Assembly (NCBI GenBank): GCA_900318015.1
Contig: ONJB01000006.1
Coordinates: 9,658-73,657 of the forward strand
DNA length: 64,000 nt
Source: an uncultured Bacteroidales bacterium
GTDB lineage: Bacteria > Bacteroidota > Bacteroidia > Bacteroidales > UBA932
Direction of reading: 5' to 3'
Part shown: positions 1 to 64,000 of the stretch, piece by piece
Numbering within the stretch: the stretch's first letter is position 1
Layout of the letters: each line of letters opens with the position of its first letter
Notes under the pieces: generated by a model
Database searches by the model: none
Told to the model about the DNA's origin: nothing
Seen by the model: only the letters and a program-made list of their open reading frames with translations
Made by a program: the position numbers and the translations under genes

Positions 1-1830
1 ATGGCGGACGCCCTGGTGGCGGTGGAGATCCTCGTAATCATACTTGCTCACGTCCGTCTGGAAACCCGCGAAGCTATCGCCCACGGGATCGTAGTCGTCG
101 ATGAGCATCGGCGCGCTGGAGAAGATGTTGGGCGCCGTGCTGTTGGAATAGAAGGTGCGCTGCTGGTCGACCGTCTTCCCTTTACCGTCCGAGGAAATCC
201 ATACCTTGCTTCCGTCGGTATAGACCGCCCCCTCGTTCTTCCAGTTGGGAACGCCGGTGGACATGATCGTATTGTTGGGCATGCAGGTCACATATTCCCC
301 GTCCACCTTCAGGACGATGGAAGTCGATTCGTAGCAGGCGTTCATCGCCACCACGGCCCCGTCATGGGCCTTGAACACGTCGGAGGTGCGCACATCCGGC
401 ACCGAGGAGGTGAACTTGAGCGCGTAGCCCGGCGCCGACATGTCCCAGTCGGCGATGAAGATACGCTGGGCGGCGCCGTCCACGTTACCTTCGAACCGGC
501 GGTAGGTCAAGCCGGGAGCCACTTCCTTGACAGTCCATCCCTTGTCCTCCGAACGGAACACGAACTGGTCCGTACGCGCCTTCAGGTAGGCCTTCACATC
601 GTTCCAGCGGTAGTACGGGAAGCCTTCCAGGTCACCCAGGTGCGCCTCTTCCCCATTGAGAAGAACCTTCACGAGGGTATCCCCGGACTTGCCTTTCTTC
701 GGATTGAAGAAGATGAACTGGATGTTGGCGGCCATCGGGGAGCGGAAGGTCTGGAACCAATAGACCAGGTCGTCCTGATGGGCCGGAGCCCGGTCGAAGC
801 CATCCAGGTCCATGATCAGCTCGAGCGCCATCACCACGTGGTCGTGGCCGTAGCGCAGGTCGGCGCCGCGGCTGCCGGCGGTCAGGCGCTGCGTTGCCTT
901 CTCCACCATATCATCCACAATGGACGAACAAGGCGTCCGGTAGGCGTGATACTCGCGGAAACGCTCGTAGTTGTCCGTCTCCCAGAGGGTCGCGAACTCC
1001 TCCACCGTGAAGAAGTCCTTCACGTCGATGCGCACGTCCTGCGGCAGGCTGTTCATGCCGGCCACGAACATGTACAGGTGGAAGAACACATTGTACGGAT
1101 TACGCTGTCCCAAGGCCTTGTCCGGATTCTTGAAGAAGCGGGCGAGAACGTCCTTGTAATTCGGGAAATGGCGGAGGAAGAACCGCTCGGAGCTCTCGGG
1201 ATAAGGGAATACCTCCTCGGGGCCCTGATACTTGAACGGGTTCGATCCCTGGTTGGGCCGCGTCGCCTGCACGTCCATAATCCCCTGGTGCTCATACACG
1301 GAAGTCTCCGGCGCCAGGCGGGAAAGGGCCGCGCAGCAGGAGGACATGCTCATGATGGAGCGGACCGAAGGCGAAGAGCAGGCATCGACGGAACTCCCCT
1401 TCCCGAACACGGTCGGGTAGTTCTTCACCATCGTCCGGGCAATCTCCTGGTGCTGGTTCCAGCCGATTTCGGTGAGGTCGCCCACGCGATACTGCACATA
1501 CTCCCAGAAAGGCTCCAGGTCGTTGAGCAGGCTTTCGCCGCGGGCGGTGAGGTTCCCCTCGCGCCGGCCTTCGGCAAGCATGTTCAGGATGATGGAATAG
1601 GCGTCTCCGGTATAGGCATACCGGGAGCCGTGGCGGCCGTAATGGCTGATATAGACGGCTTCATACCCCTTTGGAACAGGGGTCAAGGCCTTCGGGGACA
1701 GGTCCAGCAGACAATCCAGTCCAGAGGACTTGTTCCAGTCCGCACGCACTTCCTCCCGGACGCCGAGGCGCTGGGCGCCGGCCGTCAGGCAAAGGAACAG
1801 GGAAAGAGCCAGAATCAGGTGTTTTTTCAT
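1..1830 (-). CDS. Secreted histidine acid phosphatase fused to a C-terminal phosphodiester glycosidase (NAGPA/DUF2233-like) domain; 3' end runs off the window (not in the ORF track)
   Basis: Manual translation from ATG at 1830: MKKHLILALSLFLCLTAGA-Q signal peptide; HYGRHGSRY and YGHDHV phosphatase motifs. From about nt 540 it reads TGVPNWK...SSAPMLIDDYDPVG...HRHQGVRH, paralogous to the 3840-4904 protein just before its RHPRTA motif. No stop found down to nt 1. Confidence 0.82.
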   Translation of the reverse strand, partial: MKKHLILALSLFLCLTAGAQRLGVREEVRADWNKSSGLDCLLDLSPKALTPVPKGYEAVYISHYGRHGSRYAYTGDAYSIILNMLAEGRREGNLTARGESLLNDLEPFWEYVQYRVGDLTEIGWNQHQEIARTMVKNYPTVFGKGSSVDACSSPSVRSIMSMSSCCAALSRLAPETSVYEHQGIMDVQATRPNQGSNPFKYQGPEEVFPYPESSERFFLRHFPNYKDVLARFFKNPDKALGQRNPYNVFFHLYMFVAGMNSLPQDVRIDVKDFFTVEEFATLWETDNYERFREYHAYRTPCSSIVDDMVEKATQRLTAGSRGADLRYGHDHVVMALELIMDLDGFDRAPAHQDDLVYWFQTFRSPMAANIQFIFFNPKKGKSGDTLVKVLLNGEEAHLGDLEGFPYYRWNDVKAYLKARTDQFVFRSEDKGWTVKEVAPGLTYRRFEGNVDGAAQRIFIADWDMSAPGYALKFTSSVPDVRTSDVFKAHDGAVVAMNACYESTSIVLKVDGEYVTCMPNNTIMSTGVPNWKNEGAVYTDGSKVWISSDGKGKTVDQQRTFYSNSTAPNIFSSAPMLIDDYDPVGDSFAGFQTDVSKYDYEDLHRHQGVRH

Positions 1831-1842
1831 TTTTCAGTTTGG

Positions 1843-3135
1843 TCAAAAGGTTTCATACAAGTCGATGGCATGGGAGAACCGACGCTCCAGGTCGGCGAAC
1901 GGATAGAGGCCGTCGGCATTGGCCGAAAGACCTTCCAGGCGCAGCTGGAGCGCCATCGGAGGGTTGTCCGGGGAGAGGACGGACACCTCCCGGAGCTGGT
2001 CGGCGGAAGCATAGACGAGCCAGATGTCGGCATACAGTTTCCCGTCCCGTCCGCGGAACTTCTCGAAGAGGATTTTCCCGCCGATCGGGGTTTTCGTCTC
2101 GATGGCGCCGGGGGCGTCGTACGGCTCGGCTCCGAGCGCCGCGAGGACACTGCCGATGTTGGAGTCGTGGCCGCAGAGGAAGGCGAACTTTCGGCCGGGG
2201 GTCCGGAGTTCCGCCAGGAGTTCCTGCAGCATCGGGTGCGCCACGTTCGCGGCCACGCTGGGGGCGGCGAACAGAACCTCCTGGTACCAGTCTTTCACGG
2301 AGGAGAGTCCGGCCCATTCCTCCCGGGTCAGTTTGTGTCCGAACCCGGCTTTCAGCACATCCGGTTCCTCATAATACTGGAGCGTGAGGGCGTCCGAGGC
2401 CGAGCAGGCCATCTTCAAGCCGCCGGTCATGGCGGGCTCCTTGTTCAGTTCGAAACGGACGGCCGAGGGGAAGGCTCCGAACGTCGTCGTATCGTGTGCG
2501 GCCGCCGGACTGGACTTGATGTCCAGGACTTTCTCGAGCAGCGCGTACTTCGCCTTCAGCGGCCCGTCCGGACCGCCCATGGCGAAAATCTCCGCGTAAG
2601 CCTTCGTGATGAAACGGTCGGAAAGCCTGGTAATCTGGGGGTTGAATACGGGGTCCATCGTTCCCAGCGGCGTGTGCTGTTCCACGTCGATATCGGCCAT
2701 CGGGAACATCCCGGCGGCGAAAGCGCGGGCCGTAGCGCGGGTGCGCTGGATGGAATTGGCATAGAAGCGGACGCTGCCCGCTTCCGGGACGCCGTCCTTG
2801 GCGAAAAAGCCTTCACCCACGAGCCACTCCCGGAAGAACTGGCCCATTTCCATCTCGAGCGCGCCGCCCCGGAGTGACAACTCGCCGGGGGCGGAACTCC
2901 AGGCAAACCATTCATGCGGGGTAATCCGGGACAGCACGGATCCCGGTCCACTGATGGGCGAACGGATGTTGTGCCGACTCAGGATGACCATCTCCTCCCG
3001 CGCATAGCGGTCGGCGAAGCCGGCCGGGCGCGGCTGGAAGGCGGTGCCTTCAGAGGCAACGCTCCCGGGCGCCAGCCGGGGGCTGCAGGAGGCGAGCAGC
3101 AGAACCGCCGCCGCAAAGACAGACAACCGTTTCAT
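1843..3135 (-). CDS. Histidine acid phosphatase lipoprotein, Agp (glucose-1-phosphatase/phytase)-like
   Basis: Lipobox LLLASC; SRHNIRSP (RHxxRxP) and CGHDSNI motifs closely resemble those of E. coli Agp. Confidence 0.85.
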   Translation of the reverse strand: MKRLSVFAAAVLLLASCSPRLAPGSVASEGTAFQPRPAGFADRYAREEMVILSRHNIRSPISGPGSVLSRITPHEWFAWSSAPGELSLRGGALEMEMGQFFREWLVGEGFFAKDGVPEAGSVRFYANSIQRTRATARAFAAGMFPMADIDVEQHTPLGTMDPVFNPQITRLSDRFITKAYAEIFAMGGPDGPLKAKYALLEKVLDIKSSPAAAHDTTTFGAFPSAVRFELNKEPAMTGGLKMACSASDALTLQYYEEPDVLKAGFGHKLTREEWAGLSSVKDWYQEVLFAAPSVAANVAHPMLQELLAELRTPGRKFAFLCGHDSNIGSVLAALGAEPYDAPGAIETKTPIGGKILFEKFRGRDGKLYADIWLVYASADQLREVSVLSPDNPPMALQLRLEGLSANADGLYPFADLERRFSHAIDLYETF

Positions 3136-3836
3136 TATTTGGCGTTCTCTTGAAGTACTTTTTTCAGGATCGGGGTAATCACTTTCTCCATTTCCGTGTA
3201 CCCGGCGGCGTTGGGGTGGATGGAATCCTTCTGATACGCCTTCTTCAGGCCCAGTTCCTCATCCACCAGGACGGAATAGTAATCGGCATAAGCGATGCCG
3301 GCTTGGTCGGCCCAGGTCTTGATCATGCCATTGAGGACTGGGATATAGTCCTGCGGGCGGAAACCCGGGACCTTGGGAAAGCTGTTGGAGGGCGGTACCG
3401 ACCCGACGATGACCGGGATGCCGGCATCCCGGGCCAGCTTGGCCATCGATTTCAGCCGCTCGAGGATGGACTCGAGCGTCGTCGCGGCGATGTCATTGGT
3501 CCCGCCTTCGATGACGACGCAGTGCGGGTCCAGGTCGACGACATCCGCCTTGAAACGGGCCAGCATGTCACTCGTCTTGTTCCCGCTGATTCCCTTGTTC
3601 ACATAGTTGTTGGACGAGAAAAACGCGGGGTGGCCGACGCCCTGCCGCTCCCACTGCCAGGTGATGCTGTCGCCGATGAAGACGGCTACCGGCCCCTTGT
3701 GCCGGGTGTCGAGAACGAGCGGCGGCTCCGGTGGAGGCAGATCCGGCAGGTCCGGCGTCGGTCCCTTCCTGCAGGAAACCAGGAAGAGCGCCCCTGTAAG
3801 CAGGAGGAGCAGGGAAATGAATAATCGTCTCGACAC
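3135..3836 (-). CDS. SGNH/GDSL hydrolase lipoprotein (putative esterase/O-deacetylase)
   Basis: Lipobox FLVSC; blocks GDSIT, KGISG, GGTND and DSIHPN (catalytic S, G, N, D-x-x-H); GTG start. Confidence 0.85.
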   Translation of the reverse strand: MSRRLFISLLLLLTGALFLVSCRKGPTPDLPDLPPPEPPLVLDTRHKGPVAVFIGDSITWQWERQGVGHPAFFSSNNYVNKGISGNKTSDMLARFKADVVDLDPHCVVIEGGTNDIAATTLESILERLKSMAKLARDAGIPVIVGSVPPSNSFPKVPGFRPQDYIPVLNGMIKTWADQAGIAYADYYSVLVDEELGLKKAYQKDSIHPNAAGYTEMEKVITPILKKVLQENAK

Positions 3837-3839
3837 GGC

Positions 3840-4904
3840 TTACTGGGCTTCCAGGATAACGAAATGTGTATCCCGCGCACGCTGCTTGTCCTCCCGTCCG
3901 CCGGTGTCGCAAGGCTTGTTGACGACGTGTGTCTCCGAATTACCCAATCCTTCGACACACATCGCCGTGGAACCGCCGCCGTCCATATTCAGCGCGTACT
4001 GCGGGTTGAAGTACTTCACCAGGAACTGGGTCAGCTCCTTGGCCGACATGCCGTTGCTGATGTTGGTACGGCCGTCCACGACGAACAGGATGAGATGGTT
4101 GTCGTGCGTGAGGGCCACCGCCGTGCGGGGATGCCGCTTGCGCTGGTGATGCTGCGGATGTTCCGAGTTCAGACTGCTCCAGTTGTTGACGGAATTGTCG
4201 ATGAAGGTCTCCCCGACGGGGTTGTAGTCATCGAGCAACATCGGCGCGCTGGAAATGAGGTATTTGTCCGTGCGCTGCATGTAGAAGTTGCGCTGTTTCG
4301 TCACCAGGGCCTGGTAATCGTCGGGAGCCTTGTAGGGACGGATCAAGTCGCCTGCCTTCGTGATGCTGACATTCCGGACGCCGTCGCAGAAGAATGCGGC
4401 TTCGCTCTTCCAGTTGGGCACGCCGGTCGTCGAAATCTGCGTATTGGGAATGGCGGACTTGGTGGAACCGCCCACGCGGATGAAGATCGACCCGGCCTCA
4501 TAGCCGGCATTCACGGTCGCGATCGCGTGGTTGTTCTTATGGACATCGGACGTCACTGCAGCCGGCGACGTATAGGTCAGCGCGACGGTATACTTCGGGT
4601 TCGACAGGTCCAGGTCGACAGCGAAAGCCTCCTGGCTGACCCCGGTGACCACATCCTTGCCGGAATAGGCATAGTAGGTGATGCCTTCGCGGACTGACGA
4701 GACCGTCCAGCCGTTTCCGGAGTTCGGCCGGACCACCTTGCCGCGGTTCGCTTCCCAGGCGGGCGTTTCATCGCCACCGCCACCCTGCTCGCCGCCGGAA
4801 GGGCTCGGTGGCGGGGGAATCAGGTCGGGGTTGTCCTTCCCCCCGCAGGACCAGACCAGCAGGGGGAGGAAAACCGCGATGTAATAAAGGCTTCTGCGTT
4901 TCAT
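3840..4904 (-). CDS. Phosphodiester glycosidase family (NAGPA/DUF2233-like) lipoprotein
   Basis: Lipobox LVWSC, Pro/Gly linker, RHPRTAVA, VVDGR and ALNMDGGGS motifs typical of the family. Confidence 0.85.
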   Translation of the reverse strand: MKRRSLYYIAVFLPLLVWSCGGKDNPDLIPPPPSPSGGEQGGGGDETPAWEANRGKVVRPNSGNGWTVSSVREGITYYAYSGKDVVTGVSQEAFAVDLDLSNPKYTVALTYTSPAAVTSDVHKNNHAIATVNAGYEAGSIFIRVGGSTKSAIPNTQISTTGVPNWKSEAAFFCDGVRNVSITKAGDLIRPYKAPDDYQALVTKQRNFYMQRTDKYLISSAPMLLDDYNPVGETFIDNSVNNWSSLNSEHPQHHQRKRHPRTAVALTHDNHLILFVVDGRTNISNGMSAKELTQFLVKYFNPQYALNMDGGGSTAMCVEGLGNSETHVVNKPCDTGGREDKQRARDTHFVILEAQ

Positions 4905-4905
4905 G

Positions 4906-7038
4906 CTACTTCAGTTTCGGCAGGTCGGCGCTGAAGTCCCAGACATCGGCGCTCCAGCCCATCTCGACAGCCTTGGCGGAAAGGGTGCCTTCTGCGCCGA
5001 CGTAATTGTCCTTGACGTCCGCGGAACCGTCCTTGACCGCTCCGGCGAAAGGCAGGGAGGCATTCCAGCCGATACAGGAAGAGATGGCGGCGGTATTCAC
5101 GTCCACACTGCCGGCAAAGATACCGGTCTTGGCGTCCGTGCCGGTCACTTCCCCCGCGGCATAGCAGTTCGTCACGACGATCAGGCCCTTGGCGATGCCG
5201 ATGAAGCCGCCCACATTGGCCCGGCTGCCGCCTTCCACCTGGATGGTGGAGTAGCTGTCGGTAATCTGGCACTTCAGGGTGGCATTCCCCTCAGGATAGC
5301 CGGCAAAGCCGCCCACCTGGGTATTGCCCGCCGTAATGGTGCCGCCGATCACCGCGCACTTGCTGATGGCGGGGTGATAGTCGACGCCGACGAAACCGCC
5401 GGAGTTCTGGCCGCCGCTGATGGTCGCGTTCTCCACGACGCATTTGGTGATTACGGAGCCCTCGTGGCGTCCCGCCTGGCCGACGAAGCCACCGACACGC
5501 TTGGAAGAAGGGGCGTTGATGACGACGTCCTTCACCTGGCAGTTCTCGAAGACGGCCGCCTTGTTGATGTTGCCCGTGAAGCCGCCCACATACTGGATGG
5601 CGTTGGGAGAATTGACCGTGACACCGGTCACCGTACAGTTCTCGATACGGGCGCCGGCCGCATCCGGATACCCCATGAAACCACCGACATTGTTGGTGGT
5701 GCCGCCCGTGACCGTGCTGTTCTGGATGTGGCAGTCGGAAATGGTCGTCACTACGGCCACCTGCGCAACGACGCCGCCCATGGAACTCGTGCCGGTGACG
5801 GAAGAATTCTTCACGGTCACACCCGTCAGCGAGCACGGATACAGATTGGCGCTCGTACCCACATAACCAGCCACCACGCCCGTCTTGTTGCCACCGGCAT
5901 CGATCTTGGCGCCGTCAAAGGTGACGTCCTTGATCGTGCCGTACAGCACGCCGGCAAAACTGGCATACGAGGTCTCCCCTACCGTGAGGTTGGAAATGGT
6001 ATGTCCGGCGCCGTCGAAGTCGATGAACTTGTTGAAAGGATCGACGTTGTTCAGCGGCACCCAGTCGATGCCGGTCATGTCGATGTCGGCCCCCAGTTTC
6101 GCATACCGGATTGAACCTTCCGCGAGGTCGCCGGCCAGATAGGCCAGCTGCTCCGGCGTTTCGATGATCCAGGGAGCCGCCTTCGTCCCCTTGCCGCCGG
6201 CATAATGGGCGTTCTGGGCTTCGTCGGCCCAGCCGCCGCCGGCGAGGGTGAAGAGGTTCACCACGCCCGTCTCCAGGGTGGCCTTCTTCGAGAACAGCAC
6301 ATCCCGGCTGAGCAGCTTGTCGTTACCGCCCAGGACGACGTAGAGCGTCGCGCCGGAAGGCACCTCGGCCGCATTCCAGGAGGTATTGAACCAGGCCGTC
6401 AGGACGCCGTCTTCGGGCGTGCAGTCGGTCAGGTTGAGCTGGAGCTTGTCCGTCTTCTCCTCATCGCCGTTGCCTTTGTAGAAAAGGGGCGTATCGGCGG
6501 AGACGGCGATCGAAGCAGGTTCCGTGATTCCATCGGGCACCTCGACGGTGAGCTTCAGGACGCCGGTCTGCTTGAGGGTACCGGCATGCTCTGCGGCCCA
6601 CGCGGGGTCGAAGGCAAAGGTGAAATAGTCATCGACATTCTCGAGCGCCGCCTCATAACGGAGGTGAGCCAGGCTGTTGTTGCCCTTCTGGGTCTGGAGG
6701 CTCCAATCCGTCTCGAGGGCGTCCTGGCCGGGATAGAGGATGGTGAAGGTCTTGCCCTTGACGGGTCGGCCGACGAACTCGGCTTTCTTGGGCGAAAATC
6801 CTTCCTTGATCTTGAAGACCTCCGTGGTCTCACCGATGACAGTGATCTTGTCACCCGCATTCCAGGTCCAGGAAAGCTTCGTCTCCAGGCCGGCACCGCG
6901 CGTGGCGGGCGCGTCGGGGAGGATGGCGCTGATGGTCACCAGATCGTCCGGACCGGAAACCAGATCCGGTTCCACATCCTTACCGCAAGAGAAGACGAGG
7001 GCAAGGAGCGACAAGGCAAAGATGTATCTTGTTTTCAT
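4906..7038 (-). CDS. Surface lipoprotein with GLUG-like/parallel beta-helix repeats (putative substrate-binding accessory protein)
   Basis: Start reassigned to MKTRY (7038); lipobox LVFSC; repeated xGGFxG units in the C-terminal half; follows susD in the same orientation. Confidence 0.65.
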   Translation of the reverse strand: MKTRYIFALSLLALVFSCGKDVEPDLVSGPDDLVTISAILPDAPATRGAGLETKLSWTWNAGDKITVIGETTEVFKIKEGFSPKKAEFVGRPVKGKTFTILYPGQDALETDWSLQTQKGNNSLAHLRYEAALENVDDYFTFAFDPAWAAEHAGTLKQTGVLKLTVEVPDGITEPASIAVSADTPLFYKGNGDEEKTDKLQLNLTDCTPEDGVLTAWFNTSWNAAEVPSGATLYVVLGGNDKLLSRDVLFSKKATLETGVVNLFTLAGGGWADEAQNAHYAGGKGTKAAPWIIETPEQLAYLAGDLAEGSIRYAKLGADIDMTGIDWVPLNNVDPFNKFIDFDGAGHTISNLTVGETSYASFAGVLYGTIKDVTFDGAKIDAGGNKTGVVAGYVGTSANLYPCSLTGVTVKNSSVTGTSSMGGVVAQVAVVTTISDCHIQNSTVTGGTTNNVGGFMGYPDAAGARIENCTVTGVTVNSPNAIQYVGGFTGNINKAAVFENCQVKDVVINAPSSKRVGGFVGQAGRHEGSVITKCVVENATISGGQNSGGFVGVDYHPAISKCAVIGGTITAGNTQVGGFAGYPEGNATLKCQITDSYSTIQVEGGSRANVGGFIGIAKGLIVVTNCYAAGEVTGTDAKTGIFAGSVDVNTAAISSCIGWNASLPFAGAVKDGSADVKDNYVGAEGTLSAKAVEMGWSADVWDFSADLPKLK

Positions 7039-7052
7039 AATCTGATGCATTT

Positions 7053-8765
7053 TTAGTTGAAGAAGTCGTGTTCGGGATAGTCCGGGAGCTGGCCGCCGGC
7101 GTTGACGGTCTCATCATCACCACCGCCGGTTCCGGCCTTGAGGGTCGGGATCGGGCCGCTGAAATCCCACACGGAATCGCTCCAGCCCAGGGAACGGGCC
7201 AGGGAGGTGACGGTGGCGTCCGCAGGCGCCGCCAGACCATGGTACGCGAAGTCATAGGTGTTCGTGCCGCACACCAGCGGAGTGCCGGGACCGGCGTTCC
7301 CCTGGTTGGTGACCACGTACCCGAGCTCGGCGTTCTTCTCACACTCCGAGAATGCGATTCCGGCCTTGCGGAAGCAGTTGACCAGGAAATTCTGCGTCGC
7401 CGTGAAGCCGACGACGACACCGCTGCTGTAGTGCTCGGCCCCGTCCGTCGCCCGGGACTTGATTTCGTCATTCCAGGCGATACAGCCCTCGACATGGTTG
7501 TTGGGGGTGTTGGTACCGTTTGCATTCTTCTGGTCCAGGTTCGCATGACCGAGGATACCGGCATACTGGAAGGAGCCCTCGACCGTCATCAGCGAGAAGC
7601 AGTTGTACATGGCGGATTCGGCCTTGATGAAGCCGCCGCCGATACCGCCCACCTTGGAACCGGCCTTGACATGGCCCTTCGTCCAGCAATCGCTGACCGT
7701 GGAGGCACCCGTGTCATAACCGAAGAGGCCGCCCACGTAGTCCTCACCGCTCTCGATCTCCACATCGGCGGAGCAGGCGGTAATATTGGCGCCGCAGATA
7801 CGTCCGAAAAGGGCGCCCGTACCGTTCTTGTTACCACCCGGGGAAGTCACCCGGCCCTGGACATGGACGCGATGCGCTTCGCCAGCCTTCAGGACTCCGC
7901 TGACCGTCGTGCCGCAGTAACTGCCGATGATGCCGGTGGCGCCGCCAACGGCGCTCTCGATCACGGCATTCGCGAAAGTCACGTCGTGCACATTACCATA
8001 CAGCACGCCGAAGAAGCTCGGGTAGTTGGCGAAGGTGGACGTGAAGTTCGAGATCGTATGGCCGCCGCCGTCGAAGTCGATGCAGTTGTCGTAGGGCGAC
8101 GCGAAGTTGAGCGGGACCCAGTCGATGCCTTCCATGTCGATGTCGGCCTTCATGCGGAAATAGACCTTGGTCCCGGGGACCAGCAGCTCGGACATCTTCA
8201 GCATGTCCGCCGCCGTGTAGAGGTTGTACGGATCGTTCTTGGTGCCGGAACCGGCATCCGGGGCCACATAGGCCCGCTTGACGAGCACATAGGCATAAGG
8301 GGAAGAGGAGCGCTCCCAGTTGTCGGTACCGATCACCTCGTCGATGGTGACGGGGACCACGTAGATGACGTCTTCTTCCATGCCGGAAGCCGAAATCTTG
8401 AGTTTGGCCGAGGTGGATGCCTTGCCGTAGCGGGGCATCAGCACCTTGTTGGTCGTGAACTCATACGCCGAACCCGGGCACATCTGGTAGTTGGTGCCGT
8501 GGGTGCTGTTGTACGCAGCGGCGCCGTCAGGGTCGACCTTCAGCGTCAGGTTGAGGACGAGGTCCGAAACCGCTTCGGCATAGGCCTGCACGTCCACGGT
8601 CTTGCTCTTGCCGGGGACGATCTCGATGACTTCTTCAAGGTCCGGAGCGCCGGCATAGAACACGCCCTTCATCTGCGAAACGGGCGGCTGCGGCTCCTTT
8701 TCGCGGCAGGCCGTGAAGGCCAGCGCGAAGGAAAGGAGAAGGAGATAGGATATAATTCTTTTCAT
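7053..8765 (-). CDS. DUF1735 (BT_3987-N-like) lipoprotein with a C-terminal GLUG-like/beta-helix region
   Basis: Lipobox AFTAC; DLVLNLTLKVDPDGAAAYNSTHGTNYQMCP...YVVPVTI resembles DUF1735; typical SusE/F position directly after susD. Confidence 0.7.
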   Translation of the reverse strand: MKRIISYLLLLSFALAFTACREKEPQPPVSQMKGVFYAGAPDLEEVIEIVPGKSKTVDVQAYAEAVSDLVLNLTLKVDPDGAAAYNSTHGTNYQMCPGSAYEFTTNKVLMPRYGKASTSAKLKISASGMEEDVIYVVPVTIDEVIGTDNWERSSSPYAYVLVKRAYVAPDAGSGTKNDPYNLYTAADMLKMSELLVPGTKVYFRMKADIDMEGIDWVPLNFASPYDNCIDFDGGGHTISNFTSTFANYPSFFGVLYGNVHDVTFANAVIESAVGGATGIIGSYCGTTVSGVLKAGEAHRVHVQGRVTSPGGNKNGTGALFGRICGANITACSADVEIESGEDYVGGLFGYDTGASTVSDCWTKGHVKAGSKVGGIGGGFIKAESAMYNCFSLMTVEGSFQYAGILGHANLDQKNANGTNTPNNHVEGCIAWNDEIKSRATDGAEHYSSGVVVGFTATQNFLVNCFRKAGIAFSECEKNAELGYVVTNQGNAGPGTPLVCGTNTYDFAYHGLAAPADATVTSLARSLGWSDSVWDFSGPIPTLKAGTGGGDDETVNAGGQLPDYPEHDFFN

Positions 8766-8778
8766 GTTGCGGGTCCGT

Positions 8779-10581
8779 TTAGAATTTCAAACCGTCATTC
8801 CAGCCCGGGTTCTGGGTGAGCGCGCCTCCCGTGAGGTTGCGGTCGTCCGTCGGGATGGGATACAAGTAGTCCCTGTCTTCATTCCAGGTGCGGGAGACGT
8901 CGCTGTGCAGCAGGATCATGCCGGCGTCGCCGTCCTTGAGGATGACGTCGGAGCCGAGTTTCTTGGTCACCGCGGCGCTGGAGGTGGCGGAGGCGGCATA
9001 GACCTCGAAGTCGGCAGTTCCGTTACCATCCAGGTCATAGACGCCCACACCGGGGAGATACATGCCATAGAAAGGAGCCTCGAAGACCTTGCCTTCCTTC
9101 CAGCGCATCAGGTCGTAGTAACGGTGGCCTTCCTGGCAGAGTTCGATGGCGCGTTCGCGGCGGATCTCCAGGATGACACCCTTGTTGGCGTCGGCGGCGA
9201 GCACGGAGCTCTGGTAGCCGCCGAAAGCGGGATTGGTGAGAAAAGCGTCCGGATTGGCATTGGCATCGGCCAGGCTCAGGTGGGGCATGCCCACGCGGTC
9301 ACGCAACTTGTTGACGGACAGGTCCAGGTCTTCCTGCGTCAGGGTGCCTGCGTCGGCCAGGGCCTCGGCGTAGTTGAGCATGACCTCCGCGGCGCGGAAG
9401 ATGATCAGGTCGATGTCCGAGTTGTTGTAGGAATCCTGGTCCAGCGTGGTCACATACTTGTCCGGATGGTAGCCCGTGAAGGACACCTTCAGGTCGGGGG
9501 CCGTGAAGGTCTCCTGGTCCATGCGCTTGTAACCGGGGGTACGGATACTCTGCGCCAGGCGCGGGTCGCGGTCCTGGGTCTCCTGCTGAAAAGTCATCGT
9601 CTCCCAGCCGGCCTTGTCGGTGAAGCGGGAGCCGTCCTTCATCAGGTAGCTGGCCACCAGCTTGCGGGTCATGGCGGGGCAGCCCATCGAACCGACCGTC
9701 ATCGTGTTGCCGGAACTGTGGACGGCGCCGTACGCCTTGTTATAGTCGCGGGCGAGGATCACCTCGTCCATCAGGTCGGTGGCATTCATAGTGGTGAACA
9801 GTTCATGATAGCTCGTGTTCACGTCGCCGGAATGCAGGCCGTAACCGCTGGACTGGATGAACTCCAGGGAAACCTTGGCGCATTCGGCCAGATACCACTT
9901 GTAATCCTTGGCATTGGCAGGCAGGGTAGCCAGGGAGGCATCGCCTGCATGGTACTTCCGGTAAGTACCTTCGAACAAGAGGACGCGGGATTTCAGGGCC
10001 ATCGCCGTCCACTTGGTCACCTCATAGGCGCTCTTGGTGGTGGGGAGGTTCCCAATGGCAAAGTCCAAGTCTTCGATCATCTTCTCCATGATCAGCTCAC
10101 GGCTGTCGCGGGGCTTGTTGAGCAGCTCGGTGTCCGTGGAGCCGATGGGTTTGTCATACCACGGGACGTCGCCGAAGCGCTTGACCTTGGCGAAATAGAA
10201 GTAGGCGCGGAAGAAACGGGTAAGGGCCTCATAGTGGAGGCGGACCTGCTCGTCCGGGCAATTGCCGATGTTTTCGAGCAGGGTATTGATGTTGCGGAGG
10301 GCCGACCAGCTCCAACCGCTTCCGCTGGCCGGGATGGTCCGCTTGCCCATGCCCTCGTTGGACATGTTGTTCTGGGTGTAGTGGTCGTCGTTGGCCACAT
10401 ACAGGTCTGAACCGGGGAACAGCTCGTAGAAGCCGATGGAGTAGGCCTGGAGCTCACTCTCGCTCTTGAAGAACGTGTCGGCGGAAAGCCGGTCCTTGGG
10501 AACGGCGTCCAACAGGTCGTCGCAGCCGGTGAAAGCGAATCCGGCCAGGAGCATCAGTACGGGAATGATTATCTTTTTCAT
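8779..10581 (-). CDS. susD: SusD/RagB family nutrient-binding lipoprotein
   Basis: Lipobox AFTGC; RFFRAYFYFAKVKRFGDVPW, FRAAEVMLNYAEA, ILEIRRERAIELCQEGHRYYDLMRWK and C-terminal QNPGW; adjacent to susC. Confidence 0.93.
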   Translation of the reverse strand: MKKIIIPVLMLLAGFAFTGCDDLLDAVPKDRLSADTFFKSESELQAYSIGFYELFPGSDLYVANDDHYTQNNMSNEGMGKRTIPASGSGWSWSALRNINTLLENIGNCPDEQVRLHYEALTRFFRAYFYFAKVKRFGDVPWYDKPIGSTDTELLNKPRDSRELIMEKMIEDLDFAIGNLPTTKSAYEVTKWTAMALKSRVLLFEGTYRKYHAGDASLATLPANAKDYKWYLAECAKVSLEFIQSSGYGLHSGDVNTSYHELFTTMNATDLMDEVILARDYNKAYGAVHSSGNTMTVGSMGCPAMTRKLVASYLMKDGSRFTDKAGWETMTFQQETQDRDPRLAQSIRTPGYKRMDQETFTAPDLKVSFTGYHPDKYVTTLDQDSYNNSDIDLIIFRAAEVMLNYAEALADAGTLTQEDLDLSVNKLRDRVGMPHLSLADANANPDAFLTNPAFGGYQSSVLAADANKGVILEIRRERAIELCQEGHRYYDLMRWKEGKVFEAPFYGMYLPGVGVYDLDGNGTADFEVYAASATSSAAVTKKLGSDVILKDGDAGMILLHSDVSRTWNEDRDYLYPIPTDDRNLTGGALTQNPGWNDGLKF

Positions 10582-10592
10582 AGCGGGATTCA

Positions 10593-13500
10593 TTAAAGGG
10601 TGATGTCAATGCCGAAGACGTAGCTCTTCTGCCAGGGATAGATGCGCATGTTGCCGCCCGTCATGGCCATTTCAGGATCCACGTATCTGCCGTGCAGGCC
10701 GGGCGCCCAGAAGAACAGGTTTTCGCCGGTGAAATACAGACGGAGCTTAGAGATGGCGATCTTCTTGGTCAACTTCTCCGGAAGGGTGTAGCCGAAGGTG
10801 AGGTTCTTCAGACGCAGGTAGCCGATATTCTGCAGGTAGCGGTCGTTCACCACACCCAGGGGACGGTTCGCATTCATGGCGATATAGCCGCGGGGGCGCG
10901 GGAAGAAAGCGTTCGGATTCTCCTCGCTCCAGCAGTCGTTCAGGAAGTCCTTCGGGATGAAGGTCATGTAAGGACGGGCGTAGGGACCCCAGAAGTTACG
11001 GGCATCCGCAGCCGGATACCAGTCCATCTTGCCGATGCCCTGGAAGAAGACCGCAAGGTCGAAGCCGAACCAGGATGCGTTCAGGTTCACGCCATAGTTG
11101 TAGCGCGGCTTGCTGTTGCCGATGATCTGCCAGTCGCCGCTGTCACCCACCTTCTCGGCCCCCTTGTTGATGGCGCCGTCGCCGTCCAGGTCGGCGAACT
11201 TCATGTCGCCGGCGAAGAGGCCGTTCGGGAAAATCTGCGCGTCGTTCACCTTGCTCTGGTCCACGGCATAGCTCTTCGCTTCCTCGTCGGTGGCGAAAAG
11301 GCCGGCGATGTGGTAACCCCAGATGTCACCGTATTTCTGACCCTCCCAGTACGTCTTCGCGAAGAGCTTGTCCGGGTTGTTGAAGCGGGTGATGTGGGAC
11401 ACGTAATCGGAGAAGACCACGCTCACGCCGTAATGGAAGGATTCGGAGCCCAGCTTGAAGGCATCCCTCCAGCCCAGGGTGAGTTCATAACCCTTGGTAC
11501 GGAGGTCGGCCGTGTTCTCCTGCGGGGTGGAAGCGCCGTACACAGCCGGGAGAGGCTCACCGGCGGTGAGCATGTCCTTGGTGTCACGGATATAGCCTTC
11601 GGCACTGAATTCCAGGCGGTTACCCAGGAAGGCCAGGTCCACACCCAGGTTGCTCTGGAGGGAGCGCTCCCAGGTGAGGCCCGAGGAAACCGGGGCGGAC
11701 AGGGAGGCCTGCGGCAGGTTCGCGCCGCCCAGCAGGTAGGAGGACTTGCCGCTGGTGGAGACGGTCCGGATAGCCGGATAGTAGGAGCTCATCTGCTGGT
11801 TGCCCAGCTGGCCGTAGGAGAAGCGGATCTTGAAGTTGTCCCACCAGGTACGCAGCGGCGAGAAGAACGGCTCTTCGGACACTCTCCAACCCAGGGAAGC
11901 GGACGGGGAGAACACCCAGCGGCTGCCGCGGAGGAAGCGGGAAGAACCGTCGTAACGGCCGTTCAGCTCCAGCAGGTAGCGACCCTTGTAGTCATAGTTC
12001 AGACGGGCGAAGTAACCCGCGAGCTTGTACTCGTTCTGGCCACCGGAGGTTTCCATGCGCTTCTTGCCGTCCGGATCGTTAGGATCGGCGCCGATGAGGT
12101 TCTGGTCGTTCAGCTCCGTCGAATACAGGTAGTAACCGATGGCACCCAGGTCCTTGATCCAGCGGGTCTCGTAGTTCACGCCTGCCATCAGCTTGAGGTT
12201 GTGGGCCTTATTGAAGCTGTTCTCGTAGGTGGCGTACAGGTTGTAGGCCTGGTAGATATTGGTGTTGGCACTCTCGGAAAGCTTGTCCAGGAACGGGGAT
12301 GCGTCAGCCTTGGTCTCAACCACATTGGGGTACTTGGAATAGTAACCCGGCACCGCACGGTTCATGTAGCGGTTGTACTTGAGCGTGTAGGTGTAGTCGC
12401 CCTTGATGGTGAAACCCTTGAACGGCTTCAGGGTGAAGTCCACGGTCTCGCTCAGGTTGTCCACCTTGTCCTCGTTGAAGTTGTCCTCGGCGAGGAGCAT
12501 CAGGAGACCGTCCATGATCGTATATCCGTTGTACTTGGTGTAGTACAGGGAGGTACCGTCCGGATTCGTGGCGGGATAGCTCGCAAGGCCGTGGCCGGAG
12601 CTCTTCGCGAAATTGTTGTTGATGCCACCCTGGCCCGGATAGAAGTAGGAGCTGTTGAAGTAGCTCGTGTTGGAGCCGATCCGCAGCCAGTCGGTCACGT
12701 CGAAGGAGATCTTCGCGCGCAGGTTCACGCGCGAATAATTATCGGGCTTTTCCTTGAACATGCCCTGCTCGTACGTGTAACCGCCGGAGACCAGGTAGCT
12801 CACATGGTTGGTGGCGCCGCTGGCCGAGATGGTGTGGTTCGTGGTGGGCTTGACGTCATTGTACAGGACGTGCCACCAGTCCGTATTCGCGTAATAATTG
12901 TAGACGTCCTGGCCGTTCTCCTGCGTAATCACCACCCAGGGGCGCTCGGGATTCTCCACCTTGTCATTCCGCCGGGCCCACAGTTCCTGCATGTCCGCAT
13001 CGGAGTAGTTGGCATACTTGGTACCCGGGCTGTAGGTACCCCAGAAGAGGTTGTTCAGATAGACGGAGTCATAGCCGCGGCTCTCGTAGTCGGTCCGGGT
13101 AGTCGGAGCGGTGACGCCAAAGCGGCCGCTGTAGGAGACCTTGGCGCGGCCTTCCTTTTCCCGGCTGCCGTTCTTGGTGGTCACAAGGATCACGCCGGCC
13201 GAGCCGCGGGCGCCGTAGATGGCGGCCGCGGCGGCGTCCTTGATGACGGAGATGCTCTCCACGTCCACGGGGTTGACATACTGGATGTCACCTTCCACGC
13301 CGTCAATGAGGACGAGCGGGCTGCCCCCGTTGATGGAGTTCCAACCACGGATGTTGAGCGAGGCGGCCTGGCCGGGACGGCCGGAACCTGACGTGATGTT
13401 CAGGCCAGGGACGGTACCCTGCAGCATGTGGCCCACGTCCAGGGCGGAACGGTCCTTGAGTTCGTCGGCCTTCACCACGGAGACGGCGCCGGTGAGGTTT

Positions 13501-13844
13501 TCTTTCTTCTGGGTGCCGTAGCCCACGACCACGGCGTCTTCCAGGATATTCTGGTCCTCCTCAAGCACCACCAGGAGCTGGCGGCGGCCCTGGACGGGCA
13601 CCTGCTGCGACACATAGCCGAGGCAGGAAACTTCGAGGACAGCGTTGGGATCGACGCTGATGGAGAAGGATCCATCCGCGTCCGTTGTCACGCCGGTACT
13701 GCCGGAAAGCACGACGGCCCCGATGACGGGGCCATTGGCATCCGACACCGTACCGCGTACAGCAATCTTTTGGGCAAAGGCGCCAAAAGAGACGGTCATA
13801 CCGAGAAGTATGGCCAGTACGCTGAACAGTTTCTTGGATAACAT
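10593..13844 (-). CDS. susC: SusC/RagA family TonB-dependent transporter
   Basis: VVVGYGTQKKENLTGAVS, NPVDVESISVIKDAAAAAIYGARGSAGVILVTTK, RYDGSSRF, LRLKNLTFGYTLP and terminal FGIDITL. Confidence 0.96.
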   Translation of the reverse strand: MLSKKLFSVLAILLGMTVSFGAFAQKIAVRGTVSDANGPVIGAVVLSGSTGVTTDADGSFSISVDPNAVLEVSCLGYVSQQVPVQGRRQLLVVLEEDQNILEDAVVVGYGTQKKENLTGAVSVVKADELKDRSALDVGHMLQGTVPGLNITSGSGRPGQAASLNIRGWNSINGGSPLVLIDGVEGDIQYVNPVDVESISVIKDAAAAAIYGARGSAGVILVTTKNGSREKEGRAKVSYSGRFGVTAPTTRTDYESRGYDSVYLNNLFWGTYSPGTKYANYSDADMQELWARRNDKVENPERPWVVITQENGQDVYNYYANTDWWHVLYNDVKPTTNHTISASGATNHVSYLVSGGYTYEQGMFKEKPDNYSRVNLRAKISFDVTDWLRIGSNTSYFNSSYFYPGQGGINNNFAKSSGHGLASYPATNPDGTSLYYTKYNGYTIMDGLLMLLAEDNFNEDKVDNLSETVDFTLKPFKGFTIKGDYTYTLKYNRYMNRAVPGYYSKYPNVVETKADASPFLDKLSESANTNIYQAYNLYATYENSFNKAHNLKLMAGVNYETRWIKDLGAIGYYLYSTELNDQNLIGADPNDPDGKKRMETSGGQNEYKLAGYFARLNYDYKGRYLLELNGRYDGSSRFLRGSRWVFSPSASLGWRVSEEPFFSPLRTWWDNFKIRFSYGQLGNQQMSSYYPAIRTVSTSGKSSYLLGGANLPQASLSAPVSSGLTWERSLQSNLGVDLAFLGNRLEFSAEGYIRDTKDMLTAGEPLPAVYGASTPQENTADLRTKGYELTLGWRDAFKLGSESFHYGVSVVFSDYVSHITRFNNPDKLFAKTYWEGQKYGDIWGYHIAGLFATDEEAKSYAVDQSKVNDAQIFPNGLFAGDMKFADLDGDGAINKGAEKVGDSGDWQIIGNSKPRYNYGVNLNASWFGFDLAVFFQGIGKMDWYPAADARNFWGPYARPYMTFIPKDFLNDCWSEENPNAFFPRPRGYIAMNANRPLGVVNDRYLQNIGYLRLKNLTFGYTLPEKLTKKIAISKLRLYFTGENLFFWAPGLHGRYVDPEMAMTGGNMRIYPWQKSYVFGIDITL

Positions 13845-13878
13845 ATGAGTATGGTTAAAAGTGAATTTGCGGTCAACA

Positions 13879-13886
13879 CAAAGTTA
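13879..13886 (-). promoter_or_regulatory. Bacteroidota -7 promoter box for susC
   Basis: Reverse complement reads TAACTTTG, matching TAnnTTTG, about 35 nt upstream of the susC ATG. Confidence 0.7.
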
Positions 13887-13920
13887 TGCATTCTCGGGGA
13901 AAAAAGGGCGGCCGCTCCGG

Positions 13921-14010
13921 AAATAGTAGATGTCCCGCGGGCTTCAACCCAAACAAATCATTGATAATCAAGAATAACCAAAACAATCCATCCCCCTTAA
14001 ATAGTAGATG
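13921..14010. repeat. Exact 12-bp direct repeat AAATAGTAGATG, 78-bp period; candidate regulator binding sites
   Basis: Copies at 13921-13932 and 13999-14010 in the susC/regulator divergent intergenic region. Confidence 0.6.
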
Positions 14011-14039
14011 GAATCGTTGGATTAAAACGGGATTCTTCG

Positions 14040-14047
14040 TATTTTTG
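14040..14047 (+). promoter_or_regulatory. Bacteroidota -7 promoter box for the regulator gene
   Basis: TATTTTTG matches TAnnTTTG, 24 nt upstream of ATG 14072. Confidence 0.6.
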
Positions 14048-14071
14048 TCCCGGTATCAAGCGCTTCTTACC

Positions 14072-15682
14072 ATGCGTCCTGCGTTTCTTCCGCTGCTCGC
14101 GGCCTGCCTCCTTCTCCTCCTTCCCGCCTGCCGGGACGGAAAGGACCGTACCCCGGAATGGGAGACCGCCCTGCGGGAACTGGACCGGTCCCTGGCCCAG
14201 GAAGCCCGCCTCAGCCAGATGCTCGTCGCGAACCTGGCGGACTTGAAAATCCAGTTCAAGCACGCGGCCTCCCCCCGCGCCCGCTACCGCTACTGCGACC
14301 GGATCTTCGACGGATACCTCAAGTACGATGTGGACTCCGCCCTCCGGTATGCGCACCTGAAGGACGCGATCGCCTCGGAGGTGGGCGACCCGGAACTCCG
14401 GCTGGACGCCGCCCTGGACCTCGCCCAGCGCTACCTGATCTCCGGGATGTACCATACCGCCCTCGAAGCGGTCCAGGCCGTCGACACGGCTGCGGCCGTT
14501 TCTCCCGGCCGGTTCGCGGCCTATTACCAGACCCTCAACTCCATCTACCACGGCATGGCCCTGGCGGCCAAGGACCCGGAACTGTCCGCCAGGTTCCGCG
14601 CGCAGGAACTGCTGTACCAGCGGCGCAGCCGGGCGCTGCTCACGGAAGACATGCTGGACTATTACACGGTCAATGCCGACATCGAAATCGAGAACGGGCA
14701 CCCGGAGCGGGCGCGGGAACTGATGAACAACCGGCTCGCCGACGAGCGCCTCTCCCTCCAGGACCAGGCTATCGCACACTATTGGATCGCCAAGACCTAC
14801 CGGGAGGAAGGAGACCGCGAGAACGAACTGAAGCATTACGCCATCAGCGCGAACTGCGACCAGCTGGCCCCGGTGAAGGCGTCCCGGTCCCTGATCCGCC
14901 TGTCCCGGATCCTGTTCGAACGCGGAGACCTGGACCGCGCCTACACCTACATCGTCCGGGCCTATGAGGACGCCACCCGGTCCGACGCCCGCACCGCCCT
15001 GGACGAGATCAACCAGTCGCAGCCCGGCATCATCGCCTCCTATGAAAAGCTGGAACAACGCCGCCAGCGACAACTGAAGGGCTTCCTGGCCGTCACCATC
15101 CTGATCCTGGCCGCCCTGGGCTTCGCCCTCCTGCGCCTCTACCGCAACCACAAGCGGATCGGCCGGATGCAGCGGCAGATCCTGGAGAACGTGGAGCGGC
15201 TCAAGGAATCGAACCAGATCAAGGATACCTACCTGGGCCGCTACCTGTCCATGTTCTCCGAACACATCGACGCCCTGGAGCGTTACCGGTCCGGACTCCG
15301 GGTCACGGCCAAGTCCAAGGACCTGGATGACATCCTCCGCGTCCTCAAGTCGGACGCGTACATCGACACGGAACGGAAAACCCTGTATGACGAATTCGAC
15401 GCCACCTTCCTGGGCGTGTTCCCGGATTTCGTGAATCAGCTGAACGGCCTCCTGCGGGAAGAGGCCCGCATCGGGCAGGACCTGCCGCCCGGAAAGCTCT
15501 CCAACGAACTCCGCATCTTCGCGCTCATCCGCCTTGGCGTCACCGAATCGGCCCAGATCGCCCGGTTCCTGAAGAAATCACCCTCCACCATCTACAACTA
15601 CCGCGTCAAACTGCGGAACGCCGCGGCCTGCGACCGCGACGAATTCGAGAAAAGGTTGATGGAGATCGGGAATCCGGGATAG
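14072..15682 (+). CDS. SusR-like membrane-spanning transcriptional regulator (TPR-like sensor, TM helix, DUF6377/HTH)
   Basis: Start reassigned to MRPAFLPLL; helical TPR-like region; TM segment LKGFLAVTILILAALGFALL; C-terminal FDATFLGVFPDFV...ELRIFALIRLGVTESAQIARFLKKSPSTIYNYRVKLRN. Divergent from susC. Confidence 0.85.
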   Translation: MRPAFLPLLAACLLLLLPACRDGKDRTPEWETALRELDRSLAQEARLSQMLVANLADLKIQFKHAASPRARYRYCDRIFDGYLKYDVDSALRYAHLKDAIASEVGDPELRLDAALDLAQRYLISGMYHTALEAVQAVDTAAAVSPGRFAAYYQTLNSIYHGMALAAKDPELSARFRAQELLYQRRSRALLTEDMLDYYTVNADIEIENGHPERARELMNNRLADERLSLQDQAIAHYWIAKTYREEGDRENELKHYAISANCDQLAPVKASRSLIRLSRILFERGDLDRAYTYIVRAYEDATRSDARTALDEINQSQPGIIASYEKLEQRRQRQLKGFLAVTILILAALGFALLRLYRNHKRIGRMQRQILENVERLKESNQIKDTYLGRYLSMFSEHIDALERYRSGLRVTAKSKDLDDILRVLKSDAYIDTERKTLYDEFDATFLGVFPDFVNQLNGLLREEARIGQDLPPGKLSNELRIFALIRLGVTESAQIARFLKKSPSTIYNYRVKLRNAAACDRDEFEKRLMEIGNPG

Positions 15683-15683
15683 C

Positions 15684-17318
15684 CTACCAGCTGATCGCGG
15701 GCTTCGTGAGCGCTTCCTTCAGCTGTTCGTCCGTGCGGAGGCGGACCTTGATGCCGGCCTCCTGGAACCAGTAGCGGACGGCGATCTCCTCCTCAATGAA
15801 CGGAACGATCTCGTCCTTCTTCAGCCGCAGGAAGGTTTCCTTGTCCATGTCCAGGGACTTCTCCATGGCAGCGAGTTCGCCGGACATCGTCCCGGTGAGG
15901 CCGTCTTCGGCAAGGACTTTCTTCATCTCGTCGAACAGGGCCCGGGCGGAGGAACGGTAATCGAACTCCTTGTCCTTCGCGAAGCTGACGAAGTCGTCAT
16001 AGGCGTCGAAATGGAAGTCCTCCACCGCCGGAAGCGCCTCATGTTCCCGGACATACTTCATGGCATACTGGTCCACGATGCCGTTCAGGACGATGGAATA
16101 GGTCAGGCGGGAGTACTTGTGCGCCTTGACCTCGAAGTCGGGGGTGATACCGCCGCCGTCCCGGACCGTGCGGCCGTGGAGGGTCTTGAACGCGTGCGTC
16201 AGGGAATCGGGGATATGGCCCACGCTGCCGTCCTCGTTGCGGTGGCTGTAGTCGATGGCCTGCACGCAGCGGCCCGAAGGGGTGTAGTACTTGGCGGTGG
16301 TCACCTTCAGCTGGCCGTCATACGGCAGCGGACGGATGCTCTGCACCAGTCCCTTCCCGTAGGTGCGGGTGCCGATGATGGTGGCGCGGTCCATGTCCTG
16401 CAGGGCGCCGGACACGATCTCGGAAGCCGAGGCCGAGCCGGAATCGACCAGCACCACGATGGGTATTTCCAGGTCGATGGGGTCGGTCGTAGTCTTGTAC
16501 ACCTGCTCCGTACCGGCCAGGCGGCCCTTGGAGGTCACGACGACGGAACCCTTCGGGACAAACAGGGAGACGATGTTCACGGCTTCGTTCAGCAGGCCGC
16601 CGCCATTGCTGCGGAGGTCCAGGACGAGCCGCTTCATTCCCCTCTTTTTCAGGGTGTTGTATGCATCCCGGATGCCCTGGCCCACTCCGTCCGTAAACTT
16701 GGTCATGAGGACATAGCCGTCCTGGTCGTTGATCATGTCCACATACTCGATGGAGGGAAGCGCGATGCGCTCGCGCGTGACGGGAATCTCGACGACTTCG
16801 CCCGCCTGCCAGGTGGGGCCGCCGCGCAGTTTCTTCACGCGGAAGACCACCTGCGTCCCGGGCTTGCCGCGCATCTTGTCGGAGCACTGCTGGCTCGTGA
16901 GGCCGTGGGTGGTTTCCCCGTCGATGGTCTCGATCTCGTCGCCGCAGCGGAGGCCGGCCTTGGCGGCCGGGGAGCCGGCATAGGGCTCATTGATCTGCAC
17001 GTTGCCGTTCACGTCAGGCTTGTAGATCACCGCACCGATGCCGCCATAGGTGTTGGACAGCATCATCTGGAAGTCTTCCTGCTCTTCTTCCGGGACATAC
17101 ACGGTATAGGGATCCAGGGCCGACAGCATCGCGTCCACGCCTTCCCGCTCGATGCGGCCGACTTCCAGGGAGTCGACATAGGAGCGGTTCAGTTCCTTGA
17201 GGATGGCGTTGTGGAGTTCGACCCACTTGCCCAGAGAGAAACTCTTGGACTGGGCGGAGGCGGTGACGGTAACGGTGAGGGCGGCGAGGGCCGCGAGGAA
17301 ATATCTCGTACTTTTCAT
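15684..17318 (-). CDS. S41 family C-terminal processing peptidase with PDZ domain
   Basis: LDPYT, YGGIG (PDZ), LVLDLRSNGGGLL, SASASEIVSGALQD and TYGKGLVQ motifs. Confidence 0.93.
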   Translation of the reverse strand: MKSTRYFLAALAALTVTVTASAQSKSFSLGKWVELHNAILKELNRSYVDSLEVGRIEREGVDAMLSALDPYTVYVPEEEQEDFQMMLSNTYGGIGAVIYKPDVNGNVQINEPYAGSPAAKAGLRCGDEIETIDGETTHGLTSQQCSDKMRGKPGTQVVFRVKKLRGGPTWQAGEVVEIPVTRERIALPSIEYVDMINDQDGYVLMTKFTDGVGQGIRDAYNTLKKRGMKRLVLDLRSNGGGLLNEAVNIVSLFVPKGSVVVTSKGRLAGTEQVYKTTTDPIDLEIPIVVLVDSGSASASEIVSGALQDMDRATIIGTRTYGKGLVQSIRPLPYDGQLKVTTAKYYTPSGRCVQAIDYSHRNEDGSVGHIPDSLTHAFKTLHGRTVRDGGGITPDFEVKAHKYSRLTYSIVLNGIVDQYAMKYVREHEALPAVEDFHFDAYDDFVSFAKDKEFDYRSSARALFDEMKKVLAEDGLTGTMSGELAAMEKSLDMDKETFLRLKKDEIVPFIEEEIAVRYWFQEAGIKVRLRTDEQLKEALTKPAISW

Positions 17319-17367
17319 ATGCAATCAGTTCCAGGGACGCCATCGCACAAACGGCGTGCCAGCGGGG

Positions 17368-17396
17368 CAAAGTTACGAAAAAATGGAGTATCTTTG
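17368..17396. promoter_or_regulatory. Back-to-back divergent -7 boxes (S41 peptidase / rdgB)
   Basis: TAACTTTG on the minus strand (17368-17375) and TATCTTTG on the plus strand (17389-17396). Confidence 0.7.
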
Positions 17397-17417
17397 CGGC
17401 GTTAATCGCAACTGTTT

Positions 17418-18041
17418 ATGAAGATCGTCTTTGCCACCGGCAATCCCGGCAAGCTGCGCGAGGCCAGCGAGATCCTCGGAGAAGGGTTCGAGCTTGTCAC
17501 CCCCGCCGAAGCCGGCATCCCCGAAGATATTCCCGAGACGGGTGAAACCCTCCGGGCCAATTCCCTGCAGAAAGCCCAATACATTTACGAAAAGACCGGC
17601 CTGGACTGCTTCGCCGACGACACCGGCCTGGAAGTCGAAATCCTGGCCGGGGCGCCCGGCGTCCATACCGCCCGCTACGGCGGCCCCCAGAAGAACCCGG
17701 CCGACAACATCGCCCGGCTCCTCCGGGAAATGGCCTGCCGCGAACGGGAGGCCTCCGTCGCGCGCGAATACGGATTCAACACGCCCCACGCCAACCGCCG
17801 GGCCCGTTTCCGCACGTCCGTCACCCTCATCACCGGCGGAGAAAAGCATTTCTTCGACGGCATCATGGAGGGGCAGATCGCCCGCCAGAAGGCCGGCAAG
17901 GGCGGGTTCGGCTACGACCCCGTCTTCATCCCGGACGGTTATGACGTCACCGCCGCCGAAATCACCGAAGAAGAGAAAAACGCCATCTCCCACCGCGGCA
18001 AGGCCCTCCGGGCCATGGCGGACTACCTGAAGAGCCGATGA
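17418..18041 (+). CDS. rdgB: Non-canonical purine NTP pyrophosphatase (RdgB/HAM1)
   Basis: FATGNPGKLRE, ETGETLRANSLQKA, ADDTGLEV, GAPGVHTARY, GFGYDPVF and KNAISHRGKAL. Confidence 0.96.
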   Translation: MKIVFATGNPGKLREASEILGEGFELVTPAEAGIPEDIPETGETLRANSLQKAQYIYEKTGLDCFADDTGLEVEILAGAPGVHTARYGGPQKNPADNIARLLREMACREREASVAREYGFNTPHANRRARFRTSVTLITGGEKHFFDGIMEGQIARQKAGKGGFGYDPVFIPDGYDVTAAEITEEEKNAISHRGKALRAMADYLKSR

Positions 18042-18688
18042 CGGAAAACATCGAGGCGATTGTCCTGGGATATACGAAGTTCGGCGAGAACTCGGTCGTC
18101 GTGCATACGCTGTCGGAAGCCTATGGACGGCGGGGGTTCCTCGTCCGCGTGGGCAAGAAAGCGGGGATGGCCCTGCTCCTGCCCCTGAACATCCTGGAGA
18201 TGGACATCGTCCCGAATCCGAAATCCACCCTCTGGAGCGCCCGGAACCTGACGGCGAAAGACCCCCTGAACGGCATCCGGAACAACCTGTACAAGAACAC
18301 GATGAGCCTGTTCCTGTCGGAGGTGCTCCTGCGCGCCGTCAAGGACGGGCAGGCGGAGGACGGCCTCTATCCCTGGTGTGTCCGCAGCATCCTGACCCTC
18401 AACGGTCTCGACAGCGACTTCTCCAACTTCCACATCCGGTTCCTGCTGGAATTCGCCGGCGCCCTGGGCTTCAGCCCCACCTTCGAGGACATCGCCCCCT
18501 TTGCGGAAAAGCACCTGGCGCAGCTCAAGCCCTTCCTGACGGCGGGCTTCACCGAGTCCATGCTCCTTCCGCTCCGGGGCGAGGAGCGCAACGCCCTGTG
18601 TGAAGACCTCTTGCGGTACCTCGAGTATCACACCGAATCCACCCTCCGCGTCCATTCCCTCGCGGTGCTGCGGGAAGTGTTCGGATAA
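18038..18688 (+). CDS. recO: DNA repair protein RecO
   Basis: EAIVLGYTKFGENSVVVHTLSEAYGRR OB-fold start; SLFLSEVL; ends SLAVLREVF as in Bacteroidota RecO; ATGA overlap with rdgB. Confidence 0.88.
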   Translation: MTENIEAIVLGYTKFGENSVVVHTLSEAYGRRGFLVRVGKKAGMALLLPLNILEMDIVPNPKSTLWSARNLTAKDPLNGIRNNLYKNTMSLFLSEVLLRAVKDGQAEDGLYPWCVRSILTLNGLDSDFSNFHIRFLLEFAGALGFSPTFEDIAPFAEKHLAQLKPFLTAGFTESMLLPLRGEERNALCEDLLRYLEYHTESTLRVHSLAVLREVFG

Positions 18689-18728
18689 TAATTTTGTACC
18701 TTCCCTGCGGTTTTTCGTTCGGATTTGT

Positions 18729-18736
18729 TATCTTTG
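18729..18736 (+). promoter_or_regulatory. -7 promoter box for the oxidoreductase gene
   Basis: TATCTTTG 31 nt upstream of ATG 18768; a second match, TAATTTTG, lies at 18689-18696. Confidence 0.65.
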
Positions 18737-18767
18737 ATAGCCCAAACACTGAACTAACCGCATCGAC

Positions 18768-21700
18768 ATGTACAAAATCACGGAGCATCCCATCCTCTGC
18801 GTTCCGCAGGAGGACCTGCATTCGTTCATCTTCGAAGGACAGACCGTCACCGGCCAGAAAGGACAGACCATCGCCGCCGCCCTGCACCAGGCGGGTTTTC
18901 CCGTCCATCACCACAGCCTGAAAGACCGCAACCGCACGATGGAGTGCGGCATCGGCAAATGCGGCGCCTGCGAGATGGTCGTGGACGGCCACATCCGCCG
19001 CATCTGCATCACGAAAGTGGACGGCGTGAAGGAAGTCCACCGTGCCGGGACCGAAAGCTTTGCCGAAGTCCGGGCCGTGACGGAAGAGGCCCCCAAGAAG
19101 ATCTACAAGACCACGGTCGCCATCATCGGCGCAGGCCCGGCCGGCCTCGCCGTCCGCGAGGAACTCCGGGCGGCCGGGGTGGACTGTCTCGTGATCGACA
19201 ACAACAGCGCCATCGGCGGCCAGTTCCGGATGCAGACACACCAGTTCTTCTTTTTCGAGAACCGGAAGAAGTTCGGCGGCATGCGCGGCTTCGACATCGC
19301 CGAAACCCTCGCCGGCAACTCCCGGGAAGGGATCCTGCTGGATAGCGTCGTCTGGGATATCCTGGAAGGCAAACGCCTGGCCGTCAAGAATGTAGCCACC
19401 CAGGAAATCTTCTATGTCGATGCCGACCAGCTCGTGGTGGCGGCCGGCGCGCTCCCCTTCATGCCCGCCTTCAAGAATGACGACCTCCCGGGCGTCTATA
19501 CCGCCGCCGTCGTGCAGCGGATGATGAACACGGAGTTCACCCTCCTCGGCAAGAACATCCTCACCGTGGGCGCCGGCAACATCGGCTATCTCACCTCCTA
19601 CCAGGCGATGCAGGCCGGGGCGAAGGTCAAGGCCATCATCGAGGCCATGCCTGCCGAGGGCGGTTTCCCTGTCCAGGCGAACCGCGTCCGCCGGCTCGGC
19701 ATCCCCATTCTCACGTCCTACACCCTCGTGGAAGCGATTCCGAACGCGGACCGCACCGGCATCACGGGCGCCATCATCGCGAAGTGCGAGAACTTCAAGC
19801 CCATCCCGGGAACGGAGGTACGCATCGACGGAATCGACTGCATCAACATCTGTACGGGCCTGCTGCCCGACAACCAGCTCCTGAAGAAGGGCGCGGAAGT
19901 CTTCGGACGCGCCTGCCACGGCGTGGGCGACGCCGTCCGGATCGGCGAGGGAACCTCCGCCGTCCTCCGCGGCCGCCAGTGCGCCTACGAGGTCATGATG
20001 GACCTCGGGAAGCGCGTGGATTACAGCAACTACCTCACGATCTCCAAGGACTACGTCGACTCCCAGCAGCGGCCCGTCCGCCTGCTGGACAAGCCCGCGA
20101 TGCCGACTGGCGAAAGAAGGGTATCCAAGGGCTTTGTCATCGCGGACTGCCTGTACGGTTTCGCCTGCAACCCTTGCTCGTTCTCCTGCAAGCAAGGCGC
20201 GATCACCAAGAGTTCCACGTCCGTCACGCCGGTCATCGACTATGACAAGTGCATCGGCTGCATGGAATGCGTGGCGCAGTGCCCGGGCCTGGCCATCTTC
20301 GGCTACCGCCAGGACCGCAGCCAGCTCTTCCTCCCGTTGGAATTCAACCTGCCGGAAGGCGCCAAGGAGGTCTTCCTGGTCGATGACAACGGCAAGAAAG
20401 TGGGCGAAGGCGAGATCGAGCGCGTGATCCCCAAGCCCAACAAGACGAACATCGCCGTCATCAAAGCCATCCGCCTGGACGGCCCCATCACCGATGCCCG
20501 CGGCTTCATCCTCAAGGAGTATTATCCCGAGCCGCTGGAACTGGTCCCCTGCGGCGCCGATGCAGACGATACCTACGTCTGCCACTGTGAGGACGTAAGT
20601 CTCAAGGAACTGCTGGAAGCCCTGAAAGGCCGCACGAGCATTACCGCGCAGGAACTCAAGCATGTGACCCGGCTGGGCATGGGACCGTGCCGCGGTTCCC
20701 GCTGCCTTCCCCGCGCCAAGCAGATCCTGCGGCAGTACGGCATCGAGGTGACCGGCGAGTTCACCCCGCGCGGCCCGATGGCGAACCTCGTGGAAATCGG
20801 CAATGTCTGCAATCTCACCGGGGCCCATACCCTCGTCACCTCCCCGCAGTTCTCCGACGCGGAGGCCGTGGAGGTGGGCGCGTTCGTCGCCGGCGGCGGC
20901 ATGGCCGGTACGGCCCTGTTCCGCTACTTCGCCGAAGCCGGCCTGAAGCCGGTCCTCGTGAACAAGGAGCACGGCAGTTCCTGGCGCTGCATCGCGGGTG
21001 GCCGACCGGCTTTCTCCGTCCCCGCCCTCGCGGAAATCGCCAATGGAAACCTTCAGATTTTCAGAGAGTTGCAGGCCAAGTGCGACATCGATTTCAAGAT
21101 GACGCGCTATGTGAACTTCGTCCACGACGAAGCCACCTACAAGAGCCTCGACGCCTCCCGGGCCTGGTCCGACGCCTACATGATCGACAAGAAGGATTTC
21201 GCCCGCGAGATTTCCCCGTACATCAATCCGGACCTGGACATCTACACCCACGCCCTCATTTCCAACGACTGCTGGCAGGCCAGCCCCGGCAAGACCATCG
21301 ACACGGTGCGCCGCATCGGCATCGGCCTGGGCGGCCAGGTGATGGAAGACACGGAACTCATCGACGTGGCGAAAGACGGGAAGACCTTCCTGGTCACGGT
21401 GCGGACGGCCGACGGACGTTTCCGGAAGTTCAAGACGGCCGTCTTCGTGAACGCCCTCGGCGCCGGCGCGGAAAAATTCGCCCGGATGCTGGGCATTGAC
21501 ACCGGTCTCTTCCCGGTCCGCCACCAGGCCTTCATCACCAAGCGGCTGCCGCTCATCGGCAAGGAAGGAGACTCGCTGGACATGCTCATCGACCGTCGCC
21601 ACTACAAGGGTTTCTCCGCCGTGTACGGCCAGCAGCTCGCCGCCACCGGCCAAATCATCGGCTGCGCCTCCCCCGCCACCGACGCGGCGGAAGCCGGCAA

Positions 21701-21998
21701 GAACCTGAAGGTCAATACGCAGGCCTTCCTGGAGATTGCCACCGAAGTCTTCACCGAGTGGATTCCGCAGCTCAAGGGCATGAGCCTCCAGGCCACCTGG
21801 TGCGGCTACTATACCGAACCGCGCTACATCGTGGACCCGGCCGCGGGCCTGTTCGTCGGCATGCGCGGACACGGTTTCATGCTGTCGCAGTACATTGCGA
21901 AACTGTACGTGGACACCCTCCTCGGACGGCCTGTCCCCGCCTTCTTCGCAGACCTCGGCCTCGCCGGCTCCGGCCTCAGCGAAAACGCCTTCAAATAG
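18768..21998 (+). CDS. Single-chain multidomain Fe-S/flavin oxidoreductase (2Fe-2S, Pyr_redox, 2x4Fe-4S, BFD-like 2Fe-2S, DAO-family FAD domain)
   Basis: CGIGKCGAC...C; GAGPAG and GAGNIG; CLYGFACNPCSFSC and CIGCMECVAQCP; VCHCEDV...GMGPCRGSRC; GGGMAG...GSSWRCIAG and GMRGHGFML. Confidence 0.9.
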   Translation: MYKITEHPILCVPQEDLHSFIFEGQTVTGQKGQTIAAALHQAGFPVHHHSLKDRNRTMECGIGKCGACEMVVDGHIRRICITKVDGVKEVHRAGTESFAEVRAVTEEAPKKIYKTTVAIIGAGPAGLAVREELRAAGVDCLVIDNNSAIGGQFRMQTHQFFFFENRKKFGGMRGFDIAETLAGNSREGILLDSVVWDILEGKRLAVKNVATQEIFYVDADQLVVAAGALPFMPAFKNDDLPGVYTAAVVQRMMNTEFTLLGKNILTVGAGNIGYLTSYQAMQAGAKVKAIIEAMPAEGGFPVQANRVRRLGIPILTSYTLVEAIPNADRTGITGAIIAKCENFKPIPGTEVRIDGIDCINICTGLLPDNQLLKKGAEVFGRACHGVGDAVRIGEGTSAVLRGRQCAYEVMMDLGKRVDYSNYLTISKDYVDSQQRPVRLLDKPAMPTGERRVSKGFVIADCLYGFACNPCSFSCKQGAITKSSTSVTPVIDYDKCIGCMECVAQCPGLAIFGYRQDRSQLFLPLEFNLPEGAKEVFLVDDNGKKVGEGEIERVIPKPNKTNIAVIKAIRLDGPITDARGFILKEYYPEPLELVPCGADADDTYVCHCEDVSLKELLEALKGRTSITAQELKHVTRLGMGPCRGSRCLPRAKQILRQYGIEVTGEFTPRGPMANLVEIGNVCNLTGAHTLVTSPQFSDAEAVEVGAFVAGGGMAGTALFRYFAEAGLKPVLVNKEHGSSWRCIAGGRPAFSVPALAEIANGNLQIFRELQAKCDIDFKMTRYVNFVHDEATYKSLDASRAWSDAYMIDKKDFAREISPYINPDLDIYTHALISNDCWQASPGKTIDTVRRIGIGLGGQVMEDTELIDVAKDGKTFLVTVRTADGRFRKFKTAVFVNALGAGAEKFARMLGIDTGLFPVRHQAFITKRLPLIGKEGDSLDMLIDRRHYKGFSAVYGQQLAATGQIIGCASPATDAAEAGKNLKVNTQAFLEIATEVFTEWIPQLKGMSLQATWCGYYTEPRYIVDPAAGLFVGMRGHGFMLSQYIAKLYVDTLLGRPVPAFFADLGLAGSGLSENAFK

Positions 21999-21999
21999 A

Positions 22000-24213
22000 T
22001 TATTTCCGGCCCTTTTTCAATCGTTCCCGTTCGGCCTTCAAGGCGCCCTTCCGGGGCGTCGAGGCCGCCTTGCGGGACGCCCGGCCGGGCTTGCGGGGAC
22101 GGGGCGGCATCGGAGCGTCCACGAGGGACTCGATGTAGTCGTCCTCCGAAGGGGCCGGCACGTTCTCCATCTCCGGCTCCACCAGTTCGTAGTCCAGGAG
22201 CTTCTGCTCCAGGTTGGTGCCCTTGACGCGGATGCGGAGCGGGTCGCCGAGCTTGATGACGCCGTGCTTGCGCCGGCCGACGGCCCGGTAGTGGTCCTCG
22301 TCGAAATCGTAGAAGTCCGACCGGATGGTCCTGTAGGGAATCATGCCCTCGATCTTGGTGGGCTCGATTTCCACGTAGATGCCCCATTGGGTGACGCCGG
22401 ACACGTGGCCGTCGAATTCCTGGCCCACCTTGTCTTCCATGAACTCCACGAGCTTGTACTTGACACTCTCGCGCTCGGCCTCCGCAGCGATGACTTCGCG
22501 CTCGGAGGCGTGCTTGCACTGGGCGGTGTAGTAATCCAGGGACTGGGAATCCGCCCCGCGGAGGTACATCGCGAGGAGGCGGTGCACCATCACGTCCGGA
22601 TAGCGGCGGATCGGGGAGGTGAAATGCGTGTAGAACTTGAACGCCAGGCCGTAATGGCCGATGTTGTCGGTACTGTAGCAGGCCTTTGCCATGGACCGGA
22701 GCGCCAGAATCTGGATCGCGCCCAGTTCCGGCTTCTCCTTGGCGTCGGCCAGGAGGTTGTTCAGGGACAGGGCGATGTCCTTGCCGCTGCCGATGGGCCC
22801 CATCTTGAAGCCCAGGTTGCCGGCGAACTCGCGCAGGCCGGTGAGTTTCTCGAGGTTGGGTTCGTCATGGACCCGGTAGACGAAAGTCTTGGGGTTCGCG
22901 AGGGCCTTGCCGCCCATCTTGCCGCCGGAGGCGACGAACTCCGCCACGGAGCGGTTTGCCAGGAGCATGAACTCCTCGATGAGCCAGTTGGCTTCCTTGG
23001 AGAACTTCTGGTGCACGCCGACGGGCTTGCCGTTCTCGTCGATGTCGACCTTCATCTCGGGCCGGTCGAAATTGACGGCGCCGGCCGCGAAACGCCGCTT
23101 GCGCAGGATCAGGGCCAGCTTGTTGAGCCGGAGGACGGCTTCCTTCACCTCGTCCGGGACGATCCCGCACTCGGAGCCGGCGCCGAATTCCTGTTTCATG
23201 GCCTCGTCGCCTGCGTCGATGATTTCCTGGGCCAGCTCATAGGAGAACCGGTAGTCGGAAATGATTTCCGTCCGGCCGAACCAGGGGTTGATGACCTTGG
23301 CGAGCGGGGTGATCTCGAAGACCGCGGAGAACGTGAGTTTCTCCTCGTGCGGACGGAGAGAGCACAGCTTGTTGGAGAGCTTTTCCGGCAGCATCGGCAC
23401 GGTGCGGTCCACCAGGTAGACGGAGGTGCCGCGGGCCTGCGCTTCGATGTCCACGGGGGTTCCCGGTTTCACGTAGTAGGTGACGTCGGCGATATGGATG
23501 CCCACCTCGAAGTTGCCGTTGTCCAGTTTCCGGAACGACAGGGCGTCGTCGTAGTCCTTGGCGTCGGCCGGGTCGATGGTGAAGGTGAGGGTCTTGCGGA
23601 AGTCCTTGCGGCCGGCGCGGTCCTTGTCGGTGATTTCGTCGGAAATCTGGTCCGCCGCGTTCTCCACGGCCTTTTCGAACTTGTAGGGAAGGCCGAATTC
23701 CGCCAGGATGGCGTGCATCTCAGTATCGTTTTCGCCCGGCATGCCCAGGATGTCCACGACATGGCCGATGGGCCCGGCCTCGCCGCGCGGCCACTCGTCC
23801 ACGACGGCCGCGACCTTCATGCCACGCACGCCGCCTTCCGGGACCGGCACCGAGATGTCGTAAGGCATCGTCTTGGAAGACATCAGCACCCAAGCCTGTT
23901 TCCCGACGATGTGGAGGATGCCCACGAAAGGCTTCTTGGAACGTTCGAGGATGGCCACGATCTCGCCGCTGCGCCGCCGGACATTGCCTTCCCGTTCCTG
24001 GGTGACGGCCACCCGCACGGTATCCCCATGGAGGGCTCCCCGGGTCTTGGAGGCCTTGACGAAGACGTCTTCCTCCTGCCCCTCGATGCGGACGAACACG
24101 AATCCCTCGCGGGACATCATCGCCGTTCCCACGAATTCGGGAACGATCCGCATTTTCTTCAACCTTTTCTCCGCCTTGGCGATGCGCCCCCGGACGTTCT
24201 TTCTTTTGCTCAT
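22000..24213 (-). CDS. rnr: Ribonuclease R
   Basis: Cold-shock domain (REGFVFV...GALHGDTV), RNB motifs TIDPADAKDYDDALS, LIEEFMLLAN, HFTSPIRRYPDVMVHR, an S1 domain and a basic C-terminal tail. Confidence 0.95.
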   Translation of the reverse strand: MSKRKNVRGRIAKAEKRLKKMRIVPEFVGTAMMSREGFVFVRIEGQEEDVFVKASKTRGALHGDTVRVAVTQEREGNVRRRSGEIVAILERSKKPFVGILHIVGKQAWVLMSSKTMPYDISVPVPEGGVRGMKVAAVVDEWPRGEAGPIGHVVDILGMPGENDTEMHAILAEFGLPYKFEKAVENAADQISDEITDKDRAGRKDFRKTLTFTIDPADAKDYDDALSFRKLDNGNFEVGIHIADVTYYVKPGTPVDIEAQARGTSVYLVDRTVPMLPEKLSNKLCSLRPHEEKLTFSAVFEITPLAKVINPWFGRTEIISDYRFSYELAQEIIDAGDEAMKQEFGAGSECGIVPDEVKEAVLRLNKLALILRKRRFAAGAVNFDRPEMKVDIDENGKPVGVHQKFSKEANWLIEEFMLLANRSVAEFVASGGKMGGKALANPKTFVYRVHDEPNLEKLTGLREFAGNLGFKMGPIGSGKDIALSLNNLLADAKEKPELGAIQILALRSMAKACYSTDNIGHYGLAFKFYTHFTSPIRRYPDVMVHRLLAMYLRGADSQSLDYYTAQCKHASEREVIAAEAERESVKYKLVEFMEDKVGQEFDGHVSGVTQWGIYVEIEPTKIEGMIPYRTIRSDFYDFDEDHYRAVGRRKHGVIKLGDPLRIRVKGTNLEQKLLDYELVEPEMENVPAPSEDDYIESLVDAPMPPRPRKPGRASRKAASTPRKGALKAERERLKKGRK

Positions 24214-24231
24214 AACGTTTGCTTTAGCAAG

Positions 24232-24286
24232 CAAAGATACGAATAATCGCGGTTATTTGAAAGCCGCGTTTTTTTCATTACTTTTG
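24232..24286. promoter_or_regulatory. Divergent promoters (rnr / GH3 operon) with an intervening hairpin
   Basis: TATCTTTG on minus (24232-24239); TTTG (24256-24259) plus TACTTTTG (24279-24286) on plus with a 19-nt spacer; CGCGG...CCGCG stem at 24248-24268. Confidence 0.6.
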
Positions 24287-24308
24287 TAGATAAACCTATC
24301 CTTTCGTC

Positions 24309-26615
24309 ATGAAGAACCACACCATACTCTGCCTCCTCTCCGCCGCCGCTGTCCTTTCCGCCTGCGGCCCGAAGGCCCCGTTGTACAAAGATGCGGACCG
24401 GTCCGCGGAGGAACGGGCGGACGACCTCCTGAAACGGATGACCGTCGAAGAGAAACTGGGGCAGCTCCTGTGCCCGCTGGGCTGGCCCATGTACGACAAG
24501 GTATCGGCCGACAGCGTGACCATTTCCGACGCCTACCGGGATTTCATCCAAAACCAGCACGGAGGCATGCTCTGGGCTGTTTTCCGGGCCGATCCCTGGA
24601 CCCGGAAGACCCTGGAGAACGGACTCGACCCCACGCTCGCCGCGAAGGCGTACAACGCCCTGCAGCGCTATGCGATGGACAGTACCCGGCTCGGAATCCC
24701 CATCATCCTGGCCGAGGAGGCGCCGCACGGGCACATGGCCATCGGCACGACGGTGTTCCCCACCTCGATCGGCCTGGCATCCACCTGGGACACGGAACTC
24801 GTGGAGCTGGTGGGGGAAACCATCGGCACGGAACTGCAGGCGCAGGGGGCGACCATCGGCTACGGCCCGGTCATCGACCTGGCCCGCGAACCGCGCTGGT
24901 CCCGCGTGGAAGAAACCTATGGAGAAGACGTCTATCTGACCTCGGAGATGGCTTCCGCGATGGTGCGGGGCACTTCCTCGAAGGGCGTGGTCTCCACCCT
25001 CAAGCATTTCGTCGCCTATGGTGTCCCGGAAGGCGGCCATAACGGCAATCCGTCCATCATCGGGATGCGCGACCTCCAGGAGAACGTCTTGCCCACCTTC
25101 AAGGCCGCCATCGACGCCGGCGCCCTGTCCGTGATGACCTCCTACAACTCCCTGGACGGCATTCCCACCACATGCAACGCGGATCTCCTGACCGGCGTCC
25201 TACGCGATGACTGGGGCTTCCGAGGATTCGTGGTCAGCGACCTGGAGAGCATCGACGGCCTCCAGACCAGCCACCATGTCGCGGCTTCCCGGCAGGAAGC
25301 CGGCGAGCTGGCGCTGAATGCCGGCGTGGACGTGGACCTGGGCGCGCACTGCTATGCGCAACTCAAGGAATCCGTGGAAAAGGGCCGGGTAAGCAAGGCT
25401 GTCCTGGACCGCGCCGTGAAGCGCGTCCTCGTCCGCAAGTTCGAGGCGGGCCTGTTCGACAACCCCTATGTCGATGAAAACGCGGCCGCGGGCCTCGTCC
25501 GCACGCCGGAGCATATCGAAGTGGCCGCCCAGGCAGCCCGGGAAGGCGTCGTCCTTCTCAAGAACAACGGGGTCCTGCCCCTGTCGAAGGGCATGACCGT
25601 CGCCCTCATCGGCCCGAATGCCGACAACCAGTACAACCAGCTGGGCGACTACACCGCCCCGCAGGCGGAAGACCACGTGGTCACGATGAAGGAAGGCCTC
25701 GAGGCCAAGGGAATCGACGTCCACTACGTGAAAGGCTGTGCCGTCCGCGACAAGGAACACTCTTCCATCGCACAGGCGCTCGTGGCCACGATGCTGTCCG
25801 ACGTCGCCGTGGTCGTGGTGGGCGGCTCCTCCGCCCGCGACTTCAAGACCAAGTACATCGACACCGGCGCGGCGGTCGTGGACGAGGAATCCGTCTCCGA
25901 CATGGAAGCCGGCGAAGGCTTCGACCGGGCGTCGCTGGACCTCCTGGGCCTCCAGGACGAGCTCCTGAAGGCGGTCCGGTCCGTCGGAAGGCCCGTCGTG
26001 GTGGTGTATGTCGAAGGCCGTCCGCTGGACAAGAAGTGGGCTGCTGACAGGGCCGACGCCCTCCTGACGATGTGGTACCCCGGCGGCGAGGGCGGCACGG
26101 CCCTGGCCGATGTCCTCTTCGGCGACTACAACCCGGCCGGACGCCTCCCCGTCAGCGTTCCCCGCGACGCAGGCCAGCTTCCGGTGTATTACAACAAGAA
26201 GAATCCGCGCGGACACGACTACGTGGAAATGACCGCCGACCCGCTCTATCCCTTCGGCTACGGCCTGAGCTACACGACTTTCGAGTATTCAGGCCTGACC
26301 GTTTCAGGCAGCGTTCCCAACGTGGAAGTGACCGTCAACGTGAAGAACACCGGCTCCCGCGACGGCGACGAGGTGGTCCAGCTGTATGTGGTGGACCCGC
26401 TCGCGTCCACCGTCCGGCCGCGGAAGCAGCTCCGCGCCTTCGACCGCGTGTTTGTCAAGGCTGGTGAAACAGTCCCCGTCACCCTGAAACTCGGCCCCGA
26501 TGCGTTCTCGCTCGTGAATGCCGCCGGGGACACGGTCACCGAACGCGGCGACTTCATCCTCCAGGTGGGCGCCTCCTCCGAGGACATCCGCCTGACAGAA
26601 ACGATTACATATTGA
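24309..26615 (+). CDS. GH3 beta-glucosidase/xylosidase family glycoside hydrolase, lipoprotein
   Basis: Lipobox VLSAC; TRLGIP, EEAPHG, REPRWSRVEETYGED, LKHF, FVVSD nucleophile region, PLYPFGYGLSYTTF and an Fn3-like tail. Confidence 0.93.
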   Translation: MKNHTILCLLSAAAVLSACGPKAPLYKDADRSAEERADDLLKRMTVEEKLGQLLCPLGWPMYDKVSADSVTISDAYRDFIQNQHGGMLWAVFRADPWTRKTLENGLDPTLAAKAYNALQRYAMDSTRLGIPIILAEEAPHGHMAIGTTVFPTSIGLASTWDTELVELVGETIGTELQAQGATIGYGPVIDLAREPRWSRVEETYGEDVYLTSEMASAMVRGTSSKGVVSTLKHFVAYGVPEGGHNGNPSIIGMRDLQENVLPTFKAAIDAGALSVMTSYNSLDGIPTTCNADLLTGVLRDDWGFRGFVVSDLESIDGLQTSHHVAASRQEAGELALNAGVDVDLGAHCYAQLKESVEKGRVSKAVLDRAVKRVLVRKFEAGLFDNPYVDENAAAGLVRTPEHIEVAAQAAREGVVLLKNNGVLPLSKGMTVALIGPNADNQYNQLGDYTAPQAEDHVVTMKEGLEAKGIDVHYVKGCAVRDKEHSSIAQALVATMLSDVAVVVVGGSSARDFKTKYIDTGAAVVDEESVSDMEAGEGFDRASLDLLGLQDELLKAVRSVGRPVVVVYVEGRPLDKKWAADRADALLTMWYPGGEGGTALADVLFGDYNPAGRLPVSVPRDAGQLPVYYNKKNPRGHDYVEMTADPLYPFGYGLSYTTFEYSGLTVSGSVPNVEVTVNVKNTGSRDGDEVVQLYVVDPLASTVRPRKQLRAFDRVFVKAGETVPVTLKLGPDAFSLVNAAGDTVTERGDFILQVGASSEDIRLTETITY

Positions 26616-26617
26616 CC

Positions 26618-29600
26618 ATGAGAAACATACCGATCCTCCTCGCCCTGCTGCTCCCGGTCGCGGCCACGGCCCAGAGCCTGCCGTACTGGCAGGATGTGGA
26701 CGTGACTTCCGTGAACGCCGAGACGCAACGTACCGAGACCATCTGGTTCGCCAACCGGGCCAACGCCTTGTCCAAGGGATTCCGCCAAAGCGAGAACTAC
26801 GTGAATCTAAACGGGACATGGGATTTCAAGTACTTCGACGATTACCATGAGATGGAACGGTACCGCGGCTCCGACTGGGACCGGATCCAAGTGCCGGGGA
26901 ACTGGGAAGTACAGGGATATGGCGTCGCCATCTACACCAACATCCCGTACGATTTCTGCCCCCAGGATCCGCAGCCGCCCACGCTGCCGGAAGTATTCCC
27001 CGCCGCCCTCTACCACCGGACCTTCACGGTACCGGACGGATGGAAGGGCCGGACGGTCTTCCTGAACCTCGCCGGCATCAAATCCGGCTCGTACGTCTAT
27101 GTGAACGGGAAGGAAATCGGCTATGCCGAGGATTCGAAGAGCCTCGCCCGGTACGACATCACGAAGGCCTTGAAGGAGGGCGACAACGAGCTGACCCTCA
27201 AGGTGTACCGCTATACGACCGCCTCCTGGCTGGAGTGCCAGGATTTCTGGCGCATCAGCGGCATCGAGCGGGACGTGTACCTGTCCAGCGAGAAGACGCC
27301 CGTCCGTTTCGACTTCCGCGTCGTCTCCACCCTGGATCCCACGCTGACCAAGGGCGTCTTCCAGCTGAAAATGCGGTCGGAAGCCCGCGCCGAGGTCTTC
27401 TATGAACTCATCGACCAGAACGGGGAAACGGTCGCCGACGCCATCTACGTTTTCTCCGGCGAGATGACCACGGCCGCCGACACCATTCCGGACGTACGGA
27501 AATGGTCGGCTGAAACCCCGGAACTGTATACCCTCCTCCTGCAGGTCAACGGGGAATACACCCGCTTCCATGTGGGCTTCCGCCGCATCGAGATCGCGAC
27601 CGTCAAGGACGGGGAACGCGACGTGAAGGCCCTCCTCGTCAATGGGCAGCCGGTCAAGTTCAAGGGCGTGAACATGCACGAGCACAACCCCTACACCGGC
27701 CACTACCAGACCAAGGAGAACATCCTGCAGGACCTGGAACTCATGAAGAGGGCGAACATCAACGCCATCCGCACCTGCCACTATCCCCAGCCGCGGGAGT
27801 TTTACGAGCTCTGCGACAGCCTCGGTTTCTATGTCTATGACGAGGCGAACATCGAATCCCACGGCATGGGCTACAAGCTGGACCGGACCCTCGGCAACAA
27901 TGCCGCCTGGCAGGCCAAGCATCTGGACCGGATCCTGAACATGTACCACCGCACGGCGAACTATCCGTGCGTGACCATCCTGTCCCTTGGCAACGAAGCC
28001 GGCAACGGCGTCAACTTCTATGAGGCCTACCGCGTCCTGAAAGCCCTGGAGAGGGACGGCCAGAACCGTCCCGTGTGCTACGAGCGGGCGGAAAGGGAGT
28101 GGAACACCGACATGCTTGTCCCGCAGTACCCCGGCGCCGACTGGTTCGCCCGGATGGGAGAACGGGAATCCGGCCGGCCGGTCGTCCCGTCCGAGTATGC
28201 CCACGCGATGGGCAATTCCACCGGTTCCCTCGACCTCCAGTGGAATCAGATCTATGCCCATACGCACCTGCAGGGCGGTTTCATCTGGGACTGGGTGGAC
28301 CAGGGCCTGTACGACGAGGAAAAGGGATGGACCTATGGCGGAGATTACGGAGTCGATGCCCCTTCCGATGCGAACTTCCTGTGCAATGGCCTGGTCAATC
28401 CGGACCGCAATCCGCACCCCGGTTATTTTGAGGTAAAGCATGTCTATCAGGACATCGCCATCACGGGCGTCGCTCCGGAGGAAGGCCGGTTCGCGATTCA
28501 GAACAGATTCTATTTCAAGGACTTGAGCGATTACTCGGTCCGTTGGCGCCTCGAGCGGGACGGAAAGCCGGTGCGGAAGGGCAAGCTCTCCTTCTCCACG
28601 CCCGCCCAAAGCTCCGAGGAATTCACCCTCCAGATTCCCAAACGGAAACTCCGGAAACGCGGCGAGTACCGGATCTTCTTCGAGACGGAGACCGCCCATG
28701 CCCTGCCGCTGCTTGCAAAGGGCACGGTCGTTGCCGCGGACGAGGTCCTCATCAAGGACACGGGCACGCTGAAAGCCTACAAGGCCCGCCTGACAGCGGA
28801 GGAATCGGAATCCGAAACGGAAATCCGGATCGAAGCCGGCAAGGGCGTCCTGATCTTCGACAAGGCCCTCGGCATCGTCCGGAGCTACACGTACAAGGAA
28901 CACGACCTGTTCGATCCGGACTTCGGCCTGCGTCCCAACTTCTGGCGCGGCCCCACCGACAACGACTACGGCAACAACCAGCCTTACCGGGCTTATGCCT
29001 GGAAAGAGGCCTCCCTGTCCTTCCGGGCCGAAGTTTCCCTCGATGAAAGTACCATCCATGCCACCTACGCCCTTCCCGGCGGATGCTCGATGGCGGTGGA
29101 CTATACCCTTCTTTCCGGCGGCCTTCTCAAAATCACGGCCGCTTTCCACGGCGCTGAAAAGAAACCCGTGGACATTCCGCGCATCGGCTTCCGCTTCCGC
29201 GTCAAGGAGAATGACTTCCGGTATTTCGGCCGCGGTCCGGTGGAGAATTACATCGACCGCAACACCGGCACCTTCAAGTCCGTCTTCACGACGAAGGCCT
29301 CCGACGAATTCTACCCGTATGTCCGGCCGCAGGAGACCGGTCACCACACGGAAACCGAGTGGCTCGCCACGAAACCGCTGACGGTCGTCGCCGACGGCAC
29401 CTTCGAATTCAGCGCGCTCCGCCACAGTGTCGAGGACCTGGACAGCGAAGAGTCCGGGCAGCCCTTCCAATGGAACAACTTCGACACCCCGCCCGTCCAT
29501 GATGAGGAAGAGGCCGCCAGACTCCACAAGCGTCGTCAGACCCATCTCTGCGATGTCCCCGACCGCGATTTCACCGAAATCTGCATCGACGGGGCCGCCT

Positions 29601-29743
29601 CCGGCGTGGGCGGTTACGACAGCTGGGGCTCCCGGCCCGAGCCGGCCCGGACCGTCTGGTCCAACGAAGACCGGACTTTCACCTTCACCCTCGTGCCCAC
29701 CCGGGCCCGCAAAACCGAAAAAGCCATCCGCTATGCGTATTAG
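26618..29743 (+). CDS. GH2 beta-galactosidase (LacZ-like architecture)
   Basis: WRISGIERDV, KGVNMHEH, NAIRTCHYP, SLGNEAG, SEYAHAMGNS, GGFIWDWVDQG and a Bgal_small-like C-terminus. Confidence 0.93.
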   Translation: MRNIPILLALLLPVAATAQSLPYWQDVDVTSVNAETQRTETIWFANRANALSKGFRQSENYVNLNGTWDFKYFDDYHEMERYRGSDWDRIQVPGNWEVQGYGVAIYTNIPYDFCPQDPQPPTLPEVFPAALYHRTFTVPDGWKGRTVFLNLAGIKSGSYVYVNGKEIGYAEDSKSLARYDITKALKEGDNELTLKVYRYTTASWLECQDFWRISGIERDVYLSSEKTPVRFDFRVVSTLDPTLTKGVFQLKMRSEARAEVFYELIDQNGETVADAIYVFSGEMTTAADTIPDVRKWSAETPELYTLLLQVNGEYTRFHVGFRRIEIATVKDGERDVKALLVNGQPVKFKGVNMHEHNPYTGHYQTKENILQDLELMKRANINAIRTCHYPQPREFYELCDSLGFYVYDEANIESHGMGYKLDRTLGNNAAWQAKHLDRILNMYHRTANYPCVTILSLGNEAGNGVNFYEAYRVLKALERDGQNRPVCYERAEREWNTDMLVPQYPGADWFARMGERESGRPVVPSEYAHAMGNSTGSLDLQWNQIYAHTHLQGGFIWDWVDQGLYDEEKGWTYGGDYGVDAPSDANFLCNGLVNPDRNPHPGYFEVKHVYQDIAITGVAPEEGRFAIQNRFYFKDLSDYSVRWRLERDGKPVRKGKLSFSTPAQSSEEFTLQIPKRKLRKRGEYRIFFETETAHALPLLAKGTVVAADEVLIKDTGTLKAYKARLTAEESESETEIRIEAGKGVLIFDKALGIVRSYTYKEHDLFDPDFGLRPNFWRGPTDNDYGNNQPYRAYAWKEASLSFRAEVSLDESTIHATYALPGGCSMAVDYTLLSGGLLKITAAFHGAEKKPVDIPRIGFRFRVKENDFRYFGRGPVENYIDRNTGTFKSVFTTKASDEFYPYVRPQETGHHTETEWLATKPLTVVADGTFEFSALRHSVEDLDSEESGQPFQWNNFDTPPVHDEEEAARLHKRRQTHLCDVPDRDFTEICIDGAASGVGGYDSWGSRPEPARTVWSNEDRTFTFTLVPTRARKTEKAIRYAY

Positions 29744-32030
29744 ACTCTCCCTGGCCGCCCTGCTCCTGGCCTGGCCGCTCTTTGCCCAGACCGAATATGT
29801 CAACCCGTTCATCGGCACGACCAATTTCGGGGCCTGCAACCCGGGCGCCGTGACGCCAAACGGGCTGATGAGCGTAACGCCGTTCAATGTGATGGGCTCC
29901 CGCCTCAACACCTGGGACAAGGACAGCCGCTGGTGGTCCACGCCGTACGTGGAAGAGAACCGCTATTTCACGGGCTTTGCCCATGTGAACCTGTCCGGCG
30001 TCGGCTGCCCGGAGCTGGGTTCCGTCCTTACCATGCCCACCACGGGACCGCTGGAGGTCGATTACCACGCCTACGGAAGCGAGTATTCCAACGAGCAGGC
30101 GCACCCCGGCTACTATTCCAACCGGCTGGCGAGCGGCATCCTGACGGAAGCCACCGCCACCACCCGGACCTCGCTGGAACGCTATACCTTCCCGGCCGGG
30201 GCCGGCAATATTCTCGTGAACCTGGGGGAAGGCCTGACCAACGAGTCCGGCGCCATGGTCCGCCGGGTTTCCACGACGGAAATCGAAGGGGTCAAGCTGA
30301 TGGGCACGTTCTGCTACAACCGGAACGCGGTGTTCCCGATGTACTTCGTCCTGCGTGTGAGCAAGACGCCGGACCGCAGCGGCTATTGGAAGAAGCAGCG
30401 GCCGATGACCGCCGAGGCCGCCTGGGATTCCGATGCGGGCCGCTACAAGCTGTACGAGGCCTATTCCCGGGATCTGTCCGGCGAGGACATCGGCTTCTGG
30501 TTCCGCTATGAGAACCTCACCGAGGGCGAACAGGTGATGCTGCAGGTGGGCGTTTCCTTCGTGAGCATCGACAACGCGCGGGAGAACCTGGAGGCCGAGC
30601 AGCAGGGGTTCGACTTCGACGGGGTCTGCGCGGCCGCGTCAAAGGCCTGGCAGGAACAGCTGGGCCGCATCCGCGTGACCGGCGGCACGGAGGATCAGAA
30701 AACCATCTTCTATACCGCCCTGTATCACGCATTGATCCATCCGAACATCCTGGAGGACGTGAACGGGGAGTATCCGCTGATGGAATTCGGCAATCCGGAG
30801 GCCGTGAACAGCATCCCGTTCGCGACCGGACGCAACGGGATCGCGCAGCGCAAGCTGCGTGCCCGCGGCCTGGGCCGCGTTCCGGAGGGGCAGCACCGCT
30901 ACACGGTTTTCTCCCTGTGGGACACCTGCCGGAACCTGCACCAGCTCCTGACGCTGCTCTATCCGGAAAAGCAGATCGACATGGCGCGGTCCGTGGTGAA
31001 CATGTACCGCGAGTGGGGCTGGATGCCCAAGTGGGAACTGTACGGCCGCGAGACCTTCACGATGGAGGGCGACCCGGTGATTCCGATGCTGACGGACACT
31101 TACCTCAAAGGCTTGACGGACTTCGACATCGCCACGGCCTACGAGGCTTTCCTGAAGTCCGCCGACACGCCCGGCGAAAAGAACCGGATGCGGCCGGACG
31201 TGGATCCGTACATCGAGCGGGGGTATGTGCCGCTGGGCTGGTTCGCGCAGGATTTCTCCGGCGACAACTCCGTGTCCCACGCCCTGGAGTACTATATGGC
31301 CGATGCGGCGCTCGCCCGCCTCGCCACGGCCCTCGGACACCCCGAGGACGCCGCCAAGTACCGCCAGCGCTCGCTGGGCTACAAGCACTACTGGTCCCCG
31401 GAATACGGTTGCCTGCGGCCACTGCGGAAGGATGGCACCTTCCTCGAGCCGTTCAACCCGCGCCAGGGCGAGAACTTCGAGCCCGTGCCGGGCTTCCATG
31501 AGGGAAGCGCCTGGAACTATACGTTCTACGTGCCGCACGACGTGGACGGCCTTATCAAGCTCACGGGCGGCTCCAAAGCCTTCGTGAAAGCCCTGAACAA
31601 GGTTTTCAACGAAGGCCTGTACGATCCCGCCAACGAGCCGGACATCGCCTATCCGTACCTGTACAGCCGTGTGAAGGGCGAGCAGTGGCGCACCTGGAGC
31701 ACGGTGCACGACCTGCTGGCCAAGCACTACCACAATGCCCCGAACGGCATTCCCGGCAACGACGACACCGGTACGATGTCGGCCTGGGCCGTGTTCTCGA
31801 TGATGGGCTTCTACCCCGACTGCCCGGGCGACCCGTCCTACACCCTTACCCTGCCCGTCTTCGACCGCGTGGACATCGACCTGCCCGACGGCAAGACCCT
31901 GACGGTGACGAAAGCCGCCGGCGCCAAGCCCGCCAAGGGCACTACGGCTCGGGTCGGCAGCCGCAAAGTCTCCGACTACCGCATCTCCCACGACGCCCTC
32001 GTGAATGCGGGCACCATCAAGTGGCAGTAG
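29733..32030 (+). CDS. GH92 alpha-mannosidase
   Basis: Start reassigned to MRIRLSLAALL; YVNPFIGT, FYTALYH, FSLWDT, SHALEY, EGSAWNY, NEPD and PGNDDTGTMSAW. Confidence 0.93.
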   Translation: MRIRLSLAALLLAWPLFAQTEYVNPFIGTTNFGACNPGAVTPNGLMSVTPFNVMGSRLNTWDKDSRWWSTPYVEENRYFTGFAHVNLSGVGCPELGSVLTMPTTGPLEVDYHAYGSEYSNEQAHPGYYSNRLASGILTEATATTRTSLERYTFPAGAGNILVNLGEGLTNESGAMVRRVSTTEIEGVKLMGTFCYNRNAVFPMYFVLRVSKTPDRSGYWKKQRPMTAEAAWDSDAGRYKLYEAYSRDLSGEDIGFWFRYENLTEGEQVMLQVGVSFVSIDNARENLEAEQQGFDFDGVCAAASKAWQEQLGRIRVTGGTEDQKTIFYTALYHALIHPNILEDVNGEYPLMEFGNPEAVNSIPFATGRNGIAQRKLRARGLGRVPEGQHRYTVFSLWDTCRNLHQLLTLLYPEKQIDMARSVVNMYREWGWMPKWELYGRETFTMEGDPVIPMLTDTYLKGLTDFDIATAYEAFLKSADTPGEKNRMRPDVDPYIERGYVPLGWFAQDFSGDNSVSHALEYYMADAALARLATALGHPEDAAKYRQRSLGYKHYWSPEYGCLRPLRKDGTFLEPFNPRQGENFEPVPGFHEGSAWNYTFYVPHDVDGLIKLTGGSKAFVKALNKVFNEGLYDPANEPDIAYPYLYSRVKGEQWRTWSTVHDLLAKHYHNAPNGIPGNDDTGTMSAWAVFSMMGFYPDCPGDPSYTLTLPVFDRVDIDLPDGKTLTVTKAAGAKPAKGTTARVGSRKVSDYRISHDALVNAGTIKWQ

Positions 32031-32718
32031 GCCTTTTCACCTTCACCGCCACGCGGGAACCGTCGGGGAGGAAGAGGGGAACGAGCGGCTTGATCACGAT
32101 GCCTTCGCAAAGGTTGCCGTCGATGGACGGGAGCCCCAGCTCACCCGGAACGGCCGTCGGGAAGACGTGCGGGTAGGCCAGGCAATCATCCAGAAGACCG
32201 ACGAAACGGTTCCAGGCGTACAGGAGGCCGGCATCCGAAAAGAGGGCGTTCGCCTCCATCACCGGCAGGAAGAAGCCGCCGTCTTTCGTGAAGACATAGA
32301 TGTCAAAGGCATAGAAATCGCGCCCCGGAGCATACCAGATGCCCTTTTGGACGGGCCAGTCCAAGTGGTCCAGCGCCACGTCCGGATGCGGGTAATGCCC
32401 GCCGAACAGTTCTCCGTAGACCGCGATGGAAGTCATCTCCGGGTGAGACAACCGGAGCCGGTTGTAGATGTGATAGACATGCCCCGAGTATCGCTCGAGG
32501 ACCTGTTGATAGCCGAAGAAAGGCTCCAACGGATCCAGGATGGCCGTCCGCCGGGCCATCCGGACCTCCAGGTCGTCACACAGGAAGGAGACGTTCGCCC
32601 CGTCGACCTTCTCCTGCACGGCGAAGAGGGTTCCGATCTCCACATTTTCACGCACTTGCGCCATCCACGCCGCATCCGCGGCATTCCCGATGGAAGGATA
32701 AGGTTTGAACTGGATCAT
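32017..32718 (-). CDS. Rnl2-type ATP-dependent RNA ligase, adenylyltransferase domain only (C-terminal domain absent)
   Basis: Start reassigned to MIQFKPYPSI (233 aa). Motifs: I QEKVDGAN, RR, III GELFGGHYPHP, IIIa FYAFDI, IV EGIVIKP, V RVAVKVK, then a stop 5 codons later inside the antisense of the GH92 3' end. Confidence 0.85.
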   Translation of the reverse strand: MIQFKPYPSIGNAADAAWMAQVRENVEIGTLFAVQEKVDGANVSFLCDDLEVRMARRTAILDPLEPFFGYQQVLERYSGHVYHIYNRLRLSHPEMTSIAVYGELFGGHYPHPDVALDHLDWPVQKGIWYAPGRDFYAFDIYVFTKDGGFFLPVMEANALFSDAGLLYAWNRFVGLLDDCLAYPHVFPTAVPGELGLPSIDGNLCEGIVIKPLVPLFLPDGSRVAVKVKRPTAT

Positions 32719-32772
32719 GGCCGTTTTCTCTTTTTTGCAAAGTTCGGGAAGGGAAAAGAAAAGGGTAGCATG

Positions 32773-32814
32773 ATTGCAAGGCTTGCAATGTCGGATTTCC
32801 TGCAAGGCTTGCAG
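32773..32814. promoter_or_regulatory. Tandem perfect palindromes (core TGCAAGGCTTGCA), candidate operator pair
   Basis: ATTGCAAG-G-CTTGCAAT at 32773-32789 and CTGCAAG-G-CTTGCAG at 32800-32814; cores 26 bp apart; between divergent near-consensus -7 boxes (GAACTTTG minus 32738-32745; TATCTTCG plus 32845-32852). Confidence 0.75.
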
Positions 32815-32853
32815 ACTTTTTGAGGCCGGACCGCAAAAAATGCGTATCTTCGT

Positions 32854-33432
32854 ATGATGATTGGCTGGGAAGCACAACTCTGGCTCCAGCATTGCCTGGA
32901 AAGCGGGGTCCTGGAGGACCCGGCCGTGGATTATCTGGCGGAGCGGGTGGACGAAATGGACGCCGCCGCCCTGCTGGAGGCCATGGGGCTGCTCCGGAAA
33001 CGGCTCGCCGAGATCGCGGTCCTGGAAGGGACGGATGACGGGGAAAGGATCCGAGTCACGAAAGACTACCGCATCCTCCTTCCCGACCGATTCGACACGG
33101 AAATCCGTCTCCGGCCGCTCGTGAAGACGGTGTTCCTGCTCTTCCTCCGCCATCCGGAAGGCATCCGGTTCGGGGACCTGCCAGCGTACCGGAACGAGCT
33201 CATGGACCTGTACCTGGGCATCACCCGGCGTCCCAGCGGATTGGAGACCGAAGCGAGCATCGACCGCCTCATCGACCCGCGCGACAACTCCATCCACGAG
33301 AAGGCGGCGAACCTGGCGGCGGCCCTCTCGAAATACTTTCCGCCGGAAAGGGTGCACGCCTACACGCTGACGGGCAAGGCCGGCGCTCCGAAACGCATCC
33401 GGCTGGACCGGAGCCGGGTAGAATGGGAATGA
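32854..33432 (+). CDS. Uncharacterised protein, putative winged-helix-type DNA-binding regulator
   Basis: C-terminal LRPLVKTVFLLFLRHPEGIRF...NSIHEKAANL...GKAGAPKRIRLD resembles a recurrent Bacteroidales hypothetical family with an OmpR-like helix/wing pattern. No signal peptide; ATG lies right after the -7 box (likely leaderless). Confidence 0.55.
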   Translation: MMIGWEAQLWLQHCLESGVLEDPAVDYLAERVDEMDAAALLEAMGLLRKRLAEIAVLEGTDDGERIRVTKDYRILLPDRFDTEIRLRPLVKTVFLLFLRHPEGIRFGDLPAYRNELMDLYLGITRRPSGLETEASIDRLIDPRDNSIHEKAANLAAALSKYFPPERVHAYTLTGKAGAPKRIRLDRSRVEWE

Positions 33433-33445
33433 CACAAAACGCGAT

Positions 33446-34876
33446 ATGAAACCACAGAAAGCACTGATCCTGACCCTCCTCGCGCTGGTCGCCTGTGCGC
33501 CCAAGCCGAAACAGGAGGAAAAAACCACGAAACTGTACACCGACCGTCCTCCCGTGGAGGAGCGCGCCTTCGTCTCCCCCGCCGTCGATGCGGCCACTGA
33601 GGCCATCGCCGCGCAGATCACCCATCCCAAGCTGCAGGAGATGTTCCGGAAGTGCTTCCCGAACACCCTGGACACCACCGTCCATTACGCCGAGGATGAG
33701 GACGGGCGGCCCGACACCTACGTCTACACCGGCGACATCCCGGCCATGTGGCTCCGCGACTCCGGCGCCCAGGTCTGGCCCTACCTCGCCTTCGTGGGCG
33801 AGGACGACGCCCTCCGGAAGATGATCGCGGGCGTGATCAACCGCCAGTTCAAATGCATCCTCATCGACCCGTACGCCAACGCCTTCAACGTGGACCCCAT
33901 CGGCCCGGCCGACGACACCGACCTCCCGAAGCCCGGTCCGTACGTGTTCGAGCGCAAGTGGGAGATCGACTCCCAGTGCTATCCGGTGCGCCTCGCCTAC
34001 GCCTACTGGCAGAAGACCGGCGACACATCCATCTTCGGCAACCTGTGGATGAAGACGGCGAAGACCATCCTCGCCACCTTCAAGGAGCAGCAGCGAAAGG
34101 AAGGACACGGAAGCTACACCTTCCTGCGCGTCACCGACCGCCAGCTGGACACCAAGTGCGTGGTGGGCCGGGGCAATCCGGTGAAGCCCGTCGGCCTTAT
34201 CGCCTCGTCCTTCCGCCCCTCCGACGACGCCACCACCTTCGAGTTCCTCGTGCCCTCCAACTTCATGGCAGTCACCACCTTGCAGAAGATGGCGGAGATC
34301 CTCTCGGCCGTGAACGGCGAGAACGCGATGGCCGTGGAGTGCCTGGCCCTGGCCGACGAAGTCTCCGCCGCCCTGCAGCAGTATGCCGTCGTGGACCATC
34401 CCAAGTACGGGAAGATCTATGCCTATGAGGTGGACGGTTTCGGCTCGCACCAGCTGATGGACGACGCCAATGTCCCGTCCCTCCTCGCCCTCGGCTACCT
34501 GGACCCGGAGCGGTTCGACGACCCCGTCTACCTGAACACCCGGAAGTTCGTCTGGAGCGAGGACAACCCGTATTTCAAGCGGGGCAAGGCCGGCGAAGGC
34601 ATCGGCGGCCCGCACGCGGGCATCGAGAATGTCTGGCCCATGTCCATCCTGATGAAGGCCTTCACGGCCCGGGACGATGAAGAAATCGTCGCCTGCCTCA
34701 CCCAGATCCTCCGCACCGACGCCGGCACCGGTTTCATGCACGAGTCCTTCCACAAGGACGATGCAAACAATTTCTCCCGCCCCTGGTTCGCCTGGGCGAA
34801 CACCCTCTTCGGCGAGCTCATCATGAAACTCGTCCATGACGGCAAACTCGAACTCCTCAACAACCTGCCCCAATGA
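33446..34876 (+). CDS. GH125 exo-alpha-1,6-mannosidase family lipoprotein
   Basis: Lipobox LVAC; TGDIPAMWLRDS, ERKWEIDS, MDDANVPSLL, WPMS, MHESF and WFAWAN. Confidence 0.92.
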   Translation: MKPQKALILTLLALVACAPKPKQEEKTTKLYTDRPPVEERAFVSPAVDAATEAIAAQITHPKLQEMFRKCFPNTLDTTVHYAEDEDGRPDTYVYTGDIPAMWLRDSGAQVWPYLAFVGEDDALRKMIAGVINRQFKCILIDPYANAFNVDPIGPADDTDLPKPGPYVFERKWEIDSQCYPVRLAYAYWQKTGDTSIFGNLWMKTAKTILATFKEQQRKEGHGSYTFLRVTDRQLDTKCVVGRGNPVKPVGLIASSFRPSDDATTFEFLVPSNFMAVTTLQKMAEILSAVNGENAMAVECLALADEVSAALQQYAVVDHPKYGKIYAYEVDGFGSHQLMDDANVPSLLALGYLDPERFDDPVYLNTRKFVWSEDNPYFKRGKAGEGIGGPHAGIENVWPMSILMKAFTARDDEEIVACLTQILRTDAGTGFMHESFHKDDANNFSRPWFAWANTLFGELIMKLVHDGKLELLNNLPQ

Positions 34877-37152
34877 AAAAGACCCTGATCCTCCTGGCTT
34901 TCCTCGCCGCGGCCTGCACGGCCCCGGTCCGCGAAACCCTCGTCTCCGACCCGGCGGACTACGTTTCCACCCTGGTGGGCTCCCAGTCCGATTTCACCCT
35001 TTCCACGGGCAATACCTATCCGGCCATCGCCCTCCCCTGGGGCATGAACTTCTGGACCCCGCAGACGGGAAAGAACGGGGACGGATGGGCCTATACCTAC
35101 GACGCGCACCACATCCGCGGTTTCAAGCAGACGCACCAGCCCTCGCCGTGGATCAACGACTATGCGGCCTTCTCGCTGATGCCGGTGCGCGACGCCGAGA
35201 AGCCGCAGGAGAAGGAGCGGGAGAGCATCTTCTCCCACCTGAGCGAGGTTGCAAAGCCTTATTATTACAGCGTTTACCTCGCCGACCACGACATCAAGAC
35301 GGAAATCACCCCGACCGAACGGGCGGCGATCATGCGGTTCACCTTCCCGGACAGCGAGACTTCCGGCGTGGTCATCGACGCCTACTCCGGCGGTTCCTAT
35401 GTGAAAGTGCTGAATGACAAGCGCACGGTCGTGGGCTACTGCACCAACAATCACGGCGGCGTGGAAGGCGACTTCAAGAACTGGTTCACCGTCCTGTTCG
35501 ACAAGGACATCGTCTCCTTCGACATCTACAACGGCGAAGCGCTGGAGTATCCCGAGGACCGTCCCCGGGAGCATGCCATGGCCGTCGTGAAGTTCGCAAC
35601 CCGGCGCGGCGAACAGGTCAACGCCCGCGTGGCCTCCTCCTTCATCTCGCTGGAGCAGGCCAACCGCAACCTCCGCGAGGTGGAAGGCGCTTCCTTCGAG
35701 GAGGTCTGCGCCGACGCAAAGGCCCGCTGGAACGAGATCCTGGGCCGTATCGCCGTCGGCGGCGGCACCGAGGACCAGTACCGCACCTTCTACTCCTGCC
35801 TGTACCGCGCCGTCCTCTTCCCCCGAAAACTGTATGAAATCGACGCGAACGGCGAGCCCGTCCACTACAGCCCCTACAACGGGAAAGTCGAGAAAGGCTA
35901 CCTGTACACCGATTCCGGCTTCTGGGACACCTTCCGCGCCCTGTTCCCGCTGCTGAACCTGGTCTATCCCGACGTGAATGCGGAAATCCAGTCCGGCTAC
36001 GCCAACGTCGCCCGCGAGAACGAGTTCCTGCCTGAATGGGCCTCCCCGGGCCACCGCAACTGCATGGTGGGCAACAATTCCGCCTCGGTCGTGGCCGACG
36101 CCGTCGTCAAGGGCGTGAACAAGGAAAGACTGCAGGAACTGTACGACTGCATCCAGTACGGTACGGAGCACGTCCATCCTTCCGTCCGCTCCACCGGCCG
36201 CCTGGGCCACGAGTATTACAACACGCTGGGCTATGTCCCTTGCGACGTGGGCATCAACGAAAGCGCCGCCCGCACCCTGGAGTATGCCTATGACGACTGG
36301 TGCATCCTCCAGCTCGCGAAGATCCTGGGCCGTCCGCAGGCGGAACTGGACAAGTGGGCCGCCCGCGCCAACAACTGGAAGAACGTCTATAGCGCGGAGG
36401 ACCGCCTGATGCGCGGCCGCAACGCCGACGGCACCTTCCAGGCCGATTTCAGCCCCTACCGCTGGGGCGGTCCCTTCACCGAGGGCAACTCCTGGCACTA
36501 TACCTGGTCGGTCTTCCACGATGTCCAGGGCCTGGTCGATGCCATGGGCGGCGAGGAATCCTTCGCCCAGATGCTGGACTCCGTCTTCGTGGTCCCGCCC
36601 ATCTATGACGACGCCTACTACGGCTTCCGCATCCACGAAATCGCGGAGATGCAGGTGGCCGACATGGGCAATTACGCCCACGGAAACCAGCCCGCACAGC
36701 ACATGCTGTACCTCTACGACTGGGCCGGACAGCCTTGGAAGGGCCAGCTGCACATCCGCGAGACCATGGACCGCCTGTACCGCGCCACGCCGGACGGCTA
36801 CTGCGGCGACGAGGACAACGGCCAGACCTCGGCCTGGTACATCTTCTCCGCCCTGGGCTTCTATCCGGTATGCCCCGCAAGCACGCAATACGCGCTGGGA
36901 ACGCCGTTGTTCAAGAAAGCGATGGTGACGCGCCCGGACGGCACGAAGTTCACCATCGACGCTCCCGAAAACAGCGCCGAGGCCTTCTACGTGCAGTCCC
37001 TGAAGCTCAACGGCAAGAACTGGACGCACAATTACGTCGAATACGGCGACCTGGTGAAGGGCGCCTCGCTGCAGTTCGGGATGGGCACCGCGCCCGCCAC
37101 GGACCGCGGCACGAAGCAGGAAGACAAACCTTACTCTTTCAGTCAAGAATAA
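34873..37152 (+). CDS. GH92 alpha-mannosidase lipoprotein
   Basis: Lipobox LAAAC; STGNTYP, HQPSPWINDY, GFWDTFRA, ARTLEYAYDD, EGNSWHY and GDEDNGQTSAW. Confidence 0.93.
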   Translation: MKKTLILLAFLAAACTAPVRETLVSDPADYVSTLVGSQSDFTLSTGNTYPAIALPWGMNFWTPQTGKNGDGWAYTYDAHHIRGFKQTHQPSPWINDYAAFSLMPVRDAEKPQEKERESIFSHLSEVAKPYYYSVYLADHDIKTEITPTERAAIMRFTFPDSETSGVVIDAYSGGSYVKVLNDKRTVVGYCTNNHGGVEGDFKNWFTVLFDKDIVSFDIYNGEALEYPEDRPREHAMAVVKFATRRGEQVNARVASSFISLEQANRNLREVEGASFEEVCADAKARWNEILGRIAVGGGTEDQYRTFYSCLYRAVLFPRKLYEIDANGEPVHYSPYNGKVEKGYLYTDSGFWDTFRALFPLLNLVYPDVNAEIQSGYANVARENEFLPEWASPGHRNCMVGNNSASVVADAVVKGVNKERLQELYDCIQYGTEHVHPSVRSTGRLGHEYYNTLGYVPCDVGINESAARTLEYAYDDWCILQLAKILGRPQAELDKWAARANNWKNVYSAEDRLMRGRNADGTFQADFSPYRWGGPFTEGNSWHYTWSVFHDVQGLVDAMGGEESFAQMLDSVFVVPPIYDDAYYGFRIHEIAEMQVADMGNYAHGNQPAQHMLYLYDWAGQPWKGQLHIRETMDRLYRATPDGYCGDEDNGQTSAWYIFSALGFYPVCPASTQYALGTPLFKKAMVTRPDGTKFTIDAPENSAEAFYVQSLKLNGKNWTHNYVEYGDLVKGASLQFGMGTAPATDRGTKQEDKPYSFSQE

Positions 37153-37155
37153 ACG

Positions 37156-38145
37156 ATGAAAATCTTTGGGAATCCCCTCCCGGGCATGCCCTGGGAAGAA
37201 AGGCCGGCAGGATGCAAGGACGTCCTGTGGCGCTACAGCAAGAACCCCGTGATTCCGAGAGACTTGCTCCCGGACAGCAACAGCATATTCAACAGCGCGG
37301 TGGTCCCGTTCAAGGGCGGGTTCGCCGGCGTGTTCCGCTGCGACGACAAGAACCGCCGGATGACGCTCCACGCGGGCTTCTCCAAGGACGGCATCCAATG
37401 GGACATCCGGCCGGAGACCATCAAGTTCTCCTGCGACATCCCCGAGGTCGCGGAATGGGTCTACGGATACGATCCACGCGTCGTGGAGATCGACGGCCGT
37501 TACTATGTGACCTGGTGCAACGGGTACCATGGGCCGACCATCGGCGTGGCCTGGACCGACGATTTCGAGACCTTCCACCAGGTGGAGAACGCTTTCCTGC
37601 CGTACAATCGAAACGGTGTCCTGTTCCCGAAGAAGATCGACGGCCGGTTCGCGATGCTGTCCCGTCCGTCCGACACCGGTCACACGGCCTTCGGCGACAT
37701 CTTCTACAGCGAATCCCCCGACCTGGAGTTCTGGGGGCACCATCGGCACGTGATGGCGCCGGCCCCCTTCGAGGTGAGCGCCTGGCAGTGCATGAAGATC
37801 GGCGCGGGCCCGGTGCCCATCGAGACTTCCGAAGGCTGGCTCCTCCTCTACCACGGCGTCCTCCGCTCCTGCAACGGCTATGTCTATGCGTTCGGCAGTG
37901 CCCTGCTGGACCTCGAGAAGCCCTGGAAGGTCCTCGCCCGCAGCGGCCAGTACCTCATCAGCCCGCGCGAGTACTATGAGCTCGTAGGAGACGTGCCCAG
38001 CGTCACCTTCCCTTGCGCCGCCCTGCATGACCCGGAAACCGGTCGCATCGCCGTGTACTACGGCTGCGCCGACACCGTCACCGGCCTCGCCTTCGGCTAC
38101 ATCCCGGAGATTGTCGAGTTCACCAAACGCACGAACATCCTGTAG
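37156..38145 (+). CDS. GH130 beta-mannoside phosphorylase (beta-1,4-mannosyl-GlcNAc phosphorylase-like)
   Basis: [55 protein letters not shown] and GDVPSVTFP; no signal peptide. Confidence 0.9.
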
Positions 38146-39894
38146 ATGCTGACCGTCCTGCTCGCTCTCGCCCTCCAAGCCCTGCCGCTGCCCCGGATGG
38201 TGGACATCCCGGCGGGGACGTTCTGGATGGGTACGGACAACCCGTCCATGGAGGACTGGGACGAGGCGCCGCGGCGGGAGGTGAAGGTCGATGCGTTCCG
38301 GATGAGCGCGACGGAGATTACGAACGCCCAATACGAGGCGTTCGACCCGACGCATAAGCGAGGCGAGCAGGGGTTTTCCACCGGAGACGACGAGGCGGTA
38401 ATCATGGTGTCGTGGGACGATGCCATGGCCTACTGCCGATGGCTCTCCGAACAGACTGGTAAGCACTATCGCCTCCCCACCGAGGAGGAATGGGAGTATG
38501 CCTGCCGGGCGGGAACGACCACGGATTATAACACAGGCGACACCTTCCCGGAAAGCCAGTGGAAGGTGCAGAAAAACACTCGCGACAAGGAGCTCATCTC
38601 CCTGCAAGTGGCTCAGTTTGAGCCCAATGCGTGGGGGTTGTATGACATGCATGGGAATGTGGAGGAGTGGTGTGCGGACTATTATGGCGACACGGAATTC
38701 CGCGTCGTCCGCGGGGGCAGCCACAACACCCCGGTGCGGTATCTCCGGAGCGCCAACCGGTCCGCCAGCGTCCAGTCCGACCGGTCCGTCCTGCTCGGAT
38801 TCCGGGTCGTCGAGAGCCCGAGTGCATTGTGGCATACCCGCGACGGAGCCCTCCGCTCCGGCACTCCCTATCGTTGGAAGCGTATCCGTCGCAAGCCCGT
38901 CTTCCTGGAGCCCATTCCCTACGTCCTGGAGCCGACAGGCCACACGCCGTTCTATGCCCATAACCACCAGCCTGCCCTGACATGGACCCAGCACGGCGAG
39001 CTGCTGGCCATCTGGTTCTCCACGGACGCCGAGGCAGGGCGCGAGATGGTGGTTCTGAAGTCTCTGTTCAAGAACGGCCAATGGACACCGGCGGAACTGT
39101 TTTACAAAGTTCCGGATCGGAACATGACCGGGAGCGCACTCCTCACCCTGGAGGATGGACGGATGTTTCACTTACAAGGCATCGGCGATGCCGGCGAGTG
39201 GAAGGATCTCGCGCTCGGCCTGCGGGAGAGCACGGATGGGGGTTGGCATTGGTCCTCTACCGAACTCATCGAACCCGAACACCGCGTCCGCCACCAGGTC
39301 ATCGCCGGACCCATCGTCACGAAGGACGGACGCATCCTGCTGTGCTGCGACGCCGGGCCGGATGGGGAGGCAGGGACTTCGCTCCATGTCTCCAAAGACG
39401 GCGGCCAGACCTGGGAGGACACCGGCAGCACCATTGCCGGCATCCATGCGGGCATCGTGGAGCGCAAGGACGGCTCCCTGATGGCCTTCGGGCGGGGCAA
39501 TGCCATCGACGGTCACATGCCCTGCAGCATTTCCTATGACGGCGGGTACACATGGACCTACAGTGCCACGGAGTTCCCGCCCATCGGCAGTGGCCAGCGG
39601 CTGGTGCTCAAGCGGTTGCAGGAGGGGCCGATCATGCTGTGCTCCTTCGGTGAAAACGGCCTGTTCGTAGCCCTCAGTTATGATGAAGGCGCCACCTGGC
39701 CCGTGAAGAAGCTCCTTACCGACGGCAAGACGCGGGTCCTGGACGGCGGCGCCTGGACCGGCACTTTCACGATGGACGCCACCCACGCCGAGCCCAAGGG
39801 CTACCTCGCCTGCACCCAATCCCCCGACGGCATGATCCACCTCCTCTCCAGCCGCGTCCACTACCGGTTCAACCTCCGCTGGATTGAAAAATGA
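38146..39894 (+). CDS. FGE-sulfatase (SUMF1-like) domain fused to a BNR/Asp-box beta-propeller
   Basis: GTFWMG, TEITNAQY, VSWDDAMAYC, RLPTEEEWEYACRAG, LYDMHGNVEEW, RGGS, GFRVV; four Asp-boxes (STDGGWHW, SKDGGQTW, SYDGGYTW, SYDEGATW). Confidence 0.85.
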   Translation: MLTVLLALALQALPLPRMVDIPAGTFWMGTDNPSMEDWDEAPRREVKVDAFRMSATEITNAQYEAFDPTHKRGEQGFSTGDDEAVIMVSWDDAMAYCRWLSEQTGKHYRLPTEEEWEYACRAGTTTDYNTGDTFPESQWKVQKNTRDKELISLQVAQFEPNAWGLYDMHGNVEEWCADYYGDTEFRVVRGGSHNTPVRYLRSANRSASVQSDRSVLLGFRVVESPSALWHTRDGALRSGTPYRWKRIRRKPVFLEPIPYVLEPTGHTPFYAHNHQPALTWTQHGELLAIWFSTDAEAGREMVVLKSLFKNGQWTPAELFYKVPDRNMTGSALLTLEDGRMFHLQGIGDAGEWKDLALGLRESTDGGWHWSSTELIEPEHRVRHQVIAGPIVTKDGRILLCCDAGPDGEAGTSLHVSKDGGQTWEDTGSTIAGIHAGIVERKDGSLMAFGRGNAIDGHMPCSISYDGGYTWTYSATEFPPIGSGQRLVLKRLQEGPIMLCSFGENGLFVALSYDEGATWPVKKLLTDGKTRVLDGGAWTGTFTMDATHAEPKGYLACTQSPDGMIHLLSSRVHYRFNLRWIEK

Positions 39895-39932
39895 CAAATA
39901 ATCCGTATATTTACGAGATAAACCACATCGAA

Positions 39933-42134
39933 ATGAAATTCCGCACTTTCTTCCTGGCTGCCGCCGCCACCCTCCTGGCGGCGTGCAACACGACCGCCCC
40001 GACCGAAGACTACGCCGCCTTCGTGAACCCGAAGATCGGGACGGGCGGCCACGGCCACGTGTTCGTGGGCGCCAACGTGCCCTTCGGCCTCGTGCAGCTG
40101 GGCCCGACCAGCATCCCGCAGGAATGGGACTGGTGCTCCGGCTACCATGACAGCGACCGCACCGTGATCGGCTTCAGCCACACGCACCTCAGCGGCACCG
40201 GCATCGGCGACCTGTTCGACGTCACGGTGATGCCCGTCACCGGCGAAGTCACCCCGGGCCGCGGCAGTGAAGACCATCCCGAAACCGGCGCCTGGTCCTA
40301 TGCCGACCGCACGAAGGAAGTCACCGAACCCGGCTACTACAGCGTCCCCCTGGAGCGCTACGGCATCACGGCGGAGATGACCGCCACCACCCGCGTGGGC
40401 TTCCACCGCTACACTTTCCCGGCCTCCGAGGACGCCGCCCTGGTGTTCGACCTGCAGAACGGCGGTTGCTGGGACAGCGTCTATGACGCCGATTTCGAGG
40501 TCGTGAAGGACGAAAACGGCAAGGTGAAGGCTTTCGGCGGATACCGGTTCTCCACGGGATGGGCCCGGAATCAGAAGGTGTTCTTCTGGGCCGAGGTCTC
40601 CCGCCCCGCCACCGGGTTTGACACCGTCGTCCTGGAGCGTTCCCGCGTCCAGAAACCCCTCTACGGGCACTTCAACCTGGGCAAGACCACGGAGGGCGAA
40701 CAGGTGCTCCTGAAGGTCGCCCTCTCCCCCGTTTCCATCGAGGGCGCCAAGGCCAACATGGCCACGGAACTCCCGGGCTGGGACTTCGAGACCACGAAAG
40801 CCGCCGCACGCCAGGCCTGGAACGACGAGCTGTCCAAGGTCGACGCCACTTTCAGCGATTCCGACACCAAGACCGTCTTCTACACCGCGATGTACCACAC
40901 GATGGTCGCCCCGTCCGTCTTCGATGACGTGGACGGCCAGTACCGCGGTTCTGACGATGTCGTCCGCAAGGGCAACTTCCGGAATTACACCACCTTCTCC
41001 CTCTGGGACACCTACCGCGCTCAGATGCCGCTGATGACCCTCCTCCATGCGGACCGCTGCAACGACATCACCGCCACTTTCTACCACATCTACGAGCAGC
41101 AGGGCGACCTGCCGGTATGGCACCTGATGGGCAATGAGACCGACTGCATGGTGGGCAACCCGGGCCTCATCGCCTTCGCCGACAACATCGTCAAGGGTTT
41201 CCAGGCCGGCCTCACCAAGGAACAGATGATCACCGCGATGACCAACACCGCCACCCGGCCTGACCGCGGTCAGAATTTCCGGATGGAATACGGATACATC
41301 CCGGCCGACCTCTATGCCGAATCCGTGGCCAACGACATGGAATACGCCGTCGCGGACGGCGCCCTGGCGAATGCCGCCGAGTTCCTCGGCGACAAGGCCA
41401 CCGCCATCGTCTACCGCGACCGCAGCCACTCCTACCGCCATTTCTGGGATCCGGACCTGCAGTTCATGCGTGGCCGCAAGGTCGATGGTTCATTCACGGA
41501 GCCCTTCGACCCGATCTACTCCCGTCACGAGACTTCCGACTACACCGAGGGCACCGGCTGGCAGTACATCTGGCTCGTCCCGCAGGACGTCCAGGGCCTG
41601 CAGGACCTGTTCGGCTCCCGCGAGGCGATGCTTGCGAAGCTGGACGGCCTGTTCGAGGCGCCGGACCACGTGGAAGGCGAGAACGCCTCCCCGGACATCT
41701 CCGGCCTGATCGGCCAGTACGCCCACGGCAATGAGCCCGGACATCACACCATCTACCTGTATTCGATGCTGGGCGAGCCCGACAAGGCTGCGGACCGTCT
41801 CCGTCAGGTATACAAGGAGATGTATTTCAACGACGTGGAAGGCCTTGCCGGCAATGAGGACGTGGGCCAGATGAGCGCCTGGTACGTCCTGTCCAGCTTC
41901 GGGTTCTACCAGGTGGAACCGGCCTGCCCGCGCTTCTGGTTCGGTGCACCGAACCTGGAGAAAGCCGTCCTGAAGGTCGCCGGCGGCACCTTCACCATCA
42001 CCGCCAAGGGCCTCTCCGAGGAGAACCGCTACATCCGCGGCATCAAACTGAACGGCCAGCCTTACGACCTTCCGTACATCGAGTACAAGGACATCGTCAA
42101 GGGCGGAACACTTGAATTTACAATGGGAAAATAA
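39933..42134 (+). CDS. GH92 alpha-mannosidase lipoprotein
   Basis: Start reassigned to MKFRTFF; lipobox LLAAC; FVNPKIGTGGHGH, HTHLSGTG, FSLWDTYRA, YAHGNEP and GNEDVGQMSAW. Confidence 0.93.
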   Translation: MKFRTFFLAAAATLLAACNTTAPTEDYAAFVNPKIGTGGHGHVFVGANVPFGLVQLGPTSIPQEWDWCSGYHDSDRTVIGFSHTHLSGTGIGDLFDVTVMPVTGEVTPGRGSEDHPETGAWSYADRTKEVTEPGYYSVPLERYGITAEMTATTRVGFHRYTFPASEDAALVFDLQNGGCWDSVYDADFEVVKDENGKVKAFGGYRFSTGWARNQKVFFWAEVSRPATGFDTVVLERSRVQKPLYGHFNLGKTTEGEQVLLKVALSPVSIEGAKANMATELPGWDFETTKAAARQAWNDELSKVDATFSDSDTKTVFYTAMYHTMVAPSVFDDVDGQYRGSDDVVRKGNFRNYTTFSLWDTYRAQMPLMTLLHADRCNDITATFYHIYEQQGDLPVWHLMGNETDCMVGNPGLIAFADNIVKGFQAGLTKEQMITAMTNTATRPDRGQNFRMEYGYIPADLYAESVANDMEYAVADGALANAAEFLGDKATAIVYRDRSHSYRHFWDPDLQFMRGRKVDGSFTEPFDPIYSRHETSDYTEGTGWQYIWLVPQDVQGLQDLFGSREAMLAKLDGLFEAPDHVEGENASPDISGLIGQYAHGNEPGHHTIYLYSMLGEPDKAADRLRQVYKEMYFNDVEGLAGNEDVGQMSAWYVLSSFGFYQVEPACPRFWFGAPNLEKAVLKVAGGTFTITAKGLSEENRYIRGIKLNGQPYDLPYIEYKDIVKGGTLEFTMGK

Positions 42135-42135
42135 T

Positions 42136-43245
42136 ATGGGAAACTACACCAACGATTCCAGGATCGTCCTTACCCTGGACGCCGGCGGCACCAACATGGT
42201 GTTCGGCGCGATGAAGGGCGAAGAATACGTGGGCGAGCCGATCACGCTCCCTGCCAATGCCAATGACCTGGACCTGTGCCTGAAGACGATGGTCGTCGGG
42301 TTCGAGTCCGTGATGAACTCCCTCGGCGGCGAAAAGCCCGTCGCCATCAGCTTCGCCTTCCCCGGCCCGGCCGACTACCCGAACGGCATCATCGGCGGTT
42401 ACCTGCCGAATTTCCCGTCCTTCCGCGACGGCGTGGCCCTCGGACCGTTCCTCCAGGAGAAGTTCGGCGTGCCCGTGTTCATCAACAACGACGGCGACCT
42501 GTACGCCTTCGGCGAGGCCCTCGGCGGCGTCCTGCCGCAGGTCAATGCGAAACTGGAGTACTACGGCAGTGCCAAGCGCTATCACAACCTCATCGGCTAT
42601 ACCTTCGGCACGGGCTTCGGCATCGGCTGCGTCATCAACGGCAAGCTGAACCGTGGCGACAACTCCTGCGTGGAGACCTACTGCCTCCCGCACAGCCGCA
42701 TCCAGGACGTCATCGTGGAGGACGGCGTCGCCGTCCGCGCCGTCAAGCGCGTCTATGCCGAAAGGTCCGGCATCAACGATCCTTCCCTCAGCCCGAAGGA
42801 CATCTACGAGATTGCCGAAGGCACGCGTCCCGGCAATCCGGAGGCCGCGCAGGCCGCCTTCGCCGAGATGGGCACCGTCGCAGGCAACGCGATGGCCATC
42901 GCAGCCCAGCTCATGGACGGTCTCATCGTCATCGGAGGCGGCATCACCGCTTCCAAGAAATACTTCATGCCGGCCCTGCTGGACGCCCTCCGCGGCACGG
43001 TCCGCACCCTGTCCGGCGACACCCTCGCCAAGGTGCAGATGAAGGTCTACAACCTGGACGACGAGGCCGAGTTCGAAGCCTTCGCCAAGGGCAGCGCCCG
43101 TGAGCTCAAGGTGTACGGCTCCGACAAGACCGTCACCTACGACCCGCAGAAACGCATCGGCGTGATGATTTCCAAGATCGGCGCCTCCAAGGCCATTTCC
43201 GTGGGCGCCTACGACTTCGCGCTGGCCCAATTAGATGCCAGATAG
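42136..43245 (+). CDS. ROK family sugar kinase (hexo-/mannokinase candidate)
   Basis: LTLDAGGTN phosphate motif, FAFPGP, INNDGD, GTGFG and IVIGGG. Confidence 0.88.
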   Translation: MGNYTNDSRIVLTLDAGGTNMVFGAMKGEEYVGEPITLPANANDLDLCLKTMVVGFESVMNSLGGEKPVAISFAFPGPADYPNGIIGGYLPNFPSFRDGVALGPFLQEKFGVPVFINNDGDLYAFGEALGGVLPQVNAKLEYYGSAKRYHNLIGYTFGTGFGIGCVINGKLNRGDNSCVETYCLPHSRIQDVIVEDGVAVRAVKRVYAERSGINDPSLSPKDIYEIAEGTRPGNPEAAQAAFAEMGTVAGNAMAIAAQLMDGLIVIGGGITASKKYFMPALLDALRGTVRTLSGDTLAKVQMKVYNLDDEAEFEAFAKGSARELKVYGSDKTVTYDPQKRIGVMISKIGASKAISVGAYDFALAQLDAR

Positions 43246-43248
43246 CCT

Positions 43249-44265
43249 ATGTATCCGCTGAAATTCGAACCCATCTTCAAGACCATCGTCTGGGGCGGCG
43301 AGAAGATCGCCCCCTACAAGGGCGTGGAAACCGAACAGGAGCACATCGGCGAAAGCTGGGAACTGTCCGGCGTGAAAGGAAACGAGTCCGTGGTCGCGAA
43401 CGGCGCCCTCAAGGGCCGCACCATCGCGGATCTCGTGAAGGAGTACAAGGGCCGTCTCGTGGGCGAGCACGTGTATGCCAACACCGGCGACGAGTTCCCG
43501 CTGCTGATCAAGTTCATCGACGCCCTCTCCGACCTGTCCGTGCAGGTCCATCCGAACGACGAGCTGGCCGCCGTGCGGCACAACGGCTCGAAGGGAAAGA
43601 CCGAGATGTGGTATGTGGTCGATGCGGAACCGGGCGCGCACCTGCTCGCCGGCATGACCGAGGAAATCACCCCTGAGGAATACGAGAAGCGCGTCGCGGA
43701 CGGCACCATCACCGAGGTGCTGGCCCGCCACGACGTGCATCCCGGCGACGTGTTCTTCCTCCCGGCCGGACGCATCCACGCCATCTGCGGCGGCTGCTTC
43801 ATCGCCGAGATCCAGCAGACTTCCGACATCACCTACCGCATCTACGACTACGGCCGCCTGGGCCTGGACGGCAAGCCGCGCCAGCTCCACACGGAGCTCG
43901 CGAAGGACGCCATCGACTACAAGGTCTATCCGGACTACCGGACGGCGTACACGCCCGCCAAGGACGCGGAGACCGAGCTCGTTTCCTGCAAGTACTTCAC
44001 CACCAGCCTCTACGAAATGGACCAGGCCGTGACGAAGAACCTGGAGGACGTCGACTCCTTCCTCGTGGTGATGTGCCTTGCCGGAAGCGGCACCCTCACG
44101 GACGCCGAGCCCATCTTTGACGCCGAAGGCCGCCGCGGCCCCACCAAGGGCCACGTCATCGACCTCCGCCAAGGCGAGACCGTCCTCGTTCCCGCCTCCT
44201 CCTCCGGCGTCACCTTCAAGCCCGCCGAGGGCGGCATGAAGGTCATCACGAGCTACATCAAGTAG
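43249..44265 (+). CDS. manA: Mannose-6-phosphate isomerase, class I
   Basis: VWGG, IGESWE, FPLLIKFIDA, LSVQVHP, KTEMW, PAGRIHA and EIQQTSDITYRIYD. Confidence 0.94.
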   Translation: MYPLKFEPIFKTIVWGGEKIAPYKGVETEQEHIGESWELSGVKGNESVVANGALKGRTIADLVKEYKGRLVGEHVYANTGDEFPLLIKFIDALSDLSVQVHPNDELAAVRHNGSKGKTEMWYVVDAEPGAHLLAGMTEEITPEEYEKRVADGTITEVLARHDVHPGDVFFLPAGRIHAICGGCFIAEIQQTSDITYRIYDYGRLGLDGKPRQLHTELAKDAIDYKVYPDYRTAYTPAKDAETELVSCKYFTTSLYEMDQAVTKNLEDVDSFLVVMCLAGSGTLTDAEPIFDAEGRRGPTKGHVIDLRQGETVLVPASSSGVTFKPAEGGMKVITSYIK

Positions 44266-44288
44266 CTGACTGACAAAACATTAAATAG

Positions 44289-44318
44289 CGAGAGGTGCAC
44301 CATCCGGTGCACCTCTCG
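44289..44318. terminator. Perfect 13-bp inverted repeat between convergent manA and M3 peptidase genes (likely bidirectional terminator)
   Basis: CGAGAGGTGCACC-ATCC-GGTGCACCTCTCG; no long U-tract on either side. Confidence 0.6.
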
Positions 44319-44345
44319 AGCGTTAAGAATCAATCTTTCAACGGT

Positions 44346-46346
44346 TTACTCCAGGCCGCGGGCGCGGAGGAGCGCCGCCGGATCGGGATCGGCACCGCGG
44401 AACTGACGGAAGAGGGTCATCGGCTCTTCGGAACCGCCCTTCTCGAGGAAGGTCTGGCGGAAGGCCTTCGCCGTGGCGGGGTTGAAGACGCCGTCGGCCA
44501 CGAACTTCTCCCAGGCGTCCATATCCAGGACTTCGGCCCACAGATAGCTGTAATAGCCGGCGCTGTAGCCGCTGTTGAAGATGTGGTTGAAGTACGTCGT
44601 CCGGTAGCGCGGGATGATCTCGTCGATGAGGCCCATCTCGGCGCAGACCTTCGTCTCGAAGTCGCGGATGGACTGCGCGTCGGTGAACTTCTCCAGCTCC
44701 TCGGCCGTGAGTTCGTGCCACTTCATGTCCAGGATGGACGCGGCGCAGAGCTCGCCCGTGGTGAAGCCCATGTTGAACTTCAGGGAATTCCTGATCTTCT
44801 CCACCAGTTCGGCGGGGATAACCTCGCCGGTCCGGTAGTCATGGGCATAGACGGCGAGGATTTCGGGCACGAACGCCCAGTTCTCGTTGAACTGGGAGAA
44901 CGTTTCCACGAAGTCGCGGGTGACGGCGGTGCCCGAGACGCTCGGATAGCGGCACTTGGTCAGGAAACCGTGCAGGGCGTGGCCGAACTCGTGAAAAGCG
45001 GTCTGGACATTGTCGATGGAAAGCATCGACGGGGCGTCCTCCGTGGCGGGCGGGAAGTTGCACACGTTCACGATGACCGGACGGATATCGACGCCATCCT
45101 TCACGTACTGGTCACGGAAGTTGTTCATCCAGGCGCCGCCCCGCTTGGTGTCGCGGGAGAACCAGTCCTGGTAGAAGATGCCGAGGAGGGACCCGTCGGC
45201 GTCCGTGAGCTTATAGGCCTTCGTCACGTCGTTGTAGACCTCCACCTCGGGCGCGGGCTCGATGTGGATGCCATAGACCTTCTCCGCGGCGGCGAAGACG
45301 CCCTTGGAGACGCTGTCAGCCGTGAAATACGGCTTGGTGACAGACTCGTCCAGGTCGTACTTCTGCACGCGCACCTTTTCGGCATAGTAGAACCAGTCCC
45401 AAGGCTCGATCTTGTGGCCGGCGACGGCCTCCATGTCGGCGAGCTCTTCCTTCGCCTTGCGCATGGACGCGTCCATGATGGGCTTCAGGAAGGCGTCCAC
45501 CGTCTCCGGGTTGCCGGCCATCTTGTCGGCCAGGAGATACTCCGCGGAGGTGTTGTAGCCCAGCAGCTTCGCCTTCTCCGTCCGGAGCTTCATGATCTCC
45601 AGGACGATGGCGTTGTTGTCGTGCTCGTCGCCGTGGTTGCCGCGGCTGGAGTAGGCCTTGAAGGCCTTCTCGCGCAGGGCGCGGTCCTCGCAGGTCGTCA
45701 TAAAGTCCGGGTAGGCGGACACGGTCACGCCGATGGCGTCGCGGAAGGCGTTGTTCTCCGCCAGGAGGTTCTGGCCGAACTTCTGGCTGAGGACGGCGAG
45801 GCGGGTGTTGATCTCCGCGAAGCGGGCCTTGGCCTCCCCTTCCAGACCGACCCCGTTGCGGACGAAGCGGTCATAGAGCTTCTTGGTGACCATCTGCTGC
45901 TCGCGGTCCAGGCCGTCCATGTGCTCGTACACGGCCTTCACCCGGGCGAAGAGGCCCTCGTCCATGTAGATGGCGTTGGAGGCCTCCGTGATGATCGGCG
46001 TGAGTTCCTCCTCGATCTGCTGGATCTCGGGGGTGGAGTCCGACTCGGAGAGGTTGAAGAAAACGCCGGAAGCCTTCGAAAGAAGGTCTCCAGAGAGCTC
46101 GTAGGCCGCGATCGTGTTCTCGAACGTGGGAGCGTCCGGATTCTCGACGATGGCGCGGATTTCGGCCTTCTGGGCCTCGATGCCGGCCAGGATGGCGGGC
46201 TTGTAGTCCGCTACCGTGATCTTGCTGAAGGGCGCCGTTCCGTACGGAGTGTTCCACTCCTCGCTGAAAATCTTTCCGGCCTTCGGGCCGCAGGCGGTCA
46301 TCGTCAATGCCATCGCTGCAAACAACAGGATTCTTTTGTTCATCAT
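44346..46346 (-). CDS. M3 family metallopeptidase (peptidyl-dipeptidase Dcp-like), lipoprotein
   Basis: Lipobox LTMTAC; PWDWFYYAEK, KRGGAWM, FHEFGHALHG (HExxH), DFVE, GYSAGYYSYLWAE and LEKGGS. Confidence 0.92.
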   Translation of the reverse strand: MMNKRILLFAAMALTMTACGPKAGKIFSEEWNTPYGTAPFSKITVADYKPAILAGIEAQKAEIRAIVENPDAPTFENTIAAYELSGDLLSKASGVFFNLSESDSTPEIQQIEEELTPIITEASNAIYMDEGLFARVKAVYEHMDGLDREQQMVTKKLYDRFVRNGVGLEGEAKARFAEINTRLAVLSQKFGQNLLAENNAFRDAIGVTVSAYPDFMTTCEDRALREKAFKAYSSRGNHGDEHDNNAIVLEIMKLRTEKAKLLGYNTSAEYLLADKMAGNPETVDAFLKPIMDASMRKAKEELADMEAVAGHKIEPWDWFYYAEKVRVQKYDLDESVTKPYFTADSVSKGVFAAAEKVYGIHIEPAPEVEVYNDVTKAYKLTDADGSLLGIFYQDWFSRDTKRGGAWMNNFRDQYVKDGVDIRPVIVNVCNFPPATEDAPSMLSIDNVQTAFHEFGHALHGFLTKCRYPSVSGTAVTRDFVETFSQFNENWAFVPEILAVYAHDYRTGEVIPAELVEKIRNSLKFNMGFTTGELCAASILDMKWHELTAEELEKFTDAQSIRDFETKVCAEMGLIDEIIPRYRTTYFNHIFNSGYSAGYYSYLWAEVLDMDAWEKFVADGVFNPATAKAFRQTFLEKGGSEEPMTLFRQFRGADPDPAALLRARGLE

Positions 46347-47434
46347 TTCAGGATCTTAACACTGTTTTCATCGACCAGCGCCAGCTGCACGGCCCCGCTG
46401 TACACGGTGACGATGCCGGTCGCCGAAATCGGAACGCCGTCCTGGGCGTTCAGGTCGCCGATGACGTCCGGGTCGATCTCCGTATCCGCGAACTTGGCGA
46501 AGCCGCTGGTGCGGATCTGGACCGGGAGGCCCTGGGGCAGGTGGAAATAGTGGCTGGTCGTGACGGCGGTCGCATTCGCGCGGATGCTCTCCTTCACCGT
46601 CAGGCCCGTCATCTCGTCGAAGACATCGTCCATTCCCTTGTCGGAGGTGCCGCAACGGTCGAAACAACCGGCGTCCAGATACTCCAGGAACTTGTTCTTG
46701 GACATGGCCCAGGTGGTCACGCCATACGTCTCGGAAGAGCAGAAAACGCGGTTGGTCGAGGACTTCTTGTCCTTGTAGGGATCCACGTACAGGAGGATGA
46801 AGATGCGCTTGAAGTGGTCGGAAGCATAACTGCCGGCCGCACCGTACCGGAGGTCGGTGATGGTCACCAGCTGCCCCCAAAGAGGATTGGTGTAGCCTTC
46901 CTTGAGGGCTTCCTGGAGCTGGGCCTCCGTGACCGAGAGCGGCGGGACCGGATCGCCGAAGGCGCCCCGGATCACATGGGCGTCGATCAGGTAGCGGTTG
47001 TCCAGGTAGGCGGTCTCGTATTCCCCGGTCTGGTCTTCCACGCCCAGCTGGGGCATCCCGTTGTACTGGCCGATCGTGAGACCGCCGCACCGGACATAGA
47101 TCGTCTGGCCCAGTTTGTAGTCACTGTACAGGGAGGACAGGCCGATCTTGACGCTGATGACGCCCGTCTCGTCCTGGATGTACAGTTCGCGGTAGATATT
47201 GCCGGAATGGTCGTCGGAGATGACCTTGCCCTTGATCACCATGTCGTCGTCCTGGATCTTGAGGACGCCGTGCTTGGCATAGAGGGCCTTGAGTTCGGCA
47301 ATCGTGGCGGTAGGCGTCAGTTCGGCCGCCTTATACATGTCCACATCTCCGTTCTTCAGGGTGAACACCGGCTCCCACTCCTCGCAGGAAGCGAGGGCGA
47401 GCGCGGCGGCAAGGATCACTAATGCTCTTTTCAT
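46343..47434 (-). CDS. DUF5689-like OB-fold lipoprotein
   Basis: Lipobox LASC; ATIAELK...IKGKVISDDHSGNIYRELYIQDETG...LYSDYKLGQTIYV pattern. Confidence 0.72.
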   Translation of the reverse strand: MKRALVILAAALALASCEEWEPVFTLKNGDVDMYKAAELTPTATIAELKALYAKHGVLKIQDDDMVIKGKVISDDHSGNIYRELYIQDETGVISVKIGLSSLYSDYKLGQTIYVRCGGLTIGQYNGMPQLGVEDQTGEYETAYLDNRYLIDAHVIRGAFGDPVPPLSVTEAQLQEALKEGYTNPLWGQLVTITDLRYGAAGSYASDHFKRIFILLYVDPYKDKKSSTNRVFCSSETYGVTTWAMSKNKFLEYLDAGCFDRCGTSDKGMDDVFDEMTGLTVKESIRANATAVTTSHYFHLPQGLPVQIRTSGFAKFADTEIDPDVIGDLNAQDGVPISATGIVTVYSGAVQLALVDENSVKILK

Positions 47435-47437
47435 GGC

Positions 47438-50332
47438 CTAGAAACGGAAATAGATGTTCAACATGTAATTGAAACCGCTCATGTAGAAGTACTTCGAGTC
47501 GAAGCGGTAGAACATCTGCTTCGCCACGGTGTTCTTCACGATGCGGGTCTGCTCGTAACCACCGGTCTTCACCCAGGTGTTGTTCAGCAGGTTCTTCGCA
47601 TTCAGCGAGAAGCCCAGCTGGTACTTGCGCTGGATGTACCAGGACTTGCCCACGGAGAGGTTGAGGAGCCAGGAAGGATCGAACTTCTCCTGGGAGCACA
47701 TGTACGAGACCTCGAAGGGGGTCACCTCCTTGTCCGGACCCGCGGTGGCGTAGTCCGTGCGGTAGAGCGGATTCATCGACAGGTAGGAATGACCGAAGTA
47801 GTCGATGTCCGCGTCCACGAACCAGTAGTTCCAGTTCCAGTTCAAGCCCAGGCTGACGGCCAGCTGCGGCGTGGATTCCACATAATGGCGGGCGATCGTA
47901 CCGTCCGGCTCGGGATGGCTCTTCCAGTACGGGACCGTGACGCCGTAGGTGCCTTCCACGATGGAGGCGTTGTTGTCGATGGTCTGGTACATCTTCGGGT
48001 TGGAGGTGTAGTAGTACTCACCGTAACCGATGACACCCTGGAGGGCGAGGTTCGGGATGTCGGTGGGGATCTTCCAACCCATCTCCATGCCCACGTGCCG
48101 CTCGTCGATGCCGGTCAGCGCAAAGTTGGTGAAGGAGTTCTGGCTGTCGTCATAGAAACTCATCACCTTGGCCTGGTCCATGATGTCGGTGTAGTAGCCC
48201 GTGATCCGGAAGTTGTAGCCGTTGGAGGACACCTGGTAGTTGATGTCGCCGGTGAGGGTCTTCACGGTCGTCAGCTCCGGAGCCAGCTGGTTGCGCGTAC
48301 GCGGGGACATGAACGACTGGCTGAAATTGGGCGCGTCGTTGAAGTAGCCCGCATTGGCATAGAACCGGTGACCGCCGGGAAGGACGTAGTTGAGGTTCAC
48401 CTTGCCGGCGTAGGTCAGGAAACGCGCCACCTTGGACTTGCCGTAGGACGTGATGGGCTCGCCGTTCTCGTCATAGGTGGTCACGACCCGGCCGTCGATG
48501 ACCATCGGCTTCCCGTCTTTGTCCAGGCCCGGGAACAGGCCCTTGCGATTGAGACCGTGCCGCCAGAAGGCGGTCTGTCCCACGCGGCCGCCGACGGCCA
48601 TCTCGAAGTTGCCGATGTTCAGCTTGCCGGACAGCCAGCCGTTCCACTTGCGGACGTTCGCATAGTAGTCATACCCGTACTTGTCCCCGACATGGATCTT
48701 CTGCACCCGGCCGTTCGCCAGCCAGTAATCCAGGTCGTTCTGGGTCATGTAGGGGAAGGCGGCGTAGTCGCGCTCGGCGAAGGAGTCCATGTTGTAGAAG
48801 TAATCGCCGCCGAGGAGGTCGTCCATCCGCTGGTAGTACTCGGTCCGGTTCACCTTCGCGTCGGCGCCGCCGGTCAGGGTGAAGGTCCGGACCGGACGCC
48901 ACTTGAAGTTGAACGCGAAGTTCAGGTCCTGCTGGTCCGTGCGGCGTTCCTGCACGGCATACTTGGACCGGCGGGCGCCATCCTCGACGTTCATCTTGTT
49001 CACGGCGTAGAGGCGGTCCCAGTCGATGTGGGCGTACTGCGGCAGGTCCTTCCGCCAGACTTCCTCGGCCCAGGCGGCCTTCATGCCGTTCAGACGGTTG
49101 TAGTCGTCCTCTTCCATGAAGTAGTAGCTCGGGAGGTTCCGGTAATAGTCCGGACGCGGATCCTGGGCGTCATACCAGTCGAGGGCGGTGTAACCGTTCT
49201 TGCCGAAGCGGTACAGGACCGTCGCGGCGGCGTTGAAGGCGTGGCTCGGGGTGAAGTCGTACTTGAGGATGGCGATGGGTTCGTGCGTCTTGCGGACGCG
49301 GGCATTGCGCACCTTGCCGTTCTGGTAACCCCAGTTGGAGTTGTACATGTTGTCGCCTATGAGGTCGTACACCTCCTGGGTGGACGAGTTCGCGGCTCCG
49401 CGTTCGCCGGGCGTGCCCATGATGACGGCGCCAATCTTGTGCGCGTCATTGAACTGCTTCTCGACCGCGGCGTAGTACGCGAAGGAACGGTAGTACACAC
49501 CCTTCACCCAGTCGTTGCCGCCCAGACGGGCCGACACGTTGAACGCATAGGACCAGCCGTCGTCCCGGGGACCGGAGGCGTAGGTCAGCATCAGGCGCAG
49601 CCGGTACAGCTGGCTGTTGGTGAGCACGCTCCCCCGCCATCCCTTGCGGACGGACAGGGCGTTGACGGGAAGGTTCGTCAGGCCGTTGTAGCCGCCGATG
49701 CCGTAGTCGGAGATTTCGGCGCCGTTGACGGTGTACTTAGTGCGGGTGGCTTCGTTGAGGCCGCTCCACAGCGAGAACGGGGAATACCCGGTGATGGCGT
49801 CGTTCATCTTGACGCCGGCCAGGTACACGTCCTGCGACTCGGAGGAGTAGCCGCGCACGCGGTAGCGGACCGCACTGAAGTTGTAGCCCGCCATGTTGTT
49901 GAACACGTCGTTCTGGCCGAACAGGACGGTCGGGCTGTCACCGTAACCGGTGTCGTCCATGTCGAATTCCACGAGGTTGTCCACGTCCACCTCGCTGACG
50001 ACCGCGCCGCGGGTCAGGGAGAGGTTGAACATGTTCTTGACATACCCGTCGTTGACGGTGACGTTGACCCGCGTCTCCAGGTAGTCCGGAGCCTGGATCA
50101 CCAGGTCGTATATGCCGTTGTCCAGGTCTTCGATGAGGAAGCGGCCGTCGTCGCCGGAAGTCACCGTGGCCACTTCGGCCGTACCCTGGTACAGCACGAG
50201 GACCGCACCGGGGACCGGAGCCCGGTCGGTGCGGCTGACGACCGTACCGCGCACGCCGCCCGTGTACGTCTGAGCGGAAAGGCCCAGCGAGAGGAGGAGC
50301 GCGACGGCCGCCAAGGTTAGTTTCTTGATCAT
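47438..50332 (-). CDS. TonB-dependent outer-membrane receptor (non-SusC type) with N-terminal carboxypeptidase-regulatory-like domain
   Basis: Signal peptide GLSA-Q; N-terminal Ig-like domain; amphipathic beta strands; terminal YFRF. Confidence 0.82.
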   Translation of the reverse strand: MIKKLTLAAVALLLSLGLSAQTYTGGVRGTVVSRTDRAPVPGAVLVLYQGTAEVATVTSGDDGRFLIEDLDNGIYDLVIQAPDYLETRVNVTVNDGYVKNMFNLSLTRGAVVSEVDVDNLVEFDMDDTGYGDSPTVLFGQNDVFNNMAGYNFSAVRYRVRGYSSESQDVYLAGVKMNDAITGYSPFSLWSGLNEATRTKYTVNGAEISDYGIGGYNGLTNLPVNALSVRKGWRGSVLTNSQLYRLRLMLTYASGPRDDGWSYAFNVSARLGGNDWVKGVYYRSFAYYAAVEKQFNDAHKIGAVIMGTPGERGAANSSTQEVYDLIGDNMYNSNWGYQNGKVRNARVRKTHEPIAILKYDFTPSHAFNAAATVLYRFGKNGYTALDWYDAQDPRPDYYRNLPSYYFMEEDDYNRLNGMKAAWAEEVWRKDLPQYAHIDWDRLYAVNKMNVEDGARRSKYAVQERRTDQQDLNFAFNFKWRPVRTFTLTGGADAKVNRTEYYQRMDDLLGGDYFYNMDSFAERDYAAFPYMTQNDLDYWLANGRVQKIHVGDKYGYDYYANVRKWNGWLSGKLNIGNFEMAVGGRVGQTAFWRHGLNRKGLFPGLDKDGKPMVIDGRVVTTYDENGEPITSYGKSKVARFLTYAGKVNLNYVLPGGHRFYANAGYFNDAPNFSQSFMSPRTRNQLAPELTTVKTLTGDINYQVSSNGYNFRITGYYTDIMDQAKVMSFYDDSQNSFTNFALTGIDERHVGMEMGWKIPTDIPNLALQGVIGYGEYYYTSNPKMYQTIDNNASIVEGTYGVTVPYWKSHPEPDGTIARHYVESTPQLAVSLGLNWNWNYWFVDADIDYFGHSYLSMNPLYRTDYATAGPDKEVTPFEVSYMCSQEKFDPSWLLNLSVGKSWYIQRKYQLGFSLNAKNLLNNTWVKTGGYEQTRIVKNTVAKQMFYRFDSKYFYMSGFNYMLNIYFRF

Positions 50333-50338
50333 ATCCGG

Positions 50339-51409
50339 TTACTTGTTACTTACTACAATATAGGTCGGGAAGTGGTCGCTGTAGCCGCCCACGAAGGCGC
50401 CGTTCGAGAAGGTGCGCAGCGGCTGGCCGGCATACTGGCCTTCCTGCTGGACCATGAACGACGGGTTGAAGATGCGCGCGTAGTACTTCTTCTTCACAAT
50501 CGGCTGGATCTTCAGGGTGCCCTTCGGGGCGTTCACGAGGGCCTCGTTGACCACGAGGATGTCGTAGATGTTGTTCTCGCCCCGGTAGTACAGGGAGCTG
50601 TATCCTGCCTTGAGCATGGACACGAACGGGGAGAAGAAGTCCATCGGCCCCACCTCCTCGATCTTCTCACGGCCGTGCATCCACACGGCCATGCTGTCGT
50701 CGGTGGGGTTGTCGTTCATGTCGCCCATGGCCACGATCTTGATGCCGGGATACTCCTGCATCAGGCGGACGCTCTCTTCGTACATCATCTGGCCGCCGCG
50801 GGAACGCAGGGCGCCGCTCTTCTCGCCCAGGCGGGAAGGAAGGTGCGCGACCAGGAAGGCGAACATTTCGCCGCCCAGCATGCCGCGGACCATCAGGAGG
50901 TCACGGGTGCGGAAGGCGTCCTGCTCCTCCTTGGTCATCCCGAATTCGAGGGTGCTGTCGAAGTTGAACGGGATGGACTTGGACTCCAGCACGGTGAAGA
51001 GCTCCGGCCGGTACAGCAGGCCCACATCGACGCCGCGGCGGTCCGGACCGTCGTAGTGGACGATCTGGTAGTGCGCGTCGGCGATGGCCGGCTCCGCGAC
51101 GAGGTCCTCCAGCACGTGGCGGTTCTCGATCTCGGAGACGCCGAGGACGGCGTGGTAGGCCTTGTTCTCGTCCCGCATCGCCCGGATGACCCGGGCCATG
51201 TTGGCGAGTTTCTTCTGGTACTTGAATTCAGTCCATTCGTTCGCGCCGTCGGGAAGGTATTCGTAGTCGTTCTTCCCTTCGTCGTGATAGGTGTCGAACA
51301 GGTTCTCCAGGTTGTAGAACCCGATGACATAGTTCTTCTTTCCGCCCGACTGGGCGAAAGCCGGCGAAACCGCCAGCAGGAACGCAAGGATGGTTATGAA
51401 TCTTTTCAT
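50339..51409 (-). CDS. Secreted endonuclease/exonuclease/phosphatase (EEP) family protein
   Basis: FYNLENLFD, VSEIEN, DRRGVDVGLLY, AHLPSR, MGDMND and GGYSDHFP. Confidence 0.9.
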   Translation of the reverse strand: MKRFITILAFLLAVSPAFAQSGGKKNYVIGFYNLENLFDTYHDEGKNDYEYLPDGANEWTEFKYQKKLANMARVIRAMRDENKAYHAVLGVSEIENRHVLEDLVAEPAIADAHYQIVHYDGPDRRGVDVGLLYRPELFTVLESKSIPFNFDSTLEFGMTKEEQDAFRTRDLLMVRGMLGGEMFAFLVAHLPSRLGEKSGALRSRGGQMMYEESVRLMQEYPGIKIVAMGDMNDNPTDDSMAVWMHGREKIEEVGPMDFFSPFVSMLKAGYSSLYYRGENNIYDILVVNEALVNAPKGTLKIQPIVKKKYYARIFNPSFMVQQEGQYAGQPLRTFSNGAFVGGYSDHFPTYIVVSNK

Positions 51410-51421
51410 CGCTCGTTCGTT

Positions 51422-52582
51422 TTAATTCCACCACCAACTGACCGAATTCGGATTCTGCGTCTCCACGGCCGCGGCCGCGGCTTCACCGATGGCGGCGGGC
51501 AGGTTCACGAAGAAATTGACACCGGTCTTCTGTTCCAGGTCGCGGATGGACATCACGGAAGGATGGTTGCGCGAGACGGTCTCACTCGGGTTGTGGGTAT
51601 GTTCCAGATAGACGGCGCAGCCGCTGTAGCCGCCGTTCTCGGACGACGACTTGCTGTAGCGGAGCACTGCCTTGTAGTAAGCGGTCGGGATGGCGATGGA
51701 CTTGCCGTCGATATCCGTCGCATAGCTGACGGGGCCGTCCACCATGCAGCCGGTCACCACGTACAGGGTGTCGCACTTGCCGGCCCATCCACGGACCCGG
51801 TCTTCCAGGCGGGCCCAGATCTCCCCGTTGAAGTTGTAGTTCTGCGGGGTCATGTTGGTGCCGTAGAAGGTCTGGACGTTGGCGTTGTAGCTCAGGCGGT
51901 CGGCCGACGGGATCTGGTGTCCGCGCGCCCAGCCGCCCCGGTAGGCGCTGGTGATGATGGGCTGGCGGGAAGCCGGGATCAGCGGGTCGAGGCCCCAGGC
52001 ATCGGAGCGGGAGCCGCTGCCCCGGAGGGCATTGTTCAGCGGATAGGCCACCCAATGCGAGACCAGCTTGGAGTAATCCCAGTAGAAGGAGTAGTTGCGG
52101 CCCGAATAGTTTCCGACAGTCATGTTGTGCCAGAAGAAGTTCAGGCCGTCATCCGGCCGGGTCTCGGGCAGTTCCATCCAGCCCTTGCGGGTGGAGGAAC
52201 CGCCGTTGATCTCGGGTTCGGGATCTTCCGAGGGGGCACGCTGGTGCAGGGTGACCGTAAGGGTCTTCTCCTGCGCCTGGAGCCGGATGTCGGCCTGGCG
52301 GGCCCCCTCTCCGGTATTGGCATCATAGAGCAGCGCGACGGCCTTGCAGTTTCCCTGACCCTGGTTCGGGGTCACCTGGATCCAGTCCGCGTCGCACGTG
52401 ATGGTCCAGCTTCCCTGGGCATATACCTCCAGGAACTGGCTGCCTTTCCGGCTGGAAACGGCGTCACGGGCGAGCACGAAATCGGGGTCGGGAATGACGG
52501 GTTCCTCTTTGCAGGAGAAAAGCCCCAGCGAGAGGACCCCGAGCAGGACCGCGCCGAAAACGGTATGTAGTCTCGTTCGCAT
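51422..52582 (-). CDS. BACON domain + DNA/RNA non-specific endonuclease (NucA/EndA-type) lipoprotein
   Basis: Lipobox LFSC; BACON-like WTITCDADWIQVTPNQG...NTGEGARQA; RGHQIPSAD, TFYGTNMTPQ, NFNGEIWARLE and IPTAYYKA. Confidence 0.92.
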   Translation of the reverse strand: MRTRLHTVFGAVLLGVLSLGLFSCKEEPVIPDPDFVLARDAVSSRKGSQFLEVYAQGSWTITCDADWIQVTPNQGQGNCKAVALLYDANTGEGARQADIRLQAQEKTLTVTLHQRAPSEDPEPEINGGSSTRKGWMELPETRPDDGLNFFWHNMTVGNYSGRNYSFYWDYSKLVSHWVAYPLNNALRGSGSRSDAWGLDPLIPASRQPIITSAYRGGWARGHQIPSADRLSYNANVQTFYGTNMTPQNYNFNGEIWARLEDRVRGWAGKCDTLYVVTGCMVDGPVSYATDIDGKSIAIPTAYYKAVLRYSKSSSENGGYSGCAVYLEHTHNPSETVSRNHPSVMSIRDLEQKTGVNFFVNLPAAIGEAAAAAVETQNPNSVSWWWN

Positions 52583-52594
52583 AGTCACCCTGCC

Positions 52595-55500
52595 TTATTC
52601 GAATTCCACGGTGATCTTTTCCATACGGACCTGACCGTTGTTGGCGTGGAGGACCACCTTGGCGGCGGATCCGGTCCACGTGACGGTCAGGGCCTCCTTG
52701 TCGCAGGTCGCGGAAGCGCCGCCTTCAAGGCCTGCCATATCGAAACAGTAGGAGGACGAGCCGGCATTCGGCGCGCAGCCGATGACGATCTTCTTGATCT
52801 TCTTCCCGTCCGCCGGTTCGACGCAGAGGACGGCATTCTTGTAGATGCGGACGTGATTCTCGTTCGGAGCGACCGGCTTGTTGGAGGACGTATGCTTGTA
52901 GAAGCCGATCTTCAAGCCCTGGGCCGTGGTGGCGAAACCGTCGCCATAGGTGCCGTCCGTGGCTTCCGCCCAGGTCTGGGCGCTACTGTTCGTCGCGAAG
53001 GAGACGGAACTGCCGGAAGGCGTGTCACCACCGCCGCCACCCGGCGCGCTCTCCAGGGAATACAGGTACGCCTTGCCGGAAACGGTCTCGGGCGTGTTGC
53101 CCTTGTAGTTCATCAGCTTGCCGCAGATGACCACTTCGTCGCCGACCTTGATGTCGGTCTGTCCTTCCTCGAACTTCTTGTTCCCGAGATACAGGATGCG
53201 GAAGCAGTAGAACTCGTTCGTTTCCGTACCATCGTCGGAAATGTAGAAGGAAGCGTTGCCGTAAGAGCCGCCCTCGGTGAAGGTGCCCTTGTTGGCGATA
53301 CGGGAAATCTTGCCCTTCATATACACGTCGTCCGTGCTGTCGTACTCCGTATTGGAGGTCCAGGTCAGATCCTTCACGGCATCCAGCGCCTGGGCCACGG
53401 TGTACGGATTGTCGACGGTGCCTGCGGCCGGCGTGTCACCGCCGCCGCTGCCCGGCTCAGTCTTGCCGTTCAGCGAGTACAGGTAAGCCTTGCCGGAAAC
53501 GGTCTCGGGCGTGTTGCCCTTATAGTTCATCAGCTTACCGTAGACAATGACCTCGTCGCCCACCTTGATGTCGGTCTGGCCATCCTCGAACTTCTTGTTC
53601 TCGAGATACAGGATGCGGAAGCAGTAGAACTCGTTCGTTTCCGTACCGTCGTCAGAGATGTAGAAGGAAGCGTTGCCGTAGCTGCCGCCCTCGGTGAAGG
53701 TGCCCTTATTGGCAATCTTGGAGATCTTGCCCTTCATGTACACGTCTTCCGTGCTCTCATATTCCGTGTTGGAGGTCCAGGTCAGGTCCTTCACGGCAGC
53801 CAGCGCCTGGGCCACGGTGTACGGATTGTCGAGGGTGCCGCCGGAAGGTGTGTCGCTGCCGCCGCCGTCGGTCTTGCCGTTGAGCGAGTACAGCCAGTTC
53901 TCACCGGCCACCGTCTCCGGCGTCTTGCCCTGGTAGTTCATCAGGGAACCGTACACGATGACCTCGTCACCCACCTTGATGTCGGTGCCGGCGGTATACT
54001 TCTCCCCGTTGAAATACAGGCTGCGGAAGATGTAGAACTCACCGTTCTCCGTTCCGTCCGCCGAGATGTAGTAAGAGGCGTTGCCATAGGAACCGCCCTC
54101 GGTGTAGGTGCCCTTGTTGGCGATGCGGGAAATCTTGCCCTTCACGTATACCTTCTCCGTCTTCTGGTAGTCGGAGTTGCTGGTCCAGGTGAGGTCCTTC
54201 ACTGCCGCGGCCGCGCCGACCGCGGTATAAGGATCGTCCAGGGTGCCGGTCCCTTCGGTCGAAGGCGTACTGCCGCCGTTCTTGCTCTTCAGGTAGGCCG
54301 GCGTGTTGCCGCCCGCCTGCGGGGATCCGTTATGCTCCGAACGGAGGGTGATGATCGTGATGTTGTCCCCTTCCTTGATGTCCAGGGAGGCAAAAGACTT
54401 GTCGTTCTTCTCCACCTTCGTCGCGCAGAGGCCATACACGTACACCTTGCCGGAGTCATCGGTCAGGTCGAAGTTGCCGTAGGTCGTGTTCGCGATATTG
54501 GAAACCGTACCCGTGAGCTCGTACCACTGGGTCGTGGACACCGGCTCGGCCAGGTAGGCCGCGATGGTCATCGCCTTGATTTCGCCGCCGGGCGTATCTC
54601 CGCCGCCGCCACTGCCGTTCAGGGAATAGAGATAAGCCTTGCCGGCCACCGTCTCAGGCGTGTTGCCCTGATAGTTCATGAGCTGGCCATAGACAATCAC
54701 TTCGTCACCCACCTTGATGTCGGTCTGGCCGGCTTCGAACTTCTTGTTGTCCAGATACAGGATCCGGAAGCAATAGAACTCGTTGGCCTCCTTTCCGTCG
54801 TCGGAAATGTAGAACGAGGCATTGCCATAAGTGCCGCCTTCGGTGAAGGTGCCCTTGTTGGCGATGCGGGAAATCTTACCCTTGATATACACGTCTCCCG
54901 TGCTCTGGTACTCGGTGTTGGAGGTCCAGGTGAGGTCCTTCACCGCATTCGCCGCGCCGAGCGCGTTGTACGGATCGTCGAGGGTGCCGGTGCCCTTGGC
55001 TTCGCCGGTCGGTGTATCACCGCCACCGCCGCCTTCGCCCTCGCCGTTCAGCGAGTACAGGTAAGCCGCATTGGACACGGTCTCGGGCGTATTGCCGCGG
55101 TAGTTCATCAGTTCGCCGCAGATGACGACCTCGTCACCCACCTTGATGTCGGTTCCGGAGGTGTATTTCTTGTTGCCCAGGTACAGGATGCGGTAGGCGT
55201 AGAGCTCCGCGCCGTCTTCGCCGTCGTTGATGTAGAACGAGGCGTTGCCGAAGGTGCCGCTCTGTCCGAAGGTGCCGTTGTCGGCGATCCGGGAGATCTT
55301 GCCCTTCACATAGACGGTTCCGGTCTTTTCGTAGTTGTCGTTCGCGGTCCAGGTGAGGTCCTTCACCGCGGCCCGGGCCGCCGCCACGTTGTACGGGTCG
55401 GCCGCCGTGCCGGTGCCGGCGGGCGTGCCTTCATTGCCACCACCGCCGCCTTCGTCGGTGCCGCGGTTCACGCCGTTGTGCTCATACACGAAGGCGGTTC

Positions 55501-56254
55501 CCTGCACGGTCTCCGGCGTGTTGCCCTTGTAGTTGACCACGTAACCGTAGATGATCACGTCGTCGCCCACCTTGACATCCGGATCCTTGGAGGTCCACTT
55601 CTTGTTGCCCAGGTACAGGACCCGGTAGCAGTAGAACTGCTCGGAGGTGTCGCTGCCGTCGTCGGAGATGTAGAAGGTCGCATTGCCATACGTACCGCTG
55701 GAGGCGAAGTTGCTGCCGTCGTCGATGCGGGAGATCTTACCCTTGACATACACGCCGGAAGAACTCTGGACATCGGAGCCGAGGCTCTTCACGTACTTGA
55801 CGGCGCCCGCCACGGTGAGCGGGTTGTCGAGCGTGCCGATGATTTCCTCGCCGCGCTCGCCGGTCTGGGTGATGTCGATGGTCTTGTAGTCGTAGCCGAT
55901 CGAGAACTTCACCCGCTTGCTGCGGTTGTAGCCGGCGTTGTTCAGGACGGTGAGGGTCACCTGCTGGGGCTGGTCCGAAGCGACCCCGGCTTCCGGCGTC
56001 ACGGCGATCCACGGGACCTCGTCGGAATCCCAGTCGATCTCGGCCACCCAGTCACGGTTCGCCGTGACGGTCAGCGGGATGTTCACCAGCTGCATGTCCA
56101 GCGGGCACGAGGCCTGCTTGGTCTCCTCGTCGAAGGTGAGCGCCGGTCCGGCGATCTTGATCTGCGGGAGCTTGATATCGGCCTCTTCCGGCCGGCAGCC
56201 GACGAGGGCGGCCGCCAGGCCCAGAAGGGCGAACAGACTTGTTCTGAGTTTCAT
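52595..56254 (-). CDS. Large surface lipoprotein: BACON domain, seven OB-fold-like modules and a C-terminal beta-rich domain
   Basis: Lipobox LVGC; six about 125-140-aa repeats (GTxDxPY...YxKGKISRI...YGNASFYI...DIKVGDEVxxxGxLMNYxGxTPE), one divergent OB-like module, and Gly-rich DTP linkers. Confidence 0.8.
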   Translation of the reverse strand: MKLRTSLFALLGLAAALVGCRPEEADIKLPQIKIAGPALTFDEETKQASCPLDMQLVNIPLTVTANRDWVAEIDWDSDEVPWIAVTPEAGVASDQPQQVTLTVLNNAGYNRSKRVKFSIGYDYKTIDITQTGERGEEIIGTLDNPLTVAGAVKYVKSLGSDVQSSSGVYVKGKISRIDDGSNFASSGTYGNATFYISDDGSDTSEQFYCYRVLYLGNKKWTSKDPDVKVGDDVIIYGYVVNYKGNTPETVQGTAFVYEHNGVNRGTDEGGGGGNEGTPAGTGTAADPYNVAAARAAVKDLTWTANDNYEKTGTVYVKGKISRIADNGTFGQSGTFGNASFYINDGEDGAELYAYRILYLGNKKYTSGTDIKVGDEVVICGELMNYRGNTPETVSNAAYLYSLNGEGEGGGGGDTPTGEAKGTGTLDDPYNALGAANAVKDLTWTSNTEYQSTGDVYIKGKISRIANKGTFTEGGTYGNASFYISDDGKEANEFYCFRILYLDNKKFEAGQTDIKVGDEVIVYGQLMNYQGNTPETVAGKAYLYSLNGSGGGGDTPGGEIKAMTIAAYLAEPVSTTQWYELTGTVSNIANTTYGNFDLTDDSGKVYVYGLCATKVEKNDKSFASLDIKEGDNITIITLRSEHNGSPQAGGNTPAYLKSKNGGSTPSTEGTGTLDDPYTAVGAAAAVKDLTWTSNSDYQKTEKVYVKGKISRIANKGTYTEGGSYGNASYYISADGTENGEFYIFRSLYFNGEKYTAGTDIKVGDEVIVYGSLMNYQGKTPETVAGENWLYSLNGKTDGGGSDTPSGGTLDNPYTVAQALAAVKDLTWTSNTEYESTEDVYMKGKISKIANKGTFTEGGSYGNASFYISDDGTETNEFYCFRILYLENKKFEDGQTDIKVGDEVIVYGKLMNYKGNTPETVSGKAYLYSLNGKTEPGSGGGDTPAAGTVDNPYTVAQALDAVKDLTWTSNTEYDSTDDVYMKGKISRIANKGTFTEGGSYGNASFYISDDGTETNEFYCFRILYLGNKKFEEGQTDIKVGDEVVICGKLMNYKGNTPETVSGKAYLYSLESAPGGGGGDTPSGSSVSFATNSSAQTWAEATDGTYGDGFATTAQGLKIGFYKHTSSNKPVAPNENHVRIYKNAVLCVEPADGKKIKKIVIGCAPNAGSSSYCFDMAGLEGGASATCDKEALTVTWTGSAAKVVLHANNGQVRMEKITVEFE
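53050..55840 (-). repeat. Intragenic tandem array of about 0.4-kb OB-fold-coding repeats
   Basis: For example CCTTGCCGGAAACGGTCTCGGGCGTGTTGCCCTT occurs at 53071 and 53488 (417-bp period). Boundaries are approximate. Confidence 0.85.
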
Positions 56255-56269
56255 ATTGCGAAGCATTGG

Positions 56270-58147
56270 TTATTCGGTTTTACCGTTCAGGGAATAGAGG
56301 TAGGCCTTGCCGGAGACGGTTTCGGGCGTATTGCCCTTGTAGTTCATCAGCTTGCCGTAGATGATGACTTCATCACCCACCTTGATATCGGTCTGGCCAG
56401 CCTCGAACTTCTTGTTGCCGAGGTAGAGGGCGCGGAACACCTGGAACTCGCCGTCTCCCGTCCCGTCGCCGGAAAGGAAGAAAGAGGCATTTCCGTAGCT
56501 GCCGCCCTCGGTATAGGTGCCGCCGGAGGCGATCCGGCAGATCTTGCCCTTCATGTACACCTCGTCCGTGGACTCATACTCCGTGTTGGAGGTCCAGGTC
56601 AGGCCGGCGACGGCCGCGGCCGCCTCCGCCGGGGTATAGGGATTCGCGAGGGAGCCCTTGGCATTGGCCCCGGCAATCTTGACGGCGATGACGTTGACGA
56701 ACTTGCCGCCGCTGGAGAGGCCGTTGAAGTAGCCGGTCACGGTGACGGTCTGGCCGTCGAACGACTTGGCGTCCAGCGCCTCGACCGGATAGACGATGCT
56801 GCCCTGCTTGACGCCGGTGTCCACGCCGTCGAACTCCACGTTGTAGTAGTTGCCGGAGACCTTGAGGGTGCCGGTGAACTGGATGAACTCGGCGACGCTG
56901 GCCGTATAGTCGAGGACGGAGGCCGTGATGTCCTTCACTGTCGGATGGACGACGGACGCGGTGCCGGTCTTCTCGACGGAGGTCAGGGTGGCGAGCTCGG
57001 GCACGCCGTTGTAGGTGGTCTTGGTGGCCATGACCTTCACCTTGTCGCCGACTTCGACGGCATTGGCGCCGCTGTCATAGGCATAGATGGCGGTGGCGCC
57101 GTCGGAGATCACGAAACCCCGGCCGGTCTTCGCCACGACGGTGGATTCGAGGGTCTCCACGCCGGAGTTGTCCGGCAGGGCCACGATCTCGGTCACGCTC
57201 TGGCCGGTCGGCGGGACGCCCGGCTGGCTCACGGACACGCTCTTGGAGGAGTTGGTGGCCTTGAACTGGATGGACGCCGTCCGGGCGGCCGTGGTGGGAT
57301 TGGCCTCGTAGGCGAAGGAATAGACGGCCGCGCCGCCTTCGCCCGCGGCGATGTCGGTCAGCCGGATCCAGCTCTCGGACGGGATGACCGCCATGCCGTC
57401 GGCCTTGGAGACCACGGAGATGGTGAAGGTTCCCGCCTCGGCGCTCTCGAGCGCAATCTCGGCCGGGTCCACGTCGATCAGGGACTTCTCCACCTTGATG
57501 AGGGTGGCGTCCACGAGTTCGAGGGTGCTGCCGTACATGGTGCGCGGTCCCTGGACGGTGATGACATCGCCCGATTCGACGCCGAACGTGTTCCAGCCGC
57601 CGGCATCCTTGGGATACTGCCCCTTCGCGTTGAACAGGCCGTAGATGTAGATGGTGCCGGTCTCGTCCTGGACATACAGGTTGCCGTAGTTCGTATTGGC
57701 GATGGTGGTCACGGTGCCGCGGATCCGGAAGGTCTGGCCGTCGTTGCCGGCCATCACCTCCGCGATCGTGGAGATCGGAGCCTCGTAGGCGCCCGGTCCG
57801 GCCTGGATCACGGTAAAGCGCTGCTTGCGGTCGCCGATGTTCAGCACGAGATTCGCCGTCCGTTCGGAGGAACCGGTGTTCTCGTCGGCCGCGAAGACGA
57901 TGCTGTTGACGGCGGGGCCGCCTTTGTGCGGGGTCACGGTGAGCCAGTCGGGAATGGTGCTTTCGTCGAAGGCCCAGTCGGCCTTGGACGTCACCGTCGT
58001 GCTGGCGACGCCGCCCCGCAGTTCAATGCTCAGGTAGGATTTCTCCACCTGGATGCTGTCCAGCGTGGAAATGACTTGCTCCTGCACGCAGCCGGCGGCG
58101 AGCGCCGCACCGGCGAGGATGGAAAGGAAGAATCTGTAGAGTTTCAT
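56270..58147 (-). CDS. Surface lipoprotein with two BACON-like domains and several OB-fold-like modules
   Basis: Lipobox LAAGC; FRIRGTVTTIANTNYGNLYVQDETG module; the C-terminal module is the same repeat as in the downstream gene. Confidence 0.78.
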   Translation of the reverse strand: MKLYRFFLSILAGAALAAGCVQEQVISTLDSIQVEKSYLSIELRGGVASTTVTSKADWAFDESTIPDWLTVTPHKGGPAVNSIVFAADENTGSSERTANLVLNIGDRKQRFTVIQAGPGAYEAPISTIAEVMAGNDGQTFRIRGTVTTIANTNYGNLYVQDETGTIYIYGLFNAKGQYPKDAGGWNTFGVESGDVITVQGPRTMYGSTLELVDATLIKVEKSLIDVDPAEIALESAEAGTFTISVVSKADGMAVIPSESWIRLTDIAAGEGGAAVYSFAYEANPTTAARTASIQFKATNSSKSVSVSQPGVPPTGQSVTEIVALPDNSGVETLESTVVAKTGRGFVISDGATAIYAYDSGANAVEVGDKVKVMATKTTYNGVPELATLTSVEKTGTASVVHPTVKDITASVLDYTASVAEFIQFTGTLKVSGNYYNVEFDGVDTGVKQGSIVYPVEALDAKSFDGQTVTVTGYFNGLSSGGKFVNVIAVKIAGANAKGSLANPYTPAEAAAAVAGLTWTSNTEYESTDEVYMKGKICRIASGGTYTEGGSYGNASFFLSGDGTGDGEFQVFRALYLGNKKFEAGQTDIKVGDEVIIYGKLMNYKGNTPETVSGKAYLYSLNGKTE

Positions 58148-58167
58148 ATCGTCGCGTGCTTGGGGGG

Positions 58168-61100
58168 TTAGTTGAACATGTACTTGACACCGATCTGCAT
58201 GTACCAGCAGTTGCCGAGGCTGTGCTGGTAGTCCCAGGTCTTCACGCCGGAATCCACCATGGTGGAGAACACGGGAACGCCGTCCGGATCCGTCCGCTCG
58301 TACTTCAGGATCTTGGCGTTGCCGCTGGCGTTGGGCACGTCGGGGTTGAAGCCCTTCGTCACGCCCCAGCGGGAGTTGAACAGGTTGCTGACGTTCTGGA
58401 CGTCCAGGCTCACCTGCAGGGTGTTGCGGACGCTGCCCACCTTCACGATGAAGTCATGGGCGAAGCGGAAGTCGAACACGTGGCGCATCGGCTGGTTCAC
58501 GGCGTAGGCCTCGGCATACTTGCCCGCGTTCGCGGTCAGGTAGGCGTCCTGCGCGGCGAACTCCCAGTAGCGGTTCGCATTGTCCTCGTCGATGAAACGG
58601 ATCTCGTTCTTGTTGGCGGGGATGTACATCAGGTCGTAGGCGTTGCCGTCGCCGTTCAGGTCGTTGCCGTAGACATAGCTGTTGCCCGAATAGCGGAGGC
58701 CTTCGTAGAACAGGCTCCAGTGGTTGTGCCCGGCGTCGGTGTAGGCGATGGAGGCCATCAGACGGTCAGGCAGGTTGTAGGAGGAGTTGTGCAGGATGTT
58801 GTAGTTCGGGCCGTCCACGGAAGGGATGTACTTCCAGGCGGCGGAGGCGTTGGAGCCCGGCATGCCGGTCACTTCCTTGCTCACGGTGTGCGTGTAGGCC
58901 GCCGTGATGCTGAGGTTCTGCAGCGGCTGGGCGTTCAGGGAAACGGTCGCGATGGAGCCCCAGCCCTTGTTGGTGTTGGTCAGCACGTAGGCGTCCTTGT
59001 TGGTGTAGCGGTAGTCGGAAGGATAGATGTGCCGGTTGTCGGGGCCGTTGAAGGTCACCCAGCCCGCATTGTCCTCCGGGATGTTGTAGTTGGTGAGCAT
59101 CACGCCGTTGATGGTCTTGTTGAAGATGTACTCGGCGCTGATGGTCAGCGGGAAGTCAAACGGGAAGGAGTAGTCGACGGCAAGGGAGCTCTTCCACACC
59201 TGCGGCATCTTGAAGTGGTAGTCCACGCCCGCGACTTCGCTCGGGGCGGGGGCCGTCTCCGGGGTGATGCTGGTCGGATACTTGTCCGGGTCGATGCCGT
59301 TCAGGATGTCCAGGATCTGCCAGCGGTCGTCCAGGATCTGCCAGCGGTCGGTCACGAGATGGCCGCCCGGCATCATCCGGCTCAGGACGTTGGGATCCTT
59401 CATCTTGGTCATGCGGCCTTTCACGATACCGGCGTTGGTAGGCATGTTGGTGAAGAACACCAGCGGAATACGGCCGGAGAAGAGGCCGGTACCGCCGCGG
59501 ACCTTCAGGCTCCTGTCCCCGAAGACGTCCCAGGAGAAGCCCAGACGGGGGCTCACCTGGATGCTGGTCTTGGGCCACTTGCCGGTGTCCACGTGCTTGC
59601 CGCCGAAGTCAAGGGCATACGTCGCATTGTTCGTCATGACGTCCTTGTTGTTGAAGGACAGGTTGTCCAGACGGAGACCTGCGGTGAGCTTGAAGCGGTC
59701 GTTCACGGTCCATTCGTCCTGGATATAGGCGCCGATCTGGGCGAAACGGACCTTCGCAGAAGGAGTCTCGTCCCGGTTGAATCCCCAGTCGAAAGCCATC
59801 TCGATCGGGGCGTTGCCCGCCATGAAGTCGCTCATGCTGGCGAACCGGAACATGCCGGTACCGTTACGCATGTACGTATTCAGGGCCATCTGGGCCTCCA
59901 CGTTGGCACCGGCGGTCACCTTGTGGGCGCCCAGGTACATGGTGACGTCGTCCTTGACGTTCAGCACCGTGTTCTGGACCTTGTTCCGGTAGGTGAAGAG
60001 TTCCGTACCGAAATCCATGTAAGGCTCGTTGGCATAGTCGGCACCCAGGTCGCCGGCAAGGATTTCCACGAACGGGAAGAAACCGCCGTCATTGCCGCGG
60101 ACGTCCTGGATGTCGGAGTACGTGACCAGCAGCTGGTTGGAAACCTTGTCCGAGAAGCGGGAGTTCAGGTCCGCGGAGACCGTCCAGAGGTTGTTCATCT
60201 GGTTGTACAGCGAGTTGGAGAAGACGAGGCCGTACTTGGAGACCATGCCGAAGCTCATGTCGGACACGTCGCGGGAGGTGGACGGAGCCGTCCACTTGTT
60301 GTTGTTCGTGTAGTTGTACCGCAGGGCCAGATGGTGCTTCTGGCTGATGTTCCAGTCGATGCGGGCGAGGAGCTTCAGGTTGCCCTGGTCCTTGTTGTAG
60401 TTGTTGTAGGAGCCCGGATCGTAGTCGTAGTTCTTGATGAGGAAATTCCGCATCTGCTCGGCCTCGGAGATCCTGACACGGGTGATCATGCGGGTCTCAT
60501 CCTCGACGCCGTCCTCGGAAGGACGCCACTTGATGATCTCGGAAGGGCTCGGGGAGCGCTCGGCGTTGACGAAGAAGAACAGCTTGTTCTTGATGATCGG
60601 GCCGCCCAGGGTGAAGCCGTACGTGGTCTTGCTTTCCGGGGTACGCTCGAGGTCCACGCCGTCCACGCGGTTGCCGTGCATGTTCTCGTTCTGGTAATAG
60701 ACATAGGCCGTTCCCTTGAACGTGTTCGTGCCGGACTTGGTGATGGCATTGATACCGCCGCCGATGAAGTTCGACTGACGGACGTCGTACGGGGAGACCA
60801 CGACCTGCATTTCCTCGATGGCGTCGATGGAAATCGGGTTGCCGCCGCCCGGCAGGGCCGTCGACAGACCGAAGTTGTTGTTCACGTTCGCGCCGTCCAC
60901 GGTGAAGTTGGTGGAACGGCCGGAGCTGCCGGAGAAGTTCATCCCGTTACCGCCGTAAGGCGAGAGCTTGGCCATGTCGGAGAAACTCCGGCTGATGGTA
61001 GGCATCTCGATCATCTGGCGGGAGGAGATGTTCGTGGAGGCGCCGGTCTTCTCCACCGCCGCGAACTTGGAGGTAGGGGCGGCGATGACGACGGCCTCGG

Positions 61101-61452
61101 AGAGGAACTCGGAGGATTCCGGAAGCTGCGCGTTCAGGTTGAACGTTTCGGCCAGGGAAAGGGTGACGTCGGTGTAGTTCACCTGCTGGTAGCCCAGGCA
61201 GGAAACCTCGACCCGGTAAGGGCCGCCGGTGCGCATACCCTGGATGGTGTACAGACCGTCCACGTTGGTCACGGAGCCGTAGCTGGTGCCGGAGGGCTCG
61301 TGGATGGCCACGACAGCGGCGCCGATGACCGGCTCTCCGTTCTGGTCCACGACCCGGCCGCCGAGGGACGACGTCGTCACCTGCGCGGAGGCAGCGATGC
61401 CAGCGAACATCGTGATGATCGCAAGCAAAAGGCTTTTCAAGGGATTTCTCAT
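58168..61452 (-). CDS. TonB-dependent receptor (Oar-like; carboxypeptidase-regulatory-like N-terminus)
   Basis: Signal peptide AASA-Q; PISIDAIEEMQVVVSPYDVRQSNFIGGGINAITKSGTN plug motif; terminal KYMFN. Confidence 0.9.
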   Translation of the reverse strand: MRNPLKSLLLAIITMFAGIAASAQVTTSSLGGRVVDQNGEPVIGAAVVAIHEPSGTSYGSVTNVDGLYTIQGMRTGGPYRVEVSCLGYQQVNYTDVTLSLAETFNLNAQLPESSEFLSEAVVIAAPTSKFAAVEKTGASTNISSRQMIEMPTISRSFSDMAKLSPYGGNGMNFSGSSGRSTNFTVDGANVNNNFGLSTALPGGGNPISIDAIEEMQVVVSPYDVRQSNFIGGGINAITKSGTNTFKGTAYVYYQNENMHGNRVDGVDLERTPESKTTYGFTLGGPIIKNKLFFFVNAERSPSPSEIIKWRPSEDGVEDETRMITRVRISEAEQMRNFLIKNYDYDPGSYNNYNKDQGNLKLLARIDWNISQKHHLALRYNYTNNNKWTAPSTSRDVSDMSFGMVSKYGLVFSNSLYNQMNNLWTVSADLNSRFSDKVSNQLLVTYSDIQDVRGNDGGFFPFVEILAGDLGADYANEPYMDFGTELFTYRNKVQNTVLNVKDDVTMYLGAHKVTAGANVEAQMALNTYMRNGTGMFRFASMSDFMAGNAPIEMAFDWGFNRDETPSAKVRFAQIGAYIQDEWTVNDRFKLTAGLRLDNLSFNNKDVMTNNATYALDFGGKHVDTGKWPKTSIQVSPRLGFSWDVFGDRSLKVRGGTGLFSGRIPLVFFTNMPTNAGIVKGRMTKMKDPNVLSRMMPGGHLVTDRWQILDDRWQILDILNGIDPDKYPTSITPETAPAPSEVAGVDYHFKMPQVWKSSLAVDYSFPFDFPLTISAEYIFNKTINGVMLTNYNIPEDNAGWVTFNGPDNRHIYPSDYRYTNKDAYVLTNTNKGWGSIATVSLNAQPLQNLSITAAYTHTVSKEVTGMPGSNASAAWKYIPSVDGPNYNILHNSSYNLPDRLMASIAYTDAGHNHWSLFYEGLRYSGNSYVYGNDLNGDGNAYDLMYIPANKNEIRFIDEDNANRYWEFAAQDAYLTANAGKYAEAYAVNQPMRHVFDFRFAHDFIVKVGSVRNTLQVSLDVQNVSNLFNSRWGVTKGFNPDVPNASGNAKILKYERTDPDGVPVFSTMVDSGVKTWDYQHSLGNCWYMQIGVKYMFN
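59309..59350. repeat. Exact 21-bp tandem duplication inside the receptor gene (DRWQILD x2)
   Basis: TCCAGGATCTGCCAGCGGTCG at 59309-59329 and 59330-59350. Confidence 0.95.
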
Positions 61453-61522
61453 AAGGTTATCGTGCTTTAATTATATAGTTTTCCAATTTGCGAATTTAAC
61501 GAAAAAAACGAAAAAGCACAAT

Positions 61523-61554
61523 AAAAAACGGGACCCCTTTTTAAGGGGCCCCGT
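61523..61554 (-). terminator. Intrinsic terminator after the upstream TonB-dependent receptor
   Basis: Minus strand reads ACGGGGCCCCTT-AAA-AAGGGGTCCCGT followed by a T run (12-bp stem with one G-U pair). Confidence 0.85.
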
Positions 61555-61575
61555 CGGGGATGCTGACCTGTCAGA

Positions 61576-64000
61576 CTAGTTGAAGAAGTACTTCAGGCCG
61601 AGCAGGACCTGCCAGCACTCGGCGGTATTCTTGAAGAAGTTCGTGTAGGTCTTGGTCGGATAGTTGCCATCCACCTTGTTGAAGGAGAACTGCGGAACGC
61701 CGCTGCCGTTCAGGCCTTCATACTTGAGCGGGCTGATGGAGTTGGCGCTCGGATAGCTGTCACCGGACTGGCTGTAGGCGAACTGGCGGACACCCCACTT
61801 GCTGTTGATCATGTTGCCGATATTGTCGATGGAGGCGCTGATCTGGAGCTTGTGGTTGGTGGAACCGATGTGGAACTTGATATCCTTCGCCAGGCGGAGG
61901 TCGAAGCGGTGCACGAACGGGGCGCGGGCTGCGTTGGACTCGGCATACTCACCCTTGTGCTTGGACAGATAGTTGTCCTGCTCGACGAACTTCCAGAAAG
62001 CGTCGCGGTCGGCCTCGGTCGTGAAAGCGACCTCGTCCTTGGTGGCAGGAATGTAGATCAGGTCGTAGGAAAGGCCGTCACCATTCATGTCGTTGCTGTA
62101 AGTGAAGCTGTTGCCCGCCGGGGAATAACCCGTATAGTAGAGGTCCACCTGCAGGCCGCCGATGAGGTCGATGTAGTAGGAGAGGTTCGCGGAGACCTTG
62201 TCCGGAGTGACATACTGGCTGCGTTCCAGCACGGCGAAGTTCGGACCGTTCACGGAGTAGAGACCCTGGTAGGCGGAGCTGGCGGCGGAACCCGGCATGC
62301 CGGAGATTTCCTTGGCCTCGGTGTGGGTGTAGGAGAACATCGCCTTGAGGTTGCGGATGGGCTCGGCCTTCACGGTGTAGTTGAAGGTGTAACCCCAACC
62401 CTGACGGGAATTGGTCAGGACATAGGCGTTGTTGGTACCGTACAGATAGTCGCCTTCATACTTCAGGCGGTTGTCCGGACCGGAGAAACGGCTGGTGACC
62501 TTGCTCTCGTTGATGTTCCAGTTCACGAGGCGGGTGCCCCAGATGGTCTTGTTGAACATGCCTTCCGCGGTCATGGAGAACGGGAAGGAGGTCGGGAGCT
62601 GCAGGTCGAGGGCGAGGGAGCTCTTCCAGATCTGCGGCATGTGGAAGTCGGGATCGACGGCGTTGATGTCGGCGCTCTTGCCGATCTGGCCATCCTGAGG
62701 GGTGACGGTGGTGTTCAGACCCAGGGCCTTGATGTACTCCTCGTTATTGGTGATCAGGTGACCACCGGTCTCCTTGCCGCCGTTCAGGGTGATCAGCGCG
62801 GCCTTGACATCGTCCGGATACTTGATTCCGGTGATCTTGCCATCGGCATCCTTGGCGAAGGAAGAGGTGTACTTGGCGGTAGTCTGGATCATACCCGCAT
62901 TCTGAGGCATGTTCGTGAAGAACACGAGAGGGAGACGGCCCTGGAACAGGCCGGTACCGCCGCGGACGACGATGCTCTTGTCACCATAGACATCCCAGTT
63001 GAAGCCCACGCGCGGGGAAATCTGGACGCGGGTCTTGGGCCACACGCCGGTATCGATGCTCTTGCCGCCGAAGCTGATGGCCTTGATGGCGTTGTTGGTC
63101 ATCAGGTCCTTGTTGTCGAAGGCGAGCATGTCGGCACGGAGGCCGTAGGAGAGCTTGAAGTTGCGGGAGAGCTTCCATTCATCCTGCACATAGGCGCCGT
63201 ACTGGTCGTAGTTGATTCGGCCGGCCGGGTTGGAGACACCGTTGTTACCGTAGGTGTAGACGAAGCTCAGGGGCAGGTTACCCTTGAGGAAGTCCTCGGC
63301 GCTGGCGAAGCGGTAGTAACCGGTACCGTTACGCATGTAGGAGTTGTGAGCCATCTGGTGCTCGTAGGTGGCGCCAGCGGTAAGGGTGTGGGAACCCAGG
63401 TAGAAGGTCAGGTTGTCCTGCACGTTGAGAACCGTGTTCTTCACACCGTTGTTGTAGGTGAAGAGCTCGTAACCGAGAGAGGTATACGGGATGAAGTTAC
63501 CGGTGCTGTAGTCGCCGTCGGTCATGATGTCGATGTGCGGGAACGGGCTGGACTTGGAACCGCGCTGGTCGTTGATGTTGGTGTAGGTCGCAATGAAGCG
63601 GTTGGAAACCGTGTTGGAGAAACGGCTGTTGAGCTCGCCGGCGATGGACCAGACATCATTCTGCTGGCTGTACATGTTGTTGGAGAACGGCTGGGACTCC
63701 TTGCTGGCACGGTTGAAACCCTTGTTGCGATAGCTGTCATCGCAGGAGTTGCCGTTCGGAGCATACCAGTAGCCATTCGTCGTGTTGTTGTAGCGGAGGC
63801 TGAGCTTGTGGGCATCGGAGATGTTCCAGTCGATACGGGCCAGGAGCTTGCGGTTCTGCGTACCGCCGGGATAGCTGTCGAGGGAACCCGGATCGTAGCC
63901 GTATTCGTTCTTGAGCTTGTCAGCGATCTGGTTGAGGACACCGGTCTTCGAGGCATCGGCACGGACCTGGATCTTCTCTTCCGGCTTTTTCTGCATTTCG
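61576..64000 (-). CDS. TonB-dependent receptor, paralog of 58168-61452; 5' part outside the window
   Basis: Frame is open at the window edge; shared motifs LLARIDWNIS, ELFTY, QDEW, RGGTGLF.GRxPLVFFTNMP, MPQxWKSSLA and terminal KYFFN. Confidence 0.9.
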   Translation of the reverse strand, partial: EMQKKPEEKIQVRADASKTGVLNQIADKLKNEYGYDPGSLDSYPGGTQNRKLLARIDWNISDAHKLSLRYNNTTNGYWYAPNGNSCDDSYRNKGFNRASKESQPFSNNMYSQQNDVWSIAGELNSRFSNTVSNRFIATYTNINDQRGSKSSPFPHIDIMTDGDYSTGNFIPYTSLGYELFTYNNGVKNTVLNVQDNLTFYLGSHTLTAGATYEHQMAHNSYMRNGTGYYRFASAEDFLKGNLPLSFVYTYGNNGVSNPAGRINYDQYGAYVQDEWKLSRNFKLSYGLRADMLAFDNKDLMTNNAIKAISFGGKSIDTGVWPKTRVQISPRVGFNWDVYGDKSIVVRGGTGLFQGRLPLVFFTNMPQNAGMIQTTAKYTSSFAKDADGKITGIKYPDDVKAALITLNGGKETGGHLITNNEEYIKALGLNTTVTPQDGQIGKSADINAVDPDFHMPQIWKSSLALDLQLPTSFPFSMTAEGMFNKTIWGTRLVNWNINESKVTSRFSGPDNRLKYEGDYLYGTNNAYVLTNSRQGWGYTFNYTVKAEPIRNLKAMFSYTHTEAKEISGMPGSAASSAYQGLYSVNGPNFAVLERSQYVTPDKVSANLSYYIDLIGGLQVDLYYTGYSPAGNSFTYSNDMNGDGLSYDLIYIPATKDEVAFTTEADRDAFWKFVEQDNYLSKHKGEYAESNAARAPFVHRFDLRLAKDIKFHIGSTNHKLQISASIDNIGNMINSKWGVRQFAYSQSGDSYPSANSISPLKYEGLNGSGVPQFSFNKVDGNYPTKTYTNFFKNTAECWQVLLGLKYFFN

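What the first reader, a model, noticed from the sequence alone, without database searches (positions are those of the whole stretch)
32773..32814. Two perfect palindromes with an identical 13-bp core between the ligase and its putative regulator
Seen: 17-bp ATTGCAAGGCTTGCAAT and 15-bp CTGCAAGGCTTGCAG are both perfect dyads around a central G, with cores 26 bp apart (about 2.5 helical turns). Their outer bases differ but remain complementary (AT/AT versus C/G). Each lies just upstream of the expected -33 region of one of the two divergent promoters. Inference: cognate operators of the 192-aa protein, which would give a DNA motif to an uncharacterised regulator family.
Basis: partly seen in the sequence, partly recalled or inferred. 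Interest (0 to 1): 0.7.

Follow-up and report, generated by a model that had tools for sequence, protein, structure and literature searches.

The report
Paired operator sites of new regulator
Two copies of a short mirror-symmetric DNA word lie between an RNA-ligase gene and an unknown 192-aa gene in a rumen Bacteroidales bacterium; comparison with about 100 related loci suggests they are docking sites of that protein, which belongs to a large undescribed family of DNA-binding regulators, though binding was not tested.

Summary
ATTGCAAGGCTTGCAAT (32773-32789) and CTGCAAGGCTTGCAG (32800-32814) are perfect dyads with centres 26 bp apart. The 13-mer core occurs nowhere else in the 3.2-Mb genome.

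- The pair recurs with 26-bp spacing in 32 fetched loci (25 bp in one more) next to homologues down to 49% identity, in different genomic contexts. It persists where the ligase is replaced or degraded.
- The invariant core is CAAG-S-CTTG, and the flanks change symmetrically.
- Palindrome 1 sits 35-36 bp from the divergent gene's -7 box in all 32 loci, although the sequence between is not conserved. The distance from palindrome 2 to the regulator's own -7 box varies (16 to 320 bp).
- The protein's basic C-terminal domain models confidently. Its best structural matches are all OmpR/PhoB/ToxR-type winged-helix DNA-binding domains, but no Pfam or NCBIfam model matches it.

The same palindrome, as a single copy, follows the stop codon of many longer family members. 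There it lies 35 or 41-43 bp upstream of the next gene's -7 box.

Most likely this is a position-locked activator site for the neighbouring gene plus an autoregulatory site. I rate it a new variant of a known kind, of moderate interest.

The parts
32773..32789 (.). Palindrome 1: ATTGCAAG-G-CTTGCAAT, a 17-bp perfect dyad (core CAAG-S-CTTG)
   Evidence: It is conserved in 32 loci. Its centre lies 42-43 bp from the C of CAAA of the divergent -7 box in all 32.
32790..32799 (.). Spacer GTCGGATTTC, which keeps the centres 26 bp apart. Its T-rich 3' part recurs in distant loci.
   Evidence: It is nearly invariant in the main clade. The length is conserved in distant lineages, but the sequence only partly.
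32800..32814 (.). Palindrome 2: CTGCAAG-G-CTTGCAG, a 15-bp perfect dyad
   Evidence: L039 carries the symmetric variant CGGCAAGGCTTGCCG.
32738..32745 (-). Putative -7 box of the ligase promoter (GAACTTTG, consensus TAnnTTTG), 19 nt upstream of the ligase ATG
   Evidence: The consensus is from PMC7366714. No transcription start data were available.
32845..32852 (+). Putative -7 box of the 192-aa gene (TATCTTCG), preceded by a conserved AAAAAATGCG. The mRNA is probably leaderless or has a very short leader.
   Evidence: The box is conserved in all loci, while its distance to the ATG varies from 1 to 18 nt, so it is not coding.
32819..32822 (+). TTTG, a possible -33 element of the 192-aa gene's promoter, 22 nt upstream of the -7 box and 4 bp after palindrome 2
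   Evidence: The T-run is conserved, but the G is not. This is a weak assignment.
32017..32718 (-). 233-aa stand-alone Rnl2-type RNA ligase (nucleotidyltransferase domain only). It is the divergent target gene.
   Evidence: PF09414 1e-19; TIGR02307 4.6e-33, which is below that model's cut-off; phrog_548.
32854..33432 (+). 192-aa putative regulator (P0001): an acidic N-terminal helical hairpin plus a basic C-terminal winged-helix domain (about residues 62-192). The real start is probably the second ATG at 32857.
33446..34876 (+). GH125 alpha-mannosidase gene, starting 13 nt after the regulator's stop with no -7 box of its own in between. It is probably co-transcribed with the regulator gene.
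   Evidence: Co-transcription is an inference.

Best explanation
The two palindromes are the DNA sites of the neighbouring 192-aa protein. This protein is a stand-alone winged-helix (OmpR/ToxR-like fold) transcription factor of an undescribed Bacteroidales family, which recognises the dyad RCAAG-S-CTTGY, probably as a symmetric dimer.

Palindrome 1 is centred 35-36 bp upstream of the ligase -7 box, about -48 from the inferred start. From there it most likely works as a position-locked activator site for the divergent gene, which is the RNA ligase here. That promoter has no recognisable -33 element. Palindrome 2, 2.5 helical turns away, probably stabilises binding and sets the regulator's own expression. 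In lineages where it sits 16-17 bp from the regulator's own -7 box it would give autorepression. In this clade the effect is uncertain.

Shown: sequence, uniqueness, conservation, spacing, fold. Inferred: binding, dimer, activation, and the signal, which is unknown.
For: - Uniqueness: the exact 13-mer occurs only at these two places in the genome. No other RCAAGSCTTGY in the genome lies in promoter geometry.
- Conservation: the block 32785-32823 is the most conserved stretch of the whole ligase-to-regulator region (0.94-0.98 column identity), although the proteins are only 62-93% identical.
- Co-occurrence: the dual dyad with 26-bp spacing is in 32 fetched loci (25 bp in L153), including homologues of 58%, 57%, 51% and 49% identity in unrelated genomic contexts. 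It stays with the regulator when the partner gene changes (L045, L153, L156, L006/L041). It is absent from 400 other genomes of the order.
- Dyad symmetry is maintained by symmetric changes. Cells are 89% paired, and the covariation score is 0.199 against 0.123 in shuffles (0 of 500 reach it). The central base is G or C in either orientation, in all four combinations.
- Geometry: the centre of palindrome 1 is 42-43 bp from the end of the divergent -7 box in 32 of 32 loci, while the 26-27 bp between are not conserved.
- Protein: AF2 pLDDT is 91. The best-scoring PDB fold matches are almost all OmpR/PhoB/ToxR DNA-binding domains, led by ToxR-DNA 8b4d with probability 0.97. The C-terminal domain has pI 9.6. 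hhalign places its helices on OmpR alpha1 and alpha3.
- Family level: CAAGNCTTG is present in 59 of 80 loci of family members against about 5 expected. In long forms one copy lies just after the stop codon, 35 or 41-43 bp upstream of the next gene's TAnnTTTG box.
Against: - No binding, transcription start or expression data exist.
- The fold matches have weak E-values (0.07-1). The Pfam Trans_reg_C model does not match, and hhalign is marginal (E 0.01, probability 4%).
- OmpR-type domains usually bind direct repeats in tandem, not an 11-bp dyad whose half-site centres are only about 6 bp apart. The binding geometry is therefore unexplained.
- Symmetric but variable outer bases (ATT/AAT, CT/AG, CGG/CCG, TCG/CGA) are also what a hairpin or cruciform would show.
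- Most of the 32 loci come from closely related rumen genomes, so they are not independent. Only about five lineages are.
- Activator versus repressor rests on spacing alone.
Confidence: 0.66

Rival explanations
1. The dyads are operators, but for a different DNA-binding protein encoded elsewhere. The 192-aa protein would then be a ligase partner or a non-DNA-binding winged-helix protein.
For: Binding was not tested. The putative recognition helix (DNSIHEKAANLAAAL) is poor in basic residues. Sequence models of OmpR domains do not match.
Against: The motif is unique to this locus in the genome, so an unlinked regulator would have a one-site regulon. The motif travels with the 192-aa gene into unrelated contexts and persists without the ligase. 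It also accompanies long-form family members that share only the C-terminal domain.
Confidence: 0.12
2. The palindromes act as nucleic-acid hairpins. They could be stem-loops in an RNA (a leader, small RNA or terminator-like element, perhaps even a ligase substrate), or a cruciform or single-strand DNA structure.
For: Each dyad keeps complementarity with variable outer bases. Palindrome 2 plus its T-run is flagged as terminator-like. In L029 and L030 the two copies can form one long hairpin with strong z-scores.
Against: - Both conserved -7 boxes lie between the palindromes and their genes, so neither predicted transcript contains them.
- No Rfam family matches.
- In the window the fold is no better than shuffles on the plus strand (z -0.44) and marginal on the minus strand (z -1.98).
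- The inter-palindrome pairing model is not above shuffles.
- Mismatched pairs at +/-5 would be G-U wobbles on the plus strand in L045 but on the minus strand in L029 and L030, so no single strand explains them.
- The central base flips between G and C freely.
- A fixed 35/42-bp distance to a -7 box is a DNA-level property.
Confidence: 0.1
3. The dyads are end or recombination sites of a small mobile cassette (ligase plus 192-aa gene), recognised by a recombinase or transposase rather than used for transcription control.
For: The cassette occurs in different genomic contexts: between GH92 and GH125 here, and between DUF1232 and DMT genes in L030. The family is sporadic, present in 10 of 201 genomes. 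Cargo next to family members is variable.
Against: The dyads lie in the middle of the cassette between the two genes, not at its ends. No recombinase gene is linked. The spacing to the -7 boxes is fixed. The half-sites are separated by a single base, so there is no room for a crossover region.
Confidence: 0.04

Closest known systems
OmpR/PhoB/ToxR-type winged-helix effector domains (Pfam Trans_reg_C, PF00486), especially receiver-less members such as ToxR
   Same: The C-terminal domain has the same order of elements: a beta-sheet, then helices, then a C-terminal beta-hairpin wing. The best-scoring PDB fold matches are almost all of this class. The domain is basic. As with PhoB-type activators, the site lies just upstream of the core promoter of a gene that lacks the upstream promoter element.
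   Different: There is no sequence-model match, and hhalign is only marginal. An extra helix of about 20-30 residues is inserted between helix 2 and the putative recognition helix. There is no receiver or membrane domain. The site is a compact dyad, not tandem direct repeats 10-11 bp apart.
RteC of the Bacteroides conjugative transposon CTnDOT (Pfam PF09357)
   Same: RteC is a small Bacteroides-specific activator with a winged-helix motif. It binds 50-70 nt upstream of the excision-operon promoter (PMC3809561). The geometry and host group are the same. RteC-family loci fetched here also show a palindrome between the regulator's stop codon and the next -7 box (L158, L160).
   Different: There is no detectable homology. 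PF09357 does not match the protein or the genome, and hhalign gives P 0.5. The palindrome sequences are different.
Divergent local regulator with paired palindromic operators next to RNA-repair genes in Bacteroidota
   Same: A divergent regulator gene, paired palindromes in the shared promoter region, and an RNA-ligase-type target gene.
   Different: The regulator fold is different (no WYL or HTH-WYL domain; no Pfam match). The ligase is different (Rnl2-type, not RtcB). The motif is different. Those notes are unchecked AI notes, and I did not verify them here.

Membership tests
Local transcription-factor operator pair (generic class) | Dyad symmetry beyond chance, and uniqueness in the genome | tested here: met
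Local transcription-factor operator pair (generic class) | Location in a promoter region at a conserved distance from core promoter elements | tested here: met
   42-43 bp to the divergent -7 box in 32 of 32 loci; 35 or 41-43 bp in long-form loci. The -7 boxes are inferred from the consensus, not from mapped transcription starts.
Local transcription-factor operator pair (generic class) | Co-occurrence of the motif with the regulator gene across different genomic contexts | tested here: met
Local transcription-factor operator pair (generic class) | Specific binding of the protein to the site | not testable with these tools
   Needs EMSA, footprinting or DAP-seq.
OmpR/PhoB-type winged helix (Trans_reg_C, PF00486) | Match to the family's sequence model | tested here: not met
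   No Pfam hit at E <= 0.1. hhalign against 24 genuine domains gives E 0.01 and probability 4%.
OmpR/PhoB-type winged helix (Trans_reg_C, PF00486) | Fold: N-terminal beta-sheet, three-helix core with a recognition helix, C-terminal beta-hairpin wing | tested here: met
   The AF2 model has pLDDT 91, with strands 66-84, helices 88-158 and strands 180-191. Nearly all of the best 25 Foldseek PDB hits are of this class, with target-normalised TM 0.45-0.60 for the DNA-binding-domain chains. One extra helix is inserted.
OmpR/PhoB-type winged helix (Trans_reg_C, PF00486) | Recognition of tandem direct repeats with about 10-11 bp periodicity | tested here: not met
   The sites are compact dyads, RCAAG-S-CTTGY. 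A 9-bp-period reading (TTGCAA N3 TTGCAA) holds only in the main clade.
RteC (PF09357) | Match to the family's sequence model, or profile similarity | tested here: not met
Intrinsic terminator or structured RNA family | Rfam match, or a stable stem followed by a U-run downstream of a gene | tested here: not met
   No Rfam match. There is one weak terminator-like hit at palindrome 2 with no upstream gene on that strand. The fold z-scores in the window are -0.44 and -1.98.

The most novel reading that the evidence does not exclude
The 192-aa protein would be the minimal member of a large, unnamed Bacteroidales family of activators (about 2,000 clusters at 50% identity). All members would read one conserved dyad, RCAAG-S-CTTGY, placed 35 or 42 bp upstream of a -7 box. 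Regulator gene, dyad and promoter would form a portable switch that drives very different accessory cargo: RNA ligase, Fic/RhuM, VWA, ADP-ribosylglycohydrolase, DUF6717 and BspA-LRR genes. In this rumen clade the switch, inserted into a mannosidase operon, would also drive the GH125/GH92 genes downstream of it.
Probability: 0.4. Interest if true: 0.7.

Novelty: new variant of a known kind. Interest (0 to 1): 0.58.

Why it matters
Few transcription factors of Bacteroidales have a known DNA motif, and the rules for activation at the unusual -33/-7 promoters of this phylum are poorly known.

This work gives a testable consensus site (RCAAG-S-CTTGY). It gives a fixed activator-like geometry (35-36 or 41-43 bp to the -7 box). 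It also gives a confident structural model for a family that has no Pfam or NCBIfam entry but about 2,000 sequence clusters.

The family controls varied accessory genes, including a stand-alone Rnl2-type RNA ligase. Finding its signal could therefore show when gut and rumen Bacteroidales switch on RNA-repair and similar functions.

The compact module could also be useful as a genetic part for Bacteroides engineering.

Tried and rejected
- Sequence families: Pfam, NCBIfam, PADLOC and PHROGs scans of the 192-aa protein and of long-form relatives gave no family. A PDB sequence-profile search gave only noise.
- RNA: Rfam at a permissive threshold gave only noise.
- Sigma-70 promoter scan: none found, as expected for Bacteroidetes.
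- Sigma-54 reading: I considered a reading of TGCA..TTGCA by eye and rejected it, because the GG-to-GC spacing is wrong.
- One long hairpin between the two palindromes: rejected, since the model is not above shuffles and the outer bases support intra-palindrome symmetry only.
- RteC membership: rejected.
- Regulon in this genome: none beyond this locus.
- Family-wide habit of two palindromes: L069 is a 38%-identity short form divergent from an MGMT/Ogt gene, with two copies of an unrelated 35-bp palindrome. I considered it as support but left it aside, because an IS200/RAYT-like gene lies next to it and the palindromes may be REP-like elements.
- More distant short forms (L049, L154/155, L157) show no motif.
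- Literature: the primary RteC paper (PMC3019952) is not held.

Full report
**Observation**

One search shows ATTGCAAGGCTTGCAAT at 32773-32789 and CTGCAAGGCTTGCAG at 32800-32814. Both are perfect dyads about a central G, and the centres (32781 and 32807) are 26 bp apart. They share the 13-mer TGCAAGGCTTGCA.

The window holds exactly these two matches, against 0.00 expected in shuffles. The whole 3.2-Mb assembly holds the exact 13-mer nowhere else. Even the relaxed 9-mer CAAGSCTTG is rare in the genome: 15 copies against 37 for the reversed control word. No other RCAAGSCTTGY copy sits in promoter geometry.

**Surroundings**

- The left gene (32017-32718, minus strand) is a 233-aa stand-alone Rnl2-type RNA ligase: PF09414 1e-19, TIGR02307 4.6e-33 (below that model's cut-off), phrog_548.
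- The right gene (32854-33432, plus strand) encodes a 192-aa protein, P0001. It has no match in Pfam, NCBIfam, PADLOC or PHROGs.
- A GH125 mannosidase gene starts 13 nt after its stop.
- Relatives identify the organism as an uncultured rumen or herbivore-gut Bacteroidales bacterium.
- Bacteroidetes promoters use a -7 box TAnnTTTG and a weaker -33 TTTG (PMC7366714). Conserved -7-like boxes lie between each palindrome and its gene: GAACTTTG on the minus strand (32745-32738), 19 nt before the ligase ATG, and TATCTTCG (32845-32852) just before the P0001 ATG.
- The second box is conserved in all relatives, while its distance to the ATG varies from 1 to 18 nt. It is therefore a non-coding signal.
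- Both palindromes therefore lie upstream of both predicted transcription starts.

**Conservation**

Fourteen genome loci and thirteen metagenome loci of close relatives keep the block GATTGCAAGSCTTGCAATGTCGGATTTCCTGCAAGGCTTGCAGACTTTTT almost unchanged. Their P0001 proteins are only 62-93% identical to P0001, and the flanking intergenic DNA varies freely. In a column-wise profile across the ligase, intergenic and P0001 regions, columns 32785-32823 score 0.94-0.98. That is the highest value in the region.

The more distant relatives are more telling:
- P0125 (58% identity, L029).
- L045 (57%).
- P0129 (51%, L153).
- P0128 (49%, L030-L033). This one lies in a completely different context, with GrpE, MFS and DUF1232 on one side and DMT and PGM on the other.

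All of these have two dyads with the same invariant core CAAG-S-CTTG. The centres are 26 bp apart, or 25 bp in L153. P0133 (41%, L156) has one perfect GGCAAGGCTTGCC at the equivalent position.

The dual pattern CAAGSCTTG-N17-CAAGSCTTG was found in none of 400 other genomes of the order.

**The motif follows the regulator, not the ligase**

- In L045, L153 and L156 the divergent gene is not a ligase; it encodes small unknown proteins.
- In L006 and L041 a RhuM/Fic-family gene has been inserted between the ligase and its promoter.
- In L010 and L044 the ligase has lost its N-terminus.

In all of these the dyads and the P0001 homologue are kept.

**Symmetry**

I tested ten distinct versions of the 43-bp block.
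- Intra-palindrome partner positions are complementary in 89% of cells. There are symmetric double changes at +/-5 (G..C to A..T), +/-6 (T..A to G..C, for example CGGCAAGGCTTGCCG in L039) and +/-8.
- The covariation score is 0.199 against 0.123 in shuffles, and 0 of 500 shuffles reach it.
- A model in which palindrome 1 pairs with palindrome 2 is no better than shuffles.
- The central base is G or C. All four combinations (G,G; C,G; C,C; G,C) occur, and only L153 has an A.

A G:C pair whose orientation does not matter is what a two-fold symmetric DNA site predicts.

**Geometry**

The centre of palindrome 1 lies 42-43 bp from the C of the CAAA that ends the divergent -7 box, which is 35-36 bp from the first base of the box. 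This holds in all 32 loci, including the distant lineages, although the 26-27 bp in between share no sequence and contain no -33-like TTTG.

The distance from palindrome 2 to P0001's own -7 box is not fixed. It is 38-40 bp in the main clade, 34 in L030, 28 in L016 and 16-17 in L029 and L045. In L038 it is 320 bp, because a roughly 280-bp element with inverted ends has been inserted.

A strict distance with free sequence is the signature of a site that must be positioned relative to RNA polymerase. I therefore favour activation of the divergent gene from about -48. Autoregulation would be looser: repression where palindrome 2 overlaps the -33 region, as in L029 and L045, and an uncertain effect in this clade. 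This step is inference from spacing only.

**The protein**

- An exhaustive search found 2,040 representative clusters (E <= 0.001) that share the C-terminal roughly 130 residues. Most are 330-500 aa proteins with other N-terminal parts.
- The family is sporadic: 10 of 201 genomes of the order carry it.
- With a 32-sequence alignment, AlphaFold2 gives pLDDT 91. The model has an N-terminal helical hairpin. After that come three short strands, helices at 88-99, 106-123, 129-140 and 146-158, and a terminal beta-hairpin.
- The best-scoring Foldseek matches against the PDB are almost all OmpR/PhoB/ToxR-type DNA-binding domains: ToxR bound to DNA, YycF, OmpR, GlnR, ArlR, SaeR, AdeR, CovR, VicR and PhoP. 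E-values are weak (0.07-1), but probability reaches 0.97 and target-normalised TM is 0.45-0.60 for the DNA-binding-domain chains.
- The C-terminal domain has pI 9.6 and the N-terminal part pI 4.2.
- Profile comparison with 24 genuine Trans_reg_C domains from related genomes is marginal (E 0.01, probability 4%). It does align LFLxHPEG and NSINxxxSRL with OmpR helices 1 and 3.

I therefore call it a divergent OmpR-like winged helix with one inserted helix. It is not a member of PF00486.

**Family-wide extension**

CAAGNCTTG occurs in 59 of 80 metagenome loci fetched with the family alignment, against about 5 expected in 327 kb.

In long-form loci a single copy lies 3-40 nt after the homologue's stop codon, or overlaps it. 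Examples are CTGCAAGGCTTGCAG, TTTCACAAGGCTTGTGA and CGCAAGCCTTGCG. Its centre is 35 bp (8 distinct loci) or 41-43 bp (9 distinct loci) upstream of the first base of the next gene's TAnnTTTG box. In the 42-bp class a canonical TTTGG lies 19-20 nt before the box. Two or three of nine independent genome loci show the same arrangement.

The genes behind these promoters are diverse: VWA, DUF6717, BspA-type LRR, ADP-ribosylglycohydrolase, a tubulin/FtsZ-like protein, a Sel1-repeat protein, and unknowns.

The dyad is therefore a property of the protein family's conserved C-terminal domain. This is strong indirect evidence that this domain reads it.

**Rivals**

- An unlinked regulator is unlikely. 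It would have a one-site regulon, and its site would have to travel with this gene family.
- RNA or DNA hairpins cannot be fully excluded, because symmetric covariation fits both. Several points argue against them:
  - The dyads lie upstream of both -7 boxes.
  - Nothing in Rfam matches.
  - The folds in the window are not better than shuffles.
  - Would-be wobble pairs fall on different strands in different lineages.
  - The free G/C centre and the fixed distance to -7 boxes point to DNA.
- A mobile-element end is unlikely, because the dyads are central in the cassette and no recombinase is linked.

**Weak points**

- There are no binding, transcription-start or expression data.
- I cannot explain how a winged helix reads half-sites only about 6 bp apart.
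- The 32 loci represent only about five independent lineages.

**Comparison with known systems**

By fold, the closest relatives are receiver-less OmpR/ToxR-type regulators.

By function and host, the closest is RteC of CTnDOT. RteC is a Bacteroides winged-helix activator that binds 50-70 nt upstream of its target promoter (PMC3809561). RteC shows no homology to P0001.

**Verdict**

This is a new variant of a known kind: a local regulator with paired operators. Its added value is that it gives a consensus site and a promoter geometry to a large unnamed family.

Noticed in passing
L038:812-1095: A roughly 280-bp GC-rich insertion with inverted ends (ACGGTGGTT...AACCACCGT, GGTGGTGCGGGCG...CGCGCCACCACC) separates palindrome 2 from the regulator's -7 box in one rumen relative. 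It looks like a miniature mobile element and is a natural spacing mutant.
   Followed up: partly
L006:1900-2870 and L041 (same arrangement): A 331-aa RhuM/Fic-DOC family gene (PF13310, PF02661) is inserted exactly between the ligase start codon and the ligase promoter. It has taken over the dyad-controlled promoter.
   Followed up: partly
L010:2533-2844 and L044:1993-2331: In two relatives the ligase gene has lost about 40 N-terminal codons (MIQFEPAAFLCDDLDV...), including the lysine motif region. It is probably a pseudogene, yet the dyads and regulator stay intact.
   Followed up: no
L069:1811-3570: A 38%-identity short-form homologue is divergent from an MGMT/Ogt-type alkyltransferase gene (PCHRV motif). 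Two copies of an unrelated 35-bp palindrome (GCGAGTAGTGGTCCA..TGGACCACTACTCGC) lie between them. An IS200/RAYT-like gene follows, so these may be REP-like elements.
   Followed up: partly
window 32845-32860: The regulator's -7 box ends 1 nt before the first ATG and 4 nt before the second. The mRNA is probably leaderless, starting at the second ATG (MIGWEA, as in many orthologues). Such short leaders are rare in B. thetaiotaomicron (about 3.7% of 5' UTRs are under 10 nt, PMC7366714).
   Followed up: partly
window 33433-33445: No -7 box or terminator lies between the regulator's stop and the GH125 start (13 nt). The distal mannosidase genes (GH125, a GH92-like gene and the following genes) are therefore probably transcribed from the regulator's promoter. 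In L016 the GH125 gene is missing and the GH92-like gene follows directly.
   Followed up: partly
L145 (G410:C11), 49-2844: In another genus of the same family a GH92-like domain and GH125 lie in one open frame of 1,215 aa with no stop between them. This may be a natural GH92-GH125 fusion.
   Followed up: no
L158 and L160, downstream of the RteC-family genes: RteC-family (PF09357) genes are also followed by a palindrome (CTACCAA..TTGGTAG; TTCAACTTGAATTCAAGTTGAA) and then a -7 box. The arrangement of regulator, dyad and next promoter may be a common Bacteroidales design.
   Followed up: no
window 32781 and 32807, and the same positions in relatives: The central base of each dyad switches between G and C repeatedly among close relatives and is almost never A or T. 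Template switching at palindromes could produce such flips, and also the symmetric double changes in the arms.
   Followed up: no

Follow-up and report, generated by a model that had tools for sequence, protein, structure and literature searches.

A probable ddb-type locus for extracellular nucleic acids with additional outer-membrane transporters and OB-fold surface arrays in an uncultured Bacteroidales bacterium

Introduction

What does a cluster of genes for three TonB-dependent receptors, two nucleases and several OB-fold surface proteins, with no SusD among them, bring into the cell? An initial annotation of the window (the whole stretch of DNA analyzed here, 64,000 nucleotides long) proposed a bind-cut-import system for nucleic acids and pointed to a likeness to BT3558-BT3563 of Bacteroides thetaiotaomicron. 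That region is the same locus as ddbABCDEF, shown by experiment to be a DNA-utilization locus, and bind-cut-import is its published model (Sharan et al., PNAS 2025, PMC12478041); the proposal is thereby supported, and the likeness proved correct in families, gene order and export signals. Deletion of the B. thetaiotaomicron locus abolished DNA depletion, DdbA, DdbB and DdbF degraded DNA in vitro, and DNA was a poor sole source of carbon, nitrogen or phosphorus (PMC12478041). Within the same region, BT3560 has been described as a TonB-dependent receptor, BT3561 as hypothetical and BT3562/3563 as lipoprotein nucleases (Béchon et al., PNAS 2022, PMC8851478). We conclude that the locus studied here is very probably a ddb-type locus for extracellular DNA, and probably for nucleic acids generally, that carries a clade-specific upstream accessory module.

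Results

Eight tightly packed open reading frames occupy positions 46343-64000 of the window, all on the minus strand as annotated, in the order TBDR1, TBDR2, 625-aa lipoprotein, 1223-aa lipoprotein, BACON-NucA, EEP, TBDR3 and DUF5689 (Table 1). Pfam searches, together with AF2 and Foldseek for TBDR3, confirmed the three SusD-less receptors, two nucleases and OB-fold surface proteins. The annotated absence of SusD, glycoside hydrolase (GH) and DNA-uptake (Com) genes also holds: no such family was matched by a Pfam search of the locus, and intergenic gaps of 3-20 nt leave no space for more genes in the cluster. Export signals, read by eye from the translations, are present on the visible N-termini as either a lipobox or an A-x-A/Q site, the latter (SPI-type) on EEP and all three transporters.

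Table 1. Features of the locus, in minus-strand order (positions in the window)
Feature	Position	Strand	Evidence and remarks
TBDR1, Oar-type TonB-dependent transporter	61576 to beyond 64000	-	Pfam OMP_b-brl_4, TonB_dep_Rec_b-barrel; cut by window end
Intrinsic-terminator-like hairpin	61527-61555	-	13 pairs and T-run; between TBDR1 and TBDR2, 3' of TBDR1
TBDR2, Oar-type TonB-dependent transporter	58168-61452	-	Pfam CarboxypepD_reg, OMP_b-brl_4 (178.7 bits), TonB_dep_Rec_b-barrel, weak Plug; SPI signal
625-aa surface lipoprotein	56270-58147	-	Pfam two BACON, OB; NCBIfam; lipobox AAGC/VQEQ
1223-aa surface lipoprotein	52595-56266	-	BACON; tRNA_anti-codon OB, E 4e-25; lipobox LVGC/RPEE
BACON-NucA, DdbA-like surface lipoprotein nuclease	51422-52588	-	BACON; Endonuclease_NS (NucA), Pfam E 3e-35; lipobox LFSC/KEE
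EEP, DdbB-like periplasmic nuclease	50339-51409	-	Pfam Exo_endo_phos_3, 290 bits; SPI signal
TBDR3, DdbC-like TonB-dependent transporter	47438-50332	-	N-terminal CarboxypepD_reg (only Pfam match); AF2/Foldseek
DUF5689, DdbD-like surface lipoprotein	46343-47434	-	Pfam DUF5689, 137 bits (cut-off 28.6); lipobox LASC/EEWE
M3-family peptidase lipoprotein	44346-46346	-	Peptidase_M3, E 1e-126

The content of the annotated eight-gene cluster stood, and two corrections apply to its limits. TBDR1 is probably a separate transcript, since a strong hairpin lies 3' of it and it has its own TAcCTTTG box upstream. From TBDR2 to the cluster end the gaps do not exceed 20 nt and contain no terminator. The M3-peptidase start and the DUF5689 stop overlap, and only past the peptidase gene does another strong terminator occur (44318-44289); this gene is probably co-transcribed with the cluster. 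According to synteny it is a conserved neighbor within this genus only, and it has no evident role in nucleic-acid use.

The core of the locus is a quartet of BACON-NucA, EEP, TBDR3 and DUF5689, with the export pattern SPII, SPI, SPI and SPII, respectively. The catalytic motifs of both nucleases are intact: RGH (H224), NMTPQ (N245) and WARLE in BACON-NucA, with RGH kept in 70/70 orthologues, and YNLEN, GDMND and SDH in EEP, with NxEN, GDxN and SDH all kept in 76/76 orthologues. TBDR3 is predicted to have a TonB-dependent transporter fold, as its AF2 model (pLDDT 85.9) aligns over more than 800 columns with the solved transporters Fiu, PqqU, YncD, BtuB and FhuA in Foldseek (E 4e-25 to 1e-20) and also matches FecA. 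The last gene, annotated as a DUF5689-like lipoprotein, indeed encodes a lipoprotein, though "-like" was too weak a term for a true family member. By analogy to the published system (PMC12478041), this protein is predicted to be the DNA-binding lid of TBDR3.

The synteny survey suggested by the initial annotation recovered the quartet in every related locus whose flanking DNA sufficed (73/73), among them those of Alistipes, Rikenellaceae and Bacteroides reticulotermitis. The DUF5689 gene lies directly downstream of the transporter gene in 50/50 loci with full flanks, and a Bacteroides-like locus abundant in the human gut is annotated with the same Pfam families. Accessory lipoproteins of the Bacteroides and Alistipes loci combine BACON and DUF5689 domains. 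Four ddb subtypes (Bt1, Bt2, Pv1, Pv2) have been delimited by a cut-off of >50% (PMC12478041). TBDR3 probably falls outside all of them, because it is 43% identical to its nearest named Bacteroides homologue, that of the B. reticulotermitis locus.

Upstream of the core, an Oar-type transporter, duplicated here, precedes the BACON/OB lipoproteins, and judged by gene neighborhood this module is clade-specific. TBDR1 begins 887 nt beyond the window end (contig position 74544), after metK; its full gene encodes about 1103 aa with an SPI signal and a CarboxypepD_reg-type N-terminus. TBDR1 and TBDR2 are paralogues (49% identical by tblastn), and a third TBDR2 paralogue is found in an unrelated context in the same genome. 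Of the 37 close loci, at least 19 have a co-oriented TBDR2-like gene upstream of the ddb core, followed directly by a BACON lipoprotein. The TBDR2-like gene was not found in the other 18, nor in any of 13 more distant loci, and is therefore dispensable for the core.

The 625-aa lipoprotein, whose gene starts 20 nt after TBDR2, is a candidate surface partner of that transporter. It consists of a BACON domain, a type-B (DUF5689-like) OB, a second BACON, a region similar to the ExeM/NucH N-terminus and a type-A OB unit; residues 125-166 have weak similarity to the N-terminal OB of DUF5689. In the 1223-aa lipoprotein, a BACON domain (25.1 bits, cut-off 25) is followed by six type-A OB units (144-265, 286-413, 427-551, 674-802, 810-939 and 949-1076), a divergent type-B OB at about 556-670, and a C-terminal domain (1081-1223) without family assignment, so that the annotated count of seven OB folds was accurate. 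Identity of the type-A units to the reference unit at residues 810-939 ranges from 56 to 88%, and within the gene a tandem DNA repeat of 417 bp covers 53012-54202. An AF2 model of one unit (pLDDT 92.6) has as its best PDB match the N-terminal anticodon-binding OB of LysRS (E 7e-5), a moderate fold match with TM 0.55-0.58.

Discussion

We propose that the host, an uncultured Candidatus Cryptobacteroides-like Bacteroidales bacterium from an animal gut, uses BACON-NucA, lipid-anchored at the cell surface, to cleave extracellular DNA or RNA there. The DUF5689 lipoprotein would cap TBDR3 and pass fragments on for energized import into the periplasm, where the SPI-exported EEP would break them down further. 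Uptake would be finished by nucleotidases and a nucleoside symporter; elsewhere, the genome encodes a nucleoside:H+ symporter and a 5'-nucleotidase. This scheme draws on the gene content and order, catalytic motifs, synteny and predicted folds described above; that the nucleases are active and that DNA is depleted is carried over from the published homologous locus, and the substrate range is something we infer. The two BACON/OB lipoproteins, one with seven OB modules, are most likely SusE/F-like and retain polymer at the surface, and they may partner with TBDR2 and its tandem paralogue TBDR1 in a second import channel. Nucleic-acid binding by the array and a role of TBDR1 and TBDR2 in nucleic-acid import are suggested by conserved neighborhood and predicted fold.

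The part played by the upstream module is where a different reading has most to say. The locus might comprise two adjacent systems, with only the quartet acting on nucleic acid, and TBDR1, TBDR2 and the BACON/OB lipoproteins importing something else, for instance a peptide or an oligosaccharide. Oligosaccharides, too, are ligands of OB folds, and every OB unit here is acidic, as is the DUF5689 protein (pI 4.5-4.9; each unit has a net charge of -3 to -7), a property atypical for non-specific DNA binders. Nuclease-domain fusions were found in 0/44 long proteins of the OB family, among which BACON is the most frequent partner. The loci that lack a TBDR2-like gene favor such a division, as do the third paralogue in its unrelated context and the loci in which the upstream module lies on the opposite strand (divergent in L066, convergent in L072). 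However, even there the TBDR2-like gene adjoins the ddb core, and the BACON/OB lipoproteins directly abut NucA in 35 of the 37 close loci. Here the OB-array gene and the NucA gene are just 6 nt apart with no terminator in between, the type-A OB unit is confined to this locus within the genome, the Pfam matches fall in nucleic-acid-binding OB families, the type-B OB resembles that of DUF5689, and the upstream part contains neither glycoside hydrolase nor peptidase. We regard two separate systems as unlikely, albeit the most serious competitor to a single nucleic-acid system.

It is considerably less probable that the locus serves natural transformation, as its outer-membrane step of DNA uptake, and is not catabolic. 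The DdbC/DdbD homologues of Riemerella anatipestifer, RA0C_RS04915/RA0C_RS04920, are essential for that process (PMC8459023, PMC12478041), and homologues of ComEC and DprA are encoded elsewhere in this genome. The latter are non-discriminating, as control genomes, B. thetaiotaomicron and E. coli among them, have them too. A non-specific surface endonuclease and a periplasmic nuclease with intact active sites would shred incoming DNA, and the architecture, with NucA upstream, fits catabolic Bt-like loci. The Riemerella locus shares the pair of CarboxypepD_reg outer-membrane barrel and DUF5689 protein, with a ddbB-like nuclease nearby; there the pair serves transformation, the DUF5689 protein adds choice-of-anchor J and DUF5017 domains, and surface NucA, OB arrays and Oar-type transporters are lacking. 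We likewise see little chance that the main role is the remodeling of extracellular DNA in a biofilm or matrix, with import secondary. [quoted passage not shown] Such a role would leave unexplained the transporter, lid lipoprotein and periplasmic nuclease kept in all 73 loci, and the window lacks the second, C-terminal NucA gene found after ddbD in the B. reticulotermitis locus; both roles could coexist.

As a nucleic-acid system, the locus is a ddb variant with extra outer-membrane transporters and long OB-fold surface arrays. The core is already published, and the clade-specific upstream module is the new part. Shared with ddbABCDEF are the SPII surface nuclease, SPI periplasmic nuclease, CarboxypepD_reg-type transporter and DUF5689 lipoprotein, the order and orientation of ddbABCD, the absence of SusD and the presence of accessory SPII lipoproteins. 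In contrast to ddbABCDEF, there is no ddbF-like second NucA after ddbD, the upstream part contains lipoproteins bearing as many as seven OB modules as well as one or two Oar-type transporters, an M3-peptidase gene is probably co-transcribed, and the host belongs to an uncultured lineage of the rumen or hindgut. SusC/SusD PULs such as susABCDEFG likewise combine surface binders, a surface endo-acting enzyme, a TonB-dependent importer with a lipoprotein lid, a periplasmic enzyme and BACON domains; here, SusD and the SusC-type barrel are missing, nucleases take the place of glycoside hydrolases, and the lid is DUF5689. Secreted nucleases that join tRNA_anti-codon-type OB folds to nuclease function are known from other phyla in the ExeM/NucH family, and Bacillus YhcR is also an OB-fold-bearing secreted nuclease. 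The NCBIfam ExeM_NucH model weakly matches both EEP and the 625-aa lipoprotein. Unlike in ExeM/NucH and YhcR, the OB modules and catalytic domains of this locus reside on separate polypeptides, and the OB modules have been multiplied into lipid-anchored arrays.

Gene layout and likely transcripts

The initial annotation had described a co-oriented cluster of transporters, nucleases and OB-fold lipoproteins, and eight minus-strand genes with family matches bear this observation out. Long open reading frames occur on both strands between 44.3 and 64 kb of the window because the G+C content is about 62%; the family matches come from the minus-strand set only. The window is G000:C47:9658-73657. 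The gene for TBDR1, the outermost of three TonB-dependent transporters, begins on the contig 887 nt beyond the end of the window and is preceded by metK.

Genes of the cluster and the peptidase gene that follows it
Feature	Position	Strand	Basis
TBDR1	61576 to beyond window end	-	ORF and Pfam family match
TBDR2	58168-61452	-	ORF and Pfam; CarboxypepD_reg and OMP_b-brl_4 class
625-aa lipoprotein	56270-58147	-	BACON/OB, family match
1223-aa lipoprotein	52595-56266	-	BACON/OB array, family match
BACON-Endonuclease_NS (NucA)	51422-52588	-	Pfam
Exo_endo_phos_3 (EEP)	50339-51409	-	Pfam
TBDR3	47438-50332	-	Pfam CarboxypepD_reg and AlphaFold2 fold
DUF5689 lipoprotein	46343-47434	-	Pfam, 137 bits
M3 peptidase lipoprotein	44346-46346	-	family match; start overlaps DUF5689 stop

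Gaps are no longer than 20 nt from TBDR2 through the peptidase, with 3 nt between TBDR3 and the DUF5689 gene. The minus strand has strong terminator-like hairpins at two places only, one downstream of TBDR1 (61555-61527) and one behind the peptidase gene (44318-44289). TBDR1 is preceded by a TAcCTTTG box, which is of the Bacteroidota -7 type. Scanning the window gave no TAnnTTTG box between TBDR1 and TBDR2; such boxes occur across the window at chance frequency. Scans for sigma-70 promoters are uninformative for Bacteroidota. The positions of hairpins and box, together with the short gaps, point to two likely transcripts, one carrying TBDR1 alone and the other TBDR2 and all genes up to and including the peptidase, perhaps with partial read-through. 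The M3 peptidase is probably co-transcribed with the four genes before it (NucA, EEP, TBDR3 and DUF5689), which we call the ddb core.

The core belongs to the ddb system

The ddbABCDEF locus of Bacteroides thetaiotaomicron encodes three nucleases, the TonB-dependent transporter DdbC, the DUF5689 protein DdbD and the SPII protein DdbE; its deletion abolishes both the depletion of exogenous DNA and the production of uracil and xanthine from DNA, and DdbA, DdbB and DdbF cut up DNA in vitro (PMC12478041). DdbC and DdbD are predicted by AlphaFold3 to form a complex, DdbD resembles the DNA-binding HIN domain, and the locus was termed PUL-like by Sharan et al. 2025 (PMC12478041). In strain VPI-5482 the corresponding tags are BT3560 (receptor), BT3561 (hypothetical protein) and BT3562/3563 (lipoprotein nucleases) (Béchon et al. 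2022, PMC8851478), and homologues of BT3558-3564 travel together (PMC8851478). These two papers describe the very system to which the initial annotation had likened the cluster, BT3558-BT3563, and both its comparison, in tags and roles (PMC8851478) and in the ddb literature (PMC12478041), and its interpretation were therefore correct. The core is thus a further member of an already published system, and the concept is not new.

The export signals follow the described arrangement. By eye, a lipobox followed by acidic residues is present in the DUF5689 protein, NucA and the 625-aa and 1223-aa OB proteins, all four of which are probably surface-exposed lipoproteins, and SPI-type sites are present in EEP and all three transporters; this distribution of SPII and SPI signals is that described for DdbA, DdbB, DdbC and DdbD. 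The pairing of an SPII surface nuclease with an SPI periplasmic nuclease that marks ddb loci takes the form here of an Endonuclease_NS protein with a lipobox and an Exo_endo_phos_3 protein with an SPI site. Catalytic motifs are intact in NucA (RGH with His224, NMTPQ with Asn245, and WARLE) as well as in EEP (YNLEN, GDMND and SDH), and they are widely kept: RGH in 70/70 NucA orthologues and all three EEP motifs in 76/76 EEP orthologues.

TBDR3 is matched by Pfam through an N-terminal CarboxypepD_reg alone, and a PDB sequence search with the DdbC profile likewise returned matches through this N-terminal domain only and no transporter. An AlphaFold2 model built from 65 homologues (pLDDT 85.9, with residues 109-141 of low confidence) was compared with the PDB by Foldseek, which aligned it over more than 800 columns with Fiu, PqqU, YncD, BtuB, FhuA, FecA and OprC (E 4e-25 to 1e-19, target TM 0.6-0.7) and across both plug and barrel of Fiu, BtuB and FhuA. 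Given these matches to solved transporters, the model assigns TBDR3 the TonB-dependent transporter fold. The protein therefore combines the two features of a DdbC-type anchor, a CarboxypepD_reg N-terminus and a transporter fold, and the lipobox-bearing DUF5689 protein directly downstream is the expected DdbD partner.

The four ddb subtypes (Bt1, Bt2, Pv1 and Pv2) are defined by more than 50% identity and more than 75% coverage to a reference DdbC such as WP_008762511.1, in place of which we used a named locus of Bacteroides reticulotermitis and a human-gut locus as proxies. TBDR3 is 42-46% identical to its homologues in the Alistipes and B. reticulotermitis loci and 29-35% to those in loci with a divergent EEP. 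Because the best named Bacteroides homologue is 43% identical, the locus likely falls under the 50% threshold and probably lies outside all four subtypes, as judged from this proxy.

The initial annotation had suggested a synteny survey, and this strengthens the assignment. Searching species-representative genomes with the DdbC alignment gave 80 loci. Most come from MAGs of rumen, hindgut or faecal origin that are labelled Bacteroidales or Candidatus Cryptobacteroides, and the closest is in a goat-reticulum MAG (88% identity). Their neighbourhoods were compared by tblastn. Where the upstream flank is 2.6 kb or longer, NucA and EEP lie directly upstream of the transporter in every locus (73 of 73), and where both flanks are complete, DUF5689 lies directly downstream in every one (50 of 50). 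The same order is seen in Alistipes and Rikenellaceae, at 42-46% DdbC identity, and in B. reticulotermitis, at 43%. In B. reticulotermitis Pfam identifies, in sequence, a BACON and DUF5689 lipoprotein, Endonuclease_NS, Exo_endo_phos_3, a CarboxypepD_reg barrel protein, DUF5689 and a second BACON-Endonuclease_NS. The human-gut locus is abundant, with 1447 member sequences in its cluster, and has the same first five genes. Together with the ddb literature, these tests support the bind-cut-import, PUL-like reading of the core that had been proposed from the sequence. The reported absence of SusD also holds, with no SusD family match in any of the eight proteins; the SusC/SusD pair is missing, and the resemblance of the locus to a SusC/SusD PUL is one of logic only.

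The M3 peptidase follows the core in nearly all Cryptobacteroides-like loci and not in Alistipes or Bacteroides. Two of the loci found by the DdbC scan, with Bacteroidales-type DdbC genes (69% and 54% identical, respectively), are in records titled Methanomethylophilaceae archaeon and Gastranaerophilales bacterium, and their contigs are most likely mis-binned.

An upstream module of Oar-type transporters and OB arrays

What sets the locus apart from the published ddb core is the upstream module of two Oar-type transporters and OB-array lipoproteins. TBDR1 and TBDR2 are 49% identical to each other and belong to a CarboxypepD_reg and OMP_b-brl_4 class distinct from that of DdbC; TBDR2 matches Plug (weakly), TonB_dep_Rec_b-barrel and OMP_b-brl_4 in Pfam. 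By their plug and barrel features, TBDR2 and TBDR3 are TonB-dependent transporters, though no TonB box was assigned with confidence. In a set of 37 close loci for which 10 kb of upstream sequence was available, 35 have BACON/OB lipoproteins and at least 19 a co-oriented TBDR2-like gene, which is always immediately followed by a BACON lipoprotein; one relative (L091) has a tandem transporter pair as here. No TBDR2-like gene was found in 13 more distant loci. In two relatives, an Oar-type transporter and BACON/OB lipoproteins lie beside the ddb core but on the other strand, in convergent or divergent orientation (L072:18280-22717 and L066:55-2208).

The 1223-aa lipoprotein consists of a BACON domain, six OB units of one kind (type A), a divergent OB of a second kind (type B) and a C-terminal domain of 143 residues, and the 625-aa protein of BACON, a type-B OB, BACON, a region weakly resembling the ExeM/NucH N-terminus and one type-A unit. 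Pfam gave no match to the C-terminal 143 residues of the former or the middle of the latter. Type-A units are about 125-130 aa long and 56-88% identical to a reference unit (residues 810-939). At the DNA level the array's last three units are a tandem repeat of 417 bp (53012-54202; 81% nucleotide identity) in 2.9 copies, a copy number that could be mis-assembled in a short-read MAG. Relatives have 1 to 6 OB units per locus against 7 here, and therefore the array expands and contracts fast. Within the source genome, the type-A unit is confined to this locus.

PF01336 (tRNA_anti-codon) matches the whole 1223-aa protein at E 4e-25. An AlphaFold2 model of one type-A unit, built from 56 sequences (pLDDT 92.6), has its best PDB matches in the N-terminal anticodon-binding OB of LysRS (E 7e-5, TM 0.55-0.58), in agreement with the Pfam match; a PDB sequence search with the OB unit returned chance-level matches only, so fold comparison alone was informative. 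A short motif is common to the type-B OB and the N-terminal OB of the DUF5689 protein (GNLYVQDETG and RELYIQDETG, E 0.007). Among 1.84 billion representative proteins the type-A unit has 3457 matches at E <=1e-3, 558 of them at <=1e-30, and many of these proteins carry 2-7 units. Partner domains among 44 long family members are BACON (27) and OB families; a nuclease fusion, sought as support for binding, was found in none of the 44. Precomputed annotations of close homologues of the 1223-aa protein list PF27401, PF25940 and SSB (PF00436); the OB unit or the C-terminal domain may already be represented by PF27401 and PF25940.

Possible functions of the locus

DdbC and DdbD are related to the Riemerella transformation genes RA0C_RS04915/04920 (PMC12478041, PMC8459023), which raises the question of natural transformation. 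A DNA-uptake machinery of the Riemerella type would combine a DdbC/D-like pair with ComEC, ComF and DprA and with transformation. ComEC and DprA homologues are indeed encoded elsewhere in the source genome, but both families also occur in most of the control genomes, B. thetaiotaomicron among them, and a surface non-specific endonuclease plus a periplasmic nuclease, with their sites intact, fit catabolism better than transformation; we regard this explanation as improbable. Alongside import, the locus may contribute to remodelling of biofilm extracellular DNA, as for BT3563.

The strongest rival to a nucleic-acid system concerns the upstream half only, which might serve another ligand. Its persistent neighbourhood with the ddb core supports a functional link between the two, as far as gene order can tell, and does not indicate the cargo of the transporter. 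All OB units are acidic (pI 4.5-4.9, net charge -3 to -7), as is the DUF5689 protein (pI 4.7). The OB units are rich in aromatic residues (12-14%), which would, speculatively, suit stacking on single strands. OB folds are also able to bind oligosaccharides. Given the acidic units and this wider binding range, it is fold, family and neighbourhood that would assign nucleic acid to the OB arrays as ligand. Our tentative proposal, which we hold to be possible and rather doubtful, is that two nucleic-acid import gates cooperate here: DdbC/DdbD, and an undescribed Oar-type gate of TBDR2/TBDR1 with BACON/OB-array lipoproteins as partners.

To our knowledge, no route other than ddb has experimental support as a means for Bacteroidales to dismantle and import extracellular DNA, and the ddb components that are not nucleases are poorly understood. 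In an abundant lineage of the rumen and hindgut, this core has been extended by a second transporter class and by multiplied OB modules from an unnamed family thousands strong. If there are two gates, they might divide single- from double-stranded substrates, RNA from DNA, or long from short fragments, and type-A OB proteins would make up a large and uncharacterised family that catches polymers from a lipid anchor, numbering at least 3457 clusters (50% identity) and shifting quickly in copy number by tandem duplication. Should nucleic acid be what the OB arrays bind and TBDR2 imports, the SusE/F counterparts of DNA-utilization loci would be identified, giving a handle on the differences in substrate range between ddb subtypes that the 2025 paper left open; otherwise, the locus is simply another member of the published system.

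Related genes elsewhere in the genome

A third TBDR1/2 paralogue (34% identical; G000:C60:100090-103395) adjoins a DUF4906-like lipoprotein and has neither a nuclease nor an OB gene nearby. No second nucleic-acid locus was found in the source genome, only isolated paralogues: a lone NucA and a lone EEP (each 28% identical) lie at G000:C86:34102-34770 and 42471-43520, respectively, outside any transporter cluster. A 5'-nucleotidase and a nucleoside:H+ symporter are encoded elsewhere in the genome, unlinked to the locus, and constitute a plausible downstream route for imported material.
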